From IMG/VR virus record IMGVR_UViG_3300033171_000001, positions 1-64,000 of that record: a DNA stretch of 64,000 nt; one strand, 5' to 3'. The notes beneath the pieces are model-generated. The model worked only from the letters and a program-made list of their open reading frames with translations, did no database searches and was not told where the DNA came from. A program made the translations under genes and the position numbers. Shown piece after piece: positions 1-64,000 of this stretch; positions within the stretch are counted from its first letter, which is position 1; the number at the start of each line of letters is the position of its first letter. This stretch comes from a virus (Duplodnaviria; Caudoviricetes).

Positions 1-168
1 TACCAATAATAAGATCAACAAATCGTTCATTAAGCGGAATATCCGCCAAGATCAGCATCATTTCAACTCGCTGCCGTAACCACATAGCGTCCACTTGCTT
101 CTCTTTAAAGTGATGCGTGGTGGGCAGGAAGAGTTGAGTTGTTATTAGGAATGTCAAGAATGTGTTCA

Positions 169-414
169 TCATTCCTCGATTATTCTAATATATTTTGAAA
201 ACAGCGCATGAAAACAATGTTGGCAAATGTCCAATTCCCATAACACACCGTCCCCAACAACAGAACCATAACCGCCTCTATCAGAAATATGAATCATTTC
301 TTGAAGTTCCATTTCCTCTTCAATTGACTCATACGAAAAATATTTTCCACAAACATCACAACTAACTCCCGTAGCAATGTGAACTTCTTGTGTCTCTATT
401 TTGTATGATCTCAT
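169..414 (-). CDS. small Cys-motif hypothetical protein
   Basis: 81 aa ORF with CDVC and CQHC motifs, co-oriented with neighbours. Confidence 0.6.
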   Translation of the reverse strand: MRSYKIETQEVHIATGVSCDVCGKYFSYESIEEEMELQEMIHISDRGGYGSVVGDGVLWELDICQHCFHALFSKYIRIIEE

Positions 415-417
415 ATT

Positions 418-708
418 TTATTCCTTATACTTGTTAATAATACATCTAGCATTATATAACCAATCCGGCGCAATTTCCTGAAGAACCTCATCTGGAAATC
501 CATTATAATCCGATACTATATTCTCAATAAGAGATATTAGGTTTTTTATTTTATTTCTATCATTATACAAAACCATATTAACAAAATCACAAATACTTTC
601 AGCCCCGTCATATCCAGGTGCAACAAACATCTCATCCGGTAATTCCCGAGCTTCCCAATATTCTTTCCAAAGTTCGTCGATATTCATGATAATTCTCCCT
701 TCGTTCAC
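418..708 (-). CDS. hypothetical protein
   Basis: 96 aa ORF tightly packed in the operon. Confidence 0.55.
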   Translation of the reverse strand: MNEGRIIMNIDELWKEYWEARELPDEMFVAPGYDGAESICDFVNMVLYNDRNKIKNLISLIENIVSDYNGFPDEVLQEIAPDWLYNARCIINKYKE

Positions 709-751
709 CTTGACCTACCGTATACCTCATAACAGGGAAGGTGTCAAGAGT

Positions 752-2350
752 TTATTTCCTTCCGTCATCCTTTTTCTTTCCTGTCTCCAAATCAGAGAAT
801 CGAGAAATATAAGAGTCCAGACAAAACTGCCCATGATCAAGTAATTGCGTGACATAAACAAACTCTTTACTGTTATAGCCGCCAAACCGATCTGCTAGTT
901 TTCGCATACGAATTACGTTATAGGGGGATAGCTCAGGCGTAGTGTCAATAGCCACCATCGAAGTAACTGTGTTATAGATGCTTTGTGCCTCGGAGATATG
1001 GGACGCATTTAATTCATCAGATCGCATACCTTCTCTGTTACTGTGCAAAGGCGACACAAAGCAAATGTTATTTTCATCAGCCAATCGTTTAGCCCGGTTC
1101 CATTCATTAGCGATAGCCAAGCGATATTCCTTACCCAACAGAGCGTGTGCATTGATATAGTCATCGCAAATCAAGGATACATCAATTCCTTGAACATCTC
1201 TTAGATACGTAAAAGATTTTTCAATGTCATCCATTTTCGCTGTAAACTGCGGGAAGGCTACTACATGAATCCTGTTTACCCCTTCCCACTTTAAGGCATT
1301 ATCCAATCTTCTCTTTGCATAACTCTTTGTAAGGAACGGCTTTTCGACTTCCTTTATAAAGAAAGCTGGAATATATGTTTCCCCGCCATCCAGTCTACAT
1401 GCGTCACAAGGAATGTAGTTGGGGTTGATATGCTGCTCTCCCTTCCGTCCTGTCACATAAGAAGCAGAGTTTACCCGTTTCCCTAACCGGCAACTCGTCC
1501 CTCTATTTGAGAGACAATCAAACACAGAATACTTCCCGATTGACTTGTTAGGGTCATAGGGTCGCTTAGTAATCTGCATCAGAATACGTTCCCATACCTC
1601 TCTAACACTCATTTCGTGAGAAGTAATGAGAACATTGTGCCCATTCTTAGCTGCTGCCAGGGCCAATTCAATTAGAAAGAATGTCTTGCCGCCCTTACCA
1701 GTGGAAAACAAAGCATGAAGACCTCTACGCCTCAACGGTCCCATGATTTCACCAATAGGACCATCTAAAGTGCAAAGTTCCGTGGAGGCTCTGTCAAACA
1801 CCGCCTCGACAACCTCATCCACATTCTGAAGTGTTTTGATTTGATTTACTTCAAGAGAAGAAGAATTGTAGGAAAACAAGGCTTCTTCAGCTTCCGTCAC
1901 CCTTGCCATTTTCAGATTGTTTATGATTTGTTCGGAAACCTTCTCAAGTTTCTTCTTCTTGATGAATTGCAAAGACTGATCAATCCAATATTCCGCATTA
2001 TATGACACATCAGAATCGTCATAGACTGCGGAAATATGGAGCAAAAGTTCTTCAATCAAATCCCTTTCATCTTCTGGAAGGTTGACTGATTCCTTGTTAA
2101 AAGTGTCTTTGATCAAATCTCCAATAGGTTCACCATAAATTTTGAAATGGTCAACCGCCCACTTTGCAACTCTTTGAGAAAAAGAAGCGGTCAAACATTT
2201 TGTATCAATGATTGGGGCTATAGAAAGACAAAATCTTTTTGAAGTGATAAGTCCAATGAGAAGTTGCTTTTCTGTTGATGTATCCACCTTTACAATTTTA
2301 TTTTCCTTCTTGTCCTCAACCTCTTCTGCTGAATTTCTCTTTCGCTTCAT
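752..2350 (-). CDS. DnaB-like (SF4) replicative DNA helicase
   Basis: Walker A-like STGKGGKT, ITSHEMS motif, Walker B-like LICDDY, SPLHSNRE, IRMRKLADRFG; helical N-terminal domain. Confidence 0.75.
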   Translation of the reverse strand: MKRKRNSAEEVEDKKENKIVKVDTSTEKQLLIGLITSKRFCLSIAPIIDTKCLTASFSQRVAKWAVDHFKIYGEPIGDLIKDTFNKESVNLPEDERDLIEELLLHISAVYDDSDVSYNAEYWIDQSLQFIKKKKLEKVSEQIINNLKMARVTEAEEALFSYNSSSLEVNQIKTLQNVDEVVEAVFDRASTELCTLDGPIGEIMGPLRRRGLHALFSTGKGGKTFFLIELALAAAKNGHNVLITSHEMSVREVWERILMQITKRPYDPNKSIGKYSVFDCLSNRGTSCRLGKRVNSASYVTGRKGEQHINPNYIPCDACRLDGGETYIPAFFIKEVEKPFLTKSYAKRRLDNALKWEGVNRIHVVAFPQFTAKMDDIEKSFTYLRDVQGIDVSLICDDYINAHALLGKEYRLAIANEWNRAKRLADENNICFVSPLHSNREGMRSDELNASHISEAQSIYNTVTSMVAIDTTPELSPYNVIRMRKLADRFGGYNSKEFVYVTQLLDHGQFCLDSYISRFSDLETGKKKDDGRK

Positions 2351-2353
2351 AGT

Positions 2354-2722
2354 TTATTTCTTCTTACTTTTCTGAATCTCTTTAATCATGCTTCTATTTT
2401 CTTGAAATTCTTTTTCCCAAGATTCAATAGGCATTTTTTGTATTTCATAAACAAGAGCATCTTTGACTTCACAAAATACTCTATATAGTTTTCCCAATTC
2501 ACGCTCTTCTTCAAGCATCCGTTCAGCGACGCTTTCCCTAAATATCTTTTGAACAGCCATTTCAAATTTTGGATAATAACCCACTACAGCGGTTACTTCT
2601 ACATCTTTCTTTTTATTATGCTCTTTATTTACATATAACGTCCAGTTATGCTTTCCATCATAAACAACAAAATAACTTTTATATCTAAATATAATATTTT
2701 TATATACACAACTATCTTCCAT
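2354..2722 (-). CDS. hypothetical protein
   Basis: 122 aa ORF in operon. Confidence 0.6.
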   Translation of the reverse strand: MEDSCVYKNIIFRYKSYFVVYDGKHNWTLYVNKEHNKKKDVEVTAVVGYYPKFEMAVQKIFRESVAERMLEEERELGKLYRVFCEVKDALVYEIQKMPIESWEKEFQENRSMIKEIQKSKKK

Positions 2723-2789
2723 CTCCGCCCTCGATTGTTAAATAAAATATCGCGCTAAAAACGATTCTAAATGTCTTCCCTGCCCCTCA

Positions 2790-2847
2790 TACCTATTTTG
2801 ATTTAAAATGCCGCCAGAGCGCTCATACGGAGAAATTCGGGCATATC
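2790..2847 (-). repeat. dispersed ~58-bp intergenic repeat, copy 1
   Basis: Reverse complement GATATGCCCGAATTTCTCC...GGCATTTTAAA..AAATAGGTA matches 21619-21676. Confidence 0.75.
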
Positions 2848-2850
2848 TGC

Positions 2851-3390
2851 CTATGCTTTCTCCTGCATATATTTCTTCCTAGCCTCAATTAGTTTATTTT
2901 TATGCTCTTCAGTCAGAGTTTTTTCAGACCAATAATCTTTTCCCATTCTGAACGGATGAATCGGGCAACCCTCCTTTCCGTCATAAAAGGCAGGGCAATG
3001 CTGGATATGCTTATCTAGTTGATTTGTGTTCTGACAAAACTTACACATCCACGCAATGGACTTCTTTTGCGTCATTTTAAGAGCTTTTTTGGGCTGATAC
3101 TTTTGTATATTGGGCAGTCTCCACATATTAAAAGGACACCCTTCAGGATTTTGATTATTATATTCCTGCCCCCATCGCATCTCACACGGCACGGAGTCCT
3201 TATCGGAAAAAACTTCCTGTGTGCAAAAAGAACAAAACTTTCTAATAGACTCCGATCTGGAATATGATTTTAATTTTTGTTTGTACCAGTCTTTCTCGTC
3301 CGAAAATTTAATGTTTGGGTTTTCAGACACCTCTCTGAACACCTTGAGATAAAGCCCTCTATTAAATTTATCAAAAATTTCAACCGGCAC
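2851..3390 (-). CDS. Cys-rich hypothetical protein with internal duplication
   Basis: Two similar units (FCSFC...CPFNMWRL; MCKFC...CPIHPFRMG). Confidence 0.65.
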   Translation of the reverse strand: MPVEIFDKFNRGLYLKVFREVSENPNIKFSDEKDWYKQKLKSYSRSESIRKFCSFCTQEVFSDKDSVPCEMRWGQEYNNQNPEGCPFNMWRLPNIQKYQPKKALKMTQKKSIAWMCKFCQNTNQLDKHIQHCPAFYDGKEGCPIHPFRMGKDYWSEKTLTEEHKNKLIEARKKYMQEKA

Positions 3391-3562
3391 GGTCGCCTTC
3401 CTCTTCTACATCTTCTATTTGAAACGGGCAAGGACTTTTAGAACACCTTAAAACTCGTACTGGTTTATATTCTTTAAACCAAGGGAATAGATGCCTAATG
3501 TCCTGAATCTCAATTGTACCATATTCACATTCTTCACATGGTTTGGTTATTAGTTTTGCCAT
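3380..3562 (-). CDS. small Zn-ribbon-like hypothetical protein
   Basis: CEEC ... CSKSPC. Confidence 0.45.
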   Translation of the reverse strand: MAKLITKPCEECEYGTIEIQDIRHLFPWFKEYKPVRVLRCSKSPCPFQIEDVEEEGDRAG

Positions 3563-3743
3563 CCATCTCTCCTTCCTTTTCTAATACATCTTTAACCATT
3601 TCGTTAAATAAAACTTCAATATAACAATCACTAGCGTCTATAAGTCTGCGCTTATTATCACAATCAATATAAACATATCCTGTGTTGGAATCATTCCGCG
3701 GCCACATCCAGGCACCACATATTTGACAAAATTTATCGCTCAT
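3534..3743 (-). CDS. small hypothetical protein
   Basis: 69 aa, CQIC motif, overlaps upstream stop. Confidence 0.5.
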   Translation of the reverse strand: MSDKFCQICGAWMWPRNDSNTGYVYIDCDNKRRLIDASDCYIEVLFNEMVKDVLEKEGEMDGKTNNQTM

Positions 3744-4360
3744 GTTTATTCATCCTATCACACCATCTCTTAATCCAATCCGAACCATCCTTGACAACCA
3801 GTTCTACACCATTTATTTGAAATTCATCCCAACAAGGGCGAAACATTTCATAACCACCCGTCAAATCAATTCCATACATATAAATTCTTTCATATCCCAT
3901 CATTTCCAATACGCGAATAGCGAACAAGGAGCTTCCCCCCTTTATGGGCGTCTGTTTTTACTTGCGTGATGACTGGGTTTCTAACCAACCTGTCTGATAT
4001 ATAGGAAATACCTTCGATTGTCAAGTTATTTTTATTTCTCTTGTTTCGCCAAAGAGCAAACAACCAAGGGTGAAGACAGAACCAGTGAGCAATGGGATTA
4101 TTCAGGGCTATGCCAGCACGATTAACAACAGCAACGGGAAGATTACTTGGATTGGAAAAAGAATCCGCACTCGGCCCGCAAGCAACAAGAACAATCTCAC
4201 CTGTTTTATTCTTAGGGAGAATTTTCTTGGCAACCGGACCATTAGGGTGTCTAAAAAATTCATAGAGTGGTGTTATATTTTTATTTGCATGTAGTTTATC
4301 CCCAAAATAATATAACTTCCCTTTGTAGGTAGTAGGCTTAACACATTTATACGGAATCAT
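3733..4360 (-). pseudogene. frameshifted glycosyltransferase/DUF115 (MptE/Maf)-like gene, split at a G6 tract
   Basis: N-half IVLVACGPSA..VAVVNRA..HWFCLHP and C-half FAIRVLEMMGYERIYMYGIDL join into one 208 aa frame (HKGGSSLFA) if one G of 3935-3940 is removed. Confidence 0.6.
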
Positions 4361-4592
4361 TGTTATGGCGTTCCTCAAGTAAATGAGCAAATTGAATTAC
4401 AGCTTTCTCAAAACACTCTTGACAAACATCCTCACTTCCTGGGCCGGGACCAAAACCTGATCCCAATATCTTAACACCTGCCGCCTCGGTTGGACGAAAG
4501 AACCACGTAACGTAGTGTGGCATTGCAAACTTATTCACTTCTTTTCCACACATATCACATATTTTTACAGTTTTAGAGATTATTTTTTGCAT
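4347..4592 (-). CDS. Cys-motif hypothetical protein
   Basis: CDMC ... VCQEC. Confidence 0.55.
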   Translation of the reverse strand: MQKIISKTVKICDMCGKEVNKFAMPHYVTWFFRPTEAAGVKILGSGFGPGPGSEDVCQECFEKAVIQFAHLLEERHNNDSV

Positions 4593-4618
4593 TTATTTCT
4601 CCATATAGGATTTATAAA

Positions 4619-4972
4619 TTACTGTTTTTTCGCACTCCCCTTGATGACTATCTCCCTGCCATCGGCCAGCGAGATCGCCCCGTCCATCTGTCCGTGGTCC
4701 GCGACCTTGCGCCACCAGAAGCCGCGCCATGTATGCCATTCCCCATAGCGTGTTTCGTGTATGGCGTTAATTATATTTTCACGCCGCCCCCACAACTGGC
4801 CGGGCTTGAGCCAGTCGGGCTGATCAAAAACGCGCTTGTTTATTCGCGGGCCTTGGTCTTCGTCTGTGCAGTAACACCCATCTGCCTCATGTTCAGGTTT
4901 GTATGGGTAAAGCCATGTCTCTTCGTCATACGATGTCGCCAGCCACCTGAAGTCGTCCACCTCGCAACCCAT
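4619..4972 (-). CDS. hypothetical protein (GC-rich)
   Basis: 117 aa ORF co-oriented with the operon. Confidence 0.5.
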   Translation of the reverse strand: MGCEVDDFRWLATSYDEETWLYPYKPEHEADGCYCTDEDQGPRINKRVFDQPDWLKPGQLWGRRENIINAIHETRYGEWHTWRGFWWRKVADHGQMDGAISLADGREIVIKGSAKKQ

Positions 4973-4978
4973 CGTCAG

Positions 4979-5224
4979 CTACTGGAAATCGTCCGCCTCG
5001 ACCACATGGGCCGGGTCAACGTAGGGGCGGCAGTCCTTTACAGCCCACTGAAATTGCTGGTGGACATTGGGAACCTTAACATCCACATACATCATTCCGA
5101 GATAATCCCTTGCCACTTTGCCAACACACCCGCTCGGAATGTGCTTCACCAAGTCGCCTTTCTTATACTCATAATGCTTTTCCATTCTATTTCCCTCACA
5201 TCTCCTTAAAGTTCCCATCAACAT
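4979..5224 (-). CDS. hypothetical protein, SH3/KOW-like (probable start MEKHYE)
   Basis: YKKGDLVKHIPSGCVGKV pattern. Confidence 0.5.
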   Translation of the reverse strand: MLMGTLRRCEGNRMEKHYEYKKGDLVKHIPSGCVGKVARDYLGMMYVDVKVPNVHQQFQWAVKDCRPYVDPAHVVEADDFQ

Positions 5225-5648
5225 CAGTATAAAAAACCTTTCTAATTCCCAAATCTCGCATCATATTCAAACAAGCCTCACAGGGTTTAGCCAGCAAAAA
5301 TTCCCCTTCCCTGTTGACTCGGCCTACATATACCACAGTTCCCGCACATTTGTCAAGCGTTTTCAACAACGCCATTCGCTCGGCACATACTGTATCTTCT
5401 CTTTTCACCCAAGACTTTTTCAGAAATTTCACATGCCTACGCTGATTATGTGCCATGGAAATTATTTTTCCATTTTTCAAAACAACCGCTCCCAACTTAT
5501 GGCGCATGTCACAACGAGCGGCTTCCTTGCGAATCATTTTTGCTATCGACGGAAGGGTCATGTATTTTCTCCGGTTTAATGTTCCAAATATAACAGTTAC
5601 ACTGATTCCGAAAATACTGTTTTTCTTCGTGTGATAAATTACTTTCAT
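5196..5648 (-). CDS. Zn-dependent cytidine/dCMP deaminase family protein (probable start ATG 5561)
   Basis: HKLGAVVLKNGKIISMAHN, CAE, AKPCEAC, GIRKVFYT. Confidence 0.8.
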   Translation of the reverse strand: MKVIYHTKKNSIFGISVTVIFGTLNRRKYMTLPSIAKMIRKEAARCDMRHKLGAVVLKNGKIISMAHNQRRHVKFLKKSWVKREDTVCAERMALLKTLDKCAGTVVYVGRVNREGEFLLAKPCEACLNMMRDLGIRKVFYTDVDGNFKEM

Positions 5649-5784
5649 TAACCAACGTTAATGCCATAAAGCAGTAATTTCTAGCTATATAGATTTGAGC
5701 CAATGTCTTGCAACTTCTCATTACTTTTTCACATTTTATTAATAGTTGGTATGGTTTTACTTGTGTTTTCATATCTACCTCCAC
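5509..5784 (-). CDS. hypothetical protein
   Basis: 91 aa ORF with RBS. Confidence 0.5.
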   Translation of the reverse strand: MEVDMKTQVKPYQLLIKCEKVMRSCKTLAQIYIARNYCFMALTLVNESNLSHEEKQYFRNQCNCYIWNIKPEKIHDPSVDSKNDSQGSRSL

Positions 5785-5967
5785 CAGTATCTAAAGTTTT
5801 TCATAAGATTACCAAATAATATACCTTTAAGTTGAACAAATTTAATTTTATGTTTATTTCCAGACAATTTCCAATTCATACAAGATGGACATTGTAAATT
5901 TCTCTGCGCCATTCTTCCTCCAGCCTGAAAATCACTTTACACCAACTCCACCTGTTTGTCAAGCCCT

Positions 5968-8004
5968 TTAATCAAGCATGGCCCAAATTCTTTCAGAAAA
6001 CAGGTGTCCTCTTGTCATATCGCTCTCCATCTCATTCACCCTATCTCTAAGAGCAATGAATCTATCCTTCAGTCTGGCATAGAAATTGGGATTGGTTTCA
6101 TATTCCCAAGCCTCAACCTTTTCCTTCTCGTCAAACATCTTTCTAAACATTTGCCAATCACTCCACCCAAAAGGCAACTTTCCCCAATTACAACCTTCAA
6201 ACAAATCATCTCTCTCTCGCATGATTCCCATGAAATAGAACGTCACACCACAATCTTTCTGCTCTTCCGTCAACGCATCCTCATTGAAATTCCAGGTTTC
6301 CTCCTGCTTTTCATAATGCGGCACAAGCCAGTCAGGAAGAAAAACATAATCAACACCAAACTTCTCTTTATATTTGGCTTCCGGCGTTTTTTCAATCGGG
6401 TGAAGCAGTGCCGGTTCTTCCAGATATTCCACAAACAGACTCTTGGAATTAAGAGTGGGATCAAAAAGAAACTTGGCAAGGCTTCTTCTGGATTTCAACC
6501 ACTTCTTGTTCAGAGGTTCGTAATTCTCATTGAAAGCCAATTTGAAATTCTTTATTGACTTGATGATTTCCCTGACTGAATACTTTCTGGCATATTGGTC
6601 CAAATCCATCTTGTCAACAAAGAATGTGCCGTCAAGAACTTGTTTGATGTATTTCCTGGACTCCTTAAAAACAACCGTGTCAGGCTTGTGGGCAGGAAAC
6701 CCCTCATCAACCCAAAAGTCATATATACGCATGAAAGCCGGGTCGGACTGCCTAATTGAATCAAGCTCTCTTTTGGTATTGATCTTCTTTGGTCCCTTGG
6801 TTCCGGTGAACAGGGAAGCAAGGGACTTTTTATTTTCATCAGCCTTTCCAAAATAGGCTTCTTGTGCCTCCTTAAGACAAGGCTCCTTATCTACTTGCAA
6901 GGGAGTGTTTAACCCTTGCTCTACGCTATCAAGAAAAGCATCCGCTTCGGCCCCCATCAATTTCGGCGTTGCGCGAAAAACCGGGGCGGCGGACGCGGCC
7001 ATTTTATTTTCTACCTCTTCAAGAGTTTCTGCCGGAGGGTTGTCATTTTCTCGGTGTAGGCAAGGAGAATTATGATTATCATCTTTCTTGGTGCAAGGAG
7101 AATTATGATTATCATCATCTTTCTTGTTACAAGAATTGCTAGGGTTATCATCATCTTTCTTGTTACAAGGATTGATGATTCCCTCTTTGTCTTTTGAGAC
7201 TTCAGAAACAAAATCAGATGCGGCCAAAAGAGAGCGAGCGTCAGCGAGATCGGGTTTTGGTGCAGTTCTGTTAAGAACTGCTTTTTCTATCCCCTTTTTA
7301 TCTTCTTCTTTTTCTCTTCCTTTTTCTCTATTGTATATCATGCACGAGGTGAACCTCGGACCCACACCAGATGAACCTCGGACATGCACGAGATGAACCT
7401 CGGACATGCACGAGGTGAACCATGAAGTTAGGGCGGGGTTTGCACATACATAAGATGAAACTTGATTTAGCACCTCTTCAGCGGTCTTTTCATCCTTATT
7501 AAACATTTTACGAACAGCTACTACGGATGGACACCTTGCATCCATTTTTTTCCTTGTCGGTTCTATTCCGTTTTTTATGCAGTCATACCATGCAAGGGTA
7601 TCTTCTGTTCTTAAAATAGTAAATAGGTCTATATTTGCTTTATAGTAAATCTTATTCCCCGTGTTAGATCGTTCTCGATTTGCCAATAGGATTCCGTTGT
7701 CAATTAATTTATTAACTATCTTTGATATAGCCCCTGTTGATATTCTGAGATTATTCTGGATGTCTGAGAACGTAACGTAGACATAACCATCCTTGCCATA
7801 TCCTTTATCGGTATTATACTTACACCGAGATAAGATGAATGCTAATATAGACACCGCATAGGGGTTCTCTAAAACTCTATATAGGAACTGAGGAACCGGT
7901 AAAAAGTAATCCCCTTTTTGATCAGCTAATAGAAAAGCATCCCTAACTTCTTTGCTGTACCTATTCAGTAATTCTTCTCTATAGGCAGTAATGTCATCTT
8001 TCAT
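5968..8004 (-). CDS. replication initiator-like protein with N-terminal winged HTH, containing the probable origin
   Basis: wHTH-like YVTFSDIQNNLRISTGAISKIVNKLIDNGIL; low-complexity linker holding DNA repeats, as in lambda O-type initiators. Confidence 0.65.
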   Translation of the reverse strand: MKDDITAYREELLNRYSKEVRDAFLLADQKGDYFLPVPQFLYRVLENPYAVSILAFILSRCKYNTDKGYGKDGYVYVTFSDIQNNLRISTGAISKIVNKLIDNGILLANRERSNTGNKIYYKANIDLFTILRTEDTLAWYDCIKNGIEPTRKKMDARCPSVVAVRKMFNKDEKTAEEVLNQVSSYVCANPALTSWFTSCMSEVHLVHVRGSSGVGPRFTSCMIYNREKGREKEEDKKGIEKAVLNRTAPKPDLADARSLLAASDFVSEVSKDKEGIINPCNKKDDDNPSNSCNKKDDDNHNSPCTKKDDNHNSPCLHRENDNPPAETLEEVENKMAASAAPVFRATPKLMGAEADAFLDSVEQGLNTPLQVDKEPCLKEAQEAYFGKADENKKSLASLFTGTKGPKKINTKRELDSIRQSDPAFMRIYDFWVDEGFPAHKPDTVVFKESRKYIKQVLDGTFFVDKMDLDQYARKYSVREIIKSIKNFKLAFNENYEPLNKKWLKSRRSLAKFLFDPTLNSKSLFVEYLEEPALLHPIEKTPEAKYKEKFGVDYVFLPDWLVPHYEKQEETWNFNEDALTEEQKDCGVTFYFMGIMRERDDLFEGCNWGKLPFGWSDWQMFRKMFDEKEKVEAWEYETNPNFYARLKDRFIALRDRVNEMESDMTRGHLFSERIWAMLD
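7061..7180. repeat. 33-36 bp in-frame tandem repeat (KKDDDN.SC)
   Basis: CAAG-start units at 7061, 7094, 7130, 7166 sharing TTATCATCATCTTTCTTG. Confidence 0.85.
7339..7426. repeat. four 22-bp direct repeats, probable iterons
   Basis: CATGCACGAG(G/A)TGAACCTCGGA at 7339, 7361 (degenerate), 7383, 7405 (3' end divergent); adjacent pyrimidine/AT-rich tract 7280-7338. Confidence 0.8.
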
Positions 8005-8016
8005 AATATTCTCTCC

Positions 8017-8427
8017 TTATTCTACAGATTTCCCTGCTCTAATCTTTTCAATAGTTGGACACTTTTTTAAATATTCCTTATGATCCGAAATGAAAAGATG
8101 GCTCGCAGCATCATCCTCTAATTTTGCTTTCACTATTATATCATAGTTTATTTTGAAATATACTTTCTTAACTCCATTCTCTGTAACAGTTTCTCTACTT
8201 ATTAGACCGATTGTTTCAAGTGAATCTAAATTCCTGCGTACTGTTTTTTCATTTACTCCTGTTGCACATACTATATCTGAATATTTAACATGAAATCTAG
8301 AATCTACGTTGGCGTTTATTGAGGATTCAACATGCTTTTTTAACAAGCATAACATGATAAATATCTTATTCCCGTTGCCTATTGTACGCGCAAAGTCGTG
8401 GTAGCATCTGTATACACCTGAGTTCAT
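8017..8427 (-). CDS. winged-HTH protein, paralog of the initiator N-terminus
   Basis: HVKYSDIVCATGVNEKTVRRNLDSLETIGLI...VYFKINYD aligns with 5968-8004. Confidence 0.7.
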   Translation of the reverse strand: MNSGVYRCYHDFARTIGNGNKIFIMLCLLKKHVESSINANVDSRFHVKYSDIVCATGVNEKTVRRNLDSLETIGLISRETVTENGVKKVYFKINYDIIVKAKLEDDAASHLFISDHKEYLKKCPTIEKIRAGKSVE

Positions 8428-8444
8428 AATATTACCTCTGTTCC

Positions 8445-8993
8445 TTATTTTGTTTCAACCGTTCTGTCCGCACTTTTCCCTCTAATCTCCACCGATAATT
8501 CAGCGAACCTGTCAAAATTCTTCTTAGTTGGTTGTAGGTTTTTTTCTCTCAATAGGTTCTCCACATAAATATCTTCATCCTGTAATTTATTCAACAGTTC
8601 CATATTAGGTTTATAATAACAAAGGGAGGTATCCCCGTTGTTTCTTATCTCCTTTTCGAGAACTCCGCTGTTTACCAACATAGAAATGCACCGTGCAGCG
8701 GTGCTTCTTGATGTTCGGGTGTTGGCATAAATATCACCATAGGTGACATACGCCCACCCTTGCTTATCGTGCCCTTTGCAATTTATCATAGCACACTTTG
8801 ATAAAATATAAGCCAGTACGATGGTTACGTTGTTGTTTTCAAACGTCCTTGCCATATAGGGTAAGACTTTTATAAAATATTCATGTGCGTAGTGTATTGC
8901 CGAGGTGTCTTTTGGTTTTGTTGTTTCATCTTTCATACTATTACTCCCTGTTTTGAGCAGCTCGTATCTCATGGATAGAGGTCGTTGTTCCAT
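8445..8993 (-). CDS. winged-HTH protein, paralog of the initiator N-terminus
   Basis: VLAYILSKC..KGHDKQGWAYVTYGDI..YYKPNMEL vs ILAFILSRC..KGYGKDGYVYVTFSDI..YYKANIDL. Confidence 0.75.
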   Translation of the reverse strand: MEQRPLSMRYELLKTGSNSMKDETTKPKDTSAIHYAHEYFIKVLPYMARTFENNNVTIVLAYILSKCAMINCKGHDKQGWAYVTYGDIYANTRTSRSTAARCISMLVNSGVLEKEIRNNGDTSLCYYKPNMELLNKLQDEDIYVENLLREKNLQPTKKNFDRFAELSVEIRGKSADRTVETK

Positions 8994-9156
8994 TCTTTAG
9001 CCCCTGGTTAGTTGTCCGTTTTTTGTTCCATCTGCGAGATTTGCAGCGTGGACAGAGAGTTACTAGGTGTTTCTCTGTCTTCGGCCACCAACCATATCCA
9101 CACCTTTTGCATTTACAGTATTCAATCACTCGTATAGATGTACTCATATTATACAC
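8941..9156 (-). CDS. Zn-ribbon protein
   Basis: CKRCGYGW...CPRCKSRRWN. Confidence 0.65.
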   Translation of the reverse strand: MYNMSTSIRVIEYCKCKRCGYGWWPKTEKHLVTLCPRCKSRRWNKKRTTNQGLKNGTTTSIHEIRAAQNRE

Positions 9157-9170
9157 TCCTAAGTAAACTT

Positions 9171-9209
9171 ACTATAACAGAAACGCAAGTAAATGTCAAG
9201 CATTATTTT
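9171..9209 (-). promoter_or_regulatory. sigma70-type promoter; 32-bp identical to 33891-33922
   Basis: TTGACA-N17-TATAGT with A-rich upstream tract. Confidence 0.8.
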
Positions 9210-9222
9210 CATATTTAGGCTC

Positions 9223-10032
9223 TTATAAACAAATATCAAACGCCACCCGCAAGTCATCTCTGTCTAGTCCAATATAACGCCTTGTGATCGCTGTCGAACT
9301 GTGATTGAGACATTGCGAGATTATTTCGATATCTACGTTGGCATCAAAAACAGCCCTGGCCCACGTCTTTCTCATAATTCGCACACTCAATTCAATTCCC
9401 AAGGCTTCCCCGATCTCTTTAAGCGTTTTTTGAAAATAACCCGGCTTCATTTGAGCAGTATTCCTAACAGAACACACTAAATAGCCATCATGATGCCTTC
9501 TAAGTTCTAGCCACTCATTCAAAATTTCAGCCATAGCCGCGTTTATATAGATGTCACGCCTCTTTCCCGTCTTTCCCTCTCTTATTGGGAAACTATGCCC
9601 TTCTTGGATGATGAAATTTCCTTCCTGGTCAATAGGCAAGCCCATCTCCTCAATTCTAATATTTAAAATGTCCCGGCCCCTCAATCCTGTATTGATCCCA
9701 AAGATGAAGTAACAAAGGTTCCTAACCGCCGTCTTATGCGGGAAGCTGGCACGGATGAATAGTTTGATTTTCTCAATTGTTGCTTTGTCTTTAATAGGAT
9801 ATTGAAACAACACTTTATCCTTGTTGGTGCGTTTAACAACATACTTTCCTTTCTTCACCTGGACTCGCTTGGTGGTTGCGGGCCGTCCCCCCGTTTTCTT
9901 CTTAGGTTCATCTTTCTTGTAACAGTAATGAAGTTCACCAGTAAGATACCAGCAGCCACACCGGACACATTTGATGAATCCAGCTTGCTTGACCGATTCA
10001 AGGATTGCTTCTTTATTCAGTGAAAGCGACAT
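9223..10032 (-). CDS. tyrosine recombinase/integrase (ATG 10032; the ORF-track start overlaps its own promoter)
   Basis: NTGLRGRDIL (R), KTGK, RIMRKTWA, LNHSSTAITRRYI (H, Y); promoter TTGACA-N17-TATAAC at 10075-10103. Confidence 0.85.
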   Translation of the reverse strand: MSLSLNKEAILESVKQAGFIKCVRCGCWYLTGELHYCYKKDEPKKKTGGRPATTKRVQVKKGKYVVKRTNKDKVLFQYPIKDKATIEKIKLFIRASFPHKTAVRNLCYFIFGINTGLRGRDILNIRIEEMGLPIDQEGNFIIQEGHSFPIREGKTGKRRDIYINAAMAEILNEWLELRRHHDGYLVCSVRNTAQMKPGYFQKTLKEIGEALGIELSVRIMRKTWARAVFDANVDIEIISQCLNHSSTAITRRYIGLDRDDLRVAFDICL

Positions 10033-10151
10033 AATTAAGCCTCGTACTTCAAATTTGTGTTTCAGTTGAGAGTTGTTATAGCGCATTTTTAGGAGACTGT
10101 CAAGCAAAAAAAGTGAGAGGTGATGCAAGTTTAATCGCATCACCTCTCTGG

Positions 10152-10264
10152 TAAATAGAGCGGGTCAGGCATTACTCTGACGCTTGCACAAGGGGGGGTC
10201 GTTTTTTGTGCTGTGCTGTACCGTTCCACACTGTGTTTCTATTTCAACACCGCCGCTCTATTTA
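10152..10264 (-). ncRNA. putative structured ncRNA 3' of the tRNA
   Basis: Perfect 12-bp closing stem TAAATAGAGCGG/CCGCTCTATTTA with three to four internal hairpins. Confidence 0.5.
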
Positions 10265-10269
10265 AATCT

Positions 10270-10362
10270 TGGGCCTACCGCACGGAATCGAACCGTGGCT
10301 AACCGCTAATCTGGCGTTCGAGTTTATAAGACTCGTCGTGCTTCCAATTACACTACGGTAGG
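10270..10362 (-). tRNA. tRNA, anticodon UAU (Ile, reads AUA), long variable arm, encoded CCA
   Basis: Acceptor CCTACCG/CGGTAGG, D loop with GG, anticodon stem CGAGT-CTTATAA-ACTCG, T arm CACGG-TTCGATT-CCGTG, C73-CCA; 93 nt. Confidence 0.85.
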
Positions 10363-10545
10363 ATCATATGTTTTCCGAAATTCATGGCAGTAATCCCCAC
10401 CTATTACCACCGAATGCCCCCCGAATACGCTAGCAGGGCATTCTCCCATTTATCAATGGCGAGTGTTCTTGATTATCCAGCACGGCTCGGACCATTTCTG
10501 GTGACAGGTAGAAACCGAATTGGCCTCGCTCATTTACCCGTTCTT

Positions 10546-10574
10546 CTTATACACCAAATGAATCAATTTGTCAA
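10546..10574 (-). promoter_or_regulatory. promoter for the leader RNA/tRNA transcript
   Basis: TTGACA-N17-TATAAG with extended -10 TG. Confidence 0.75.
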
Positions 10575-10708
10575 GAACTTTCTAAAGAAAATTTGGGCGA
10601 ATTTGCTACGCGGGTTTCGCCCGGACTTCGATAGAGCCGCTGCCTTTGGCAACGCCTTCAAAAATCTAATATAAATGTTAGTTAAAGTGAGTTAAGATAA
10701 CAAAGGTG

Positions 10709-10957
10709 TTATGTTAACCAATACTCCTCTTGATTAGAATATTCTTCCTCAAATATATAATTAAAACCATCCATGTTTGCCCTAAGAGCTTCAAAAATCC
10801 CAGAAACAGAAGTTAGATCAAAATCCCCTTCTCCAAAATGTGTGGATAGGGAGGCAATTTCCTTATCTCCTACATATAAAAAGTACACATCAAAACTACC
10901 ACAACATTCACACTCACATGAAATTACGGATAGTTTAATTTTAGTTGGTTCGGGCAT
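10709..10957 (-). CDS. small acidic hypothetical protein
   Basis: 82 aa, CECECC motif. Confidence 0.55.
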   Translation of the reverse strand: MPEPTKIKLSVISCECECCGSFDVYFLYVGDKEIASLSTHFGEGDFDLTSVSGIFEALRANMDGFNYIFEEEYSNQEEYWLT

Positions 10958-10968
10958 TATAATTATTC

Positions 10969-11862
10969 CTATTTAAAAATTTCTCTTCTAATTTCATCAA
11001 TCTCACCAAGAGAGTGATCTCCCACATCCACTAGGCTTTCCTTATGCCACAAAAATAGAGAAACATCAACCCCACAGAGAGATATTTTTTCAGAAACTTT
11101 TCTAGCCGCATATTCACCAGCTTCATCCGGGTCAAATAAAATCGTAACCTTACTAACTCCTTGTTTCTTTAGGAAATTTATTTGTTTGTTAGTGACTTCA
11201 ACCCCCATCGTAGCCACAGCACCACTACCAAATCTCCAGGCGTCTGTCAAGCCTTCAACCAACACGGCATGGGAGCCAACTTCATCCAAACCATATAGGC
11301 ACTGTTTTACAGGAATGATTGAATCTTCCGCAGAAGCGTTCTTATACCTTGGTTCAATGCTATCAAAAATTGCTCTGCCTAGATAGGAAACAATTCTATT
11401 TTGCATGAATATAGGCACGATTATTCTATACTGCCATCTTTTATTTAACATGCCGAAGGCTTTCAAGTGATAACGTAAAGAAAGAAAGTCAGGATCAAAT
11501 CCCCTATCTAACAGGTATTGCCTATGCGGAGATGGTAGAAAGTCAACCATTCCTTGGGGAAATTTCAAGGTTCCTGTTGTTGTTTCTTGTTCATAAATAA
11601 AATCAACTTTCGCTTTCTTAAATTTAGCATATACTAATGAAGATTTATCTTTCGTGAACCATTTTACATATTCATATATATTAGATTTGTGATTGCAAAT
11701 GAAGCACGACACTTTTCCGTACTGAATATTAACACCACAGTGATTTCTAGTATCACCACAAGACGGGCAAATAGGCAAACCTAAATAACCCTTGCCTATG
11801 TTATTACCTTCTCTCTTGTAAGGAACTTCGCAGGAATCAAGAAATTGAAGTGTGTTAAGCAT
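10969..11862 (-). CDS. DNA primase (Zn finger + TOPRIM)
   Basis: CPSC...CFIC; LVEGLTDAW; LFDPDEAG. Confidence 0.85.
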   Translation of the reverse strand: MLNTLQFLDSCEVPYKREGNNIGKGYLGLPICPSCGDTRNHCGVNIQYGKVSCFICNHKSNIYEYVKWFTKDKSSLVYAKFKKAKVDFIYEQETTTGTLKFPQGMVDFLPSPHRQYLLDRGFDPDFLSLRYHLKAFGMLNKRWQYRIIVPIFMQNRIVSYLGRAIFDSIEPRYKNASAEDSIIPVKQCLYGLDEVGSHAVLVEGLTDAWRFGSGAVATMGVEVTNKQINFLKKQGVSKVTILFDPDEAGEYAARKVSEKISLCGVDVSLFLWHKESLVDVGDHSLGEIDEIRREIFK

Positions 11863-11864
11863 AT

Positions 11865-13547
11865 CTATCTTAGAACTCTTTTAGCAGTTGTATTTTTATA
11901 ACCAAGTACGCCCATTATATATTCGTCCAATGTATTGGGAATATACGGATAAACAATCTCACATTCCCTTGTCTGCCCCACTCTGTGAATCCTGTCCTCA
12001 GCTTGAGCATGAACAACCGCCTTCCAATCAAATTCACTTTGCACCATATACGAAGATTTAATCAATGTCAAGCCTTCAGAGCAAGCATCTAGAGATAAAA
12101 CAATCAGAGACTTCTTGCCCGCTTCAAAATCAGAAACAGTTTTTGTTCTAACTTTTCCACTTGTTCCACCTGAAATATATAAGGCTTTGTTTCCATAAAT
12201 TTCTTTATATTTTTCAAACACTTCCTTATGATAACAGAATAAAACAACGGATTCCCCTTTTTCTATCTGCTCATCAACCAAAGAGCATACGGCAGGAACC
12301 TTATATAAACCAATATCTATTCTAGCTCGTTGTATTGTCTTGTCATCTCGGAATTTTGCTGGAATTGATTTTAGTTTCTTAAATTCAGAAAATTTTCTAA
12401 CTGAGTTAAAATTTTCTAACTGAAATCTATATATACTATTCTTACAATATCCTTCTTTCAATTCAATAGGCAAAAACATTCTGGTTTTCTTTGGTAATTG
12501 AATTTCAATATCACTTTTCTTTCTTCTTATTAAATAGCACATCTTCAAGATTCTGGTCAACATTCTGATATTGGATGCACCAGTTGAGATGTTTCCATAT
12601 TCCCCTCTTTTCAAATCACAGAATGTTTTCTCATATAGTTTTTTGTTGTTCCAAATAAATTCTGGATCAATCAAACTCAATATGTTTCGCAAATCTCTGA
12701 CATAGTTCTTAATAGGCGTTCCAGATAAAGCAAGGGTGAATTTAGAGTTGGCGCAAATCTGTTTTAACACCCTTCCTCTTTTACTATCCCCCTTAGCATA
12801 GTTATGAGCTTCATCAATGATAATATAATCAAATTTCTTCTTGATTAATTCTTTTCTAAATTTATGAAGCAAATCATTATTTATGATTGAAATTTTGTGC
12901 GTCCTAATAAGGGATGGGAGGGAGTCGGCATATATAGTCGCCACAGGGTAATCCGGCATCGCGCATTTGTTCCATTCCCGCCCCCAATTCCCCTTGACTG
13001 AGTTGGGGCAAACGATCAAAACTGTGTCAAGTGTTTTTTCATCTTTTTTTGTAACGTGTTTTGAGTGGAAATAGTTATAAACCGATATGGCTTGACAGGT
13101 TTTACCTAGTCCCGGCTCGTCGCCAAGGATTGCACCTCTCATTCCGTGGGAAATTCGCTCTAGAATTGATTCTAAGCCGCTTTCCTGATAAGGCAGGGGG
13201 GTTAGTGTGCCAAAGCAAGCAAAATTCGTTCTAGGGGCAATCTCGCTCGATTTAGAGATATTACCCTTAAGCCAGGAATGAAAGTCTCTAGCGTCCTTAT
13301 ATCGCGGAGAAGTCAAAAGCCGTTGTGACTGGGCGGGGAAGTATTTGTTTATGATCTTTTGCGCCTGTTCTAGCTGAAAGGCCGGAATAGCGTGCTGTTT
13401 GTATTGTAGAAGATATAATACACCAAACAAAGAACAAAGTTCATTGTGCAAGTGATAGTGTTTTGGCAACGTGATATAAAAGAATTTCATATAATCCGAA
13501 GTACTTAGAATTGAAAAGTTATACTTTTTGAAGACGTGACAAAGCAC
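11865..13547 (-). CDS. SNF2-family (SF2) helicase
   Basis: LGDEPGLGKT, IIDEAH, LSGTPIKN, EGLTL, QAEDRIHRVGQ. Confidence 0.9.
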   Translation of the reverse strand: MLCHVFKKYNFSILSTSDYMKFFYITLPKHYHLHNELCSLFGVLYLLQYKQHAIPAFQLEQAQKIINKYFPAQSQRLLTSPRYKDARDFHSWLKGNISKSSEIAPRTNFACFGTLTPLPYQESGLESILERISHGMRGAILGDEPGLGKTCQAISVYNYFHSKHVTKKDEKTLDTVLIVCPNSVKGNWGREWNKCAMPDYPVATIYADSLPSLIRTHKISIINNDLLHKFRKELIKKKFDYIIIDEAHNYAKGDSKRGRVLKQICANSKFTLALSGTPIKNYVRDLRNILSLIDPEFIWNNKKLYEKTFCDLKRGEYGNISTGASNIRMLTRILKMCYLIRRKKSDIEIQLPKKTRMFLPIELKEGYCKNSIYRFQLENFNSVRKFSEFKKLKSIPAKFRDDKTIQRARIDIGLYKVPAVCSLVDEQIEKGESVVLFCYHKEVFEKYKEIYGNKALYISGGTSGKVRTKTVSDFEAGKKSLIVLSLDACSEGLTLIKSSYMVQSEFDWKAVVHAQAEDRIHRVGQTRECEIVYPYIPNTLDEYIMGVLGYKNTTAKRVLR

Positions 13548-13587
13548 CGGAAATTTTCTAACTTCCGGTTTCTCTAGTCAAGGGGGA

Positions 13588-13616
13588 ATGATAGCAAAAA
13601 ATACAGTAAAAGTCAA
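13588..13616 (-). promoter_or_regulatory. sigma70-type promoter for helicase/primase
   Basis: TTGACT-N17-TATCAT. Confidence 0.65.
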
Positions 13617-13682
13617 GCAAAAAGAAAGGGCAAGAGCTTATTTAGCCCTTGCCCGGTTTCTGGTGGTGTTAAAATACTAGTC

Positions 13683-14243
13683 CTAATATTCTGGTGACAT
13701 GGGCATAATAATCCCCAAATATTCAGGACTATCTTCAATTGTAAAAAAGCAAGGGTCCTTCTTTCCTGTAAATTCAAATTTTATACGCGCATTTTTTCCA
13801 AATGCTTTTTTTATTAGATCGAAACAAGAATATGGAAAGCAAATTTCGGAAAGGTCTTGTTTTGATTCGCGTCTAGCTAGAACTTGTTCAAAATCGGGGT
13901 ATTGATAATCCCTGAAAGCCTCCCCTGGTTCAATATAAATTTCTTTTTCGTATGTGTCCATGAGCGTAAGGCGTTCTCCTTTGTATATAATATTATATGC
14001 GTTTTTCTTCTTAGATTCTTTAACAAGGCTGAGGGAAGGTTCAATAAGAATGAACTCTTTTCCTACAATAAAGGGAGTGTCTTTATTAGGATTCTCATAC
14101 ATAAGGAGAGCATGACCATTTAAAGCACAAATTCTAAGAGGATCAATATAAATGCAAGAGATGGCTTCCAGTGATTTTTTATTAGAGATAAACGGGTAGA
14201 CAGTTGAAAAAGCCTTTGCCGGGATACTCAGGGAAATTTCCAT
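13683..14243 (-). CDS. DNA sliding clamp (beta) domain-like protein
   Basis: ICALNGHALL, YPDFEQVL and C-terminal GIIMPM resemble DnaN domains; half length. Confidence 0.65.
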   Translation of the reverse strand: MEISLSIPAKAFSTVYPFISNKKSLEAISCIYIDPLRICALNGHALLMYENPNKDTPFIVGKEFILIEPSLSLVKESKKKNAYNIIYKGERLTLMDTYEKEIYIEPGEAFRDYQYPDFEQVLARRESKQDLSEICFPYSCFDLIKKAFGKNARIKFEFTGKKDPCFFTIEDSPEYLGIIMPMSPEY

Positions 14244-14336
14244 TGCAAAAAACTCCTTTAAGTTATGTTAATTAAAAATAGAGAATACTAGCCTAAACCA
14301 ATATTTTCTATTTGTCAAGCATTTTTTCGCCTGTTT

Positions 14337-14690
14337 CTAATTCTTCAATGCAACGTGAACAAATCCGCTTTCCTGGTCATAAGAGGTTGTAAGCTTGCGC
14401 CCTGACTTTTTAGCCCAATTGAAAAGAGTGGTCCTGAGAGTTGCGGCCTTTTTCTGGTCCTGAGCGGGAAAGCTGGCGAAACTGTTCCCGAGATTCAGCA
14501 GAAAATCATATTTGGAACCGCGCTTGCCGCCATTTCCGCGCTTTGCCTTGGGCATTTCTCCGGCCTGAATAGAAACGCCTTCAGGAATTGCGGCGGTTTT
14601 CGTCATTTCCTTGATCGAAGTGTTTTCCCGATTTTCGATTTCAGGAATAACAGTTTCCATTTCCAGATTTTCAGTCTTCTTCTTTGCCAT
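14337..14690 (-). CDS. hypothetical basic protein, possibly DNA-binding
   Basis: 117 aa with RBS; KRGSKYDFL motif. Confidence 0.6.
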   Translation of the reverse strand: MAKKKTENLEMETVIPEIENRENTSIKEMTKTAAIPEGVSIQAGEMPKAKRGNGGKRGSKYDFLLNLGNSFASFPAQDQKKAATLRTTLFNWAKKSGRKLTTSYDQESGFVHVALKN

Positions 14691-14812
14691 TTCTAAAGCT
14701 CCTTTGTTTTATTTGAATTCCGTTCAACTGTTTTGTGTTCTAGCAAATCTGGTTCAATTTGTCAACCCCTTTTTTATAATTTTTATAGCCTCCCTTTTCA
14801 ATCAAAATCCGC

Positions 14813-14922
14813 TTGACATTTTCCAGCTATTACCATATAAGAAAGGCCGAATCGAGGGGAGAAAGGGAAAGATTGAAAAACATAAAAAACAAGTTGACAA
14901 TCAAAACGAAATGATATAGAAA
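14813..14922 (+). promoter_or_regulatory. tandem early promoters
   Basis: TTGACA 14813 with TATAAG at 17 bp; TTGACA 14894 with TAGAAA at 17 bp; divergent TTGACA on the minus strand at 14313-14318. Confidence 0.7.
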
Positions 14923-14956
14923 CAAATCAACTTGAACACCAAAAGGAGTTTAGAAA

Positions 14957-15196
14957 ATGAAAATCAAAAAAGAAGAAATAAAACTATGCCCTAAATGTCA
15001 TGGAAAAAGATTAGAATATTTTACGCCTTTTGAGCGGCAAGGAGATGCTAGAAGCGGCGGCGGCTACCATGATAAATATGAAATTTGCGAATTATGCGGC
15101 GGTTTGGGTACTGTATTAGAAAAAACAACGATTGAGTATAGCAGTTTGGCAGATTTTGATTTTAAACGGTTTGCACGGAATTATAAAGGAATTTAG
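14957..15196 (+). CDS. small protein with DnaJ-type Zn-finger motifs
   Basis: CPKCHG ... CELCGG; RBS AAGGAG. Confidence 0.7.
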   Translation: MKIKKEEIKLCPKCHGKRLEYFTPFERQGDARSGGGYHDKYEICELCGGLGTVLEKTTIEYSSLADFDFKRFARNYKGI

Positions 15197-15199
15197 AAA

Positions 15200-15418
15200 A
15201 TGAAAGTCAGGGTAAAGCCAGAATATGATTTTTTCGGAAGCTTAATTTATACAGGGTGCCCATTTAAAACAGATGTTGGATTATGTTATTTACTTGAAAA
15301 CACCGATTGCCCTACCTGGAAAGCAGACCCTAACGAGGCAGGGGAAGAAATTATAGCCATTCCAGATCAATGTCCTTTGCTTATGGGCACCGTGACTGTT
15401 GAAATGGAAATACAATAA
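15200..15418 (+). CDS. hypothetical protein
   Basis: 72 aa, RBS. Confidence 0.6.
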   Translation: MKVRVKPEYDFFGSLIYTGCPFKTDVGLCYLLENTDCPTWKADPNEAGEEIIAIPDQCPLLMGTVTVEMEIQ

Positions 15419-15486
15419 AAATAACTTGACAGGAACTGAGATTTAGGCTAGAACAGATTCAACACAAACAAAAAGGAGTTTAGAAA

Positions 15487-15996
15487 ATGCAGACTATTCA
15501 AGAATTTGTTAATAATCACCCCGGCATCGGCTACTCTGTAACTTGTATTGATCAGCGGCCCGATGTTTCCCCTAATGATGATTGGCATTTTCCTAAGAAT
15601 CCCAATAACAAACCCTTTGACTATGAATTTTGTATTACTTTCAAGGGAAGGGAATATAGGGGGTATTACTCAAAGGGAATCGGTCACGGAAAGGAAACAG
15701 CTAAAATAAAAGGTAATACGATCAGGGAAAATAAGAAAAGGGCTGAGGTTAGGGCAAAGGATCACAAGAACGCCGCGCCCACGTTGTTTGAGGTGTTGGA
15801 TTCCCTGGCCCTTGATATTTCCGATATCTTCTATGGGGGCACGTTTGAAGAGTGGGCCGAAGGTTTGGGATATGACGCGGATTCCAGACAGGCCGAAAAG
15901 ATTTATAATCAATGCCGAGCCGCCTTCCATTCATTACTTGCCTTGTTTGGTATGGAAAGGTTGCGGGAACTTGTGGAAGATACGGAAAGGGAGTAG
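15487..15996 (+). CDS. conserved-looking phage early hypothetical protein
   Basis: Promoter at 15426, RBS AAGGAG; TFEEWAEGLGYDADSRQAEKIY motif. Confidence 0.75.
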   Translation: MQTIQEFVNNHPGIGYSVTCIDQRPDVSPNDDWHFPKNPNNKPFDYEFCITFKGREYRGYYSKGIGHGKETAKIKGNTIRENKKRAEVRAKDHKNAAPTLFEVLDSLALDISDIFYGGTFEEWAEGLGYDADSRQAEKIYNQCRAAFHSLLALFGMERLRELVEDTERE

Positions 15997-16159
15997 ACAA
16001 AGTTAAAAATGGATATTGTCCTTATTGTGGCTATAAAACAGCAAAAGAAGTTCCGAGTAAAGAAGCTGTTTATAAATGTTCAACTTGTAGGAATACTTTT
16101 CAATATCAAGATTTCGGAAAAATTCAATATAATCTAAGAATTAGAAGAGACATACAAAA

Positions 16160-16531
16160 ATGACCAAACAAGAAAAGCAGATCAAGGCGTTGAAAAGAGG
16201 ATTGATAACCATTGAAAAGAGGTTGCAAGAAAAGGTTTGGGACGCTGAAAGGGAAATGGATTCCTTGAATGATGAACTTGAAATAAAACAAAGGGAAATA
16301 GATAGACTTGAAGACGAAATAGCAAAAGCGGAAGAGGAATATATAGAGCTTGAAGAATTGAAACAAAAGGATATAAACGAAATATACAGAGAACTTGAAG
16401 AAATGCAAAAATTTAAAGTTGCCTATTTTGAAATTCTCCAGGGATTTACAGGCAAGTTGACAAGAATTGAAAAGCAGAAACGAGAAAACGAAATTTTGAG
16501 AAAAACAATTGACTTTTTCCCGGTGTTTTGA
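16160..16531 (+). CDS. coiled-coil hypothetical protein
   Basis: Heptad-rich, 123 aa. Confidence 0.7.
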   Translation: MTKQEKQIKALKRGLITIEKRLQEKVWDAEREMDSLNDELEIKQREIDRLEDEIAKAEEEYIELEELKQKDINEIYRELEEMQKFKVAYFEILQGFTGKLTRIEKQKRENEILRKTIDFFPVF

Positions 16532-16578
16532 TATACCTTGATTTAGTTGAACGGAACACCACAAAAGGAGCAAACAAA

Positions 16579-16914
16579 ATGACTATCGAAAGAATTGAAG
16601 AGTTGCGGGAAGAGATTCAGGAAGTCAAGGCAGAAATGGCTAATTTTGAAATGGACCCTTACGAATATGAAGATCAGTATTGCGAAGCTCTTGATGAGGA
16701 GGGGCCGGTTGTGGTGGTGGGCATGTCCTATGACCCTTCGCACATTCTTAGGGAAGTTGACCCTACCGCGTACCGCTGCGGATTGCTTGACTACGTTGAT
16801 TCTTTGGACAAGGAAGATGACGAAGAATATCAGGAATTGGAGGAACGCCTTGAAGAATTGGAGGACGAATTAACGGACCTGGAAAGCGAAATGGAAGAAG
16901 AGGAGGAAGACTAA
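16579..16914 (+). CDS. highly acidic early protein
   Basis: ATG 16579 after AAGGAG; D/E-rich, ends EMEEEEED. Confidence 0.75.
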   Translation: MTIERIEELREEIQEVKAEMANFEMDPYEYEDQYCEALDEEGPVVVVGMSYDPSHILREVDPTAYRCGLLDYVDSLDKEDDEEYQELEERLEELEDELTDLESEMEEEEED

Positions 16915-16916
16915 CC

Positions 16917-17085
16917 ATGACACTACAAGAGATAAAAGAATCCGTGGACAAGGGAAAGGTTGAAGGACAATATAGGGCAATATCTGATAGTTTGTGCAGC
17001 TAATAATTCTTGCATTGGACTTACATGGCAAGACGGCGTGACGCTCAATGGAAGGGAAGACGATTTTTATATTAAGGAGGACTAG
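16917..17085 (+). pseudogene. small early gene broken by an internal frameshifting deletion
   Basis: MTLQEIKESVDKGKV stops early; the second frame continues KDNIGQYLIVCAANNSCIGLTWQDGVTLNGREDDFYIKED*; 169 nt span. Confidence 0.55.
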
Positions 17086-17087
17086 AG

Positions 17088-17339
17088 ATGAACTACCAGC
17101 AAGCAAAAGAAAACACCTTCGCCAAGGGTTCTTGCCCGGACGGATACGCCGGAGAACGTGCTAACATAGAATTTTACTTTGACCCTGAATCGGGAAAGAC
17201 TTTTTGTGTAGCCGATCATGGCCTTTTCGGGTCACTTCTCCCGCAATGTGCAAGCGAAGCTGAGGCGGCTTGGTATCTTGTGAATCATCCCAAAATGTGC
17301 CGCTATTACAGAAACGCGAAGTTGATAAAGGAGTTTTAG
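17088..17339 (+). CDS. hypothetical protein
   Basis: RBS GGAGG, 83 aa. Confidence 0.7.
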   Translation: MNYQQAKENTFAKGSCPDGYAGERANIEFYFDPESGKTFCVADHGLFGSLLPQCASEAEAAWYLVNHPKMCRYYRNAKLIKEF

Positions 17340-17341
17340 TA

Positions 17342-17572
17342 ATGAAGAATTATACCTACACCTTCATGGCTAAGGGCAGCGGCCCGCTTAATATAGAGGC
17401 CACCTCTTTTGCTGAAGCGTGTGATATTTTGGAAACAATGGCTACAACTTCGGAAGATATAAAAACAACTAAAGAATATTTTTCTTTTGAGGGGCCGGGT
17501 TGTTTTTATCACGTTCTTAGAGATGATCGGACAAGTGAAACCTGGACTAATTGCGGACTTGAAATTTTCTAA
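17342..17572 (+). CDS. hypothetical protein
   Basis: ATG 17342 after AAGGAG. Confidence 0.65.
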   Translation: MKNYTYTFMAKGSGPLNIEATSFAEACDILETMATTSEDIKTTKEYFSFEGPGCFYHVLRDDRTSETWTNCGLEIF

Positions 17573-17706
17573 CTCAAAATTTTCTAACTCAAATATACAA
17601 ACGAATTTCAATCAGTACAAAAAATAAAAAGTCTTGACAAACCAAAGCAAATCATATAAAGAATAAAAGACCGATCAAGACAAGGGAACACAAATACAAA
17701 GGAGTT

Positions 17707-17910
17707 ATGGAAATGGGAAAGTATGACAAAATGACACAGGCGGAGTTTGCCCGTATTCTTGAGGAAAAATATTATCAGCTTCATCCGGGGGAGGTGCTTA
17801 GTATTCCAGGTGTTTGGGAACTTGTGTCTGAATATCTTAATAATGAAATTTTGGAAGCATGGGAGGCAGAACAAGAGATTGAAGAGGAAGAGGAAGAAGA
17901 GGACGACTAG
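17707..17910 (+). CDS. small highly acidic protein
   Basis: Promoter at 17634, RBS; ends EQEIEEEEEEEDD. Confidence 0.75.
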   Translation: MEMGKYDKMTQAEFARILEEKYYQLHPGEVLSIPGVWELVSEYLNNEILEAWEAEQEIEEEEEEEDD

Positions 17911-18488
17911 AAACCAAACAAACCACAAACCAAACCAAAGCAGAAAGGGCAGGAGGAAAACAAACCTCTTGCCCTTTTCATATGTACAAAGCAAAGCTAA
18001 ATAGAAACAGCCAAGCAATCAAAAAGAAGTTGAATAGTTGATAACAAAGAAAGAAATTTTGAAAGCCGTATAAAAAGAATATAGGCCGAAATGCTAATAT
18101 ATAGGCTTCAGGGTAATCCGGCTTTTCCGTGTAACCCGACCCCGCGCCGATCCTGGCCGGACTTTCGGGTTGATAACGATTTTCAATTGATAGTGAAAAT
18201 CAACTGTCATTATTTTGACGCTCGATTGTCAATGAACAAGCCGTATGGATTGCATTGTGTCAATATAATGACGCAATGTCCAGGCACAATCCGGGCGCAA
18301 TGTCAACGGGATATATACGGGAAAAACGAAAAAATGTCAAGGTGAAAGGCGATGCACAAATGATAAAGTCTGTCAAGCATTTTTTGCGATTATCTGAAAA
18401 AATATTGCGCTGCCGTGGGTGGAGTCATTACCATATATAAGAGGGGAAAACAGAGCTGGAAAAAATCAAAAAAATATGAAAAAACAGG

Positions 18489-18517
18489 TTGACAAGCTGG
18501 CCGGGAAAAAATATGCT
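18489..18517 (+). promoter_or_regulatory. early promoter
   Basis: TTGACA-N17-TATGCT. Confidence 0.7.
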
Positions 18518-18562
18518 CCAGGCAGATTGATTGATTGAACCTCAAAAAATGGAGATGGAAAA

Positions 18563-18655
18563 ATGAAACGTGAAATGGTAAATCATCTGGTCAATTGCCT
18601 GTTATCGGCATTTTGTGGCGTGATGCTTGGTATCATGTTCGGATATGGGTTTTAA
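18563..18655 (+). CDS. 30 aa membrane peptide (not in ORF track)
   Basis: MKREMVNHLVNCLLSAFCGVMLGIMFGYGF after a GGAG RBS. Confidence 0.5.
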   Translation: MKREMVNHLVNCLLSAFCGVMLGIMFGYGF

Positions 18656-18674
18656 AAAATAAGGGGAAAATATT

Positions 18675-18955
18675 ATGTCAATGTACAAAGCGCGCTTGGT
18701 ATCGATAGATGCATGGAGAAACGAGGTAGGCGGCTGGGATTGGAACAATTTTTTACCTTGGAAGATGATATTTTTTTCGATGCAGCGGCAATTACTCCGC
18801 GAAAAATATTGGTAAAATTGCGCGAATGGGGTTATTTGACCAGTACCAGTAAAGGTAAATTACGAATTGAAGATGCATGGCCCATTATCGAGATACAGGC
18901 AAAAAATACGTATGAACCACTTTTAGCTCTGGTTTTCGATGAAACGGAATATTAA
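18675..18955 (+). CDS. early gene needing a -1 shift at T TTT TTA (93 aa if joined)
   Basis: MSMYKARLVSIDAWRNEVGGWDWNN continues as FFTLEDDIFFD... in the -1 frame at 18749-18755. Confidence 0.55.
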
Positions 18956-18968
18956 GAGGGAAAAAACA

Positions 18969-19124
18969 ATGGAAAATCAGGACTACTACACGCAAGAGAC
19001 AATGGACGAAAAAACGCCTTGCCACCTGGAGTTGCTGGATGATGATTTTTTTGAGCAAGAGCAAGCGGAGAATATGGACTACCTGCAAAAAATCCGATTG
19101 ACAGTAAACGGGATTGCCTGTTAG
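18969..19124 (+). CDS. small acidic hypothetical protein
   Basis: RBS GAGGG, ATG 18969. Confidence 0.55.
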   Translation: MENQDYYTQETMDEKTPCHLELLDDDFFEQEQAENMDYLQKIRLTVNGIAC

Positions 19125-19170
19125 TCAAGAGTATTGGATACAAACAAAAAAAAACAGGAAAGGGGAAACA

Positions 19171-19422
19171 ATGTCGTATAGCAAAGCTGATTATATGAAG
19201 GAAAAAGGTTTTAATGAAGGGTTATTAGATAATCTTTTCGAATCAGAATTTACCACGGTTGAGGAGCGGGCTAGATTTGCCGCAAGCAAAATGGGATATA
19301 AAACCCATATTAAAAGTTTTGTGATAGGATATGTCGCGGGAAAAAATGCTTTTGATGCAGCCGGACATGCGCAAGTTGAAAATCCTTTTAGAGTGACCGC
19401 AAAATTGTATCAAGAGTTATAA
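19171..19422 (+). CDS. hypothetical protein
   Basis: RBS AGGGG, ATG 19171. Confidence 0.6.
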   Translation: MSYSKADYMKEKGFNEGLLDNLFESEFTTVEERARFAASKMGYKTHIKSFVIGYVAGKNAFDAAGHAQVENPFRVTAKLYQEL

Positions 19423-19447
19423 CACTAAAAACAAAAAGGGAAATACA

Positions 19448-20053
19448 ATGCGTACTATCACGACAGAAACGACAATTTACATGTTTGATGAACTGCCGGA
19501 CGAATCCAAGGATCTTGCAATTGAGAATTATCGAGATATAAACGTCGATCACGATTGGTACGACTTCTCCCTTGATTATCACAAGGAAAGGCTCGAAAAA
19601 ATAGGGTTTACCAATGCGGAGATTCACTTTTCGGGCTTTTGGTCACAAGGCGATGGCGCATGTTTCGACGCTCATATTGATATAATAACTATTCTTAATA
19701 ACTGGCTTTTCACGGCCGATAATTATAGAGATGCAAGAAAATACCAAAGGTGGTTGATACTTGCGGAACATGGCTTGCTTGACAATGCTTTCAATATCGC
19801 AAAAAATAGTTATGGTTATCACTATTCACACGAAAGGACGCGATATATTGATATATATTTTGTGCCGGATTGCTTGTCGGATAGTGAAGCGCAGGAAGTA
19901 GCGGAAAGGCTTGAATCCATGCGGCTGGACCTTTCGCAGGAGATATATAAAAGCTTGGAAAGTGAATACGACTATCTCACAAGCGATGAAATAATTGCCG
20001 AAAGTTTGATTATCAATGAATATGAGTTTACAGAGGACGGAAAGATTTACTAG
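19448..20053 (+). CDS. acidic conserved-looking phage early protein
   Basis: FSGFWSQGDGACF and EYDYLTSDE..EYEFTEDG motifs. Confidence 0.75.
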   Translation: MRTITTETTIYMFDELPDESKDLAIENYRDINVDHDWYDFSLDYHKERLEKIGFTNAEIHFSGFWSQGDGACFDAHIDIITILNNWLFTADNYRDARKYQRWLILAEHGLLDNAFNIAKNSYGYHYSHERTRYIDIYFVPDCLSDSEAQEVAERLESMRLDLSQEIYKSLESEYDYLTSDEIIAESLIINEYEFTEDGKIY

Positions 20054-20059
20054 GCAAGC

Positions 20060-20094
20060 AAAAAAGCCCGGACCTGAACACTCCGGGTTTTTTT
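20060..20094. terminator. bidirectional intrinsic terminator
   Basis: AAAAAAGCCCGGA-loop-TCCGGGTTTTTTT between convergent genes. Confidence 0.8.
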
Positions 20095-20595
20095 GCGTCC
20101 ATCGATCAACCATAACAAAGGTAAAAACGCCCACAATTGCCGTACAAGCCGTTTAAATCACTTTCCCCTTACCGCCATACCAGAAAACACGGAAAACGCC
20201 TCACAAGCGAACCTAAGAAGAAATACGGGCATATCAGGTAAAAGGGAAGGGAAAACAAGGGAAGGTAAAACAAAAAAATGGAACAAAAAAGGCAAGAGCA
20301 TAAAAGCCCTTGCCTATGAAGTGAATTGATAAAAAGAATCAATAAGGCATTATCCAGCGAAAGGAAGCGGAAAAAACAGGAAAAGCAAAAGAATCAGAAG
20401 GGGAACAAGCAAAGGAAAACAAAAGTATATCAGTATGGTGTATCATTTTTTAAACTCCCTATAGTAAAGGGTTAATTAGAACAGAGGATTAAAGCCCCTG
20501 TGAATGAATATGGCGCAATCAAGAGGCATACGCCATACAAACGCCCGTATAGCAAATTCCCGGTGTAGTATAGTCATGGTTCCTATATCCTTACT

Positions 20596-20754
20596 TTACT
20601 TCAAAACGGTTGTCCAGCCATGTATACTATCGCCCTGAACAGTAACAATGGTTGAACGTACCACCTTAGGGCGATACTTGAAACAATAGCGGATTGCATC
20701 CAGTTTAGCATAGCGTAAGGCTTCCTGGCGCGTCATAAAAAAGTTCGTGCGCAT
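20596..20754 (-). CDS. small hypothetical protein
   Basis: 52 aa, downstream of a minus-strand TTGACG promoter at 20952-20957. Confidence 0.45.
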   Translation of the reverse strand: MRTNFFMTRQEALRYAKLDAIRYCFKYRPKVVRSTIVTVQGDSIHGWTTVLK

Positions 20755-21618
20755 CTTCTTAACTCCATGTAAGAGGTATCGGATTGATAAACGGCATAAA
20801 ACCGGAAACAATATATTCCTGATTTTCCAATTCGAACCGCCAGCTTAAGGCCGCAATTGCAAAGGTAAAGTGTAGTCTGGACATAATTACAACTCCTTAC
20901 GGTTAATTGTTATGATCAAGTAAGAGCGTTCTAGCATTACTATATATACGCCGTCAAGCAATATTTTCATATTTCTGCAAGGTAACTGCAATTATATGAA
21001 AAGTGTAACAATATAGGGTGGTTAGGGGTGAGCAGGTTAAAAATATATTCCAGTAAGTGACAAGGGGAAGGGCGAAATATGGTAGTAAAAACAAGGGTTT
21101 ATGGTATTGATTGGACCAATTCATACGAAAAAATCCCGTTTAGGTTTAGTCAATTGACCAATGCCGGACTTTAAAAATAGTCAATTGACTAAATTTAGTT
21201 GCATATGCAACAAATTTTCAGAATACGATCTGTTTCTCCTGACCAGGACAAACACAAAAACCCGCAAAATGAGTAATCACGCCAAGTCGGCCATTATCAG
21301 CCGCGCCCTGGCCGGGAAACAGGGCCGGTTTACGCCATTCTCAACGCCATTATCATTGAAAATGAGAACTATTATCAACGGCCCCCCCTGATTTCGATTA
21401 TCAATATCACCCCCTCTCGCCAGCTAGTAGGGACATGTCCACACACCGTTCCAATTTTTTTCAAATATTAGGAATCCCTTTGAAGTCTTTCTTTCAATTC
21501 ATTTCCTATATGTTGAAGTTATTTGGCTTTGGTTTTTTTATTATTATTATTAGGCTCTCTGGTTCCCTGCCTACTACTCTTTGTTATAACCCCAAACACC
21601 CACTTCAACACCACCCCT

Positions 21619-21676
21619 GATATGCCCGAATTTCTCCATATAAGCCTTTCTGGGGCATTTTAAACCGAAATAGGTA
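21619..21676 (+). repeat. dispersed ~58-bp repeat, copy 2
   Basis: First 19 bp identical to 2829-2847 (rc); a third, partial copy at about 20170-20238 (rc). Confidence 0.75.
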
Positions 21677-22161
21677 GCAGCATCCCATAGAAGGGGTAAA
21701 ATGGATTCTAGGGTCTTTATTTACTAGTATATACGGCAACCCACACTTTAACCCTTGCTACCACTGGCTTTGTTTATGTTTGTTTGTTCATTCCGAATTA
21801 TCTATATACAAATTCCAAATTCTAGAAAGCTGAAAATATCAAACCTCCCAAAACTCCCTATAGTAAAAATGAATTTTTTATTTTCTATTTTCGTTCAGAT
21901 TTCCTTGTGGCTCTAGGGCTAATTCAGATTTTGATTTAGAATTTGAAAAAAGATTTTATCATTTTGGTTTGAATTTTTTTGAAAGAAAAAATATTGAAAA
22001 GTTAGGAATCCGTTGTGGCAGTAGGGCTAATTCAGATTTTTATCTAATTTCCATTTTTGCCTTTTTCAATTCGCCCATAGTGAAAGTGAATTTCTTGAAA
22101 TGCGGAAAGTGTTGGGGCTGTAGGGCGTATTGGAAATTTGTTGTTTGGGAGTGAAAACCCC

Positions 22162-22190
22162 TTGACAAAGGAGCATTTAAGTGTTATGCT
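22162..22190 (+). promoter_or_regulatory. promoter of the methyltransferase cluster
   Basis: TTGACA-N17-TATGCT. Confidence 0.7.
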
Positions 22191-22236
22191 TCTTGTCTGA
22201 TGGGGATATTTGAATTAACTTGAATAGGAGATAGGA

Positions 22237-22794
22237 ATGAAGATTCTTGTTGCATGTGAAGAAAGTCAGGCAGTAACCAAAGAATTTAGAAAGCGCGGGC
22301 ATGAGGTGTATTCTTGTGATATTGAACCATGTAGTGGCGGTCATCCTGAATGGCATATCCATGGAGATGTTATTCCTTTGCTTGGAAATAATTGGGATAT
22401 GATAATTGCGTTTCCTCCTTGCACACATTTAGCTGTTAGCGGAGCCAGGTGGGTTCCTGAAAAAAGAGCAGATGGAAGGCAACAGGGGGCCATCGAGTTT
22501 TTCATGCAAATAGCGAACTGTGCGTGTGAGAAGATTGCCATCGAAAATCCAATAGGAATAATGTCAACGGAATGGCGCAAACCGGATCAGATTATTCAGC
22601 CTTGGCAATTTGGACATGGGGAGACAAAAGCAACGTGTCTGTGGCTGAAAGGCTTACCTAAACTTGTGCCGACAGATATTGTTTCTGGAAGAGAAGCGCG
22701 AATACACAAAATGCCCCCTTCTGCGGATAGGGCAAAGTTGAGGTCAAAAACATTTCCAGGAATTGCTGCGGCTATGGCAGAACAATGGGGCTAA
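22237..22794 (+). CDS. short phage-type DNA cytosine methyltransferase
   Basis: KILVACEESQ, AFPPCTHL (PC), IAIENP, RSKTFPGIA. Confidence 0.75.
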   Translation: MKILVACEESQAVTKEFRKRGHEVYSCDIEPCSGGHPEWHIHGDVIPLLGNNWDMIIAFPPCTHLAVSGARWVPEKRADGRQQGAIEFFMQIANCACEKIAIENPIGIMSTEWRKPDQIIQPWQFGHGETKATCLWLKGLPKLVPTDIVSGREARIHKMPPSADRAKLRSKTFPGIAAAMAEQWG

Positions 22795-22980
22795 AACAGA
22801 AAGGAGAATTTGAAATGTTAAATAGAATCAAGAAATTTGTTGTGGAGAAGGGAATTGACATGACGATTGTTTCTTTCATTTTGTTTTTGTTTTTGATTGC
22901 TGTTATTGACCTGATGTGAGGGGGGCTATAATTCAAAATGAAAACCAAGTATAGCATAAATATAGCAAAGGTAGATTGAG

Positions 22981-23718
22981 ATGAACCTATTCGTGGCAAG
23001 TGATTGGCATTGTGAATTTGGAATGGACATTGAAACGCTGATTCCAAAAGATGATAATGCCTATGATGTTTTTGTGATGGCAGGAGACTTCACCACCTTT
23101 GCACACATGGAAGCCGACGTTTCAGAATTGTGCAGTCTGGTGAGCAAACCCATATTATATGTTCCCGGAAACCATGAGTTCTACGGAAGCTCGATTGAAA
23201 AGACAGAGAAACTTCTTGAATCTCTTGAATCAAAATATAAACACCTTCATGTGCTAAACAGAAAAACCATTCGCATTGATGAAATTGATTTTGCCGGATG
23301 CGTTGGTTGGATGGACATGAGCTTTGGTGGCTGGTTTCATCAGGTGCAGATCAGCGACTTCAAGCAAATTGAAAATTGGACCATTGAGAACTGCATTGCA
23401 CACGGACTTGTGGACAGGCAGTTTCTCATGGGACTCAATGAACACAAAACAAACGTCATCATCACACATAATGGATGCACGGAAAAATCAATGGCAAGAA
23501 AATATGCGTCCTCTCCTTTGAACTCCTATTTCATCAATGATTATAGAAATATCATTGAGAGATGTAAACCAAAGACATGGATTCATGGACATACACATAC
23601 GGCATTTGAATATCAGGTTGGCCGGAACACGCACGTTCATTGCAACCCCCTTGGATATGTGACCATGGGAGAAGAAAGTGGATATGACAAAAACAAAATA
23701 GTGGGAGTGTATAAATAG
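22981..23718 (+). CDS. calcineurin-like metallophosphoesterase
   Basis: SDWH, AGD, PGNHE, ITH, IHGHTH. Confidence 0.9.
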   Translation: MNLFVASDWHCEFGMDIETLIPKDDNAYDVFVMAGDFTTFAHMEADVSELCSLVSKPILYVPGNHEFYGSSIEKTEKLLESLESKYKHLHVLNRKTIRIDEIDFAGCVGWMDMSFGGWFHQVQISDFKQIENWTIENCIAHGLVDRQFLMGLNEHKTNVIITHNGCTEKSMARKYASSPLNSYFINDYRNIIERCKPKTWIHGHTHTAFEYQVGRNTHVHCNPLGYVTMGEESGYDKNKIVGVYK

Positions 23719-24671
23719 TGATGACTTTTCCAAAAGAAGGGATTAATGTTCTAAGTTTGTTTGATGGAATCAGTTGTGGTCAGGTGGCACTGGAACGAGC
23801 CGGAATCAAGGTGAATAAATACTTTGCCAGTGAAGTAGATAAACACGCCATAAAGGTTACGTATAAAAATTATCCTGACACGATTCAATTAGGAGATGTT
23901 AGAGAAATACAAGGAAAAGATTTGCCAAAGATTGATTTATTGATAGGCGGTTCTCCCTGTCAAGGATTCTCTTTTGCTGGAAAGCAGTTGAATTTTGACG
24001 ATCCCCGAAGTCAGTTGTTTTTTGAATATGTCCGATTGAAAGAAGAATGTTGCCCTCGATGGTTCCTTCTTGAAAATGTTAACATGAAAAAGGAATGGTT
24101 GAAGGTAATAGATGAAAAATTAGGCGTTGTTGGAATTAAAATAAATAGTGCATTGGTATCTGCTCAAAATCGAGTTCGCTGGTATTGGTCAAATATTGAT
24201 TTTGATATACCAGAAGACAAAGGAATACTCTTGAAAGATATAATCGGAAAATATGATGGCGTATATGTTGTACCAAGAGGAACTAATAAAGGAGGCATTA
24301 AGGAATATAAAGGCAAATCCCCTTGTATAACCACTTCTGCTTGGCAACATAATTTTTTTATAGTAAATACTGATGACGAATATGTGGATAGGGATAAATC
24401 GCACTGTATAGACGCTTCATATTTTAAAGGTGGTAATCTTAATCAATATTTCAATAAGTCGCGTAGACAATTGGTCTTTGATAAATATGGATGTTCTTTT
24501 AGAAAATTTTATGTTAAAGAGTGTGAAGCTCTGCAAACCTTACCTATTGGATACACAGAAGGTATTTCAGATTCACAGGCGTACAAGGCAATAGGAAACG
24601 GATGGACGGTAGATGTTGTTGCTCATATTTTTTCAAAACTAAAGGAAAAGTTAAATGCTAAAATGGATTGA
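23718..24671 (+). CDS. DNA (cytosine-5)-methyltransferase
   Basis: LSLFDGI, GGSPCQ, LLENV, QNRVR, IGNGW. Confidence 0.92.
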   Translation: MMTFPKEGINVLSLFDGISCGQVALERAGIKVNKYFASEVDKHAIKVTYKNYPDTIQLGDVREIQGKDLPKIDLLIGGSPCQGFSFAGKQLNFDDPRSQLFFEYVRLKEECCPRWFLLENVNMKKEWLKVIDEKLGVVGIKINSALVSAQNRVRWYWSNIDFDIPEDKGILLKDIIGKYDGVYVVPRGTNKGGIKEYKGKSPCITTSAWQHNFFIVNTDDEYVDRDKSHCIDASYFKGGNLNQYFNKSRRQLVFDKYGCSFRKFYVKECEALQTLPIGYTEGISDSQAYKAIGNGWTVDVVAHIFSKLKEKLNAKMD

Positions 24672-24876
24672 TGTAGAAGAAGAAAAACCCATTCATTCAG
24701 GTGAGTTGATTCTAGGCAAGGGTAGCATATCCAACTCCCTTGTGATGTGCTATTATAGAGAAACGGTGGATGTGTTTGTGAACGCCTTTGATAAAACACA
24801 AATGCTGTCTGTTAAAAAATATGTCTATATGAAAGATGTGTTTGATGAACTAAATGGGAATGAGAAGGGAGAATAA
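24655..24876 (+). CDS. hypothetical protein (DUF551-like start)
   Basis: KWIDVEEEKP pattern. Confidence 0.55.
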   Translation: MLKWIDVEEEKPIHSGELILGKGSISNSLVMCYYRETVDVFVNAFDKTQMLSVKKYVYMKDVFDELNGNEKGE

Positions 24877-25230
24877 GCATGAAAATCTATTTACTGAATG
24901 GAGAAACTGGAACATATTCAGATAGAATGGAATGGAATTGTTGTGCATATAATAATAAAGAGGAAGCAGAAAAAATTCAAAAAGAGTTGACTGCCTTTGA
25001 AGATTGGCGGTGGCAGCGTAATCCTAATTGGAAACCATATACGGATGCGCCAAAATATCCAAATCGTGAAATAGATAAAATTCCTAAAGGAAAGCAGCAT
25101 TTATCAAAGTATTATTTCGACGGTAAATTTTATACACGCGACAAATGTTATTTTGATGTTGTGGAAATAGAATTATATTAGTATTAAATATGTGTTTGAT
25201 GAACTAAATGGGAATGAGAAGGAAGAATAA
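24836..25230. repeat. 41-bp direct repeats (24836-24876 and 25190-25230) flanking one ORF
   Basis: ATGTGTTTGATGAACTAAATGGGAATGAGAAGG(G/A)AGAATAA, 1 mismatch. Confidence 0.9.
24879..25181 (+). CDS. hypothetical protein between direct repeats
   Basis: 100 aa ORF. Confidence 0.65.
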   Translation: MKIYLLNGETGTYSDRMEWNCCAYNNKEEAEKIQKELTAFEDWRWQRNPNWKPYTDAPKYPNREIDKIPKGKQHLSKYYFDGKFYTRDKCYFDVVEIELY

Positions 25231-25232
25231 AT

Positions 25233-25955
25233 ATGTGGATGCGATTGGAACACGGTGATTGCTTGGAGAAGATGAAGGATATTGAAAGCGGCAGTATAGA
25301 TATGGTTCTCGCTGATCCTCCCTATGGAACAACTGCATGTAAATGGGATACCTGTATTCCTTTTGGGCCGATGTGGAAAGAATTAAAACGGATAACAAGG
25401 AGAAATACCGCCATTGCTTTATTTGGAACAGAACCTTTTAGCAGTTTATTAAGAGTCTCAAATATAACTGAATATAAATATGATTGGATATGGGAGAAGT
25501 CTAAAGCCACTAATTTTTTAAATTCTAAAAAACAACCACTTAGAGCCAAGGAAAATATTTCTATTTTTTATATAAAACAACCCACATATAATCCACAAAA
25601 AACGGCAGGAAATTCCTACAATAAAGGTGTGCGAAAGCAACAAACAGAAAATGATGTATATGGTAAATACGCACAAGTAGAAGTTAAGTCCACAGGAGAG
25701 CGTTTACCTAGGGATGTTTTATATTATAAAACAGCGGAATCTGAAGGGAAGATTTTTCATAAGACACAAAAACCTGTATCCCTTATGGAGTATATGATTA
25801 AGACCTATACAAATGAGGGGGATACTGTTTTGGATTTCACTATGGGAAGCGGGACAACAGGAGTAGCCTGTAAAAATCTTAATAGAAACTTTATTGGAAT
25901 TGAATTAGACAAGGATTATTTTGAAATTGCTAAAAAGAGGATTCAAGAAGCATGA
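25233..25955 (+). CDS. DNA amino-methyltransferase (N6-A/N4-C, beta class)
   Basis: DPPY; HKTQKP; VLDFTMGSGTT. Confidence 0.92.
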   Translation: MWMRLEHGDCLEKMKDIESGSIDMVLADPPYGTTACKWDTCIPFGPMWKELKRITRRNTAIALFGTEPFSSLLRVSNITEYKYDWIWEKSKATNFLNSKKQPLRAKENISIFYIKQPTYNPQKTAGNSYNKGVRKQQTENDVYGKYAQVEVKSTGERLPRDVLYYKTAESEGKIFHKTQKPVSLMEYMIKTYTNEGDTVLDFTMGSGTTGVACKNLNRNFIGIELDKDYFEIAKKRIQEA

Positions 25956-26236
25956 AGAAAGATATAAAACAAATAGCCAAAAACTTCTCTGTAACCCTGC
26001 CGGATGATTTTGTTGAATCCCAAAATAGTATATTGGATAGCAAAAGAGAACTCCCCTTGCGGGATGTTCTTAAAAAGATTGCAGACACCATTCCTATTTG
26101 GGAATGTATTGAATTGAAAACAATATATATGGAGGGTGGATTAAGAAAAATCAAAACCAACACCCGCCTGATTGCCAAAGAACACCATAACAAAGAAACA
26201 GATTCCTACCATTGGGAACTTCTTGTTTCTGACTAA
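25952..26236 (+). CDS. hypothetical protein
   Basis: 94 aa, coupled to the upstream stop. Confidence 0.55.
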   Translation: MKKDIKQIAKNFSVTLPDDFVESQNSILDSKRELPLRDVLKKIADTIPIWECIELKTIYMEGGLRKIKTNTRLIAKEHHNKETDSYHWELLVSD

Positions 26237-26242
26237 ATCACA

Positions 26243-27115
26243 ATGAAAGCAGAAAAGTTAATAGAAAAATACTTCTACCAACAAGAAGAGGATGATACTA
26301 ATGAAAATCAACCTCAAATATGTTCTGTGAAATGGTGTACCAAAGAGGCGTACCAGAATGATTTATGTGAGTCCCATTATAACTACGCTAGAAATGGATT
26401 ATATTTCAACACAGAACTTCAAGAGAAGAAGTATTTAAAAAAAGCAAAGTCAGGAAACAAAGGGAAAAAGAACTTCTGCTGCGTCAAGCATTGTTACAAA
26501 AGAACAACCAATCCAAATAACCCATATTGCAGACAACACACAAGACAGTTAAAGAAGTATGGTTATATTCTTCATCTAGGAGGCAGAAAGCCCTTTGTCA
26601 CCAAACACACATTCTTTGTTAAATTACATTTTTATTCATTTCAAACAGCAAGTTGGAACTACATAGCCGTTGACAAGAAGGATATTTATAGAGTATCATG
26701 TCTTAAATTGTTATTTGTAGAAAGCACTAAGAGTTGTATTGTTGTAAATAATGATGGAACATATACCAATCTTAAACAATACATATATGGTGACGGAAAG
26801 AGTCTACCAATTATTCAGGCAAACGGAGATTGGCATGACTTCACAAGAAAGAATCTTATTCAGGTAAGCACAACTGAATATAAATTGTTTAATAAGAAAA
26901 TAGGAAAATCCGGTATAAAGTGTATATTCCGAAATCCCTACACACAAAGATGGTATTTCTATTTACGATTAAAAGAGTCAGATATAAGAATATTTGAGAA
27001 GTTCAGAACAAAAAGAGAAGCAAAGAGATTCAGGGATAGAATTTTCATAACCCTATTCGGAAATAAATTTTTAAATCTAATAAGAAAGCAGGAACGAGAA
27101 TATGGAAGAAATTGA
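26243..27115 (+). CDS. degenerate HNH/AP2-type homing-endonuclease-like protein
   Basis: Two C-x-x-x-x-C...C..H modules; ANGDWHDFTRKNL; KSGIKCI..RWY..F.TKREA AP2-like end. Confidence 0.55.
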   Translation: MKAEKLIEKYFYQQEEDDTNENQPQICSVKWCTKEAYQNDLCESHYNYARNGLYFNTELQEKKYLKKAKSGNKGKKNFCCVKHCYKRTTNPNNPYCRQHTRQLKKYGYILHLGGRKPFVTKHTFFVKLHFYSFQTASWNYIAVDKKDIYRVSCLKLLFVESTKSCIVVNNDGTYTNLKQYIYGDGKSLPIIQANGDWHDFTRKNLIQVSTTEYKLFNKKIGKSGIKCIFRNPYTQRWYFYLRLKESDIRIFEKFRTKREAKRFRDRIFITLFGNKFLNLIRKQEREYGRN

Positions 27116-27290
27116 GAAACCAGTCTGCGTGTGGTATAAGCGTCCTATTATTTTAGTATTATATATTGTATTATTTATCTGGTCCTGCTTTAGTTATTTT
27201 TATGAAACGGTAAGTATGCTTTTATTTGGGGATCTGTCTTTGCTTTCGGATTGTGTTGAATATGTAGATGAGGATGATCAGGATGAGTGA
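27102..27290 (+). CDS. small membrane protein
   Basis: Hydrophobic stretch. Confidence 0.5.
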   Translation: MEEIEKPVCVWYKRPIILVLYIVLFIWSCFSYFYETVSMLLFGDLSLLSDCVEYVDEDDQDE

Positions 27291-27786
27291 TTTGGAAACA
27301 GAAAATAGAATGGTCCCTAAGCTGAAAACAACCGATTTACAAAATAATGATCTCGGTATTCTGTTTTGGGATGCAACACATAAATGTTTGGAAACCTGTC
27401 CAATTTATGGAGATTGCCCCTATGCAGGTATTTCCATGAAGTGCGATTTATGCTATCGTTTTCTAAATGAGGTAAAAAATGCAACAGTTGCTTCATTGGA
27501 AAAGAACAGGGCAAAGGAATATCAAAAGCACCTTCTAGGCACAGGAGTATTTGCTCTCTGGACACAGTGGCTTCAGTTGGAAATCATTCGCATATCTCTT
27601 GAGAATCCTGTTTATACAACACCAAAAGGCGAACCAAAGATTCACCCTGTATATAAGGCGCAGCGAGAAGTGTTTAGTTCCTTGAAGAATATGTATGAAT
27701 CAGTGTTTGGAAAAGAAGCCGCACCTAATATTCTCGATGAAATGACAAGTGTAGATAGTTTGGCAGAAGCATTAAGAGAAGAATAA
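27268..27786 (+). CDS. probable terminase small subunit
   Basis: Upstream of TerL; KGEPKIHPVY motif. Confidence 0.55.
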   Translation: MRMIRMSDLETENRMVPKLKTTDLQNNDLGILFWDATHKCLETCPIYGDCPYAGISMKCDLCYRFLNEVKNATVASLEKNRAKEYQKHLLGTGVFALWTQWLQLEIIRISLENPVYTTPKGEPKIHPVYKAQREVFSSLKNMYESVFGKEAAPNILDEMTSVDSLAEALREE

Positions 27787-27806
27787 TTTAACGTGAGGAA
27801 AAAGAA

Positions 27807-28001
27807 ATGAGTAGGCGAGTGGAAATGTCAGAACTCACAGAAATCTATATGGACAAACTAGGCGAGAGTTTGTTGTCTGATGGGTTTCCAGATGAGTTGG
27901 TATTTGAAGATGAATCCGGCGAAGTTGTGAGATATGTATTGGATGATGAAGGATATGGTTCTTACGGGGGATTGAATTTTGAAGAAACAGATGACTTCTA
28001 A
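27807..28001 (+). CDS. small acidic protein
   Basis: 64 aa. Confidence 0.5.
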   Translation: MSRRVEMSELTEIYMDKLGESLLSDGFPDELVFEDESGEVVRYVLDDEGYGSYGGLNFEETDDF

Positions 28002-29949
28002 AGAATATGTTGAACAAAGAGAAAAAATAATTTCGCAATTTGAACGAAATGAAATAAAAGAAGACATATACCACAGAAAACTTCAGGCACTATACGCCAA
28101 GCGAATCCCGCTATATAGAAAGGGCGGGGATGGGTTTGTGCTGTGGGCAGAGGAGAATATTAAAGTGAACGCTTTTATTCCTGGAACATCCGTACAACGC
28201 CCCACCTACCTCGCAGATTTATCCAGAGAACCGGAACCTTCCACCGGAAAATCATGGTGGAGCTTCTGGTGTTGGCAGAAAGAGATATGCAGGGAAGCCT
28301 TAGTATTGGGGGATGACAACAGACTAAAGCATAACCTTGTTATATTTTGCACGGAGCGTGGTGAAGGTAAATCTTTCATGGCGGTTATGATCTTATTATG
28401 GAAGTTCACCGTATTTGCTAACCAAAGAATATTTCTTGCGGCAAACTCTAAAGAACAGTCGGGGTTTGCGCATCGGGAGGAAATGGATAAGATCATAAGA
28501 ATTAGTCCAGTTATTCTTGCCCTGCTTGGGGGAGAAAAAAACATACTGTCTAAAGAATTAGCAATTTATGATAGTAAGGGCCTTAAAATTTCGTTCATTA
28601 CTACCGTTTCTACATTTACAGGTGTACTTTCCAATGCGACGGGGTTTTCCTTCTCTGAATTTTTCCAAGCAAAGCCGGATGCTCCGTTTTTTAACCAAAT
28701 TTATTCATCCATGCGCAACATGCCTAATGCGCTTGGGGTTATTGATTCCACTGTTTCAACAAGGGATCACAAATTATTTAAATTATATCAGCAAGTTCAA
28801 GAAGGGGTTAAAGGAAGTGAAAGCTGGTTCTTTTATTACAAGTGCAACCCCACCGCTGATGTAAACCTGTATAAATCTCCCGCGAACACCCAAAAACAAC
28901 TGGATGCTTTCCAGGCGTCAACAGCGGCCAACCCAGTTGAATTTTCAATGTTCTTTAAGAATACCTGGGAGTCGGCCCAAGCGGGGCTATTTTCAGATAT
29001 TGACATAGAGGCTACACATTATATTGGTGCAGACGGTAAAATAGGTAATCACGAACAAGTTATAAATAGATTAGAAATACTCAATAAGCATAAGAAAGAT
29101 GAACAATATGTTGCGGATAAGGGGTTAAAGTTAAAGCAACGGCCCGAATTACAAGAATTTGACAAAAAGAGTTTAAATTCTTTTGATAAGTACGTCCCAC
29201 AGTTAAATGAAGAGGAATTTACTATATCTGCGGAGGTTCTATCTAATTTATCTGATTTATTTGATACTGACTGGACAATTGGCGTTGGATTGGATAGAAG
29301 TGATCCTTTAGCTATGGCAAGTCGCTCTTCTGCCCAAACAGTCCTTACTTGCGTTGCTAAGGGTTTACCAGGAAGTAGGAGCAATCCATATTTATATTTA
29401 GATACCGGGAATGGAGAACTCTCTTCTCCTGAATACCTACATATTCAATGTGGATTGTATATTGCAAAAAGGTCTACTTCTGATGAGCTTCAACAGGTTA
29501 TTGGGGATTGGCATGATGAGTTTAACGGGGTGGAATCTTTTGCATCAGATAGGTATGGTGTAAGTGATGTAGTTGGGTGGCTTGTTGCAGAGGGTATTGT
29601 TGATAAACCGGAAGTAGTACAATTCTCTACCCAAAAGCAACGAGAGGTTTTCGCTATGTTGTATAATGTTATTCACTATGGTAGATTTAAAAAACCCAGG
29701 ATATATATACCGGGGGCTAAAGAAGTAGATATAGTGGTTGAACAATTGAAGGAGTTTAGTGTCTCATATAATGGTAGGACTGTTAAATACGGCTCGCCGC
29801 AGAAAAGCCGACTCAATGGCGTTCAGGACGATGCTGTAGATGCTTTGGCGATGTGTATTTATGGAATGAGACATTTAGGCATGGACCAATTCAAGGCTAT
29901 AAAAGTTAAAGATTTCTTTGGGACCTACATTTCACCGAGCAGGTATTAA
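27979..29949 (+). CDS. terL: terminase large subunit
   Basis: ERGEGKS Walker A, FSFSE Walker B-like, nuclease GLD...DRYG...DDAVDA. Confidence 0.85.
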   Translation: MKKQMTSKEYVEQREKIISQFERNEIKEDIYHRKLQALYAKRIPLYRKGGDGFVLWAEENIKVNAFIPGTSVQRPTYLADLSREPEPSTGKSWWSFWCWQKEICREALVLGDDNRLKHNLVIFCTERGEGKSFMAVMILLWKFTVFANQRIFLAANSKEQSGFAHREEMDKIIRISPVILALLGGEKNILSKELAIYDSKGLKISFITTVSTFTGVLSNATGFSFSEFFQAKPDAPFFNQIYSSMRNMPNALGVIDSTVSTRDHKLFKLYQQVQEGVKGSESWFFYYKCNPTADVNLYKSPANTQKQLDAFQASTAANPVEFSMFFKNTWESAQAGLFSDIDIEATHYIGADGKIGNHEQVINRLEILNKHKKDEQYVADKGLKLKQRPELQEFDKKSLNSFDKYVPQLNEEEFTISAEVLSNLSDLFDTDWTIGVGLDRSDPLAMASRSSAQTVLTCVAKGLPGSRSNPYLYLDTGNGELSSPEYLHIQCGLYIAKRSTSDELQQVIGDWHDEFNGVESFASDRYGVSDVVGWLVAEGIVDKPEVVQFSTQKQREVFAMLYNVIHYGRFKKPRIYIPGAKEVDIVVEQLKEFSVSYNGRTVKYGSPQKSRLNGVQDDAVDALAMCIYGMRHLGMDQFKAIKVKDFFGTYISPSRY

Positions 29950-29950
29950 T

Positions 29951-30955
29951 ATGGGACGTAAAGCTAAAGGCATAGTAAATGATGACGGCCGCACTTGTAC
30001 TAAGTGTGGCGAATTTAAGGCGTGGAGTGAGTTTAGTATACGTACCATAGGGACACGGGGGAAACAAAGTAAATGTAAATTATGTGTTAATACGTATTAT
30101 GAAGAAAATAGAGATGTTATATTAAAGAATAAAAAAGAATATTATGAAGAAAATAAGGATACTAGAAAGGAATATAACAAACAATATTATGAAGAAAATC
30201 GTGATGCTAAATTAGAATATAACAAACAATATTATGAAGAAAATCGTGATGCTATTTTAGAATATCAAAAACAATACTATGAAGAAAACAGGGATGCCAG
30301 AAAAGAATATGACAAACAATACTATGAAGATAAACGTGATGTTAAATTAGAAAAGCAAAAACAATATTATGAAGAAAATCGTGACGTTGTATTAGAACAG
30401 AAAAAACAATATAGTATCTCCCCTGCTAACTATGGAACATTTAAAAATCAATTAACGCCTTTAGAGTTCCCAAGAGAATCTAAGGAAGGATATTTAGAAG
30501 TTAAATGCGCTACATGCAGGAAATATTTCATTCCAACTAATATACAAGTGCAATGTAGAATACAAGCATTAAATGGAAATATAACAGGGGAACACCGCCT
30601 CTATTGTTCAGATGCTTGTAAAGAATCCTGCTCTGTCTTTGGTCAAAGAAAATACCCCAAAGGCTTCAAGAAACCCTCCAACCGGGAATATTCAACTGAA
30701 TTTCGCAACATGATCCTTGAACGAGATAACTACACCTGTCAAGTATGTAATAATAAATTTGACAAGAAACATTTGCAAGCACACCATATAACTCCTATTA
30801 TATGCAGTCCCATGGAACAAGTAGATATAAAAAACGGAATATGTATTTGTAAAGAATGTCATATAAATCTTCATCTAACACAAGAAGGTATTACTTACGC
30901 AGAGTTGATCAAGGCCGGTAAGAGCAAAGAAGATAAAGATGAAAACGAAGATTAA
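29951..30955 (+). CDS. HNH endonuclease with Zn fingers and seven 15-aa repeats
   Basis: CTKC..CKLC; YYEENRD repeats; RDNYTCQVC..AHHI..NGICICKECH. Confidence 0.85.
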   Translation: MGRKAKGIVNDDGRTCTKCGEFKAWSEFSIRTIGTRGKQSKCKLCVNTYYEENRDVILKNKKEYYEENKDTRKEYNKQYYEENRDAKLEYNKQYYEENRDAILEYQKQYYEENRDARKEYDKQYYEDKRDVKLEKQKQYYEENRDVVLEQKKQYSISPANYGTFKNQLTPLEFPRESKEGYLEVKCATCRKYFIPTNIQVQCRIQALNGNITGEHRLYCSDACKESCSVFGQRKYPKGFKKPSNREYSTEFRNMILERDNYTCQVCNNKFDKKHLQAHHITPIICSPMEQVDIKNGICICKECHINLHLTQEGITYAELIKAGKSKEDKDENED

Positions 30956-30967
30956 AAGGAAACTTAA

Positions 30968-32167
30968 ATGAAAAAACACTATGTGGTAGACACAAACGTC
31001 CTCATTGATTCCCCTCATGCAATTGAATCTCTCAGAAACGGTAAGGACGGCGGCGATACCAATGAGGTTTACCTGCTTGAAACGGTACTTAATGAGGTAG
31101 ATGGCCTGAAGAGGAAAACCACCCTCAAATCCATAGTTCAAAAAGTAGTAGCAAACCTTCATTCCCTTGCAGACGAAATAAATTACTTCGAAAATGAAAC
31201 TGTTTCTACGAATATTTCTGAAAATCCAGATGACAGAATCCTAGCTGGTGTATTAATGGCCGAAGAGGAGTATGACGCTCCGATGATTCTATTAACCAAT
31301 GATAGAGTGCTTCAACTAAAAGCTAATTTTCTTGGTATCCAGGTTGAAGAGTTCAAGGACAGTATTCCCTTTAATAATGAGGAAGATATTAACACTGGAT
31401 TTGTTGAGTCAAAAGATGATTTTAAGTACGTTAACACTTTCTGTTTTGATAATGGGATTCTTCTTTTTAATGGTAAGGATGAAATCAAACCGATTGGATA
31501 TGAGAATAAAGTATGGGCAACCAAACCTAAACACTATACACAGAACGCCGCATTTGAACTTCTCCTGAATGATACTATCGATCTAGTCACGCTTTCCGCT
31601 AGTGCCGGTATGGGGAAAACCCACTGTGCGGTTGCTTCGGCTCTTGATGCTGTTCTGCAAAAGAAGAAGTATGAAAAGATTTATATATTTAAATCAATAG
31701 AAGATGTTGGGCCATCTATTGGTTTCCTTCCAGGGACTATGGAAGAGAAAATCGACCCCTACATGCGCTACATAAAGAGCATGTTCTTTAAACTGCACAA
31801 TATGAGAAAGGGCAATGGAAAAGTATTTCTTGATGATAAAACATTGAATCCAGAATTTGTCGAAATCCTTCCTTTGACATATATTAGAGGCATGAACATA
31901 GATAACGCCTTTGTGATTATTGATGAAGCACAAAACATATCCCGTCTAAATATGCGATCCTTGCTTACTCGTATGGGGGATAACGTGAAGTGTGTCGTAT
32001 GCGGCGACCCTAATCAAGTAGATAATCCTAATCTAAGCAAAGAGAATAACGGCCTCAATTGGTGTGTCAAGTTGTTCAGTGGAGCAGATAACTATGGACA
32101 TATTCAATTAGGCGGCAAGAAAAGTCGTGGACCTATATGTGATTTGGTTCTTGAAAAGAAATTATAG
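30968..32167 (+). CDS. phoH: PIN-PhoH family protein
   Basis: VVDTNVL, NPDDRIL, LLTND; SAGMGKT, YIRGMNI, IIDEAQN, CGDPNQVD. Confidence 0.9.
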   Translation: MKKHYVVDTNVLIDSPHAIESLRNGKDGGDTNEVYLLETVLNEVDGLKRKTTLKSIVQKVVANLHSLADEINYFENETVSTNISENPDDRILAGVLMAEEEYDAPMILLTNDRVLQLKANFLGIQVEEFKDSIPFNNEEDINTGFVESKDDFKYVNTFCFDNGILLFNGKDEIKPIGYENKVWATKPKHYTQNAAFELLLNDTIDLVTLSASAGMGKTHCAVASALDAVLQKKKYEKIYIFKSIEDVGPSIGFLPGTMEEKIDPYMRYIKSMFFKLHNMRKGNGKVFLDDKTLNPEFVEILPLTYIRGMNIDNAFVIIDEAQNISRLNMRSLLTRMGDNVKCVVCGDPNQVDNPNLSKENNGLNWCVKLFSGADNYGHIQLGGKKSRGPICDLVLEKKL

Positions 32168-32183
32168 AAAAATAAGATAAAAC

Positions 32184-32249
32184 TTGACTTTTTGGTTAAA
32201 ATTTGATATAATTCGTGGAAATTCGCGTTTATATCAAATTTTAACCAAA
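32184..32249 (+). promoter_or_regulatory. portal promoter overlapped by a 21-bp perfect inverted repeat
   Basis: TTGACT-N17-TATAAT; arms 32191-32211 and 32229-32249. Confidence 0.75.
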
Positions 32250-32262
32250 TAAAGGATAACCA

Positions 32263-33873
32263 ATGAGCACCCCTAATAAAATGACTGATGAAATGACCTT
32301 CGATCAGCGTCTTGAATATCTGAATACGCTTCCAGACGACCAATTAAGCCAATATCAATTTGCTTTGGTTCTGAATCCAAGTGACCCTACCACCACAGCT
32401 ACTTCCATGCGTACATTCGGAACACCTGACTACAGTTCTTATGGAATAAGGGAATTACAACAGGAACTTTGGCACGCCTTTCAGACAAACCCACAAATTT
32501 CGTCTGCCGTAAGAGACTACGTTGGACGAATGACCGGATATGGGTTTGAAGTTTATTCAGAGATTCCAGAAATTCAAGAAAAGATTGATGAAATCACGTA
32601 TGATTATAGAAACCGCCTTCATTCCTTGCTTCCTAAGTACGTAGGCAGGGCGCAGATTGAGGGGGAGCTATTTCTTGTATTAACTCTTCATAATGACGGA
32701 TTTGTTGAAATTGATTTTCGTGATCCATCCACTCTTGATGTTATTGGATATGATAATAGTGGAATTATTTATCATCCAAGAAAACCCGCCATGCCCATTG
32801 CCTATCAGTTCAAGTATAGTGGAGATGATCTACAGGACCATTATGAGCAGATTCCTAGTATTTACGTAGCAAGGTATCCTGAACTTGTTAATATTCTTAA
32901 ACAGCATGTTAATTATAATCCTGAATATATCAAAGAAAGTGTTGCCTCTACTAAGAAGTATAATTCAGTTGGAGGGTTTAAGCGTTTTGTTGTTCAATGG
33001 GATAAGGGATGGATGACTGCTCGTAATATTTCATATATTCGCACGGTCCTCACCTGGGTGAATCTATACGAACAGTTGAAAACATACGAAATTAACCACA
33101 AGAAGAGTTCCGGTGCATATCTTTGGGTTCTTGAGGCAGAAGACATTAAGACGTTTAGAGCGTGGATGGCTTTGACTGAAGAACAACGTGCTGAAACTGG
33201 TATTATGAAGAAGAAAGATGCAGGGGGAACACTTGTTGTTCCTCCTGGCATGAAGTTGAAGGCTATTAGTCCCACTCTTCCTAAAATATCCGATTCAGAT
33301 ACGGATGTGCTAGATTTTGTAACGTCTGGACTGAACACTACCGAGGACAGTTTGATTGGAAGAAGCAATCGAAACAAATCCTCCCTTTCACAGACGCACG
33401 GAACGCAACGGGATAGAACTTTCGATGAAATAGCTAATTTCGAGCGATTTCTAAAGTTCGACCTTTGGGGTAATGTGTTTTTCCTTGCTTCGGCTGTATC
33501 AGATTTTAAATACGTACATAAAATTAAAAAAGCAGTGGATTTTAATAAAAGTAAGAAACCTGTTTTTAAATTCAAATCATTCAATGCGGAAAGACTTATC
33601 GGCGTTACCTTCCCGCAATCTCACGCCGCCGGAAATGAGGAGACTGTTCGCGCTCTTCTTGGAAGCAAGCACGGTCCTGTTACTAAGTCCCTTGGTATTC
33701 CTGCAAGCAAGGTTGGAGAACTGCTGGGCTTTGGTGATTATCGTAAGTTGCGGTTACAGGCGGCAGAAGAGCAGGCGGCGTACCCTGAGCTAACATACGG
33801 GATGGACGAGGAAGCCGTTCAGGAGAAAGAGGAGGCTGAGAACTCAGTTACGACTCAAGAGAACGAGCAATAA
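32263..33873 (+). CDS. portal protein
   Basis: 536 aa between TerL and the protease; GELFL, LVVPPGMKLK. Confidence 0.75.
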   Translation: MSTPNKMTDEMTFDQRLEYLNTLPDDQLSQYQFALVLNPSDPTTTATSMRTFGTPDYSSYGIRELQQELWHAFQTNPQISSAVRDYVGRMTGYGFEVYSEIPEIQEKIDEITYDYRNRLHSLLPKYVGRAQIEGELFLVLTLHNDGFVEIDFRDPSTLDVIGYDNSGIIYHPRKPAMPIAYQFKYSGDDLQDHYEQIPSIYVARYPELVNILKQHVNYNPEYIKESVASTKKYNSVGGFKRFVVQWDKGWMTARNISYIRTVLTWVNLYEQLKTYEINHKKSSGAYLWVLEAEDIKTFRAWMALTEEQRAETGIMKKKDAGGTLVVPPGMKLKAISPTLPKISDSDTDVLDFVTSGLNTTEDSLIGRSNRNKSSLSQTHGTQRDRTFDEIANFERFLKFDLWGNVFFLASAVSDFKYVHKIKKAVDFNKSKKPVFKFKSFNAERLIGVTFPQSHAAGNEETVRALLGSKHGPVTKSLGIPASKVGELLGFGDYRKLRLQAAEEQAAYPELTYGMDEEAVQEKEEAENSVTTQENEQ

Positions 33874-33890
33874 AAAATTAAAAATAATAC

Positions 33891-33929
33891 AAAATAATGC
33901 TTGACATTTACTTGCGTTTCTGGTATAAT
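33891..33929 (+). promoter_or_regulatory. head-operon promoter; inverted duplicate of 9178-9209
   Basis: TTGACA-N17-TATAAT. Confidence 0.85.
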
Positions 33930-33969
33930 GCCACAAATGGTATGTGACTCAAAACTAAAGGATAAACAT

Positions 33970-35157
33970 ATGAGCAAAATTAAAACTAAAATAAAAGATA
34001 AAGATAAATTCAAAGCAGTACCTAAGTCTGCTCTATCTTTTGTTACTGCGGATGACGCGCATTGTTCTTTTGCCGCCGAAGAGGGTAATGAAGATAATTT
34101 CAAGATGGTGGGGTATAGCGGCGGTATTATTGCTAACCACTGGTATTGGGGGAATCTCATCTTTGATCTCAAGGGGTTTAAATTCAAAGATAAACATCCT
34201 ATCCTTTGGGCGCATGATGATTGGAATATGGATAATATTCTTGGAGTATCAACTAAGCCTAAAATAACTGACGAGGGTTTAGTATATACTGATAAAGAAG
34301 TTACTTTTGTTGATAATGAAAAGGTATCTCAGTTTAAGGAATATTCTAGAAAGGGAGTTCCCTTTCAAGCATCTATTCGTGGAAATCCTACTCGTATTGA
34401 ATATATTGAGGAGGGGGTTTCCGTAGACGTTAATGGGATAAAATTTAATGGACCCGGACATATTTGGCGCGAAACGGAGCTTATGGAATGTTCCGTTTGC
34501 CTGTTCGGGGCTGATAACAACACTTCTTCAGCAGTATTTAGTGAGGCGGGTGGAGACACGGTTGAATTATCGGCCGATATTTTTATTTCCACTGAGAATG
34601 AAAATGACAATCAACAAAAAACGGAGAAAGTTATGGACTACATTACTTTTAAGAAAGAACATCCAGAAGAGGCGCAGAAGTTCGCTGAGCGCGTTCTTGA
34701 GGATGCTCGGACTAAGTTCGATGCTGAAAAGCGCGATCTTATGAAAGAACATGAGGCTAAAGTTACTGAGTTCTCTGCCAAGGTAGAAGAACTGGAAGAG
34801 AAGGTCAAGGCTTTTGAAAAGGAGCAGGTTCTTGCCGAGGAAAAGGCGCGTAAGGAATTTGCCGATAAGACTTGGAATGAGAAGTTGAAGGAAGCCGACA
34901 TTCCTGAGCGTCTACATGAAAAGATTAAGGCTTTTGTTTCCGCTGAAAAGTATGTTGGTGAGAATGGTTTTGACGAAGAGGCTTTTGTAGCCGCCGTGGA
35001 TAAGGAAATCGAATTTTGGGCTGAGACTAAGGAAGAGGCTAAGATTCAGGGTTCTGGTAGTTTTACCAAGAAGCCCGCTGGTGAAAATGAATTTACTGAT
35101 GCCGCTGCCGAAGCTCTTGCAGAAGAAATGCTTGCGCTGGTTGGCGGGAATAAATAA
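33970..35157 (+). CDS. prohead protease/scaffold fusion (ATG 33970)
   Basis: PILWAHD, QASIRG, ECSVCLFGADNNT; C-terminal coiled coil. Confidence 0.8.
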   Translation: MSKIKTKIKDKDKFKAVPKSALSFVTADDAHCSFAAEEGNEDNFKMVGYSGGIIANHWYWGNLIFDLKGFKFKDKHPILWAHDDWNMDNILGVSTKPKITDEGLVYTDKEVTFVDNEKVSQFKEYSRKGVPFQASIRGNPTRIEYIEEGVSVDVNGIKFNGPGHIWRETELMECSVCLFGADNNTSSAVFSEAGGDTVELSADIFISTENENDNQQKTEKVMDYITFKKEHPEEAQKFAERVLEDARTKFDAEKRDLMKEHEAKVTEFSAKVEELEEKVKAFEKEQVLAEEKARKEFADKTWNEKLKEADIPERLHEKIKAFVSAEKYVGENGFDEEAFVAAVDKEIEFWAETKEEAKIQGSGSFTKKPAGENEFTDAAAEALAEEMLALVGGNK

Positions 35158-35168
35158 GGAGTTCCGTT

Positions 35169-35852
35169 ATGGCTATTACCATTCTTGATGTAAATACCTA
35201 CGGTGACACCCCTCAAATTAATCATGGTGTGCAGTACGACCAGCCACACCTCTATACTGATGGGTTCCCGAATGATGCCACTATGTTTGTGTCCCTCAAA
35301 ATGAAGGCCGGTTTCGGTTATATCGAAGCCGGTACTGTCGTTGCCGAGGATGCTAATGGGGAATTTGTTCCCTACGTTCCTACTACCTACACTGATAACG
35401 TAGCCGTTTCTCCGCTGACTGCTAATGCGGTTTACACTGAGGACACCGTTACTGTTTCTGAGGCTGAGTCCGGTAAATTTGCAAAGGGTGATCTTCTTAT
35501 CCTTGCCAATGACGATCCTCTCTATTTTGAAGGCGGCGCAATCACTGACATTACTGTTACTGCTGGTGTTGCTACCATTACCTTCACTAATGCTATTGAC
35601 TCCGCTGAGTACACCACTGCCAAGAACGCCCATGTCTACGTGAAGTCCGGTGCTTCTGGCAAGTTCTCTACTGCGGTTGCTATTCTTGACAAGCCCGTTG
35701 ATACTGGTGTTGGTTCTTCTGCTAAGGGCGCACAGGCTTCTGCCATTATTGCCAACGCTGTTATCTACGCTGCCCCCCTGTTTAATCTTGATGCCGCTGC
35801 TCTTGCTTCTCTCGGTGTAGTGAAGTTCGGCAACCGTGCATATATTAAGTAA
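35169..35852 (+). CDS. head decoration protein
   Basis: Directly before the MCP; AGTVVA; beta-rich. Confidence 0.7.
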   Translation: MAITILDVNTYGDTPQINHGVQYDQPHLYTDGFPNDATMFVSLKMKAGFGYIEAGTVVAEDANGEFVPYVPTTYTDNVAVSPLTANAVYTEDTVTVSEAESGKFAKGDLLILANDDPLYFEGGAITDITVTAGVATITFTNAIDSAEYTTAKNAHVYVKSGASGKFSTAVAILDKPVDTGVGSSAKGAQASAIIANAVIYAAPLFNLDAAALASLGVVKFGNRAYIK

Positions 35853-35863
35853 AGGAGTCTACT

Positions 35864-37117
35864 ATGCCTAAAGGTAATGTAATTCCAGAGCTGCATCTTA
35901 GCACTCTGAACAAGCTCATTGAGAAGGCGCAAACCCCGCCCTCTATGGTGCTTTCCAATAAGTTCCCTGTGTCCAACGCTCTTTCTGATACCATTGAGTG
36001 GGAAAGCCGCTATGGTTCCGCTGGCATGATTCCTTTCGTTGCCCGTGGTTCCCGTGGACCTTCCTTCGGTGATGATGGTGTTGGCAAGCACTCCATGAAA
36101 CCCGCTTACTTCGCTCAAAGCAAGTTCTTTGGCGAAGAGTTTCTTAACAACCTCCGCGAACCCGGAACTGCACAGGCTAAACGCTCTGGTCAGGCTGAGA
36201 TTGCGCGGGCCTCTCAGCGTATGCTTTATGGCGTGCGGAAACGGCGCGAGTTCATGTTTGCCAAGATGCTTTTTGATGGCAGTATGGACTACCACATTAA
36301 GGCTACTTCCAAGGCTCCTGAGTTTGCTTCCGTGTCTTGGGGTATACCGACCTCTCATCAGGTAACTCTCGGTGCTACTGCTCGTTGGTATGGGAGCAGC
36401 AGTGAAATAGCTGATCGTGATGTTTTTGGTGATGTTTTCGACGCTAAAAATACAATGCAGGATTCTCTTGAAATGGAGACTATGGGACTAGAGGCGTATA
36501 TGAATAGCCGCCTTCTCCAGTCGCTGATTAAGGATTCCGGTATTCGCGATCTTGCGCAGACGCAGAATATCTCCGAGGCACAACTGGTGAACAACGCCCC
36601 CGGCGCACTTGCTCAGATTCTCGGCTTCGGTTCTGTTAATGTGTATGATGCGGCTTATCCCGTGTCTTCTCCTCTTGCACAGTCCTACACTTCCGGAACT
36701 ACTATTTATGTAGTTGACCCGTCCGACTTTGTTGTTGGCGGTGACGTTTGGATTAAGAACAGCGTGGACGGCGCAGCCGGTCCTCGTTCCAAGATCACTG
36801 CGGTTAACCATGAAACCGGGGCCATCACCCTTTCCGCCGCTCTCACTGGTGCTACTGGTGTCGCCTTTAAGTCTCAGCTGATGATGCGGAAGTTCTATCT
36901 GGACAGCAACAAGATTGTCTTTATGGTTCCCAAGGTTGATGGTCAGCCTGTTGCGGAGATGATGCAGGCTCCTCATGGTATTCCTTCTACTTATGGTATA
37001 CGTATGCGTAGTTTTATTAAGGAAGCCCCTGATGGAGTGGAGTTGTATACGGAAGATTTATGTCTTCCTGTGCTGTACTATCCTGCTTCAGTGTACCAGC
37101 TTACGGTCGGCCTCTAA
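35864..37117 (+). CDS. major capsid protein (lambda gpE-like) with inserted domain
   Basis: Position; RKRREFMFAKML, LPVLY; strongly biased codons. Confidence 0.85.
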   Translation: MPKGNVIPELHLSTLNKLIEKAQTPPSMVLSNKFPVSNALSDTIEWESRYGSAGMIPFVARGSRGPSFGDDGVGKHSMKPAYFAQSKFFGEEFLNNLREPGTAQAKRSGQAEIARASQRMLYGVRKRREFMFAKMLFDGSMDYHIKATSKAPEFASVSWGIPTSHQVTLGATARWYGSSSEIADRDVFGDVFDAKNTMQDSLEMETMGLEAYMNSRLLQSLIKDSGIRDLAQTQNISEAQLVNNAPGALAQILGFGSVNVYDAAYPVSSPLAQSYTSGTTIYVVDPSDFVVGGDVWIKNSVDGAAGPRSKITAVNHETGAITLSAALTGATGVAFKSQLMMRKFYLDSNKIVFMVPKVDGQPVAEMMQAPHGIPSTYGIRMRSFIKEAPDGVELYTEDLCLPVLYYPASVYQLTVGL

Positions 37118-37135
37118 GAGTAATTGAATAACGGA

Positions 37136-37163
37136 GGGAGGGGATTGTGATATATCCCCTCCC
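37136..37163 (+). terminator. GC-rich hairpin after the MCP
   Basis: GGGAGGGGA/TCCCCTCCC; weak U tract. Confidence 0.5.
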
Positions 37164-37186
37164 TGCTTAAAATAAAAGGAAGCACA

Positions 37187-37531
37187 ATGAAAATTCGAGT
37201 AAAAACTACATTGTCCCTACCCACTGGGATTTTTGCTAAAGATGCAATCATAGAAGGGAAGAAGGATGAGATTGATGAATTTTTGCTTAAGGAAATTGAG
37301 ATGAAATCAGGAACAGTGGAGGTGCTTGAGGATGATGAAGAAGTTGAAGCCCGTCCTGTTCTAGATAATAATGACCGTGGTAATAAAGATTCGGATGCTA
37401 AGGAAGATGTAACTACGAATACTCCTAATCTTATTGAAGAAGTAGTTGAAGTAAAAGAAGAAGTAAAAGAAGACCCCGTTCCAACAAAGAAGCCCGCTGC
37501 CAAAAAGAAGACTATTCATAAAAAGAGATAA
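37187..37531 (+). CDS. hypothetical head-associated protein
   Basis: 114 aa after the MCP. Confidence 0.6.
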   Translation: MKIRVKTTLSLPTGIFAKDAIIEGKKDEIDEFLLKEIEMKSGTVEVLEDDEEVEARPVLDNNDRGNKDSDAKEDVTTNTPNLIEEVVEVKEEVKEDPVPTKKPAAKKKTIHKKR

Positions 37532-37562
37532 CCACATTTAGTAGGTATAGAAGGGAAAAACA

Positions 37563-38000
37563 ATGGCACTTACCAAATCAGAGTTATATATTCTCGTAGA
37601 TGTGGAACTAGGAGAACTTGCGGATAGTCTTACGCAGGAAGAAATCAATCGCGCCATTGATAAAGGCATGATTGAACTTGGTTATGATTATCCTGTTGCT
37701 GGTTTAAAACAAATGTGGGCAGTGAACAGGTCAAAACGTCATGCTATTGAAATTCTTCTTCTAACTGCATCAGAGGACTTCAAATTTAATAAACTTGAAC
37801 TTCAACAGCCTTTTGAACACCTCAAGTATCTTGTTTCCTATTATGATGAGCAGTTCATTCTTGCTCAGGAATCTCAGCCCGAACTTTTCCCCAATACTGG
37901 ATTAGGAATTGATCCTGAAACTATGTTTGGGACTTATATCACTAACGGATTTGTTTATGATGCTTCTGGCAACGACATAACCTATCTTCAAGAGGATTAG
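37563..38000 (+). CDS. head-tail adaptor
   Basis: Position, helical. Confidence 0.55.
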   Translation: MALTKSELYILVDVELGELADSLTQEEINRAIDKGMIELGYDYPVAGLKQMWAVNRSKRHAIEILLLTASEDFKFNKLELQQPFEHLKYLVSYYDEQFILAQESQPELFPNTGLGIDPETMFGTYITNGFVYDASGNDITYLQED

Positions 38001-38002
38001 TT

Positions 38003-38629
38003 ATGAGCAGGGTGGGAGAGAAGGTAAAAAAAGCATATACGAGTAATGGGACAGAAATTATTCCACTTAAGGGCGCGACTTTAACAGAGCATCCTAGTGA
38101 ATACATCCTAACCAAGCTGAGTAATCAGGCGACAAAAGTCTTTATTCAGGAGTTCTATCTTAAAGGATATTTCCCCTATGACACCGTTCTTGTTAGCGGA
38201 GATTATCTTAGAACTGTATATGATAACGAAACATATATGGTAATGAACCTGAATAATGAGACTTTCAGAAATGAGATTATTCAAAGACACGCAACTTTAT
38301 ACAAGATAAACAATACAGTAAAAGTTCAACGAAAAGTAATGGTTCTCAACCCGTCAACCTTTGTTGATGAGCCGACATGGGTGGATCAGTATGATTTAGA
38401 CATTCCTTGTGTTGTTACTAATACTCGCTTTGGTGCTGAGGTTTCTGATTATAACAATATCGGTGAAGTTCTTCTTGATGCTCTTTTGGTATATGTATCC
38501 AGACATTATGATATTAGAGAATTTGATAGGCTTGTGTTTGGAACAGGTGAGACAATGATGGTAGAGAATGTGGATAAGTATAACTATGGTTTTGCTTATG
38601 AATTGAAAATGACCCAGGATAACCGTTAA
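38003..38629 (+). CDS. head closure/stopper-like protein
   Basis: Position, beta-rich, IREFDRLVF. Confidence 0.55.
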   Translation: MSRVGEKVKKAYTSNGTEIIPLKGATLTEHPSEYILTKLSNQATKVFIQEFYLKGYFPYDTVLVSGDYLRTVYDNETYMVMNLNNETFRNEIIQRHATLYKINNTVKVQRKVMVLNPSTFVDEPTWVDQYDLDIPCVVTNTRFGAEVSDYNNIGEVLLDALLVYVSRHYDIREFDRLVFGTGETMMVENVDKYNYGFAYELKMTQDNR

Positions 38630-38653
38630 ACGAATAGAAAACAGGTAGGAGAC

Positions 38654-39037
38654 ATGAGTCTAACTATTTATGTAGTGGAACGTGGTGGAGATAAGAATAA
38701 GACTTTAGAGAGTGTTGCGGGGCTTAATGCGAAGATAGTGGAGAAATCAAAGAACACCTCTTGTTCTGGATTTAGTAATTGCGACACTGATTGGTATATG
38801 ATTCTTTTTACAGATGAACATATTGAACCAATTCTTGTCAAGGCCATTCCAGAGTTCATGCAGTCTGATTATGATTATTTCCGAATCTACAGAGTCATGG
38901 ATACAGGTGAAGATAATAGAAGGTTCTTTGTTAATCCTAGGTTGTTTAGGAAAGATGTTATTCTGAATAGACACGGGGAGCCTAGTTCTGAGTATGTAGG
39001 AATTGATATACTTGATGGATATATAGTTCATCATTAG
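38654..39037 (+). CDS. truncated GT-A (family 2)-like protein
   Basis: TDWYMILFTDEHIE and NPRLFRK resemble the GT2 DWILxLDADE and RLFR motifs. Confidence 0.4.
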   Translation: MSLTIYVVERGGDKNKTLESVAGLNAKIVEKSKNTSCSGFSNCDTDWYMILFTDEHIEPILVKAIPEFMQSDYDYFRIYRVMDTGEDNRRFFVNPRLFRKDVILNRHGEPSSEYVGIDILDGYIVHH

Positions 39038-39076
39038 ACTTTTTGTTAAGTATATGAAGCAAGGATTTAAAGCACA

Positions 39077-39640
39077 ATGACAGTACAAATAAGAATAAGC
39101 CCTTCCTTCAAGAAGAAAGTTCTTGAAGTAGCAAAAAGAACAAAGGCTTTATATCCTGAAGCCAAGTCCAAAGTAGGAGCACGGGGTGAGTTAATAAGGG
39201 CGTTATCACACAATTATTTTGTACTACTTAGAAATAACCTAGTTTCACAAAAATATCCACAAGCCCCTGCTCCTTACAATCAGGATTATTTGAATTGGAA
39301 ACTTAGAAATTATGGATTTGCAGACCCTTGGTTTCTTGGTGGTGATCTTTTTAGAAACATTGTTATTTATGAACGTGATGGTGGAAGGTCTGTGGGTATT
39401 CCTAAAGGAAGACGCGCAGGGGGAAAGAGTTGGTTCTTTGATAAAGGAGATAAATCAAAGGGATACAATTCGAGAGAAATAACGTATTATGGGTATCTAA
39501 TTGAAAACGGCTCCCCTGGTGGAAAGATTCCTGCCAGACCTGTATTCGGACCAACTCTTGCTGATTTTGTAAAGAAAGATGCAGAAGACATAATAAATAA
39601 AATGTCAAAAAGAATGTTCTCAAAATGGGAGATACGATGA
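39077..39640 (+). CDS. neck/tail completion protein (HK97 gp10-like)
   Basis: YGYLIENG...IPARPVFGPT. Confidence 0.7.
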   Translation: MTVQIRISPSFKKKVLEVAKRTKALYPEAKSKVGARGELIRALSHNYFVLLRNNLVSQKYPQAPAPYNQDYLNWKLRNYGFADPWFLGGDLFRNIVIYERDGGRSVGIPKGRRAGGKSWFFDKGDKSKGYNSREITYYGYLIENGSPGGKIPARPVFGPTLADFVKKDAEDIINKMSKRMFSKWEIR

Positions 39641-39837
39641 GGGTATTTGATATTAGACCGATTGATGTAGAAATTACAACTATTTTTACATTAACAGAGA
39701 TGCGGCACTTGCATTACATATTAAAAAGTGCTATAATTAGGGATGATTTTTATGAGGATAAAGAAGCACTTACCACATATAAAGGGTTTCTGGAATTGAT
39801 TGAAACGCTTATAAAAGAAACGGAAGACGGGCAATAA
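39625..39837 (+). CDS. hypothetical protein
   Basis: 70 aa. Confidence 0.5.
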   Translation: MGDTMRVFDIRPIDVEITTIFTLTEMRHLHYILKSAIIRDDFYEDKEALTTYKGFLELIETLIKETEDGQ

Positions 39838-39838
39838 G

Positions 39839-40312
39839 ATGGCATTACCGGAGATCAGTAAAGAGAAAAACTTTAAAATTTCAATGCGTAAGTATTTATA
39901 TACTAACGCTAATCTTTACTCTCCTCCCATCTCCCTTCTATTCGACACGGGGATGGAGGTTCCTATAAATGAGGACTCTCCATCCCCAAGTTGGATGACT
40001 ATTAATTTTGGCACGTTTATTGTTGGAACATTAAATGAAGCAATGGTGGACATTTATTGTTGCGCTCGAAATGATACGTCAAGTGATGTGGTGAGTGATC
40101 TAAGGGATTTACTTGTAGAGTGGTTCACTGATAGTTCTCAATTTGACTCGGCAAGAAGAATCCCAATCTATATAAATTTGAACACTGCTGAAGAAGAAAT
40201 TGTTGGTTGGATGGTTGCGAGCATTGCTTATCAAAGCCCTTTAATGCTGGCAACTGATGGAACTAAATACAAGCTCGTTACAATACAACTAAAATGGAGC
40301 AGTCAATATTAG
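39839..40312 (+). CDS. tail terminator
   Basis: Position before the tail tube; MVDIYCC. Confidence 0.6.
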   Translation: MALPEISKEKNFKISMRKYLYTNANLYSPPISLLFDTGMEVPINEDSPSPSWMTINFGTFIVGTLNEAMVDIYCCARNDTSSDVVSDLRDLLVEWFTDSSQFDSARRIPIYINLNTAEEEIVGWMVASIAYQSPLMLATDGTKYKLVTIQLKWSSQY

Positions 40313-40336
40313 ACTGTTCTAGTTAAAGGAGGCATT

Positions 40337-41233
40337 ATGCCTGGACCACGTACAATCAATCCACAGAGGCTCGCCTTGGGCCTTATGGAAGTTAGGGTCG
40401 GCGCAAGTGCGGCGAATATTGCCACCACTACTCCGGTTCTTACTACTGCTAATTCCCTTGGCGCACTCTCTTCCGCGTCTTACAATAACTCAAAAGAGTA
40501 TTATCAGCATATGAGCGGCTTCCCGATGGTGGAGGACTTTACTACCCCTACACAGGAAACCCAAACCATCACATGTGAATTTGATGAGATGACCCCCAAG
40601 AACCTCGCACTGCTTCAGGGCATCGACCCGACTGCTGCTGGAAGCTCTTGGGTTGGTGAAGGTTACACTGTTGTATCGTCTGCATCGGGAACCTACAACA
40701 CCACTGATGATATTGACGGTGGTGCGGATGCTGAGTCTGATACCTATCGCGTTATCTTCCTAACCGCAACTACCTATTCCGTTTATTCTGACAAGCGCGG
40801 CAAACTCACTGGTGATCAGATTGGTGAAGGGGACACTACTGCGCTGTCTACTTTCACAGACGGGACAACTGAATTAGTTGCAATCCCGGCTAACTTCTTT
40901 GCTGGCACATGGGCGGCTGATGATGTCTTTACGTTCTACATGGCTAAACAGGGGTACGACTCGGCTACTGCCGGGGAGATTAAACTAGGTGAACTGAGTT
41001 CTCCTGATTATGTTCGTGTGGAAGGTTACTATGTATTCCCGAATGGTACGAACACGATGGTTATCATTTTCCCCCGTGCTCAGGTGCGTTCTGAGTCGGC
41101 TGAAATTGCGTTTGCTACAGATACCCACGCAACCATCAGCATCACCTTCAACTCTACCCCTGCGGACTCCTCTGTGACAGGCGGCAATGCTGCTTGGGAT
41201 GGTCAGTCTCTTGGTAAGATCGTTCTTGCGTAG
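40337..41233 (+). CDS. major tail (tube) protein with inserted domain
   Basis: Position before chaperones and TMP; biased codons; followed by hairpin 41241-41270. Confidence 0.8.
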   Translation: MPGPRTINPQRLALGLMEVRVGASAANIATTTPVLTTANSLGALSSASYNNSKEYYQHMSGFPMVEDFTTPTQETQTITCEFDEMTPKNLALLQGIDPTAAGSSWVGEGYTVVSSASGTYNTTDDIDGGADAESDTYRVIFLTATTYSVYSDKRGKLTGDQIGEGDTTALSTFTDGTTELVAIPANFFAGTWAADDVFTFYMAKQGYDSATAGEIKLGELSSPDYVRVEGYYVFPNGTNTMVIIFPRAQVRSESAEIAFATDTHATISITFNSTPADSSVTGGNAAWDGQSLGKIVLA

Positions 41234-41302
41234 TTAACTAAACAGGGGGATATATTTCAATCCCCCTGTTATAAACAAAGAATATAGGAGAAGTATTTAA
41301 AA

Positions 41303-41671
41303 ATGTCGAATATAGATGTAGAAACCAGGGAACTTACGGTTGGTATTAAGACGCGGGAGAGCGTTAAAATTTACCCTTTATCCTTCGCTGCGCAAAAAGA
41401 ATTTACTAAGCAGATAAGCGAGATGCTTGAAACTTTCGCAAAGAAGGAACAGGATGCCTCTACTATTGATATTGTAAAGATGATCTTTCAATTAATCGAA
41501 GATAATCTTATTAAGATTATGAAGTTGGTTGCGGATTACGATGTTGAACTAAATAATATAGATAATAATCAGATTTCGGAATTATGTACTATTATTTTCG
41601 AAATGAACTACGAAACACCAGTAAAAAACGTACAAAGCCTCAAGAAAAGAATAAGCGACCTCTGGACATAG
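41303..41671 (+). CDS. tail assembly chaperone (gpG-like)
   Basis: Position; slippery A AAA AAC at 41623-41629. Confidence 0.75.
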   Translation: MSNIDVETRELTVGIKTRESVKIYPLSFAAQKEFTKQISEMLETFAKKEQDASTIDIVKMIFQLIEDNLIKIMKLVADYDVELNNIDNNQISELCTIIFEMNYETPVKNVQSLKKRISDLWT

Positions 41672-41994
41672 ATGAGATCATTACTTCGATTCTTGCGGCC
41701 TATCCACAAATAACATTATCAAACATTCTCTACGACCCCGTTTACAAAGGCGGCATAACGCCCGCACAATTAAACGTACTGTATGAGAAAGCGGCTATAA
41801 GGCAACATAACAACTACAGAATACTTGCCTCATTTCAAGGTGTCAAAATTCCTGCAATAGATGAGATGAAAAAGCCCGAAGATAAATATGCTGATTGGAC
41901 CGATGAAGAGAAACAGGCTGAAACAGAACGGCAAATGAAACAGTTCGCTAAAGCCTTCGGACAGGGTAGTATTGAAATAATAAACAAGGATTAA
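41623..41994 (+). CDS. -1 frameshift extension of the chaperone (gpGT-like; fusion 41303-41994)
   Basis: gtA AAA AAC is in the correct frame; the -1 frame is open to 41994. Confidence 0.75.
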   Translation, partial: KKRTKPQEKNKRPLDIDEIITSILAAYPQITLSNILYDPVYKGGITPAQLNVLYEKAAIRQHNNYRILASFQGVKIPAIDEMKKPEDKYADWTDEEKQAETERQMKQFAKAFGQGSIEIINKD

Positions 41995-42013
41995 CCCCTC
42001 GATAGAATAAACG

Positions 42014-42063
42014 ACAAATAGCAAGCGATATATCCGACAAGCGGAGTGTCGCTTGCTATTTGT
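42014..42063. other. 17-bp-stem hairpin upstream of the tape measure gene
   Basis: ACAAATAGCAAGCGATA/TGTCGCTTGCTATTTGT with inner TCCG/CGGA. Confidence 0.6.
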
Positions 42064-42092
42064 TTAGTAAGATATAAAAGGAACGTATATTT

Positions 42093-45000
42093 ATGGCTAA
42101 TCAATATAAGAATGAACTCGCGGTTACTTTCGCAGGTAAGGTTGACGCTTCTTTTAAGAAGGCTGTTAATGACGTTTCTTCTTCTTTAAAGGGGCTTGCC
42201 GGTTCGGGTGGAGGTGGCGGGGCCATTTCTAATGTAGATAAGCAGTCAAAAAGTGCTGCCAAATCTATGGGCATTTTTTCAGGGGCAACCAATTCAGTAG
42301 TGAGTGCTTTTAAAACCCTTGCTAGGTTTGCTGCTGCCGGGGCTATTTTTGGTGGTATAACAAAAGCCATAACAAGTTCTGTATCTGCTGTTGTTGAGTA
42401 CGATCAGGCATTAAAGAATTTACAAGCTATTACTAACTCTTCTAATTTCGAAGTAGAAGCGTTTGGCCGCAAGATGATAGAGGTATCTAACAATACCAAA
42501 TTCAGTGCCAACGAAGTTGCTCAAGCAATGGTGTATTTAGGGCAGTCTGGTTTCGCCGCTAGAGAAGCCTTGGAATCAATTGATGCTATTGCGTCAGTTG
42601 CTACCGGTACACTAACAGATTTCGCTCTTACTGCTGATTTATTTACTTCTGCTATTCGGGCTTTCCAACTAGAGACTGCTGAATCTGCCAGAGTTGCGGA
42701 TATATTTGCGTCTGCGGTTAATAAATCAAAATTGACTATTCAGGGTATGCGTACCATTTTTAACTATGTTGGTGCGTCTGCGGCTCAGGCGGGAGTTCAG
42801 TTAGAAGAAGTTGCAGCGGCGGCAGGACTACTCGCTAATAATGGTATGCGTTTTAGTACGGTTGGTACATCCATGCGTAATGTTATTTCACGCATGATTG
42901 CCCCGTCTAAGAAAATGCGGACAGAGCTAGCCTATGCTGGATTGACTATAGATCAAATTAACCCGCGCATTGTTGGATTTCAGAAGGCAATGCAGAATCT
43001 CTCCAAAATACTGGTAGATCAGAAAACGGGTTTAGCCGATGCAGGAAAGGCGTATGAATTATTTGGTTTGCGTGGGCAACAGGCGGCTAACGTGTTTGTT
43101 CGCACATTTACCTCTGGTGAATACGAACAAATGTTGGATAATATCACAGGAGTGGGCGAAGCATTTAGGCAGCAGTTGAAACAGCAGGAAGGTCTAGGGG
43201 TTAAACTCAAAAACTTAGGTGACAGATTTAAAAACTTAGGTGTTGCTATTGGAGAACTCGGACTAAAGGGAATAATTGAGGGACTCATTGATTCCCTGTC
43301 TAGTTTTGTTCTATGGTTAAGCAAAAGCGTAACATCTTTAACTAAATTTATTAATATAGCAAAAGCCGCAAAGGGAGATGTTGAAGCACGAACCTCATTA
43401 GTTTTAGCTGAAGCAGAGGCGTATAGAGAGGGTTCTGCGGCTCTTGAAAAATATATTCAGGTTTTAGCTAATATACAAAAATCTGGTGAGAAATCTTTTG
43501 ATACTCAAAAAGAGATCAATCGTGTATTGGAATTATTACGTGAAAATTATCCAGAACTTATTGGAAAAGTAAATGTATATGGACGAGATTTAGAAAAATT
43601 AATTCCTATATTACAGAAGTACAATGAAGAATTAAATCAATCAGACCCTAAAGCTATTACTAAGGCGATGGCGACTAATAGGGCAGATATTAAAGAAACT
43701 GAAAAAGAAGTATCTAAATTAACCAAAAGATATAAGGAATTAACAAGTGGTCTATCCCTTGCACGAGCGGACTCTGCGAAGAGTTATTTACAAAAAGAAC
43801 TTGCCGAAACGTCTAAACAATTAACTATTGCTACTGATAGATTAAAAAATCTCACGTATGAGCAAAATACCTACATTGCCTCTCTTGCTAAAACGGGAGA
43901 GGGAATTACTGACTCCTGGGATATTATTGCGAAGGCTAACGCAAAGGCTATTGAGGAGTCTGAAAATGCTTTTAAAGCGTGGCGCGATTTATTAGATGAT
44001 TTAGGTCCGCATTGGCAAGCGGCATGGAAGAAAGTGACCAAAACAGGAAGCGTGACCTTACAGGAAGACTTTATACAGGCTGCTAAAGATGCGGCTGCGG
44101 CTGCCGAAGAGACGATTACAGCTTTATCTGAGACTCGTCTTTTATCTGCGGATGATAAAAGCAGTATTCGTTCTACAAAATTTAACGAAGCCTTGGCTAA
44201 GTTTTGGAAAGAACAAAACAAAGATGCAGAAAGAGAAAGAGAAAAAGCACAGAGAAGAGCTAAAGAACTTTTTCAAAAAAACATCAATGCAGAAAAGGCT
44301 ACATTAGATAAGTCTCTAGCGAATGTTAGACAAACAGAAGCAGAAAAAGAGAAAGCCCTAACCGCAAGCAATGCCACCAAATTACAGCGTCTACGCGCCC
44401 AAGAAGATATAGATAATGCTGAATTTGAAGCCAGGAAGAAATCCGCAAAGAAGATGCTTGACCTTGCTATTGAATCTGCAAAGGAGCGAGGAGATGAGAC
44501 GAAGGTAGTAGAAGCTAAATATAGGGCAGATCTAAATGCTCTAATTGTTGAAAATGATACAAAGGCTATTGAACGGGAACGTGCTATATTTGAAGAACGT
44601 ATGGCCAACCCCGAAGACTTTGCAGATGCTTGGGAAAGCGCAATGCGTTCCATTGAGAAATCCACCAAGTCTTCTTTCTCCAAAGTAAGAGATTGGATTG
44701 TAAATTCTGTAGATGAGTTTGCGGATTCTTCTGCCGATGCTTTCCTTGATTTTGTTGAGGGGACTAAAAATGCAGGGGAGGCTTTCAGTGAGATGGCCTA
44801 TTCCATTCTTCGTGACCTGACTAAGATGATTATTAAGCAGCAGATTCTCAATGCTGTTATGTCAGGAATGGAGGCCATGTCCGGCATGGGTGGTTTTCTT
44901 GGTTCCGTAGGAAGTTTCTTCGCAGGCGCAATGGGGTCAAACCACAGCGGCGGCATGGCAGGAAAGGCTTCTTCAATCAAGAAGCAACTGGACCCTTCCG

Positions 45001-45269
45001 CTTTCATCAACGCCCCTCGATTCCACAATGGCGGCGAAGTTCCCGCAGTATTGGAAAAGGGGGAAGTGGTACAAACAAGGGAACAGGCGGCACAGTCCAG
45101 GGAACCTAGAAATGTCCGGGTGGTTATTGAGAACAAGACAGGAACACAGGTTGGAAACGCTACCGCAACTTCATCTATAAATATGGGTGAGGAAATAATC
45201 AGGATTGTTCTTGATGGCATCGATAGAAATAGAAGCGGCCTGAGAACTAAAGTAGCCTCTGTGCGTTAG
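42093..45269 (+). CDS. tape measure protein (TP901-like core)
   Basis: 1058 aa, Ala-rich helical; TKFSANEVAQAM..LGQSG; GGEVPAVLEKGEVV. Confidence 0.92.
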   Translation: MANQYKNELAVTFAGKVDASFKKAVNDVSSSLKGLAGSGGGGGAISNVDKQSKSAAKSMGIFSGATNSVVSAFKTLARFAAAGAIFGGITKAITSSVSAVVEYDQALKNLQAITNSSNFEVEAFGRKMIEVSNNTKFSANEVAQAMVYLGQSGFAAREALESIDAIASVATGTLTDFALTADLFTSAIRAFQLETAESARVADIFASAVNKSKLTIQGMRTIFNYVGASAAQAGVQLEEVAAAAGLLANNGMRFSTVGTSMRNVISRMIAPSKKMRTELAYAGLTIDQINPRIVGFQKAMQNLSKILVDQKTGLADAGKAYELFGLRGQQAANVFVRTFTSGEYEQMLDNITGVGEAFRQQLKQQEGLGVKLKNLGDRFKNLGVAIGELGLKGIIEGLIDSLSSFVLWLSKSVTSLTKFINIAKAAKGDVEARTSLVLAEAEAYREGSAALEKYIQVLANIQKSGEKSFDTQKEINRVLELLRENYPELIGKVNVYGRDLEKLIPILQKYNEELNQSDPKAITKAMATNRADIKETEKEVSKLTKRYKELTSGLSLARADSAKSYLQKELAETSKQLTIATDRLKNLTYEQNTYIASLAKTGEGITDSWDIIAKANAKAIEESENAFKAWRDLLDDLGPHWQAAWKKVTKTGSVTLQEDFIQAAKDAAAAAEETITALSETRLLSADDKSSIRSTKFNEALAKFWKEQNKDAEREREKAQRRAKELFQKNINAEKATLDKSLANVRQTEAEKEKALTASNATKLQRLRAQEDIDNAEFEARKKSAKKMLDLAIESAKERGDETKVVEAKYRADLNALIVENDTKAIERERAIFEERMANPEDFADAWESAMRSIEKSTKSSFSKVRDWIVNSVDEFADSSADAFLDFVEGTKNAGEAFSEMAYSILRDLTKMIIKQQILNAVMSGMEAMSGMGGFLGSVGSFFAGAMGSNHSGGMAGKASSIKKQLDPSAFINAPRFHNGGEVPAVLEKGEVVQTREQAAQSREPRNVRVVIENKTGTQVGNATATSSINMGEEIIRIVLDGIDRNRSGLRTKVASVR

Positions 45270-45293
45270 CATATAAAGAATAAGGAACATACA

Positions 45294-45848
45294 ATGTCAT
45301 TTAAATTGAAAGACGCCAACAACATCGCCATTGGCCCCGCAGAAATACTAATTGGAGATAGTGCTTCCAATTTAGAATTTATAAATCCGGTTCTGAACCA
45401 AGATAACTACTTCGGTTATGCAGAGGTCACGAATATCGTTTATAGTACTCAATACAATAGCAGGACTTATGTTAATACTAATTATGATGCGGAAGACTAT
45501 AAAGCAGATAGAACCTCCTGCACCATAGAGATGCAGACTGTTGAGTTGAGTAAGGATATATTGAAATTGTTGATAGGTATTGATCCAGCTAGTAATGGTA
45601 ATATAATTCCAATACACAAGATAGCCGATGTTGACTTTAGACTGGAAATAACCTATAATTATCCAAACAAAACAAGGAAATTACAATTGGTGTTTCCGAA
45701 GATTAGGATAAGAAGTGGATTGAATTTAAGCCTAACAGGGGATGCTGAAGTTAGTCAGTCATTATATATGTACGCGCTACCTGTTTATACCGAGCCGTGG
45801 GAAAATTACAACTTAGGTATAGTTTACTTAGATGGGTTTGGAGATTAA
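45294..45848 (+). CDS. tail-tube paralog (minor tail protein)
   Basis: Aligns with 40337-41233 (IAIGPAEILIG/LALGLMEVRVG; LLIGIDP/LLQGIDP; LVFPKIRI/IIFPRAQV). Confidence 0.7.
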   Translation: MSFKLKDANNIAIGPAEILIGDSASNLEFINPVLNQDNYFGYAEVTNIVYSTQYNSRTYVNTNYDAEDYKADRTSCTIEMQTVELSKDILKLLIGIDPASNGNIIPIHKIADVDFRLEITYNYPNKTRKLQLVFPKIRIRSGLNLSLTGDAEVSQSLYMYALPVYTEPWENYNLGIVYLDGFGD

Positions 45849-45850
45849 AT

Positions 45851-46708
45851 ATGGCAAAGGCTAAAGGTATAATAAATGAGGAAGGCCGCACATGCACTAA
45901 GTGTGGTGAGTTTAAAGCATGGGATGAGTTTAGCAATGGGAAGCAAGGGATTAGGGGGAAGCGTAGTCAATGTAAAGGGTGTGATAAACAGTATACTAAG
46001 AAATACTATGAAGAAAATCATGATGCTAAAAAAGAATACAGTAAACAATACTATGAAGAAAATCGTGATGTTAAATTAGAAAAGAGAAAACAATATTATG
46101 AAGAAAATCGGGATATTGTAATAGAAAAGAGTAAACAATATTATGAAGAAAATCGTGATATTATAGTAGAAAAGAAAAAACAATATAATATTTCTCCTGC
46201 TAAATATGAAGTCTATACAGATAAATTAACACCTCTTGAATCTCCAAGAGAGTCTAAAGAAGGGTATTTAGAAGTAAAATGTGCCACGTGTAAGAAATAC
46301 TTTATTCCAACTAATCAACAAGTACAGGATAGAATAAGATCATTAAATGGGAATGCAACAGGAGAAAGGAGACTCTACTGTTCCGACTCTTGTAAAGAAT
46401 CCTGTTCTGTATTCGGAAGACGTATATATCCAAAAGGCTTCAAAAAACCTAATAATAGAGAATATTCAATTGAATTTAGACAAATGATCCTTGAACGTGA
46501 CAACTACACCTGTCAAGTCTGTAATAACCGATTCGATAAGAAACATCTACAGGCTCACCATATAACACCTGTAGTATGCTCGCCAATGGAACAAGTAGAC
46601 ATTGATAATGGCATTTGTGTTTGTAAAGAGTGTCACGTTAATCTACACCTAACACAAGAGGGAATCACTTATTCTGAATTAGCTAAAGCTGGTAAGGAGA
46701 AGGATTAA
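45851..46708 (+). CDS. HNH endonuclease, paralog of 29951-30955, four 15-aa repeats
   Basis: Near-identical N- and C-terminal domains. Confidence 0.85.
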   Translation: MAKAKGIINEEGRTCTKCGEFKAWDEFSNGKQGIRGKRSQCKGCDKQYTKKYYEENHDAKKEYSKQYYEENRDVKLEKRKQYYEENRDIVIEKSKQYYEENRDIIVEKKKQYNISPAKYEVYTDKLTPLESPRESKEGYLEVKCATCKKYFIPTNQQVQDRIRSLNGNATGERRLYCSDSCKESCSVFGRRIYPKGFKKPNNREYSIEFRQMILERDNYTCQVCNNRFDKKHLQAHHITPVVCSPMEQVDIDNGICVCKECHVNLHLTQEGITYSELAKAGKEKD

Positions 46709-46711
46709 TAT

Positions 46712-47041
46712 ATGAATACTTTCCCAAATATTACACCAACTACTATTACTGAATCCCTTGTGAAGGCACAAACACGGACACCGTTCTCAGACGGCTCCGT
46801 GCAATCGCGGGTTCGCCATACACGGGGCAGATCGAAGTGGCAATTGGATTTTACAACACTAAATGTATCCGAAATAAATGAAATAAAGACATTCTTTTAT
46901 GCTAATCAGGGGGACTTGTTCTACTGGACGCACCCCATGACATTAGTTCAATACGAAGCGAGATTTAGTGAGAATGAAATTCAAGTAGAATATCAGTCCC
47001 CGACTAATTGTTCAACCACCGTTCAAATAGAGGAATCATAA
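46712..47041 (+). CDS. distal tail protein (lambda gpM-like)
   Basis: PFSDGSVQSR..FF....LFYWTHP. Confidence 0.75.
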   Translation: MNTFPNITPTTITESLVKAQTRTPFSDGSVQSRVRHTRGRSKWQLDFTTLNVSEINEIKTFFYANQGDLFYWTHPMTLVQYEARFSENEIQVEYQSPTNCSTTVQIEES

Positions 47042-47042
47042 A

Positions 47043-47684
47043 ATGCCTTCCAACGTTATTTTATCTTCCGAGATCATCCAACAAAAGAACGATTTAGGCT
47101 CAACAGATTCGTTTCTCGTCCTCCTTGAGATTACCATTCCGGACGTAACCGAACCTATTAGAGTTGTTTCAAATACAGAAGATATAACTTGGAATGGTCA
47201 TTCTTGGATTGCCTTCCCTTTCGAGATGGAAGAAATTTCTGAGCAGTCGCAAGGGGAAATTCCTAGAGTTGAGTTAAGAATCCCCAATGTAGATAGAACC
47301 GTTGAAGGTTATCTACAGGAATATGATGCTTATGTCAAGAGAAATGGTCCTGCTGATATAACTGTTGGGATATATGTGGTGTCTACTGCAACCCTAGATG
47401 ACCCTACTCCGGTTGTTTACCATGAATACATTCTGGTTCAACCAACCTCTACTCACGATTATATCACCTTCACTCTTGGTGCGCCTAATCCATATAGAAA
47501 GAGATTTCCTTTAAATAGAATATTGAAGAACAACTGTAGATATAAGTTCAAACAGGAAAGATGTGGATATACGGGAACGGCAACTTCTTGTAACAAAACT
47601 CTAGTTAGATGTAGGGAACTAAACAACTCTACTCGATATGGCGGGTTCCCCGGTGTTGGTCGAGGAGGGTTATCCCTTGTATAA
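47043..47684 (+). CDS. minor tail protein (lambda gpL-like)
   Basis: WIAFPFE; C-terminal CRYKF..CGY..CNKT..C...RYGGFPG Cys cluster. Confidence 0.8.
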   Translation: MPSNVILSSEIIQQKNDLGSTDSFLVLLEITIPDVTEPIRVVSNTEDITWNGHSWIAFPFEMEEISEQSQGEIPRVELRIPNVDRTVEGYLQEYDAYVKRNGPADITVGIYVVSTATLDDPTPVVYHEYILVQPTSTHDYITFTLGAPNPYRKRFPLNRILKNNCRYKFKQERCGYTGTATSCNKTLVRCRELNNSTRYGGFPGVGRGGLSLV

Positions 47685-48117
47685 AGGTAAACACAAACTC
47701 GTTGAATACGTGTCCAAAGCGATGAGAACTCCTTTTGTTGATAGAGGAAGGGAATTGGGAAAGGGTTTTGATTGTTGGGGGCTTGTCCATTCAATTTCTA
47801 ATGAAGTGTTTGGAAATGCTATACCTGATTTCACAATTGGTTCTGAAGATAAGAATAGAATATATATGCAGTTTCTTGAACGGACCAAAGAAGAGTTTTA
47901 CAGAATAGAAGAGTCCCGAATAAGAGAGGGAGATTTGGTTGCGATAAACATGATACTCTCTGCCCCGAATTTAGTACAACACTTTGGTATATTTATAAAC
48001 AAGAACACATTCATTCACACCCTTAAAAAAGCCGGACCTCAACTAACAAAGATAACTGACATTTCCTACAAAAATAGAATAAGGGGATACTACAGGTGGA
48101 ACGGAAACAAAATCTAG
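47638..48117 (+). CDS. NlpC/P60 tail assembly protein (gpK-like)
   Basis: GRELGKGFDCWGL; QHFGIF; FIH. Confidence 0.8.
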   Translation: MAGSPVLVEEGYPLYKGKHKLVEYVSKAMRTPFVDRGRELGKGFDCWGLVHSISNEVFGNAIPDFTIGSEDKNRIYMQFLERTKEEFYRIEESRIREGDLVAINMILSAPNLVQHFGIFINKNTFIHTLKKAGPQLTKITDISYKNRIRGYYRWNGNKI

Positions 48118-51100
48118 ATACAGTTAAAGATAGTTCAAGTGCAAGAAACAAAGTCAAAGTTACTTGCATTGAGAATATATTTGATCCCCACAATAGCCAA
48201 AAGATAAAGGAGTTTGAACCAGGAAAGTCTATTGGTGAATTGGTTTGGAATTTCAATCCTGTTCTGCCTTCAGAAATGGAAATTGTTGTTTCTGTTGATG
48301 GTGTTGTTTTAGAATCAGATTGTGATGTAAAAACAGTTGTGCCAAAGAAGGGTTCATCTGTTGTATTTTCTGTTGTGCCTAAAGGCGGCGGTGGTGGAGG
48401 AAAGAACCCTCTAGCGATGGTTGCTATGCTTGCCGTTAGTATTATTGCCCCACAATTTGCTCCTGCTTGGGGCGCTACCTTCAGCACGCTTTATAGCACT
48501 ATGGGGGTAGGTCTTCCGGCGGCATATACATTAGCTAATGTGATTACGGCTGCCGCGCCGATGATGCTTACCGCAGTAGGAGGTTTGCTAGTTAATTCTA
48601 TATTTGGTGGCGCATCTTTACCTGATGCGGGTGGCCCCTCAATGGAAAATATATCCTCCACACCAACTTACGGATGGGAACGCGATCCCAACCCACAAGA
48701 ACAAGGTATAGTTGTTCCTGTATTATACGGTAGACATAGGGTAACCCCGCCTATTATTAACTCCTTCATTACAAACAAAGATAATAATCAAATTTATAAT
48801 GCTCTTTATTGTGTAGCCGATCATCCTGTTGATTTTATCGGCAACGAATATATCAATGATAATCCTATTTATAATTACAATGAAGTAACTGTTTCAAAAC
48901 GGTATGGTGGATTAAATCAAGGAATCATTCCTGCCTTTTCAGATGTTATATCAGATAAGGCCGTTGGATTTAAATTAACTACTGATTGGTCGCAAACTGA
49001 AACTTCTGGAAATGCTGTAGAGGGACTAGGTGTTGGTATTGTTATCCCTGGATTATACTACGCCAATAATAGGGGAGGGCTTGATGCGCAAACAGTAACT
49101 TTAAACATCCAGTATAGGAAAAAAGATACCGTTGAATGGTTTTCCTTTAAAGAACCAAGGGACACTTATACTGAACGGATATTGAACAAAGCAAGATGGT
49201 CGGCTGGATATTACTACGAAGATAAGTGGGTTGAATTAGAGGCGGGGAGTACCGATGTTGATGAGCATGTAGAGGGGGAAAGGTATACTTCCGAGATAGG
49301 AATTAGTTATTGGCGGTATATCTCATATGTAAAAATAGTAAAGGGTAAACTAACCTCCGAATCACAACTAAAAGTTTATATAAAAACTTCTGCTATTACG
49401 GACGCATTGACTATAACCGGGGCTACCCAAGAAGAAATACGTAGAAATTTCGTCGTATATAATATTCCTGCTGGACAATACGAAGTTCGGGCTAGGCTTG
49501 CGGAGGAGTTGGAAACAGGGACGCGGTATAGAAACGATACGTATTTTTCAACCATACAAGAAATAATCTATGATGACTTCACCTATCCTGGTACTTCATT
49601 ATTTGGTTTAGAAGCCCTTGCTACAGATCAGCTTCAAGGCTCCGCTCCCACTGTTACCCTAGAAGTTGAGCGTACTTATGTTGATGTTTGGACCGGAAGT
49701 GAATATGAACAAAAGCCCGCAAATAACCCTGCGTGGGCTTGTTATGATATTCTCCATAATCCTATTTACGGAGCGGGAGAACCGGCCTCTAGATTTATAT
49801 TAGAGGATTTTGAGGAATGGGCCGATTATTGCGAAGAACAAGGATATTTTGTTAATATTTATATGGATGCAGCATCTAATACTCGTAGTATTCTTGATAC
49901 TATTTCTTTGCTTGGAAACGGTGCTGTAGTTCACAAGGGGGCTAAGTATGGCATAATTATTGATAAGGCCGAGCCTATTGCGGTTCAGCATTTCATGTAC
50001 ACCAAGGGGAATATGATCGAGAACACGTATTCCAACTCTTTTATTGACACAACTGAGAGAGCCAATGCTATTGAAGTTACTTATTTTGATAAAAATCTAC
50101 AATATTCTAGGCAGATAATTGAGATTTATCAAGATGGTTACGACACGGAACAAACTACCATCAATAAGACCAGCGTAACGCTTCTTGGTTGTACTGATAG
50201 AAACCAGGCAATCATGTTTGGTAAGCAATCTCTTCTTAGAAATAGATACTTAACGCAAACTATTTCTTTTGAAGCCGGAGTTGATTCTATAGCTTGTTTT
50301 CCTGGTCAGGTTATTGAGGTCTCACATGATGTTCCGCAGTGGGGACTTTCTTCAGGAAGGCTATTAGGTAGTGAAACCAATACTGCTGTTCTCCCTGAAG
50401 AAGTAACTATGATTCCCGGTGAGTCTTACGCTATTCAGGTAAAGAAAAACGTAGATGACACAGTAGAGACAAAAGAAGTAATTCCGGTGAGTGTTGAGAC
50501 TACTACGGATACTTTAAACTTAGTATCTGCGTGGGATGTACAACCGGAAAAGAATGATCTGTACGCCTTTGGTAAACTACATAATATAACAAAAAAATTC
50601 AGGGTTCTGTCTATAACCAGAGCCAACGATACTTTACAAAGAAAGATAACCGCTATCGAATATATTCCAGAAATTTATAGCGGAGCTTTAGAACACCTTG
50701 ATGAGATTATATTAGGGGAATCCAGTTTTGTAAATGATCTTCAAGCAAGAGAAGCATGGGTGTTTGCTAATGATGGAACAGGTAAGTCGGTAATTGATAT
50801 AACGTGGGCAGGCAAGTCTTTCTCTTGGAATGTGTTTTTAAAGAAAAACACTACTCCCTGGGAAGTTGTTGGTACTTCTAACAAACCGTCCTTTAGAATT
50901 GATAGATCGTTTGTTGTAGGGGAAACATACCAAATATCTGTTAGTCCGTATAATTCTCCTGATTTAGATAAAACAAAAAGCATAACTATATTGGGAAAGG
51001 ACGCCCCCCCTTCTAACGTATCTAATTTCAATACGGCAATAAAAGGTGTGCAGTTTATACTAACATGGGATCACATTCCAGACATAGACTTATTAGATTA

Positions 51101-52055
51101 TACAATTGTTGAAGGCATAGATTATAATAGAGGAAACATAATTGCATCTGGTATAACTGAAAATGAATTTAGATGGTCTCCTTCTGTATCTGGTACATAT
51201 ACCTTTTGGATTAAAGCACGGGATAGAACCTTTAACGAAAGTCTGTCGGCAACATCTACGACTGGAACTCTTGATTTGGGAGATTCTTTAAATGTTATTG
51301 TTCAAAGGGAAGAAATACCGGATAACGTAGCAACGGCAGACTTATACAATCTTTGGTATGACTCTGTAAATGAAGTTGTTTCATGGGTTCCTTGTTTAAC
51401 TTTTGATGAACTATCGTCGTTGACGTTTGAAGATGAACCAATAGTTAGTTATCTTGCATTTGATTTTAATAATGGAACTTACACAACAGATAGCATAGAT
51501 TTAGGAGTAGTTAATCCTTTTACGCTCAGAATTAGAGTTGAAAAAGATGCTATTCTGATTGACCCCTCGTTTGATGATTTTATTTACGGACGAACTTTTA
51601 GAACATTTCCATTGGATACGTTTGCGAATGTATCCTCACTTGCGAAATATAAAGTGTGGTATAGATACTCGGATGACAATAGCGTTTATTCAGATTGGAT
51701 TGAATATACAAATATAGTTAATCTAAATACGCGGTACATACAAGTAAAAGCAGAGACAGATATTAGTATCAAATCAACAAACTTTGATTTTACGTCGATA
51801 CAAACAATACTGGATGTTGACGATAAGATTAAAAAAGTGTATAATCAGACAATATCCAGTACCGGGACAGAGTTTTTATTAAGTTCTATTCCTATTACTA
51901 TTTTAAATTCATACAATGTAGGTGTTACGGTCTTAGGCAGCGGAGTTGCTTCTCATACGGTAGATATTCAATCAGATAGATTTACGGTATATATTTACGA
52001 TGCTGCTGGTAATGGAATAGAAAGAACGGTAAATTTAGAAATATCAGGTTTTTAA
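48096..52055 (+). CDS. central tail tip/host-specificity protein (gpI-gpJ-like fusion)
   Basis: GGGGGKNP, VPVLYG, YPGTS, NPAW, FN3-like PPSNVSNF. Confidence 0.9.
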   Translation: MERKQNLDTVKDSSSARNKVKVTCIENIFDPHNSQKIKEFEPGKSIGELVWNFNPVLPSEMEIVVSVDGVVLESDCDVKTVVPKKGSSVVFSVVPKGGGGGGKNPLAMVAMLAVSIIAPQFAPAWGATFSTLYSTMGVGLPAAYTLANVITAAAPMMLTAVGGLLVNSIFGGASLPDAGGPSMENISSTPTYGWERDPNPQEQGIVVPVLYGRHRVTPPIINSFITNKDNNQIYNALYCVADHPVDFIGNEYINDNPIYNYNEVTVSKRYGGLNQGIIPAFSDVISDKAVGFKLTTDWSQTETSGNAVEGLGVGIVIPGLYYANNRGGLDAQTVTLNIQYRKKDTVEWFSFKEPRDTYTERILNKARWSAGYYYEDKWVELEAGSTDVDEHVEGERYTSEIGISYWRYISYVKIVKGKLTSESQLKVYIKTSAITDALTITGATQEEIRRNFVVYNIPAGQYEVRARLAEELETGTRYRNDTYFSTIQEIIYDDFTYPGTSLFGLEALATDQLQGSAPTVTLEVERTYVDVWTGSEYEQKPANNPAWACYDILHNPIYGAGEPASRFILEDFEEWADYCEEQGYFVNIYMDAASNTRSILDTISLLGNGAVVHKGAKYGIIIDKAEPIAVQHFMYTKGNMIENTYSNSFIDTTERANAIEVTYFDKNLQYSRQIIEIYQDGYDTEQTTINKTSVTLLGCTDRNQAIMFGKQSLLRNRYLTQTISFEAGVDSIACFPGQVIEVSHDVPQWGLSSGRLLGSETNTAVLPEEVTMIPGESYAIQVKKNVDDTVETKEVIPVSVETTTDTLNLVSAWDVQPEKNDLYAFGKLHNITKKFRVLSITRANDTLQRKITAIEYIPEIYSGALEHLDEIILGESSFVNDLQAREAWVFANDGTGKSVIDITWAGKSFSWNVFLKKNTTPWEVVGTSNKPSFRIDRSFVVGETYQISVSPYNSPDLDKTKSITILGKDAPPSNVSNFNTAIKGVQFILTWDHIPDIDLLDYTIVEGIDYNRGNIIASGITENEFRWSPSVSGTYTFWIKARDRTFNESLSATSTTGTLDLGDSLNVIVQREEIPDNVATADLYNLWYDSVNEVVSWVPCLTFDELSSLTFEDEPIVSYLAFDFNNGTYTTDSIDLGVVNPFTLRIRVEKDAILIDPSFDDFIYGRTFRTFPLDTFANVSSLAKYKVWYRYSDDNSVYSDWIEYTNIVNLNTRYIQVKAETDISIKSTNFDFTSIQTILDVDDKIKKVYNQTISSTGTEFLLSSIPITILNSYNVGVTVLGSGVASHTVDIQSDRFTVYIYDAAGNGIERTVNLEISGF

Positions 52056-52071
52056 CGGAGGATTATATAAA

Positions 52072-53310
52072 ATGTCTCAAGTATTTACAGACATTCTGAC
52101 AACCACTACGATGGGAACATTTCCGGGGTTGTTAAATGCAAACATGGACGCCATACGCTCTCAGTGGAGTGGTACATCGGCCCCAGGGAATCCGGTTATC
52201 GGGCAACCTTTTTATAATACAACAAACGACGCCATAACTGTTTGGGATGGAACATCGTGGAATGATATTGCATCAACGTCCCCGTCTCTATTGGCATTAA
52301 CTGCTGAAATTGTTGCTGCCAGAGGAAGTGCCGCCACTCTTAACGCTAGGCTTAGTGTTGCTTTAAATGATGACGGCACGTTGAAGGGGGACGCCCCTGT
52401 TGGTGATTGGTGGATGACAGAGGCAGATGCGGTTTCTTTTGTTGATGCCGCTTCTTTTACTGTTGAAGGAGATAAGACTGCCATTTATTTAGCAGATAGA
52501 GCCGTTTGGTTAGATCAAACAACCAATGCGTATGGTTATGTCGTGTCGTCTTCGTATAACGCGGGGTCGGACTTAACGACTGTGGTTGTTTCTGATGTTA
52601 CGGTAGATAGTGGGTTAACTGCTGTTGAATATGGGCAACCTCCCTTATCAGCTCCTAATAGACTTAAAGAAGAAGATATCGGCGTGACTGTACAGCCTTA
52701 TGGTGCTGATACAGTTGTTGCTCCGGGAGGCGTTCTCCCCACCTTGGACGGATCACAGTTGACCGGCCTTGACGCAGACGCAACTGTTTACGACAACACC
52801 ACTAGCGGACTGATAGCGACCGACGTACAAGCTGCCATAGATGAAGTCGCGGGGGGCAGCGGGAGTAACGTCGTGCAGCAAAAGTTCATCGTTGACAACA
52901 CGAAAGCGTCCACCTCTTCGGATGCGTATGTGTCAACCGGAGTGACTTTTTCGCTCGACAATGATCTTTCTAACGCGGCAAACAAAGTTCGCATTCGTGT
53001 TTTTGCACACGGTGGGGGGGACTCGGTCAACATCCGACAAGAGGTTTCAATCTACGACGGGTCTGCGTATCTACACGGCGTGGAAACTTGTCTGGCAAGT
53101 GCCTTTATCGGAGGATCCTCCAGTACGGGTGCGCAACGCGGATTATTTACGGCAACCATGGTTGCGGAAGATATTCCGGGAACGGTGACGCCTAAAACTT
53201 ATGATATACATCATAAGTCCCCTGTCTCTGGTACTGTGACTTTCGGACGCAATCATAACAACGATGCCACGGCCCCGACAGTAATAATCATCGAGGAGAT
53301 TGCAGTATGA
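52072..53310 (+). CDS. tail fibre
   Basis: Position; EIVAARG linker; DIGVTVQPY; beta-rich C-terminus. Confidence 0.75.
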   Translation: MSQVFTDILTTTTMGTFPGLLNANMDAIRSQWSGTSAPGNPVIGQPFYNTTNDAITVWDGTSWNDIASTSPSLLALTAEIVAARGSAATLNARLSVALNDDGTLKGDAPVGDWWMTEADAVSFVDAASFTVEGDKTAIYLADRAVWLDQTTNAYGYVVSSSYNAGSDLTTVVVSDVTVDSGLTAVEYGQPPLSAPNRLKEEDIGVTVQPYGADTVVAPGGVLPTLDGSQLTGLDADATVYDNTTSGLIATDVQAAIDEVAGGSGSNVVQQKFIVDNTKASTSSDAYVSTGVTFSLDNDLSNAANKVRIRVFAHGGGDSVNIRQEVSIYDGSAYLHGVETCLASAFIGGSSSTGAQRGLFTATMVAEDIPGTVTPKTYDIHHKSPVSGTVTFGRNHNNDATAPTVIIIEEIAV

Positions 53311-53654
53311 CAATAGAATGGGCACTACAACAACTGACCCCTGGCGCGGCGTGGTCTATCATCGATGATCAACTGGTTTGGCATGATAAAAACATACCGC
53401 AGCCCACTCAGGCCGAAATTGACTCAAAGGTTTCAGAGTACGACACCATCATACAAAAAGAATCGGTCCGCGCCGAACGTGACCGGCGTATCGAGGCAAT
53501 CATGTGGCGCGTCGAGAGGTATGAATCCGAGGTACGGCAGGGCATTACACCAATGGATGATATTGCGGCTCTTGATGCCTACATACAAGCTCTTCGGGAC
53601 GTGCCGTTACAAGAAGGTTTCCCCGAAGAGGTATTCTGGCCGATAGAACCTTAA
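53307..53654 (+). CDS. tail fibre assembly chaperone
   Basis: VRAERDRRI..YIQALRDVPLQEGFP..WP. Confidence 0.8.
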   Translation: MTIEWALQQLTPGAAWSIIDDQLVWHDKNIPQPTQAEIDSKVSEYDTIIQKESVRAERDRRIEAIMWRVERYESEVRQGITPMDDIAALDAYIQALRDVPLQEGFPEEVFWPIEP

Positions 53655-53667
53655 TAGGAACTGTATT

Positions 53668-53970
53668 GTGTCTAATAAAGTATTAAATAAAGTAATAGAA
53701 ACATTATCCAAAATGTTTAAAGACGATTTAGGTAAACTATCGCAGATGCGTATTTTAAGCGCGTTTGCGATAGTGGTTCCTATCTTAGTCTGGACCGTTT
53801 ATGTATTTGTAAATGGGTGGCAAGATTTTAACGAATCCTTTGCATTCCTTATTTTAGGTGCTTTAGGTAGTAAGGCCGCACAAAAATGGGCAGAAAGTAA
53901 GAATAGTAGTACGAAATCCAATACCGAAGTTCCCCCTGAACTTAATGCCCCATCTGATAAAAAGGAATAA
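53668..53970 (+). CDS. holin-like protein
   Basis: Two TM segments, start of the lysis cassette. Confidence 0.55.
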   Translation: MSNKVLNKVIETLSKMFKDDLGKLSQMRILSAFAIVVPILVWTVYVFVNGWQDFNESFAFLILGALGSKAAQKWAESKNSSTKSNTEVPPELNAPSDKKE

Positions 53971-53975
53971 TATTT

Positions 53976-54395
53976 ATGTTTATTTTTTCAGCGTTCCTTT
54001 CATTTTTTGGGGGCAAGAAGCAAGGTGTAATTGTTATTCTACTAGGGATTGTTATTGCTTCCCTAGGCGTTCTCTATATGTGGGAAAAGACTTCTCATAG
54101 TAATACGAAAGTAGAACTTGCTAACAAAGTATCAGAACTATCTACTATAAAAAATATGAATAAACAACTAGAACAGGATCAGGAAACAAAACAACTTGTT
54201 ATTGATGGACTACAAAACCAAGTTGTTTCATATAAAAAAGACTTTGAAGAATATAGAAAGCAATATGATAAAATGCTTGAGATTTGCGAGAATACAAAAG
54301 AGATAGATAAAGAAGATTCTAAACTGAAAGTATTAGATGAGAAGTCAAATGAAGAATATGTTAAAGCAATCAATTCTGTTCTTGGTTTTAACTAG
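53976..54395 (+). CDS. i-spanin (Rz-like)
   Basis: N-terminal TM then coiled coil. Confidence 0.7.
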   Translation: MFIFSAFLSFFGGKKQGVIVILLGIVIASLGVLYMWEKTSHSNTKVELANKVSELSTIKNMNKQLEQDQETKQLVIDGLQNQVVSYKKDFEEYRKQYDKMLEICENTKEIDKEDSKLKVLDEKSNEEYVKAINSVLGFN

Positions 54396-54666
54396 CCTAC
54401 TCTTTATTAATGGGTGTTGGCCTAAAATAGTAGAACACACTATTACAGTAACTAGAGTTCCGGAACGAGTTGAGCCGCCCACTGATCCCAAGTATATCGA
54501 GTTGCCAGAAGATTCTCATTTAGGTTCAAAGAAATCTGCAATGATTATATGGAAGAATTTTCTTGAAGCGGAGAGGGCAAGAAAAGAAGCAAAAGCCGCC
54601 TTCTTTGCATATGATTCTCAAGTTAAAAAATTGATAGAAAAGGAAAATCATAACGATGAAAACTAA
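54337..54666 (+). CDS. o-spanin lipoprotein (Rz1-like)
   Basis: Lipobox LFINGC, Pro-rich, overlaps the i-spanin end. Confidence 0.7.
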   Translation: MRSQMKNMLKQSILFLVLTSLLFINGCWPKIVEHTITVTRVPERVEPPTDPKYIELPEDSHLGSKKSAMIIWKNFLEAERARKEAKAAFFAYDSQVKKLIEKENHNDEN

Positions 54667-55084
54667 ACATTTCAATATAAAAGAATTAGTTAATCCGAAT
54701 ATTTATAAAAGATATGGGAACTCCTCGTGGAAATTCCTCAATCCTCTTATTTTGAACGTTATTGACACACTTAGGGAAGGTATGGGTTCTCCGATTATTA
54801 TCAATAATTGGCAATGGGGCGGCAATTATCAGGATAGTGGTATGCGAGAAGTAGATTCTTCCATAGGAGCATTATATTCTATGCACAAGTTTGGTTGTGC
54901 GATGGATTTAAAATTCCCCGATTCCTCTGTTGATGTAGTTTACGATTACATTCTTGATAATGAAGAATATTGGTATAGTATTGGTGTTAGGCGTTTGGAA
55001 AATATCAAACATACACCTACTTGGTTGCATATAGATTGCGCTAATACTCATATAGAAAACAAAATCCACATATTCAATGTTTAA
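54656..55084 (+). CDS. endolysin, peptidase M15 family
   Basis: GMR, SMHKFGCAMD, WLHID. Confidence 0.85.
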   Translation: MKTKHFNIKELVNPNIYKRYGNSSWKFLNPLILNVIDTLREGMGSPIIINNWQWGGNYQDSGMREVDSSIGALYSMHKFGCAMDLKFPDSSVDVVYDYILDNEEYWYSIGVRRLENIKHTPTWLHIDCANTHIENKIHIFNV

Positions 55085-55301
55085 CAGATGTGGTAAAGGT
55101 AGGTGCGACATGGACCCTTTTGATATGTTAAAGGATAGTTTTGATAAACTATCTGAAAAGGTTTATACGTTGGTTGAAGATATTTCGGGAATAAAAGCGC
55201 AGCAAAAAATAATGTGGGCAGTGCTGATGCTTTTTATATCTGGGTCCGTTGGAACCTTTTTCTTCATCATTCATACGTTGATAAAGACTCACATGGGGTA
55301 G
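55077..55301 (+). CDS. coiled-coil + TM protein (holin/antiholin-like)
   Basis: C-terminal TM, within the lysis cassette. Confidence 0.5.
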   Translation: MFNRCGKGRCDMDPFDMLKDSFDKLSEKVYTLVEDISGIKAQQKIMWAVLMLFISGSVGTFFFIIHTLIKTHMG

Positions 55302-55306
55302 TTTAT

Positions 55307-56002
55307 ATGTTCGGCATATTCATTGACACAAAAAATAATTTGAAAAAGACCGCTGTTGAAATTGAAGAGGTAAGGCGTAATTTTGATCTTGCATTTAGTG
55401 AAGCAAAAAAACAGCGAGATGAACTTATAGCAACACAGAGTAGATTAGAGCAGGTCAATGAAGAACTACTTCATGTAAATGAGATTCTTGCTTCAAATAA
55501 CAAACTTATCGCAGACATGACACACGCTGCCGGTGGGTTAATTTGTAGAAAGGATAGTGAAGGAAGGTTTCTATTTGTAAATGAGTATCAATGTGTTCAT
55601 TTCTTTCGTATGCCTAAAACCTGTATGCCAGATATTTTAGGCAAGACGGATATAGATATAATAAATGAATATATAGAGACTACGGGCAAACAACACTCCT
55701 TTGGAGATATATGTATGTCTTCGGATGAGCATTGTAAAAAACAAAAGAAAAGATGCTTGTATGTTGAATTTGGAAACATAGATGGACAGCTTGTAATTCT
55801 TAAAATGATAAAGACCCCAATATTTAGGCCAGACGGACAAGACGATGGAGTTGTTTGTTTTGGTTGGGATATATCTGCTTTGTGCAACGGACTCATGGAT
55901 GAATTGAACAAAGGAATATCTGAGGGAACGGTTGAGATTATTGATAAGTATGTGTATTGGATTAAAGATGAACATACTTGCAATCTACCTATTATAGTAT
56001 AA
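55307..56002 (+). CDS. coiled-coil + PAS-domain protein
   Basis: KDSEGRFLFVN, DILGKTDIDI, KTPIFRPDG...GVVCFGWDIS. Confidence 0.75.
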   Translation: MFGIFIDTKNNLKKTAVEIEEVRRNFDLAFSEAKKQRDELIATQSRLEQVNEELLHVNEILASNNKLIADMTHAAGGLICRKDSEGRFLFVNEYQCVHFFRMPKTCMPDILGKTDIDIINEYIETTGKQHSFGDICMSSDEHCKKQKKRCLYVEFGNIDGQLVILKMIKTPIFRPDGQDDGVVCFGWDISALCNGLMDELNKGISEGTVEIIDKYVYWIKDEHTCNLPIIV

Positions 56003-56143
56003 CAAAAAAGGTAATCTACGCCTATGTATTTAAACATATCTACAGAAACCGTTAAGATATTCTGTTAAGATATTACTCCTTACAAATACCTGATATGATA
56101 TAATGTTAATAAGAAAAGCAACCACCTAAAATGGAGAAATAAA

Positions 56144-56476
56144 ATGTCTAATTTTACTGTATATAGAGACACAGATGGTACCCTGACCTTTGAGGTTAGA
56201 AATACTGCTGGTTCTTTGATTGATTTATCTACGGCCACCGTAAAGATGGTAATTGGAACTACTGCATATGCGTTTGTGGCAGTAAAGGACGGTGCGGGGC
56301 AAGATGGGACCGGAGATACTAATGCTTCTGTTATTTTTACTAACGACGATGCTATTTGGGGTACGTTGACAGGAGACACCTATACATACCAATTAAATGT
56401 TACCGATGTTGCTTCTAAGGTTACTATCCCGGTAGAAGGGCGACTAACCATCAAGAAGCAGATACCGCAATCCTAA
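56144..56476 (+). CDS. BppU-N-like virion/baseplate domain protein
   Basis: GSLIDLSTATVKM..GDTYTYQLNVTD..EGRLTI. Confidence 0.55.
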   Translation: MSNFTVYRDTDGTLTFEVRNTAGSLIDLSTATVKMVIGTTAYAFVAVKDGAGQDGTGDTNASVIFTNDDAIWGTLTGDTYTYQLNVTDVASKVTIPVEGRLTIKKQIPQS

Positions 56477-56487
56477 TTATTGAACAA

Positions 56488-56524
56488 TAAAAAGCCCCTC
56501 TCAAAAGAAAGGGGCTTTGTTTTT
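56488..56524. terminator. bidirectional intrinsic terminator
   Basis: AAAAGCCCCT-loop-AGGGGCTTTGTTTT at the convergence point. Confidence 0.8.
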
Positions 56525-56660
56525 GGGCGGCTCCGCCGAGGACTTGAACCGCCGCACATCGTCCTTGATGTCTAAAATACAAGGCTCATAGATGCGTTTT
56601 CTACACGCCTTCGGGCTTGCAAACCGTTCAGCGATATGTCCTCACCACCGGGAGCCGCCC
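56525..56660 (-). ncRNA. unknown structured RNA with tRNA-like T loop
   Basis: 10-bp terminal stem GGGCGGCTCC/GGAGCCGCCC, GGTTCAAGTCC, internal hairpins. Confidence 0.6.
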
Positions 56661-56670
56661 CACAATAAAA

Positions 56671-56856
56671 TTATTCGCCTTTAATTTTTGTCGAAACCTT
56701 GTCGATGTCGCATATCATTTCTACAGAGATAACAACGTCATCGGCGCAGTCGGCGGCGTCACGAATATCCACCGCAACGACATGAATCGTGTTAACTTCG
56801 CCTGAGGGACGCTTGCTTTTTACGCAATAGATTTGACCTTTTTCCATCTTTCTCAC
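56671..56856 (-). CDS. hypothetical protein
   Basis: 61 aa, RBS. Confidence 0.55.
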   Translation of the reverse strand: MRKMEKGQIYCVKSKRPSGEVNTIHVVAVDIRDAADCADDVVISVEMICDIDKVSTKIKGE

Positions 56857-56867
56857 CTCATGTTTCC

Positions 56868-57299
56868 CTATTTGTCATCATTCTGGCCGGTGGCCGCTTG
56901 CATCTGCCGATAGTAGTCCATGGCAACGGACTCATCGGCGTAGAATGACCGCAAGTTGGTGTGGAGCATTGCAGCCGCCTTCCTGAGGAATCCGCACTTC
57001 TTCTTGTCGGTGTTGAAGGCGGTGGCCCCGCCTGGCGCGGTCGCACTGGTGGACAGGATGACCACCTGATCGTAGCCGTACTTTTCGGCAATGCGCTTGG
57101 CCTCGGAGATGGGGATTTCTTGCGCCAGCTCCTTTTCTAGGGCGACTCGGTTAGTTGTCTTCATATCGTCAAACGGACTGTACTCCTCGTAGCCATACCG
57201 CAGTATTTTTCCGATTGCCTGTTGAGCTTCGCCAAGCTCTTCAAGCATCAGGGCCAGTCTCTCATGTTCAGCTGGTGTCGGTTGATTAAAACCACTCAT
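56868..57299 (-). CDS. MazG-like N-terminus fused to an unrelated domain
   Basis: LLEELGEAQQAIGKILRYG-like motif (LMLEELGEAQQAIGKILRYG), then an abrupt change. Confidence 0.5.
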   Translation of the reverse strand: MSGFNQPTPAEHERLALMLEELGEAQQAIGKILRYGYEEYSPFDDMKTTNRVALEKELAQEIPISEAKRIAEKYGYDQVVILSTSATAPGGATAFNTDKKKCGFLRKAAAMLHTNLRSFYADESVAMDYYRQMQAATGQNDDK

Positions 57300-57339
57300 A
57301 TTGTCTCCTTTATTAATTTATTAAGATAGCGCATAGTAT

Positions 57340-57921
57340 TTACTTTTTCCATTTATTATACTCTACATACCAACTATTTACATCAAGCAATGACTCCTTA
57401 TCGCACAATTTTGGATTTTTGTCAAGGAATTTCTTCAGAAATCCACAAGTCTTCTCTTTGCAATTCCTATGTTCAATACAGTTAGGAACCATTCTGAAGG
57501 CTAGATCATAATCCACCCGTTGCATTTGAATCTTTAACTGCTCGATAACTTCAGTTGTTTCTTTTGACGCCTTCCTACACAACCGTTTCCTTGCTACGTT
57601 TATTAGTGCTTCCGCATTAGCAATGAAGTCCATATCTACAGGAGTGTTTCTATCTGCATTTTCCCCTCCTCTATCTTCTCTGTTGGACTTCACGAAAGGA
57701 ACAATAGTGACATGCCGTACTAGATGAGTTGCAACAAATGTAGGAATGTTAGTCATGGACACATAGAATATCTGCGTTCTCATTGGGGAGTGCATACATT
57801 GATAAATCTTGTCCAATGAGATGTTTGAGTCTTTGTTGATGGTTGTGGAACAGGCTCTTTTTACCAACTCCGGGGAAGTTAGCTTTTCAACAGATATTGT
57901 GAAGGTTCTATTCACTTTCAT
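57340..57921 (-). CDS. thyX: FAD-dependent thymidylate synthase-like protein
   Basis: MHSPMR, HLVRH....VKSNR, NVARKRLC. Confidence 0.75.
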   Translation of the reverse strand: MKVNRTFTISVEKLTSPELVKRACSTTINKDSNISLDKIYQCMHSPMRTQIFYVSMTNIPTFVATHLVRHVTIVPFVKSNREDRGGENADRNTPVDMDFIANAEALINVARKRLCRKASKETTEVIEQLKIQMQRVDYDLAFRMVPNCIEHRNCKEKTCGFLKKFLDKNPKLCDKESLLDVNSWYVEYNKWKK

Positions 57922-58249
57922 TTTCCTTCTTTATTATATAAGATTTACCAAAAAAAGTATGCCGCTTAAAAACATCTTCTTTTTTATGTTCAGCAAAAGA
58001 GTTAAATCGTTTACGCAATCTATACCCAACGATATACCTAAATACTATAAACGGAAAATATCCTAATGTATAATAAAGTATCAATAAAATAAAACAAAAA
58101 AGATAACCGAAAACGGACATTAAGGTATTGATTAAACATTTAATTTCGTCGTAGAACTCCCTCGGCAATTTTCTTGTCAGTGTATTTATGTGCTTGGTTT
58201 TATACTTAGCATACTCTTGTATATCAAAATAATAATTTGATTTTGTCAT
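57908..58249 (-). CDS. membrane hypothetical protein
   Basis: Central hydrophobic segment. Confidence 0.45.
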   Translation of the reverse strand: MTKSNYYFDIQEYAKYKTKHINTLTRKLPREFYDEIKCLINTLMSVFGYLFCFILLILYYTLGYFPFIVFRYIVGYRLRKRFNSFAEHKKEDVFKRHTFFGKSYIIKKENESE

Positions 58250-58252
58250 GAA

Positions 58253-58483
58253 TTACCACCAATATTTATAGTCGTTCTTAATAGGAAGCGGGTCTTTACC
58301 TTCCCTGACCATTTGCTTTGCCCTACGCCTATCCATCCTTCGACGCATCTCTTTGTATTGCCTATAACTCTCTGAATCTGAAAGAGTGCTTCCATCCCTT
58401 CCATCACCAACTCCACCAAATAAGGTGAAGTCTTTGTTCCTAAAAGTCTTTCCCATAGTAGTATCCTGTTTAGAGTTATTCAC
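58253..58483 (-). CDS. small basic hypothetical protein
   Basis: MGKTFRNK...KYWW. Confidence 0.5.
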   Translation of the reverse strand: MNNSKQDTTMGKTFRNKDFTLFGGVGDGRDGSTLSDSESYRQYKEMRRRMDRRRAKQMVREGKDPLPIKNDYKYWW

Positions 58484-58519
58484 AACAAGGGGAGAGAAAT
58501 CCCTCCCCTTGTTGTTTAC

Positions 58520-61500
58520 TTACATTTCACATTTATCACCCGTACAATTAAATTCCCTACTACCTTCTGTTTTATCTTCATTTTCAAAAACACTTAGTTG
58601 TAGAAAATCCATTACAGGTAGATTTTTACTCAATTCAATAAACTCTTCTTCTGTACATTCCGTATAAGGGGCGAGTGGATAAACTCCCCCATCATAAGGA
58701 AGAAAACTAATACCACTAACATAATTCCAATGTTCATACACCCAAGAACCAACCTTGAGCCATTCATTTTCTTTTACATAAACAGTAATAGAGGGTTTAT
58801 GTTCACACCAATATTTCTGAAGCATTAACCAGTATTCCAATTGTTCCAGAGCGTCTACATCTTGACGCATAACCGCACTTTCCGGTGATTTTATTGGAAA
58901 TGGAAATACTGCTGTGGAACACCCCTCCCTAGTCTGCCCAACCTCGGGTTCCCATTTCATACCAATGGAGTTGAGGTACTTAAATACAGGATCACCAGTG
59001 GATACTCGCACTCTCCGAACATAGTACGGACTAAATCGCGGGTGTAGTCCGCTTGCAGAATCAACTAATTGCGATACTGTTCCGCTGGGCTTGGTACAGG
59101 TAATTGCTGCTGGCATATTGATATGAAGGGCTTTAGACCATTCCTCTGCGGTTTCAATAGCAGTTTCCTTCATCTCTGTCAACCATGCTTTGGCTTTTTT
59201 AGACACTTTTCCAAGGATCGGATGATCCCGTAGTCCAGTTAAACTAACACCGAGTAGGCGTTCATCTTCTGTATTGTTTTTCCAAGATCGGGAAAGGAAA
59301 CCAAAATCAGTAAGAGTGGATTGTAAACAACCCAATACCGTTGCGTATCTTACTTTTTGCCTAAGAGTTTGTTTAGTATCTTCTGGACGAATAACTACTT
59401 CTGTTAGATTGCAAAAAGAATTGGGACGAAGAATAATCTCAGCACAGGGGTTTACCCCCCAGGGGTATCCAGTTTCCCTTCGTCCGGTTTGAGAAACGAT
59501 AAATTCCATAGACTCTCTATTAATAATACCCCGCTCACCACTTCCACTACGAGCTAATACCAACCAATCTTCCATGAACTGAGTAGCATCCGGTTTTTCA
59601 GTGTAAACAATGGAGTTATTAGCAAGCATACGTTGTGGGTTAGTATTCCAAAATTCCCCGTCCTTGGCATGTGCCATTCTGTCATCTGAACGATTTGAAA
59701 GAGAAATACAGGCTGAATTATGTACAATATATCCGTTTGCATTGAATGCGTTAATTTCGTCAACTTCAATATCATAGGTGTCTACATATCGTCCATCTTC
59801 GATAGATACTACCATATCAGGCATAAGCGAGGTATTCTTTATGAAACCCCTATCAATTGCAGTGTCCATTGTAATGAAACCGTCTCGTTTCCATCCAGTA
59901 GGGTATCCACACCACGCAGAAGGAATTTTGTAATCAAATGGACCCCCTGATACTGTGATACAATCTGCTTTTCCACTTACACTAAACGGTTTAATATGTT
60001 CGATCCACTTTCTCTTGTTTGTCATTCCCGTAACAAAAATTGAATACGCGTCAGAGTATCCTTCTCGTTTAATAGTGTCTACGCGACTTCCGATTCCTAA
60101 TGATGTTAATGCCAATACTGTATCATTTTTTAGTTGATTGTATATCGTATTAACCTGTTCACACACCGAATCTGCCCTGCCTCTCCCATCTGCATCAAAC
60201 AAGCCCGCTAAGAAGGCTGATCGAACGGGTTTAGTCGCATTTAATATATATTGGGGTATATATAATTCTGAACTATTTTTCAAATTATGTGACATCCATT
60301 GCGATATAGATACGGAGTTCAATCTCAATCGTAGGCAATCCCCATGTCCTTGACTTACCTTACTATCAATACCAAAATATTCATAAGCAATATTTTTACA
60401 TTTAGTAAGGACTTCTTTTTGTAGGGTGTGTTGGGTTATTTCTATACCTTTCGGGGATATATGTCCATTTCCTACAATTACACCAAACAAATACGCCACA
60501 TCTTCATTAATATATGCAGGAAATGTCAGTTGCTTTGAATTAAAGTGATTAGAATTAGTAAACTCCGGTAGGGGGATTAATTCGGAACCCTCATACCCAT
60601 TAGTATCCCATACTAACATATCCCCTACACAAACATCCTTAGCCTGTTTGTAGGTAATATCTATTGTATTTTTTTCGAAAACCGCAACCCTATGATTAAG
60701 GGTACACTCCAGTTCACTAAATCGGGTTTTAAACAACAACGTTTTTTGTTTGCCGGAAAAAACCTTACCCTTAATTGGATATGTCTTACCTGCATACAAT
60801 ACCTTATCAGTATCTTCAAGGCTGTGCATACTTTTAATACCATTATTTGTCATTATAGGCGTGTCAAATGGTAAACACCTACGAACACCCCCTACAACAA
60901 CAATAGCAGCCACCTTACACATAATATCGTGACACTCAATCGAAGATAGTTTTCTACCTTGAGCGTTTTTAAAAAGCTGCGTTGTGAATTTAATTAGATC
61001 ATCTAAAGGCTCTGGTCCACTGGCTCTTCCACCAAATGTTTTAAGAATAGAACCCTTGGGACGAATTTTAGATAGATCGTATTTAGGAATCTCGCCTTTA
61101 TATAAATGCCGCAAATACCGGTAGAATCCGTCTGCCCACCCTTTTTTTGAATCGGAAAACTCAACCACATCTACTACTTCTTTTAACTGAGGCACTTCCG
61201 GTAATTTGTTAACCTCTTGTCTTTCAACAGAAAAACCAACGCCTGTCCCGTTCATTAAAATATATAGACATTCTGCAAATGCTTTTATGTTATTAACTGC
61301 TAAATAGGAACAGTTATATCCTGCAATATTTTCCCTGTCCAGTGCGGGTCCAGCCGCCCATAATGCCCGCATAGAAGGCATTACGTCTAAATTAATAATC
61401 GAAGTAATAGCAGAGTTAAATTCTGCTTCTTTCTCCGATGGTACTCTGGAAATAAAAAAGTCTTTATACCTATTAACAGTTTCTTTCCATGTCTCTCTGC

Positions 61501-61573
61501 ATTTTTCTTTCTCTTTCCATCGACTATAGGTTCTAGTATAAATAAATTCTTGGTAACTGGTTGGAAAATCCAT
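58520..61573 (-). CDS. nrdJ: class II (B12) monomeric ribonucleotide reductase with intein
   Basis: MPSMR, NCS, GTGVGF, GGVRR/SACISL, NPCAE, KPSGT, HKPSIT, C-terminal CTGDKC. Confidence 0.92.
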   Translation of the reverse strand: MDFPTSYQEFIYTRTYSRWKEKEKCRETWKETVNRYKDFFISRVPSEKEAEFNSAITSIINLDVMPSMRALWAAGPALDRENIAGYNCSYLAVNNIKAFAECLYILMNGTGVGFSVERQEVNKLPEVPQLKEVVDVVEFSDSKKGWADGFYRYLRHLYKGEIPKYDLSKIRPKGSILKTFGGRASGPEPLDDLIKFTTQLFKNAQGRKLSSIECHDIMCKVAAIVVVGGVRRCLPFDTPIMTNNGIKSMHSLEDTDKVLYAGKTYPIKGKVFSGKQKTLLFKTRFSELECTLNHRVAVFEKNTIDITYKQAKDVCVGDMLVWDTNGYEGSELIPLPEFTNSNHFNSKQLTFPAYINEDVAYLFGVIVGNGHISPKGIEITQHTLQKEVLTKCKNIAYEYFGIDSKVSQGHGDCLRLRLNSVSISQWMSHNLKNSSELYIPQYILNATKPVRSAFLAGLFDADGRGRADSVCEQVNTIYNQLKNDTVLALTSLGIGSRVDTIKREGYSDAYSIFVTGMTNKRKWIEHIKPFSVSGKADCITVSGGPFDYKIPSAWCGYPTGWKRDGFITMDTAIDRGFIKNTSLMPDMVVSIEDGRYVDTYDIEVDEINAFNANGYIVHNSACISLSNRSDDRMAHAKDGEFWNTNPQRMLANNSIVYTEKPDATQFMEDWLVLARSGSGERGIINRESMEFIVSQTGRRETGYPWGVNPCAEIILRPNSFCNLTEVVIRPEDTKQTLRQKVRYATVLGCLQSTLTDFGFLSRSWKNNTEDERLLGVSLTGLRDHPILGKVSKKAKAWLTEMKETAIETAEEWSKALHINMPAAITCTKPSGTVSQLVDSASGLHPRFSPYYVRRVRVSTGDPVFKYLNSIGMKWEPEVGQTREGCSTAVFPFPIKSPESAVMRQDVDALEQLEYWLMLQKYWCEHKPSITVYVKENEWLKVGSWVYEHWNYVSGISFLPYDGGVYPLAPYTECTEEEFIELSKNLPVMDFLQLSVFENEDKTEGSREFNCTGDKCEM
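59717..60877 (-). mobile_element. intein (387 aa) with LAGLIDADG endonuclease
   Basis: Starts CLPFDT, ends YIVHN before Ser; FLAGLFDADG. Confidence 0.92.
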
Positions 61574-61578
61574 TAGAA

Positions 61579-61717
61579 CTCCTTGCTGTGAATATGGGAT
61601 TGAAGATTAAATTGGGAGCACCGGCGAACGGGAAAAGCCCATTCCAAACCGATGCTCCCTAGACCAAAGGAGGGGCATGACAAATAACATTATAGCAAAA
61701 GCAAACCAAAATGTCAA
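61579..61717 (-). promoter_or_regulatory. consensus promoter plus structured nrdJ 5' UTR
   Basis: TTGACA-N17-TATAAT; hairpin 61614-61659; anti-SD CTCCTT at 61667-61672. Confidence 0.7.
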
Positions 61718-61735
61718 GTGTTTTTTGAGTTAAAT

Positions 61736-62227
61736 TTAATCCATAATATCCGTGCTGCCGAAACCGCCCCTATCCTCATTATCCAAAGTATCTACTTCAA
61801 TTATATAGGTTTCTTTCATAGGTTCCATAATGCGAAATTGACAAATCCTATCTCCGTGTTTGATGGTTCCTGGTTTGAGACTATAACAAGGAAACCACCA
61901 AACATCTCCATCCCCGTTGTAGGAAGAATCAATAATACCCATGCTGTTGGTTTGAATAAGTCCGTATTTCTTGAAGGTTGAAGAACGGGGAACAACGTGT
62001 GCTTCCATTCCATTCAGGTCTACGGAGATTCCGAGGCCGATCATCATTTCTGTATTATTAGGGTAGCAAACAGTAGCCCCTTCCCACAAAGTGTTTTCTA
62101 TCCATTCCCCGTCTTTTGCCCTAATCTTAATCTTATCCGATACCCTAAGATCAATCCAATCCCCTACAACAATCTTTTCAATCCTAGGAAGTTCCTTGTC
62201 GTGATATTTTATTTTAATTTTATGCAT
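61736..62227 (-). CDS. dut: trimeric dUTPase
   Basis: WIDL, PRSS, GIIDSSYNG, RICQF, RGGFGST. Confidence 0.92.
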   Translation of the reverse strand: MHKIKIKYHDKELPRIEKIVVGDWIDLRVSDKIKIRAKDGEWIENTLWEGATVCYPNNTEMMIGLGISVDLNGMEAHVVPRSSTFKKYGLIQTNSMGIIDSSYNGDGDVWWFPCYSLKPGTIKHGDRICQFRIMEPMKETYIIEVDTLDNEDRGGFGSTDIMD

Positions 62228-62298
62228 ACTTACTTTACCTTAGATATAAAATCTTTAAGTAGTTCTGCACCATCAGAAATCCTCTGCTCTTGAGGAAT

Positions 62299-62775
62299 CT
62301 AGCGTGCGCTTTTGTAGTCATCTACCATTTTAGTAATATAATCTCTTGATCCCATTACATTATTTTTAAATACGTAATCCAAACATTTAACAAACTTATG
62401 TACTTCCATATCCATTATGTCGTCTGCACTATCAATTCCTGTTTTCGGAAATTCTCCACTAATTCTTTTCTCCTCAAGATAGATAACCGCCGCTGCACTA
62501 TATACCATAACATCTAGAAGTTCATTGATTGCATTGTCATAGCTGTACTTCTCAAGTAGTACCGGCACTTCCATCATCTTCTTCTCTGCCTGTCCAGTGA
62601 GATAACCAAGCCCCTGCCTTCGCGCAATCTCAAGAATAGGTTGTTTTACAAATGGAGTATTTCCTTCAGGATTATGTCGTTCCCTACCTTTTCCTTCAGT
62701 AACCCGCGCAAATGCTTTTTGAAAAACCATATCAAGTTCTTCAAATCCATCGTCTACAAACACACCGTCGTGCAT
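62299..62775 (-). CDS. conserved-looking phage protein, possible all-alpha NTP pyrophosphatase
   Basis: GKGRERH, GQAEKK, ELLDVMVY. Confidence 0.5.
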   Translation of the reverse strand: MHDGVFVDDGFEELDMVFQKAFARVTEGKGRERHNPEGNTPFVKQPILEIARRQGLGYLTGQAEKKMMEVPVLLEKYSYDNAINELLDVMVYSAAAVIYLEEKRISGEFPKTGIDSADDIMDMEVHKFVKCLDYVFKNNVMGSRDYITKMVDDYKSAR

Positions 62776-62777
62776 AG

Positions 62778-63005
62778 CTACTCCTCCACAATCTTGGCTT
62801 TACCATTAATGAATTTAGACCACAATTCAGGACTCACGTTAAGAGGAACCAAAATCTCTCGCAGAACACATCCTTGAACAAAGTCCCAATTTTCAATTTT
62901 ATATTTATAACGATCATCCGTAGTACAACCGTCTTTGAAAAACTTTGTTACGGCATAGTAATCATCGGTCAATCCGCGCCCAATCTTACAAGTCTTTTCC
63001 TTCAT
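62778..63005 (-). CDS. hypothetical protein
   Basis: 75 aa. Confidence 0.5.
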   Translation of the reverse strand: MKEKTCKIGRGLTDDYYAVTKFFKDGCTTDDRYKYKIENWDFVQGCVLREILVPLNVSPELWSKFINGKAKIVEE

Positions 63006-63007
63006 AT

Positions 63008-63907
63008 CTATTCCTCAATGAAAAGTTTAATGTTCTTTTTAATCACATCATATAACGCATCTAGTGCCATGAATCGTTGTGAAATCTCCTCCTGCTTCTC
63101 ATCTACATCAACTTCCATTGCTTCGTCTTCATACGCAAAAATTGAATAAAAACTCTTTAGTTTGAATGAAGCATCAAAAGATTTGAATGTGAGTGTAGCT
63201 TCCTTGAAAGTGTAACCCTTATCCAGCAGAGAAACCACTTGCTCCTTTTCTTCCGCATCTACAAAACTAACCTTACCTACTTGGTTAATATCTGTCATCT
63301 TGATATTATCATCCACCACCAGATCATATTCTTCATGCTTTTTTTCGTAAATAGATTCAATGAAGAAATGAATGTCGTCTTCTACAAGCTGATCATTGAA
63401 TGAAGAAATAATAATGGATTCATCGAGACAACCACTCATAAGATTAAACTCTTTTTCAGAACAAGACGAGAAGTACCCGTATCCATCATTAAAATTAAAA
63501 TAAACGTCAAAGTAATTCGGGACCGCCAGAACTTCTTTAAGAAGTCGATTCTTAATTGCCGACTTCAGTTCCTTCTTGGTATCCTTGCTTGGAATGTACG
63601 TATCAACTTCCCCGTATTCATTCACAGTAGACTTCTGTTCAACCAACTTACGTAGAGCCTGTTCATATTCTTTCTTTAACACCTTACCAGGAACAGAACG
63701 TTTATCAATACGAAACTTAACAGCTACGATCTCCTTACCATTCACATAGGTTTTCCTGCACGGACTTGGGGAATTTTCCTTGGTTTCATAATCAACAAAC
63801 CCCCATGAAAGTTCTGCTCCATCGGTGGAGAAGAAGTGAGGAAGTTCATTTAGATCAATATCTTCGTTGACTGAAAACCGAATCACATTACTCTTCTTGC
63901 CAAACAT
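63008..63907 (-). CDS. rdgC: RdgC-like recombination-associated protein
   Basis: SWGFV, FRIDKRSVPGKVLK, KKELKSAIKNRLL. Confidence 0.65.
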   Translation of the reverse strand: MFGKKSNVIRFSVNEDIDLNELPHFFSTDGAELSWGFVDYETKENSPSPCRKTYVNGKEIVAVKFRIDKRSVPGKVLKKEYEQALRKLVEQKSTVNEYGEVDTYIPSKDTKKELKSAIKNRLLKEVLAVPNYFDVYFNFNDGYGYFSSCSEKEFNLMSGCLDESIIISSFNDQLVEDDIHFFIESIYEKKHEEYDLVVDDNIKMTDINQVGKVSFVDAEEKEQVVSLLDKGYTFKEATLTFKSFDASFKLKSFYSIFAYEDEAMEVDVDEKQEEISQRFMALDALYDVIKKNIKLFIEE

Positions 63908-64000
63908 TAAATCTTCCCCTTATACTTTACATAATTGTTAGTGTCCTTTGTACGGGCATCGACATCTTCCTTTAGCAGCAGACGGCACCCGGAACAAATA

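Follow-up and report, generated by a model that had tools for sequence, protein, structure and literature searches.

Inverted twin promoters in an uncultured 84-kb phage, probably made identical by short-tract copying

The phage record IMGVR_UViG_3300033171_000001 (G000) has a length of 85,259 bp and represents an uncultured phage of about 84 kb; the window that was analyzed comprises its first 64,000 nucleotides. A perfect 32-nt inverted repeat occurs in it at positions 9178-9209 on the minus strand (copy 1) and 33891-33922 on the plus strand (copy 2), 24.7 kb apart, and the exact match at both sites confirms what an earlier note on this DNA had described. At up to 3 mismatches, these two are the only matches to the 32-mer in the window, and two matches were obtained in none of 100 shuffles. 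The whole record contains the 32-mer once in forward and once in reverse orientation, with no match in a backwards-read control, and no third copy was found in it even when up to 10 mismatches were allowed, so that the proposed search of the rest of the genome returned just two copies in 85,259 bp. An imperfect identity runs on through the -10 hexamer (37 of 39 positions), and the flanks of the two copies are unrelated to each other. Among the other promoter-like sites of the phage, several resemble the first 16 nt, which include an A-rich part and the -35 hexamer. Only the remaining 16 nt, which belong to the spacer, are confined to the pair, and no further copies or half-sites of this spacer part were found elsewhere in the genome.

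Both copies are composed of the A-rich upstream part, TTGACA, a 17-nt spacer with TGn at its end, and a -10 hexamer that lies just beyond the exact repeat. Copy 1 has its -35 hexamer at 9199-9194, followed by 16 nt of the spacer and by TATAGT at 9176-9171, which amounts to 11 of 12 positions of the sigma70/sigmaA consensus. In copy 2 the -35 hexamer is found at 33901-33906 and TATAAT at 33924-33929, resulting in 12 of 12 consensus positions; the -35 hexamer matches at 6/6 positions in both. Copy 2 additionally carries a 10-nt upstream unit that is tandemly repeated within its A-rich stretch. Both copies are intergenic, correctly oriented and the best-scoring promoter sites of their regions, and they are located 17-41 nt upstream of ribosome-binding sites, with AGGAG and an ATG at 9147 following copy 1 and AAGGA and an ATG at 33970 following copy 2. 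No terminator-like hairpin or other element was found beside either copy, and a tRNA was the sole Rfam match over the window. These features, together with promoters at the same positions in relatives, support the view that each copy is a near-consensus, strong host-type sigma70/sigmaA promoter with an extended -10 element, its activity being predicted from the consensus.

Copy 1 faces a set of leftward genes on the minus strand. The first encodes a small Zn-ribbon protein (8941..9156, likely start at the ATG at 9147), which is 59% identical to the protein Zn-b of a complete relative (G001) and gave only sub-threshold matches to generic Zn-ribbon families. It is followed by a 182-aa winged-helix protein (8445..8993), which matches PHROG replication initiation protein families and shares 76% identity with the N-terminal portion of a 660-aa initiator of G001, by a second winged-helix protein of 136 aa (8017..8427), also with PHROG replication initiation matches, and by a full-length initiator-like protein of 678 aa (5968..8004) with 36-38% identity to the same 660-aa protein. 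The gene of the latter contains internal direct repeats (7060-7169 and 7369-7414). On the plus strand, copy 2 is separated by 17 nt from the stop codon of a 536-aa gene (32263..33873), whose counterpart in the corresponding position of G001 shows 71% identity; no Pfam or PHROG match was obtained for the gene, and it is read as the portal because it lies between the terminase/PhoH genes and the protease. The first gene after copy 2 is the head maturation protease (33970..35157, PHROG match), and the major capsid protein is encoded at 35864..37117 (Pfam Phage_cap_E). The gene identities that had been assigned downstream of the two copies, Zn-ribbon, winged-helix and initiator on one side, protease and capsid on the other, thus hold, with PHROG or Pfam matches for the replication initiation, protease and capsid assignments.

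The gene next to copy 1 on its other side encodes a tyrosine recombinase (9223..10035, minus strand; the reading frame is open to 10143, and the likely start is the ATG at 10035-10033). Its stop codon at 9223-9225 lies 13 bp from the end of copy 1 at 9209, precisely the gap that had been noted. The catalytic domain is well recognized (Pfam PF00589, E 1.2e-18), and an alignment to the XerC-like structure 4a8e locates the arginines in 'GLRGRD' and 'MRKTWA', the histidine in 'NHSS' and the tyrosine in 'RRY'; the catalytic tyrosine and both arginines are retained, the histidine of HxxR is replaced by arginine, and the catalytic residues are conserved in G001. Over residues 1-90 no Pfam or NCBIfam match to a core-binding (SAM-like) or arm-binding domain was obtained, in line with the earlier observation that an arm-binding domain is not evident, and this N-terminal part contains a CxxC...HxC motif and a Lys-rich linker. 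A terminator-like hairpin (10148-10115) lies directly 5' of a promoter predicted for the recombinase itself (10103-10075, minus strand, with the -35 hexamer at 10103-10098 and TATAAC at 10080-10075), and the recombinase is therefore regarded as a separate transcription unit. Searches with the recombinase gave one 26%-identical match in IMG/VR, to an unrelated 85-kb record without a protease match, no match in bacterial genomes with a recombinase alignment as query, 8 matches in a protein collection (best non-self identity 32%) and only distant matches below 33% identity in a cultured-phage collection.

Two related records are available for comparison, G001 and a second one (G002), which are 92-98% identical to each other and therefore count as only one independent relative lineage. 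Exact matches to the 32-mer are absent from IMG/VR, matches to its 22-nt core are absent from metagenome contigs, and searches with the winged-helix protein and with an alignment of the initiator recovered only G001 in IMG/VR; the initiator alignment had no match in metagenome contigs, and the cultured-phage collection provided neither a DNA match nor a capsid match. Upstream of the protease gene, all 5 related loci have TTGACA-17-TGnTATAAT with a different spacer, and the G001 Zn-ribbon gene is also preceded by a strong promoter with a different spacer. Strict criteria yielded 5 promoters in G000 and 9 in G001, of which 13 of the 14 entered a spacer comparison (the G001 site 49900-49928 was left out as presumably intragenic). 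Among the resulting 78 promoter pairs, spacer identity averaged 5.8 of 14 positions (sd 2.4), and the two copies in G000 agree at 14 of 14, which substantiates that the identity covers a normally variable spacer. The orthologous portal and RNR promoters of G000 and G001 share 8-9 of 14 spacer and 7-11 of 12 upstream positions. For the protease and Zn-ribbon promoters the spacer identity between the genomes is 5 of 14 each and equals the background, as expected if these spacers were overwritten. Within G001, the spacers of the Zn-ribbon and protease promoters agree at 9 of 14 positions, tied for rank 5 of 78 and about 1.3 sd above the mean; a concerted evolution of these two promoters in both genomes is suggested by this value, which is not significant.

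G001 possesses a perfect 32-bp promoter twin of its own (24571-24602 and 25533-25564), arranged as a direct repeat about 1 kb apart. These twins precede two Zn-ribbon paralogs that are 42% identical at the amino acid level and flank a Zn-ribbon/methylase cassette; their upstream flanks are unrelated and their leaders have diverged. Exact promoter twins, inverted in G000 and direct in G001, therefore recur in the lineage with varying geometry, and the partner of the Zn-ribbon promoter differs, being the protease promoter in G000 and that of the methylase cassette in G001. The protease promoter of G001 is single-copy. Its recombinase (21640-22428) is directly followed by other genes and does not adjoin a promoter twin, and no inverted repeat of at least 16 nt was found nearby. 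About 3.1 kb of extra genes lie between recombinase and Zn-ribbon gene in G001, at the place where copy 1 sits in G000. Compared with each other, the two genomes carry a block with the recombinase in inverted orientation; this evolutionary inversion does not end at the 32-mer, and its ends showed only chance-like inverted matches of 70-80%.

We think that the two copies are twins of one promoter that were made identical by short-tract copying and do not constitute a DNA-flipping switch (probability about 0.7). Copy 1 would drive the Zn-ribbon/winged-helix/replication-initiator operon to its left, and copy 2 would boost transcription of the protease/(scaffold)/capsid operon to its right. Since promoters at the two positions are also present in relatives, the positions are probably ancestral. 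A recent short-tract copying event, by gene conversion or illegitimate recombination, may then have overwritten one spacer with that of the other; the copied tract would end just before the -10 element, each copy keeping its own hexamer. Promoter homogenization of this type would recur in the lineage, and the neighboring tyrosine recombinase would not be involved. The tandem 10-nt unit upstream in copy 2 hints that this copy was the source. Neither copy resembles its G001 ortholog, however, so both may have been replaced.

The earlier note had considered that the copies could instead be inverted recombination sites, at which the adjacent recombinase flips the 24.7 kb between them and regenerates both promoters. 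The repeat is indeed perfect and inverted and next to a recombinase with its catalytic tyrosine and both arginines, a flip would by the gene map break no gene and leave all genes co-oriented with a promoter, and the block inverted between G000 and G001 indicates that large inversions are tolerated. In tyrosine recombinase sites of the Cre/lox, Flp/FRT and Xer/dif type, a spacer of 6-8 bp is framed by inverted binding arms of 11-13 bp, and Flp flips a large part of its replicon, the yeast 2-micron plasmid. As in these systems, the locus encodes a small tyrosine recombinase lacking an arm-binding domain, and the gene adjoins one of the two inverted repeats. In contrast to them, the 32-mer has no arms above background: its best dyad matches at 8 of 13 positions, which 36% of 400 random 55-nt genome windows equal, confirming the absence of a dif/lox-like palindrome that the earlier note itself had counted against inversion. 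Neither site nor adjacency is conserved in G001, where recombination between the direct twins would delete and not invert. The comparison of gene order in relatives that had been proposed also speaks against a flip, as the portal-to-protease and recombinase-to-Zn-ribbon orders of G001 correspond to the assembled isomer and not to the flipped one. We therefore consider inversion by the recombinase highly improbable, and the wider variant, in which the recombinase or general recombination flips the segment in a manner similar to Flp/FRT, deserves equally little credence. If it were true, the packaging and replication modules would trade places upstream of the initiator and head operons, and flipping in the course of bidirectional replication could convert theta replication to a mode that yields concatemers for packaging. 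Independent Logan contigs were also considered, for which 17 runs containing this DNA, from sludge, landfill, wastewater or steel metagenomes, were available (0/17 recorded as RNA); contigs of 4 of these (X1, X3, X7 and X9) were compared with positions 1-20000 of the window and hence with copy 1 only. Contigs built at k=31 stop inside the 32-bp repeat, which this k cannot bridge (1..9207 and 9180..16443 in X1, a piece ending at 9207 in X3), and in both X1 and X3 the contig with a loose end at 9173 is the one from the protease side, which ends in the repeat. The repeat is thus entered from 3 of its 4 flanks, the Zn-ribbon and protease sides (X1, X3) and the recombinase side (X1), and across both copies the genes are ordered as in G001. 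An assembly artefact that created the repeat or the joins across it is for these reasons a negligible explanation, even though the record ends wrap around into a variant strain (1-127 equals 84283-84409 and is followed by divergence).

A different view assigns the identity to selection: a phage or host protein would make asymmetric contact with the spacer, and perhaps the upstream part, of the two promoters and in this way switch the replication-initiator genes jointly with the head genes. It would fit with identity across a spacer that otherwise varies, with the 9 of 14 spacer positions shared in G001, and with the inference that promoters of nearly full consensus would otherwise be constitutive, which makes a repressor plausible. 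The G001 twins agree at 32/32 positions while the leaders have diverged and the genes behind them are only 42% identical, which would be explained equally well by selection on a spacer that binds a factor and by a recent conversion. Against this stand the lack of an identified candidate regulator, of a dyad and of further spacer copies or half-sites, the spacer divergence between G000 and G001 (5 of 14), the modest excess of the G001 value over the mean, and the change of twin partner, which argues against a conserved coupling of replication and head genes. In phage lambda, PL/OL and PR/OR are outward-facing related promoters that place the leftward and rightward operons under one regulator, and each of their operators comprises three 17-bp sites with dyad symmetry, which resemble one another without being identical; the operators flank the repressor gene. 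The present pair likewise faces outward, but it has no dyad and no identified repressor, and 24.7 kb separate its copies. The stoperators of Cluster A mycobacteriophages, as the cited account portrays them, are asymmetric, numerous and distant sites bound by a known immunity repressor (PMC9283540); they resemble the 32-mer in being asymmetric sequences repeated at distant places of the genome, and they differ from it in number, as the present genome has just the pair and, outside it, no site similar to the spacer. A shared operator is on balance unlikely, although it would be compatible with an origin by copying, and the cassette is possibly kept identical by a shared regulator. Still less probable, in our opinion, is that the 32-bp homology merely serves as a passive substrate, at which DNA is now and then flipped or exchanged by recombination genes of the phage itself, with rare isomers and the shuffling of modules as the outcome, without any dedicated function. 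The phage does encode RecA-like, SbcCD-like, RdgC-like and RusA-like proteins, copy 1 sits at the site of the 3.1 kb of extra genes in G001, and T4-type phages are described to shuffle modules via recombination between repeated promoter cassettes (PMC2839356, PMC4122927). No isomer or breakpoint at the 32-mer was seen, either between G000 and G001 or in the k=31 contigs that cannot bridge it. Moreover, there are just two copies, and 32 bp are short for efficient homologous exchange.

Under the preferred reading of a copied promoter cassette, the closest parallel is provided by the PeSL (promoter-early stem-loop) cassettes of T4-type phages, repeated strong sigma70-like promoters that act as short portable homologies and accompany insertions, deletions and replacements between relatives (Arbiol et al. 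2010, PMC2839356; Comeau et al. 2014, PMC4122927). As these papers are cited here, PeSLs are composites of a stem-loop terminator and a promoter that occur in many copies and are clustered in hyperplastic regions. The present repeat resembles them as a repeated strong sigma70-like promoter in a phage genome, and it may also be associated with such changes between relatives: copy 1 lies at the place of the roughly 3.1 kb of extra genes in G001, and the G001 twins enclose a gene cassette. It differs from them in having two inverted copies that are 24.7 kb apart and lack a stem-loop. Composites of terminator and promoter are present elsewhere in the phage (13654-13588 and 10148-10075), and these are not copies of the 32-mer.

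The copied cassette opens no new mechanism, and wider interest would attach only to the unlikely inversion. If correct, it would be a small and clear-cut case of promoter cassettes being reused and homogenized by phages, in which the promoter of the same Zn-ribbon/initiator operon has an exact twin in two related genomes, with differing partner and orientation. It would be useful for viewing short homologies as joints for module shuffling, and as an aid to annotation it would mark a promoter class and the operon starts in this uncultured 84-kb phage group.

The perfect inverted 32-mer claimed in the earlier note has exactly two copies in the window, copy 1 on the minus strand at 9178-9209 and copy 2 on the plus strand at 33891-33922, and no further match with up to three mismatches is found there; two matches were obtained in 0 of 100 dinucleotide-preserving shuffles. 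When the search is extended to the rest of the genome, the whole 85,259-bp record (G000) contains one forward and one reverse copy only, a third copy is absent even from a scan allowing up to ten mismatches, and the 32-mer read backwards, as control, has no match at all. The flanks of the copies are unrelated when aligned from the repeat outward; beyond the 32-mer, 5 of 7 bases are alike through the -10 hexamer, which brings the agreement to 37 of 39 positions in total. Also the close neighborhood of copy 1 and a tyrosine recombinase holds as claimed, with the recombinase ORF ending at 9223, 13 bp from the repeat.

Each copy consists of an A-rich upstream part of 10 nt, TTGACA, a 17-nt spacer that ends in TGn, and a -10 hexamer, which is TATAAT in copy 2 (12/12 consensus) and TATAGT in copy 1 (11/12 consensus). 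Both are the top-scoring promoter-like sites of their own regions, no terminator-like hairpin was found beside either, and we read them, from their sequence, as probable duplicates of a single strong promoter of host type. The first gene facing copy 1 encodes a Zn-ribbon protein of 68-71 aa (ATG at 9147, with AGGAG ahead of the start), followed by two winged-helix proteins with PHROG replication-initiation matches and by an initiator-like protein of 678 aa, while copy 2 is directed at the head maturation protease, a 227-aa gene and the major capsid protein. Minus-strand sites at 14328, 18386, 20967, 13626 and 76372 resemble the leading 16 nt of the repeat, made up of the A-rich part, TGC and -35, whereas the spacer is private to the two copies in G000.

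The genes predicted by a Pfam scan of 134 ORFs and a PHROG scan of 57 ORFs show a siphovirus-like phage, for which neither a DNA nor a capsid match to a cultured phage was found among 50,697 phage records. As the ends of G000 overlap (1-127 equals 84283-84409), the genome length is taken to be about 84.3 kb. Past the exact 127-bp overlap, positions 1-977 and 84283-85259 diverge, with 386 of 977 matching ungapped and shorter matches shifted, a pattern pointing to a circular assembly (about 84,282 bp) that continues into a variant strain. The minus strand carries, from 56868 through the record end to 14690, a replication and nucleotide-metabolism module with, among others, a family-A DNA polymerase, DnaB-like and SNF2 helicases, a primase, a RecA-like protein and an intein-bearing ribonucleotide reductase, the intein of which (gene at 58520-61573, minus strand) has a LAGLIDADG homing-endonuclease domain. 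The plus-strand unit, from 14957 to about 56800, comprises small early genes, methylases, terminase, PhoH, protease, capsid, tail and lysis genes, and a 536-aa gene without family match that is read as the portal solely on account of its position. Exact repeats of 20-35 bp are common to four HNH endonuclease paralogs.

Five related loci were identified in IMG/VR with the protease protein as query (71-73% amino-acid identity). They include the records G001 (83,914 bp, with direct terminal repeats, rated complete) and G002 (70,720 bp, 92-98% identical to G001 in nucleotides). All five carry TTGACA-17-TGnTATAAT ahead of the protease gene with a spacer differing from that of G000; in G001 and in G002 this promoter is single-copy at up to three mismatches. 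The Zn-ribbon gene of G001 is likewise preceded by a promoter of this kind. Because the relatives carry promoters there with other spacers, both promoter positions are likely ancestral and their identity is peculiar to G000. In a strict scan (at most one mismatch per hexamer, 17-nt spacer, TG required), G000 yielded 5 promoters and G001 yielded 9; 13 of these were compared in 78 pairs after a presumed intragenic G001 site (49900-49928) had been dropped. The mean agreement was 5.8/14 (sd 2.4) in the spacer and 5.9/12 upstream, against 14/14 and 10/12 for the Zn-ribbon and protease promoters of G000, so that the claimed identity over a normally variable spacer is confirmed.

A comparable twin exists in G001, where the two copies of a perfect 32-bp repeat, here direct, each span -35, spacer and -10 (24571-24602 and 25533-25564). 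Downstream of the first lie a 74-aa Zn-ribbon gene (Zn-a) and a methylase, downstream of the second a 68-aa Zn-ribbon gene (Zn-b, the ortholog of the G000 gene) and a 660-aa initiator, and the twins flank a Zn-ribbon/methylase cassette. The two Zn-ribbon paralogs are only 42% identical; the twin promoters agree at 14/14 spacer but 3/12 upstream positions, being preceded by unrelated DNA, and the leaders differ immediately past the repeat. A further G001 repeat of 23 bp that includes a -35 is found at 16292 and 22789.

The block of SNF2 helicase, primase, tRNA, recombinase, Zn-ribbon gene and initiator occupies the minus strand of G000 (from 13547 to 5968) but the plus strand of G001 (16525-27784), and the portion present in G002 is likewise on the plus strand; this lineage therefore tolerates large inversions. 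Neither end of this inversion coincides with the 32-mer, and both lack residual inverted repeats. With the inversion, the point of divergent transcription changes sides relative to the block, and G001 has about 3.1 kb of extra genes between recombinase and Zn-ribbon gene. The initiator region of G000 (5968-8993, minus strand) is mosaic, with a 182-aa protein that matches the N-terminus of the G001 initiator at 76% identity, a 136-aa winged-helix protein, and the 678-aa full-length initiator, which reaches only 36-38%. Direct repeats within the 678-aa gene (7060-7169, 7369-7414) and internal 19-30-nt repeats in the G001 initiator gene (26274-26408) are possibly origin iterons. A perfect 33-bp direct repeat (24836-24868 and 25190-25222; gene 3' end and ribosome-binding site) flanks a 100-aa gene (24879-25181), which looks like a cassette insertion; its G001 homolog immediately follows the recombinase.

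It had been proposed that the adjoining tyrosine recombinase inverts the DNA between the copies. The enzyme is a divergent PF00589 protein with a Xer-like catalytic domain (4a8e, E 3.5e-10), scores under every NCBIfam cut-off, and carries a CxxC...HxC motif at its N-terminus along with a Lys-rich linker. The best dyad in 55 nt around copy 2 (arms 11-13 nt, spacer 6-8 nt) has 8 matches, a score equalled by 36% of 400 random genome windows, in line with the claimed lack of a dif/lox-like palindrome. The recombinase gene is preceded by a terminator-plus-promoter unit of its own (10148-10075), which lies downstream of a tRNA-Ile(TAT) gene (93 nt, 10270-10362, minus strand). Other genes follow the G001 recombinase (21640-22428), and no inverted repeat of at least 16 nt was found near the latter. 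The gene order of G001, both portal-to-protease and recombinase-to-Zn-ribbon, is that of the assembled and not the flipped isomer. The DNA is contained in 17 runs, all in the form of k=31 contigs and none recorded as RNA; in the four runs examined, contigs stop within the 32-mer with the protease-side contig as sole loose end, a pattern that is the same for either isomer. We think that inversion by this recombinase is very unlikely, the lack of a dyad above background, the G001 surroundings and the G001 gene order all disfavoring it. Two PeSL-like terminator-hairpin-plus-promoter composites occur on the minus strand, before the recombinase (10148-10075) and before the SNF2 helicase (13588-13654).

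Control of both promoters by one regulator recognizing the spacer is possible, if rather doubtful, and would be compatible with an origin by promoter copying. Lambda OL/OR is a looser parallel for such an arrangement. The promoter of the putative portal gene (32263-33873) is embedded in an inverted repeat within 32184-32249, whose left arm comprises spacer and -10 (21 nt, 100% complementary, 17-nt gap); in G001 the repeat differs in sequence (41428-41467; 15 nt, 87% complementary, 10-nt gap). Since the dyad is conserved while the letters changed, it is more promising than the 32-mer as a candidate operator. Stoperators (PMC9283540) are another looser parallel.

The identity of copies 1 and 2 would be best explained by a recent copying of a short tract between promoter cassettes, and the G001 twins suggest that such copying also occurred there independently. 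Among known systems, the PeSL promoter cassette of T4-type phages (PMC2839356, PMC4122927) comes closest, but its stem-loop and many copies are missing at the G000 32-mer. Between G000 and G001, orthologous similarity is retained by the portal (spacer 8/14, upstream 11/12) and RNR promoters (9/14, 7/12), whereas the protease (5/14, 6/12) and Zn-ribbon promoters (5/14, 5/12) are at background; the agreement of G001 Zn-b with the G001 protease promoter (9/14, 7/12) is suggestive only. The background-level similarity of protease and Zn-ribbon promoters would fit a turnover of these promoters by overwriting.

Follow-up and report, generated by a model that had tools for sequence, protein, structure and literature searches.

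A structured RNA at the end of a phage nucleotide-metabolism operon and its probable descent from a host class II tRNA-Tyr

Bacteriophage T4 carries in its tRNA cluster two RNAs of about 120-140 nt with tRNA-like ends, "species 1 and 2" (RNA C/D), which are expressed and stable and whose function is unknown; by their description they can be likened to the element presented here. Rod-shaped substrates of the RNase III type at the ends of phage operons are also established phage biology. Phage tRNAs are known to act against host defences, as in the case of the T5 tRNA-Tyr against retron-Eco7 PtuAB and of the T1 and T7 tRNA-Lys against PrrC, and these counter-defence tRNAs are canonical, highly expressed and decoding, and replenish the pool (PMC11555353). 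In plant mitochondria, the t-elements are non-canonical tRNA-like structures with a GGTTCRANYCC motif located in mRNAs near coding regions, and it has been proposed, and partly shown, that they direct cleavage by RNase P and RNase Z and thus define mRNA ends (PMC1920247). We analysed a tRNA-like element located in a stretch of 64,000 nucleotides (the window) from an IMG/VR virus record of 85,259 bp.

Position and predicted fold of the element

The element is a 136-nt structured RNA encoded on the minus strand (56525-56660), which we consider to be derived from tRNA-Tyr (see below). Both strands were read, and RNA positions are numbered here along the minus strand, from nt 1 (56660) to nt 136 (56525). 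The RNA lies at the end of a minus-strand nucleotide-metabolism operon that includes an intein-bearing class II ribonucleotide reductase, a ThyX-like protein, a 143-aa MazG-like fusion and a 58-aa ORF (56671-56847, minus strand). The operon ends at 56671 and the RNA starts 10 nt downstream of the stop codon. Directly 3' of the RNA, as expected from the earlier note made on this DNA, we found an intrinsic terminator (56491-56518) that is bidirectional and common to sister phages, and that also ends the plus-strand lysis and structural module (stop codon at 56476). A consensus scan recovered no promoter belonging to the RNA itself; in the simplest reading, the nucleotide-metabolism operon has the RNA as its 3' UTR and is presumably co-transcribed with it.

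Two genes of this operon deserve a comment of their own. The 143-aa gene (56868-57299, minus strand) is a fusion of two parts found as separate genes elsewhere, its residues 1-62 being 79% identical to a 106-aa MazG-like protein (P0003) of a Pseudodesulfovibrio MAG prophage and its residues 58-143 being 82% identical to an 87-aa protein (P0002). The ribonucleotide reductase (58520-61573, minus strand; 1017 aa) contains an intein with a LAGLIDADG homing endonuclease, and its orthologue in a sister phage (L146:2061-3953) has 630 aa and no intein Pfam match.

The predicted fold of the window copy is a rod formed by three helices (P1-P2-P3) and capped by three hairpins. The 5' strand of P1 (nt 1-10, 56651-56660), which would correspond to nt 2-7 of the ancestral acceptor followed by nt 8-11 of the tRNA frame, is paired with its perfect complement (nt 127-136, 56525-56534), and this 10-mer is present at just these two sites across the 85-kb genome. 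P2 joins nt 17-23 (56638-56644), in the former D-loop/D-stem region, to nt 118-124 (56537-56543). P3 joins nt 26-32 (56629-56635) to nt 107-113 (56548-56554) and closes a branched core (56556-56625) whose hairpins (nt 36-47, 50-80 and 90-105) stand in place of the anticodon arm, the last one at the position of the class II variable arm. The T-loop motif GGTTCAAGTCC (56540-56550) was identified by motif count and with a tRNA-Tyr model. It matches the canonical consensus GGTTCRANYCC, for which there are two matches in 64 kb, this one and the real tRNA at 10.3 kb, for a chance expectation of 0.4.

All the motifs listed in the earlier note were thus recovered on the minus strand, i.e., the 10-bp terminal helix, the T-loop motif, the D-loop-like stretch and the three hairpins, and both the alternative rod and the ATATCG/CGATGT pairing are in the sequence. 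The anticodon arm is indeed missing, the window copy having no 7-nt anticodon loop. The three hairpins hold for the window copy; the GCGT/ACGC hairpin is absent from the only homologue, a prophage copy described in the next section.

The minus-strand RNA has a minimum free energy of -62.9 kcal/mol (z = -4.3 against dinucleotide shuffles, -4.4 in a repeat run), and the plus strand folds more weakly (-49.8 kcal/mol, z = -3.0). Positions 11-126 gave z = -1.9 against shuffles and the core shared with the prophage copy (nt 26-113) a non-significant z = -1.1, while the prophage copy gave z = -0.4 to -0.8 at full length and -0.9 for its core. The signal above background in the window fold comes from the terminal helix and, to a lesser degree, from P2. 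All suboptimal folds of the window copy within 2 kcal/mol were rods, and forcing the T hairpin cost about 6.5 kcal/mol; the rod, previously taken for a competitor of the T arm, is therefore present and more than a competitor, being the clear minimum. In the prophage copy, the rod (-47.1 kcal/mol) and a cloverleaf-like fold (-46.9 kcal/mol) were isoenergetic. The folding models thus show a predicted dominance of the rod in the window phage.

The searches assigned the element to no known RNA family. The sole ARAGORN call on the window was a tRNA at 10270-10362, and in the Rfam search of the element nothing was obtained at the gathering score or at E<=10, the weak matches listed being driven by the terminator. 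The ARAGORN and Infernal/Rfam checks proposed earlier thus gave neither a tRNA call nor an Rfam family for the element, and the case in which it would simply belong to a known Rfam family can be set aside. The search of the whole genome with RF00005 returned the 10.3-kb tRNA only. With a covariance model built from ten tRNA-Tyr genes (R1) and filters off, the window copy gave no global match and a local one of 2.9 bits at the T loop; it does not fit the tRNA-Tyr model with GUA in a 7-nt loop. Its geometry departs from that of a canonical tRNA, with a 10-bp helix located 3 nt from the T stem and a T stem in which three of the five pairs are formed and two are mismatched. We also rejected a tmRNA (empty ARAGORN tmRNA search, lowered threshold included), a bacterial Y RNA of the YrlA type (no Rfam match for the element) and a retron msr/msd (a terminator follows the element); the latter two were dropped because the 85-kb genome has no TROVE/Ro domain and no RVT_1 reverse transcriptase domain.

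The end of the RNA had been read as C73 followed by CCA. Homology places these C residues in the 3' strand of the ancestral acceptor stem, and what looks like C73-CCA is acceptor sequence followed by the A-rich spacer, hence not a CCA end; the resemblance to the 10.3-kb tRNA in this respect is coincidental. The latter, the sole tRNA of the 85-kb genome (10273-10362, minus strand), has a UAU anticodon, a long variable arm, a score of 48.2 bits to RF00005, a C1:G72 pair, C73 and an encoded CCA. Between this tRNA-Ile(UAU)-like gene and a terminator lies a second structured RNA candidate (10145-10270, minus strand) with a 12-bp closing helix and several hairpins (-37.2 kcal/mol, z = -4.5), and no sequence similarity was found between this candidate and the 56.5-kb element.

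Relatives of the element and of its slot

Ten further metagenome contigs of the same phage carry the RNA with 100% identity and are hence uninformative, and diverged relatives were reached via the neighbouring proteins. The route through the 143-aa MazG-like gene led to unrelated contexts. The 58-aa ORF has a single relative among 5.8 billion proteins, 88% identical and encoded on the chromosome of Pseudodesulfovibrio profundus, in a prophage accessory region with Dam-type methylases and at 1.4 kb from xis/int. A copy of the RNA follows this ORF (L151:6188-~6321), and the IMG/VR record L233 corresponds to the same prophage. The ORF and the RNA form together a block of 338 bp (56875 to 56538, minus strand) with 93.8% identity between the window and the prophage. 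In the latter, the RNA is intercistronic: a ribosome-binding site comes next, then a 93-aa ORF, with no terminator after the RNA. The P. profundus prophage is not integrated at tRNA-Tyr.

BLAST and pattern searches covering 42 genomes from the genus and 401 from the family yielded P. profundus only, and hence no further true homologue. The P. profundus prophage was also the sole match of a core 19-mer in IMG/VR; a core 25-mer had no match in the GTDB genome contigs and the exact 3' motif had none in IMG/VR. The 5' motif pattern had more than 118 matches, all due to chance, one of them adjoining a real tRNA. Combined 5' and T-loop patterns gave one coding-region match in IMG/VR in one scan and, in another, 38 chance matches in JGI metagenomes and 2 in IMG/VR. 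A search of the INPHARED phages in distant mode gave no match.

A 76-nt element is located directly upstream of the gene for Acb3 (a CBASS inhibitor) in a Pseudodesulfovibrio MAG prophage (L014:5793-5870 and L015:3139-3216). Its T arm is good, its closing stem resembles an acceptor and its anticodon arm is replaced by a tetraloop hairpin; ARAGORN made no call for it. As a short homologue this T-loop-bearing element was rejected, since it folds no better than shuffles (z = -0.5), matches neither the tRNA-Tyr model nor, consistently, a host tRNA, and is similar over about 30 nt only. In these prophages, differing intergenic inserts (L012:4685-4834, L014:5786-5897 and L151:6178-6344) are each found just 5' of the conserved leader ACTCAGCAT-RAGG of the next gene, a site at which these phages may repeatedly accommodate structured inserts.

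The prophage copy revealed the relationship with tRNA-Tyr. Its last 31-34 nt were about 90% identical in BLAST to sequences present in 31 of the 401 Desulfovibrionaceae genomes, and these matches are the 3' ends of tRNA-Tyr(GUA) genes of the thrU-tyrU-glyT cluster. Its 5' end is also Tyr-like, with a GUGGGG acceptor strand, a class II CCC/GGG D stem and a D loop containing GG. The outer helix displays the U3:A70 acceptor variant, found only in P. profundus among the ten tRNA-Tyr collected. Model R1 scored the prophage copies (L151 and L233) at 23.4 bits (E about 3e-4), the alignment covering the acceptor, the D arm and the T arm and placing an insert of 72 nt at the anticodon arm. The same model gave 32.7 and 29.4 bits for other real tRNAs, above the prophage copy, and the assignment to Tyr is thus based on the sequence identities and not on the score. 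These identities show the element to be a probable descendant of a host class II tRNA-Tyr. Its first description as tRNA-like but non-canonical was thus correct, and we refine it to this likely descent.

The frame of the tRNA can still be followed in the prophage copy, in which the Tyr-type acceptor is 3 bp longer, the D stem is CCC/GGG and the T arm contains a single mismatch; its anticodon arm has given way to a branched sequence of about 70 nt. Its T stem (L151:6290-6315) combines the 5' strand GGUGG of one host tRNA-Tyr variant with the 3' strand CCUCC of the other, producing a U.U mismatch. This hybrid stem suggests that a host tRNA-Tyr gene may once have recombined with this copy or converted it.

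Over nt 1-123, the window copy and L151 differ at six places (95% identity), the 5' strand of P1 being identical in both, and beyond the 3' half of the T stem the two copies seem unrelated at first sight. From our own alignment of their 3' ends with the prophage copy, we infer a 7-nt insertion in the window copy (nt 124-130, 56531-56537, minus strand) and, in the 3' strand of the old acceptor, a U-to-C change; with these two events the ends do align. The insertion and the substitution together would have produced the perfect 10-bp P1 helix, in which six pairs are those of the old acceptor and the four new inner pairs are provided by the last 4 nt of the insertion. The new pairs engage nt 8-11 of the tRNA frame, i.e., the 8-9 linker and the first half of the D stem. 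The former D loop is now paired with the 3' half of the T arm in P2, which has 7 bp like P3; in the homologue, one pair of P2 is broken and another shows a wobble change.

Sister phages inform on the slot itself. L146 and L147, in which the 110-aa neighbour is 94% identical and the ThyX-like protein 70% identical to those of the window phage, have the same terminator and flank, and carry a canonical 76-nt tRNA-Thr(UGU) with an encoded CCA between ThyX and the terminator (L146:1093-1168 and L147:1251-1326). The more distant L238 (ThyX-like protein 61% identical) also has this tRNA with its encoded CCA (L238:3322-3397), and in all three the tRNA directly precedes the same type of A-rich spacer and bidirectional terminator. 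In L148 and L149 (66-67% identity), the slot contains the terminator only. The slot was thus ancestrally a tRNA slot, since L146, L147 and L238 carry tRNA-Thr(UGU) there. No tRNA-Thr was found anywhere in the window phage in the whole-genome RF00005 search: this phage has lost the tRNA-Thr(UGU) kept by its sisters, and the RNA took over the slot.

The first 10 nt of the RNA (56651-56660) recur in the sister tRNA-Thr (L146:1093-1103) as the 10 nt that precede its terminal A, an identity that covers its acceptor 3' strand, its discriminator and CC. The 3' strand of the RNA is therefore the exact reverse complement of that end. This 10-nt identity may be a coincidence or a recombination footprint, and for the latter we found no consistent scenario.

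Selection on the element and its possible roles

Covariation could be assessed from two distinct copies only, 5% apart. In this two-sequence alignment, none of the 33 pairs of the rod showed compensatory changes, three had one-sided changes compatible with wobble pairing and two were broken. A decayed tRNA with no conserved homologs, the outcome that the earlier note had set against its own claim, is thus nearly what was observed: a single homologue was found, with 95% identity, and covariation is absent. Within the 338-bp block, the RNA diverged as much as its flanks, and the 58-aa ORF differs between the window and the prophage by eight nonsynonymous-codon differences versus two synonymous ones; purifying selection is consequently not visible. 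Four sites could be polarised by comparison with tRNA-Tyr, and at each of them the window state is derived and pairs better in the rod. Reverting the four substitutions together cost merely 1.6 kcal/mol, and 28% of random substitutions were equally "stabilising", so that selection for the rod is not demonstrated. The terminal helix is closed in both copies, with 9-10 bp, though their 3' strands differ. Drift alone does not readily account for a perfect 10-bp helix obtained via an insertion, which leaves room for a selected function.

We give an even chance to our preferred explanation, that of a host class II tRNA-Tyr captured and remodelled by phages into a pseudo-tRNA or tRNA-like RNA unable to decode, whose role, if any, would be in processing or stability in cis. 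The 338-bp accessory block, with the 58-aa ORF and the RNA, would have brought the element into a Pseudodesulfovibrio-type phage, where the incoming RNA would have replaced the sister-type tRNA-Thr(UGU) before the same terminator. At a prophage-like stage, the tRNA frame would have been kept with about 70 nt of branched sequence in the place of the anticodon arm. At the stage seen in the window, the 7-nt insertion and the U-to-C change would have lengthened the acceptor to a 10-bp helix absorbing the D stem, and the D loop would have paired with the 3' half of the T arm, resulting in the rod capped by three hairpins. The RNA would be transcribed as the 3' UTR of the nucleotide-metabolism operon, ending at the intrinsic terminator. 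Any activity would then be exerted in cis at the 3' end of the operon, by a tRNA-derived structure involved in processing or stability, and in the prophage this putative structure would punctuate two cistrons; the rod form could alternatively serve as a substrate of the RNase III type. Judging from its sequence, the element probably neither decodes nor is charged as an amino-acid-carrying tRNA, because it lacks an anticodon loop, A73 and the cloverleaf geometry.

A neutral relic carried along with the block may be a substantial part of the best explanation, and is almost as likely as a cis processing or stability structure. As a complete account, it is a possible though rather doubtful alternative, in which a prophage would have acquired a host tRNA-Tyr gene close to its int/att end; an insertion would have disrupted this gene, and recombination would later have carried it into the phage, the 10-bp helix being the by-product of a small templated duplication or inversion. 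The uniform divergence over the block and the dN of the adjacent ORF, which is not below its dS, agree with such a relic, as do the rarity of the element, a core that folds no better than shuffles, the low signal of the prophage copy (z = -0.4 to -0.8) and the hybrid prophage T stem, which suggests recombination with host tRNA-Tyr. However, a perfect 10-bp complement at a distance of 116 nt would hardly arise unless templated or selected, the phage retained the element while a functional tRNA-Thr was displaced, and the terminal helix of 9-10 bp is closed in both copies.

It seems unlikely that the element acts as a functional mimic or decoy of tRNA-Tyr, sequestering or misdirecting a host factor such as a tRNA-Tyr-degrading nuclease and sparing the pool of real tRNA. 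We would likewise attach a low probability to a selected non-decoding mimic of tRNA-Tyr, which would be a body-only decoy or processing module with the acceptor/T-loop signature kept and the anticodon discarded. If true, such a mimic would be a bacterial-phage counterpart of the viral tRNA-like structures, aimed at a host factor directed to tRNA-Tyr. The derivation of the element from tRNA-Tyr fits with this possibility, as does its association with accessory regions of the anti-defence type in temperate phages (Dam-type methylases and xis/int in L151), with MazG-like and Acb3 genes in related prophages. The long closing helix present in both copies, although built with different 3' strands, is also in its favour, and a phage tRNA-Tyr is a documented counter to retron-Eco7 PtuAB (PMC11555353); that precedent, however, supplies a functional tRNA rather than a decoy. 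Moreover, the anticodon loop is gone, and the window copy no longer has the acceptor/T geometry, its T-loop 3' half being buried in P2, which argues against faithful tRNA mimicry. The switchable ncRNA suggested in the earlier note is, like the mimic, a hypothetical role. There is also neither covariation nor enrichment, with two loci across IMG/VR, the JGI metagenomes, GTDB and the 42 genus and 401 family genomes.

Finally, an intron-containing tRNA (Thr-UGU or Tyr) that would become functional and decodable once its central insert is removed is very improbable and largely refuted: ARAGORN, with introns allowed and a threshold of 90%, does propose a tRNA-Thr(UGU) with a 43-nt insert, and the slot holds tRNA-Thr(UGU) in sister phages, but this solution is below threshold, with its insert at the non-canonical 31/32 instead of 37/38, one acceptor mismatch, a weak D stem and two T-stem mismatches, the proposed anticodon stem is broken in the homologue (A-U to A.C), the homology is to tRNA-Tyr and not to the tRNA-Thr of the sisters, and there is no splicing signature, be it a group I core, a bulge-helix-bulge motif or a match to an Rfam intron family.

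The element thus fails the tests for a tRNA, a tmRNA, a Y RNA, a retron RNA and an intron-containing tRNA, and is best filed as a tRNA-derived non-decoding element. It is known so far from two loci, in Pseudodesulfovibrio phages.

Comparison with known tRNA-derived elements

The element documents the life history of a tRNA gene in phages, with capture from the host, loss of the anticodon arm, extension of the acceptor and conversion to a rod, a conserved tRNA slot having also been taken from a working tRNA-Thr. Should a host factor bind the RNA, or should it prove to be processed, it would be one of the few bacterial cases in which a phage exploits a tRNA-derived RNA that does not decode, with ties to current work on the defences that target tRNA-Tyr. 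If it is a relic, it calls for caution, as an intergenic phage sequence that combines a T loop with a long closing stem does not necessarily represent a new class of RNA.

The closest relative is the host class II tRNA-Tyr(GUA) of Desulfovibrionaceae (e.g., L190:1502-1587 in P. profundus), with which the element shares the acceptor sequence, including U3:A70 in the prophage copy, the 3-bp CCC/GGG D stem, a hairpin at the position of the long variable arm, the T loop and the 3' half of the T stem. It differs from it by the branched sequence of about 70 nt found instead of the anticodon stem-loop, by an acceptor of 9-10 bp, a shortened D loop and a mismatched T stem, and by the absence of A73-CCA. 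With the phage tRNAs that counter defences, it has in common to be phage-borne, related to tRNA-Tyr and located in an accessory region, whereas it has no anticodon loop and, in the window copy, no cloverleaf.

The tRNA fragments and pseudo-tRNAs of integrative elements (bioRxiv 10.1101/2022.07.05.498093) are also tRNA-derived, non-decoding and associated with prophages or integrases. Unlike them, the element is not a 3' fragment at an att site: it has both tRNA halves and is located 1.4 kb inside the prophage. The t-elements of plant mitochondria belong to a different setting from that of a bacterial phage, and the window copy, unlike them, favours the rod over the cloverleaf. Like the t-elements, the element combines GGTTCRANYCC with a location adjacent to coding sequence, the window copy lying 10 nt past a stop codon and the L151 copy being intercistronic.
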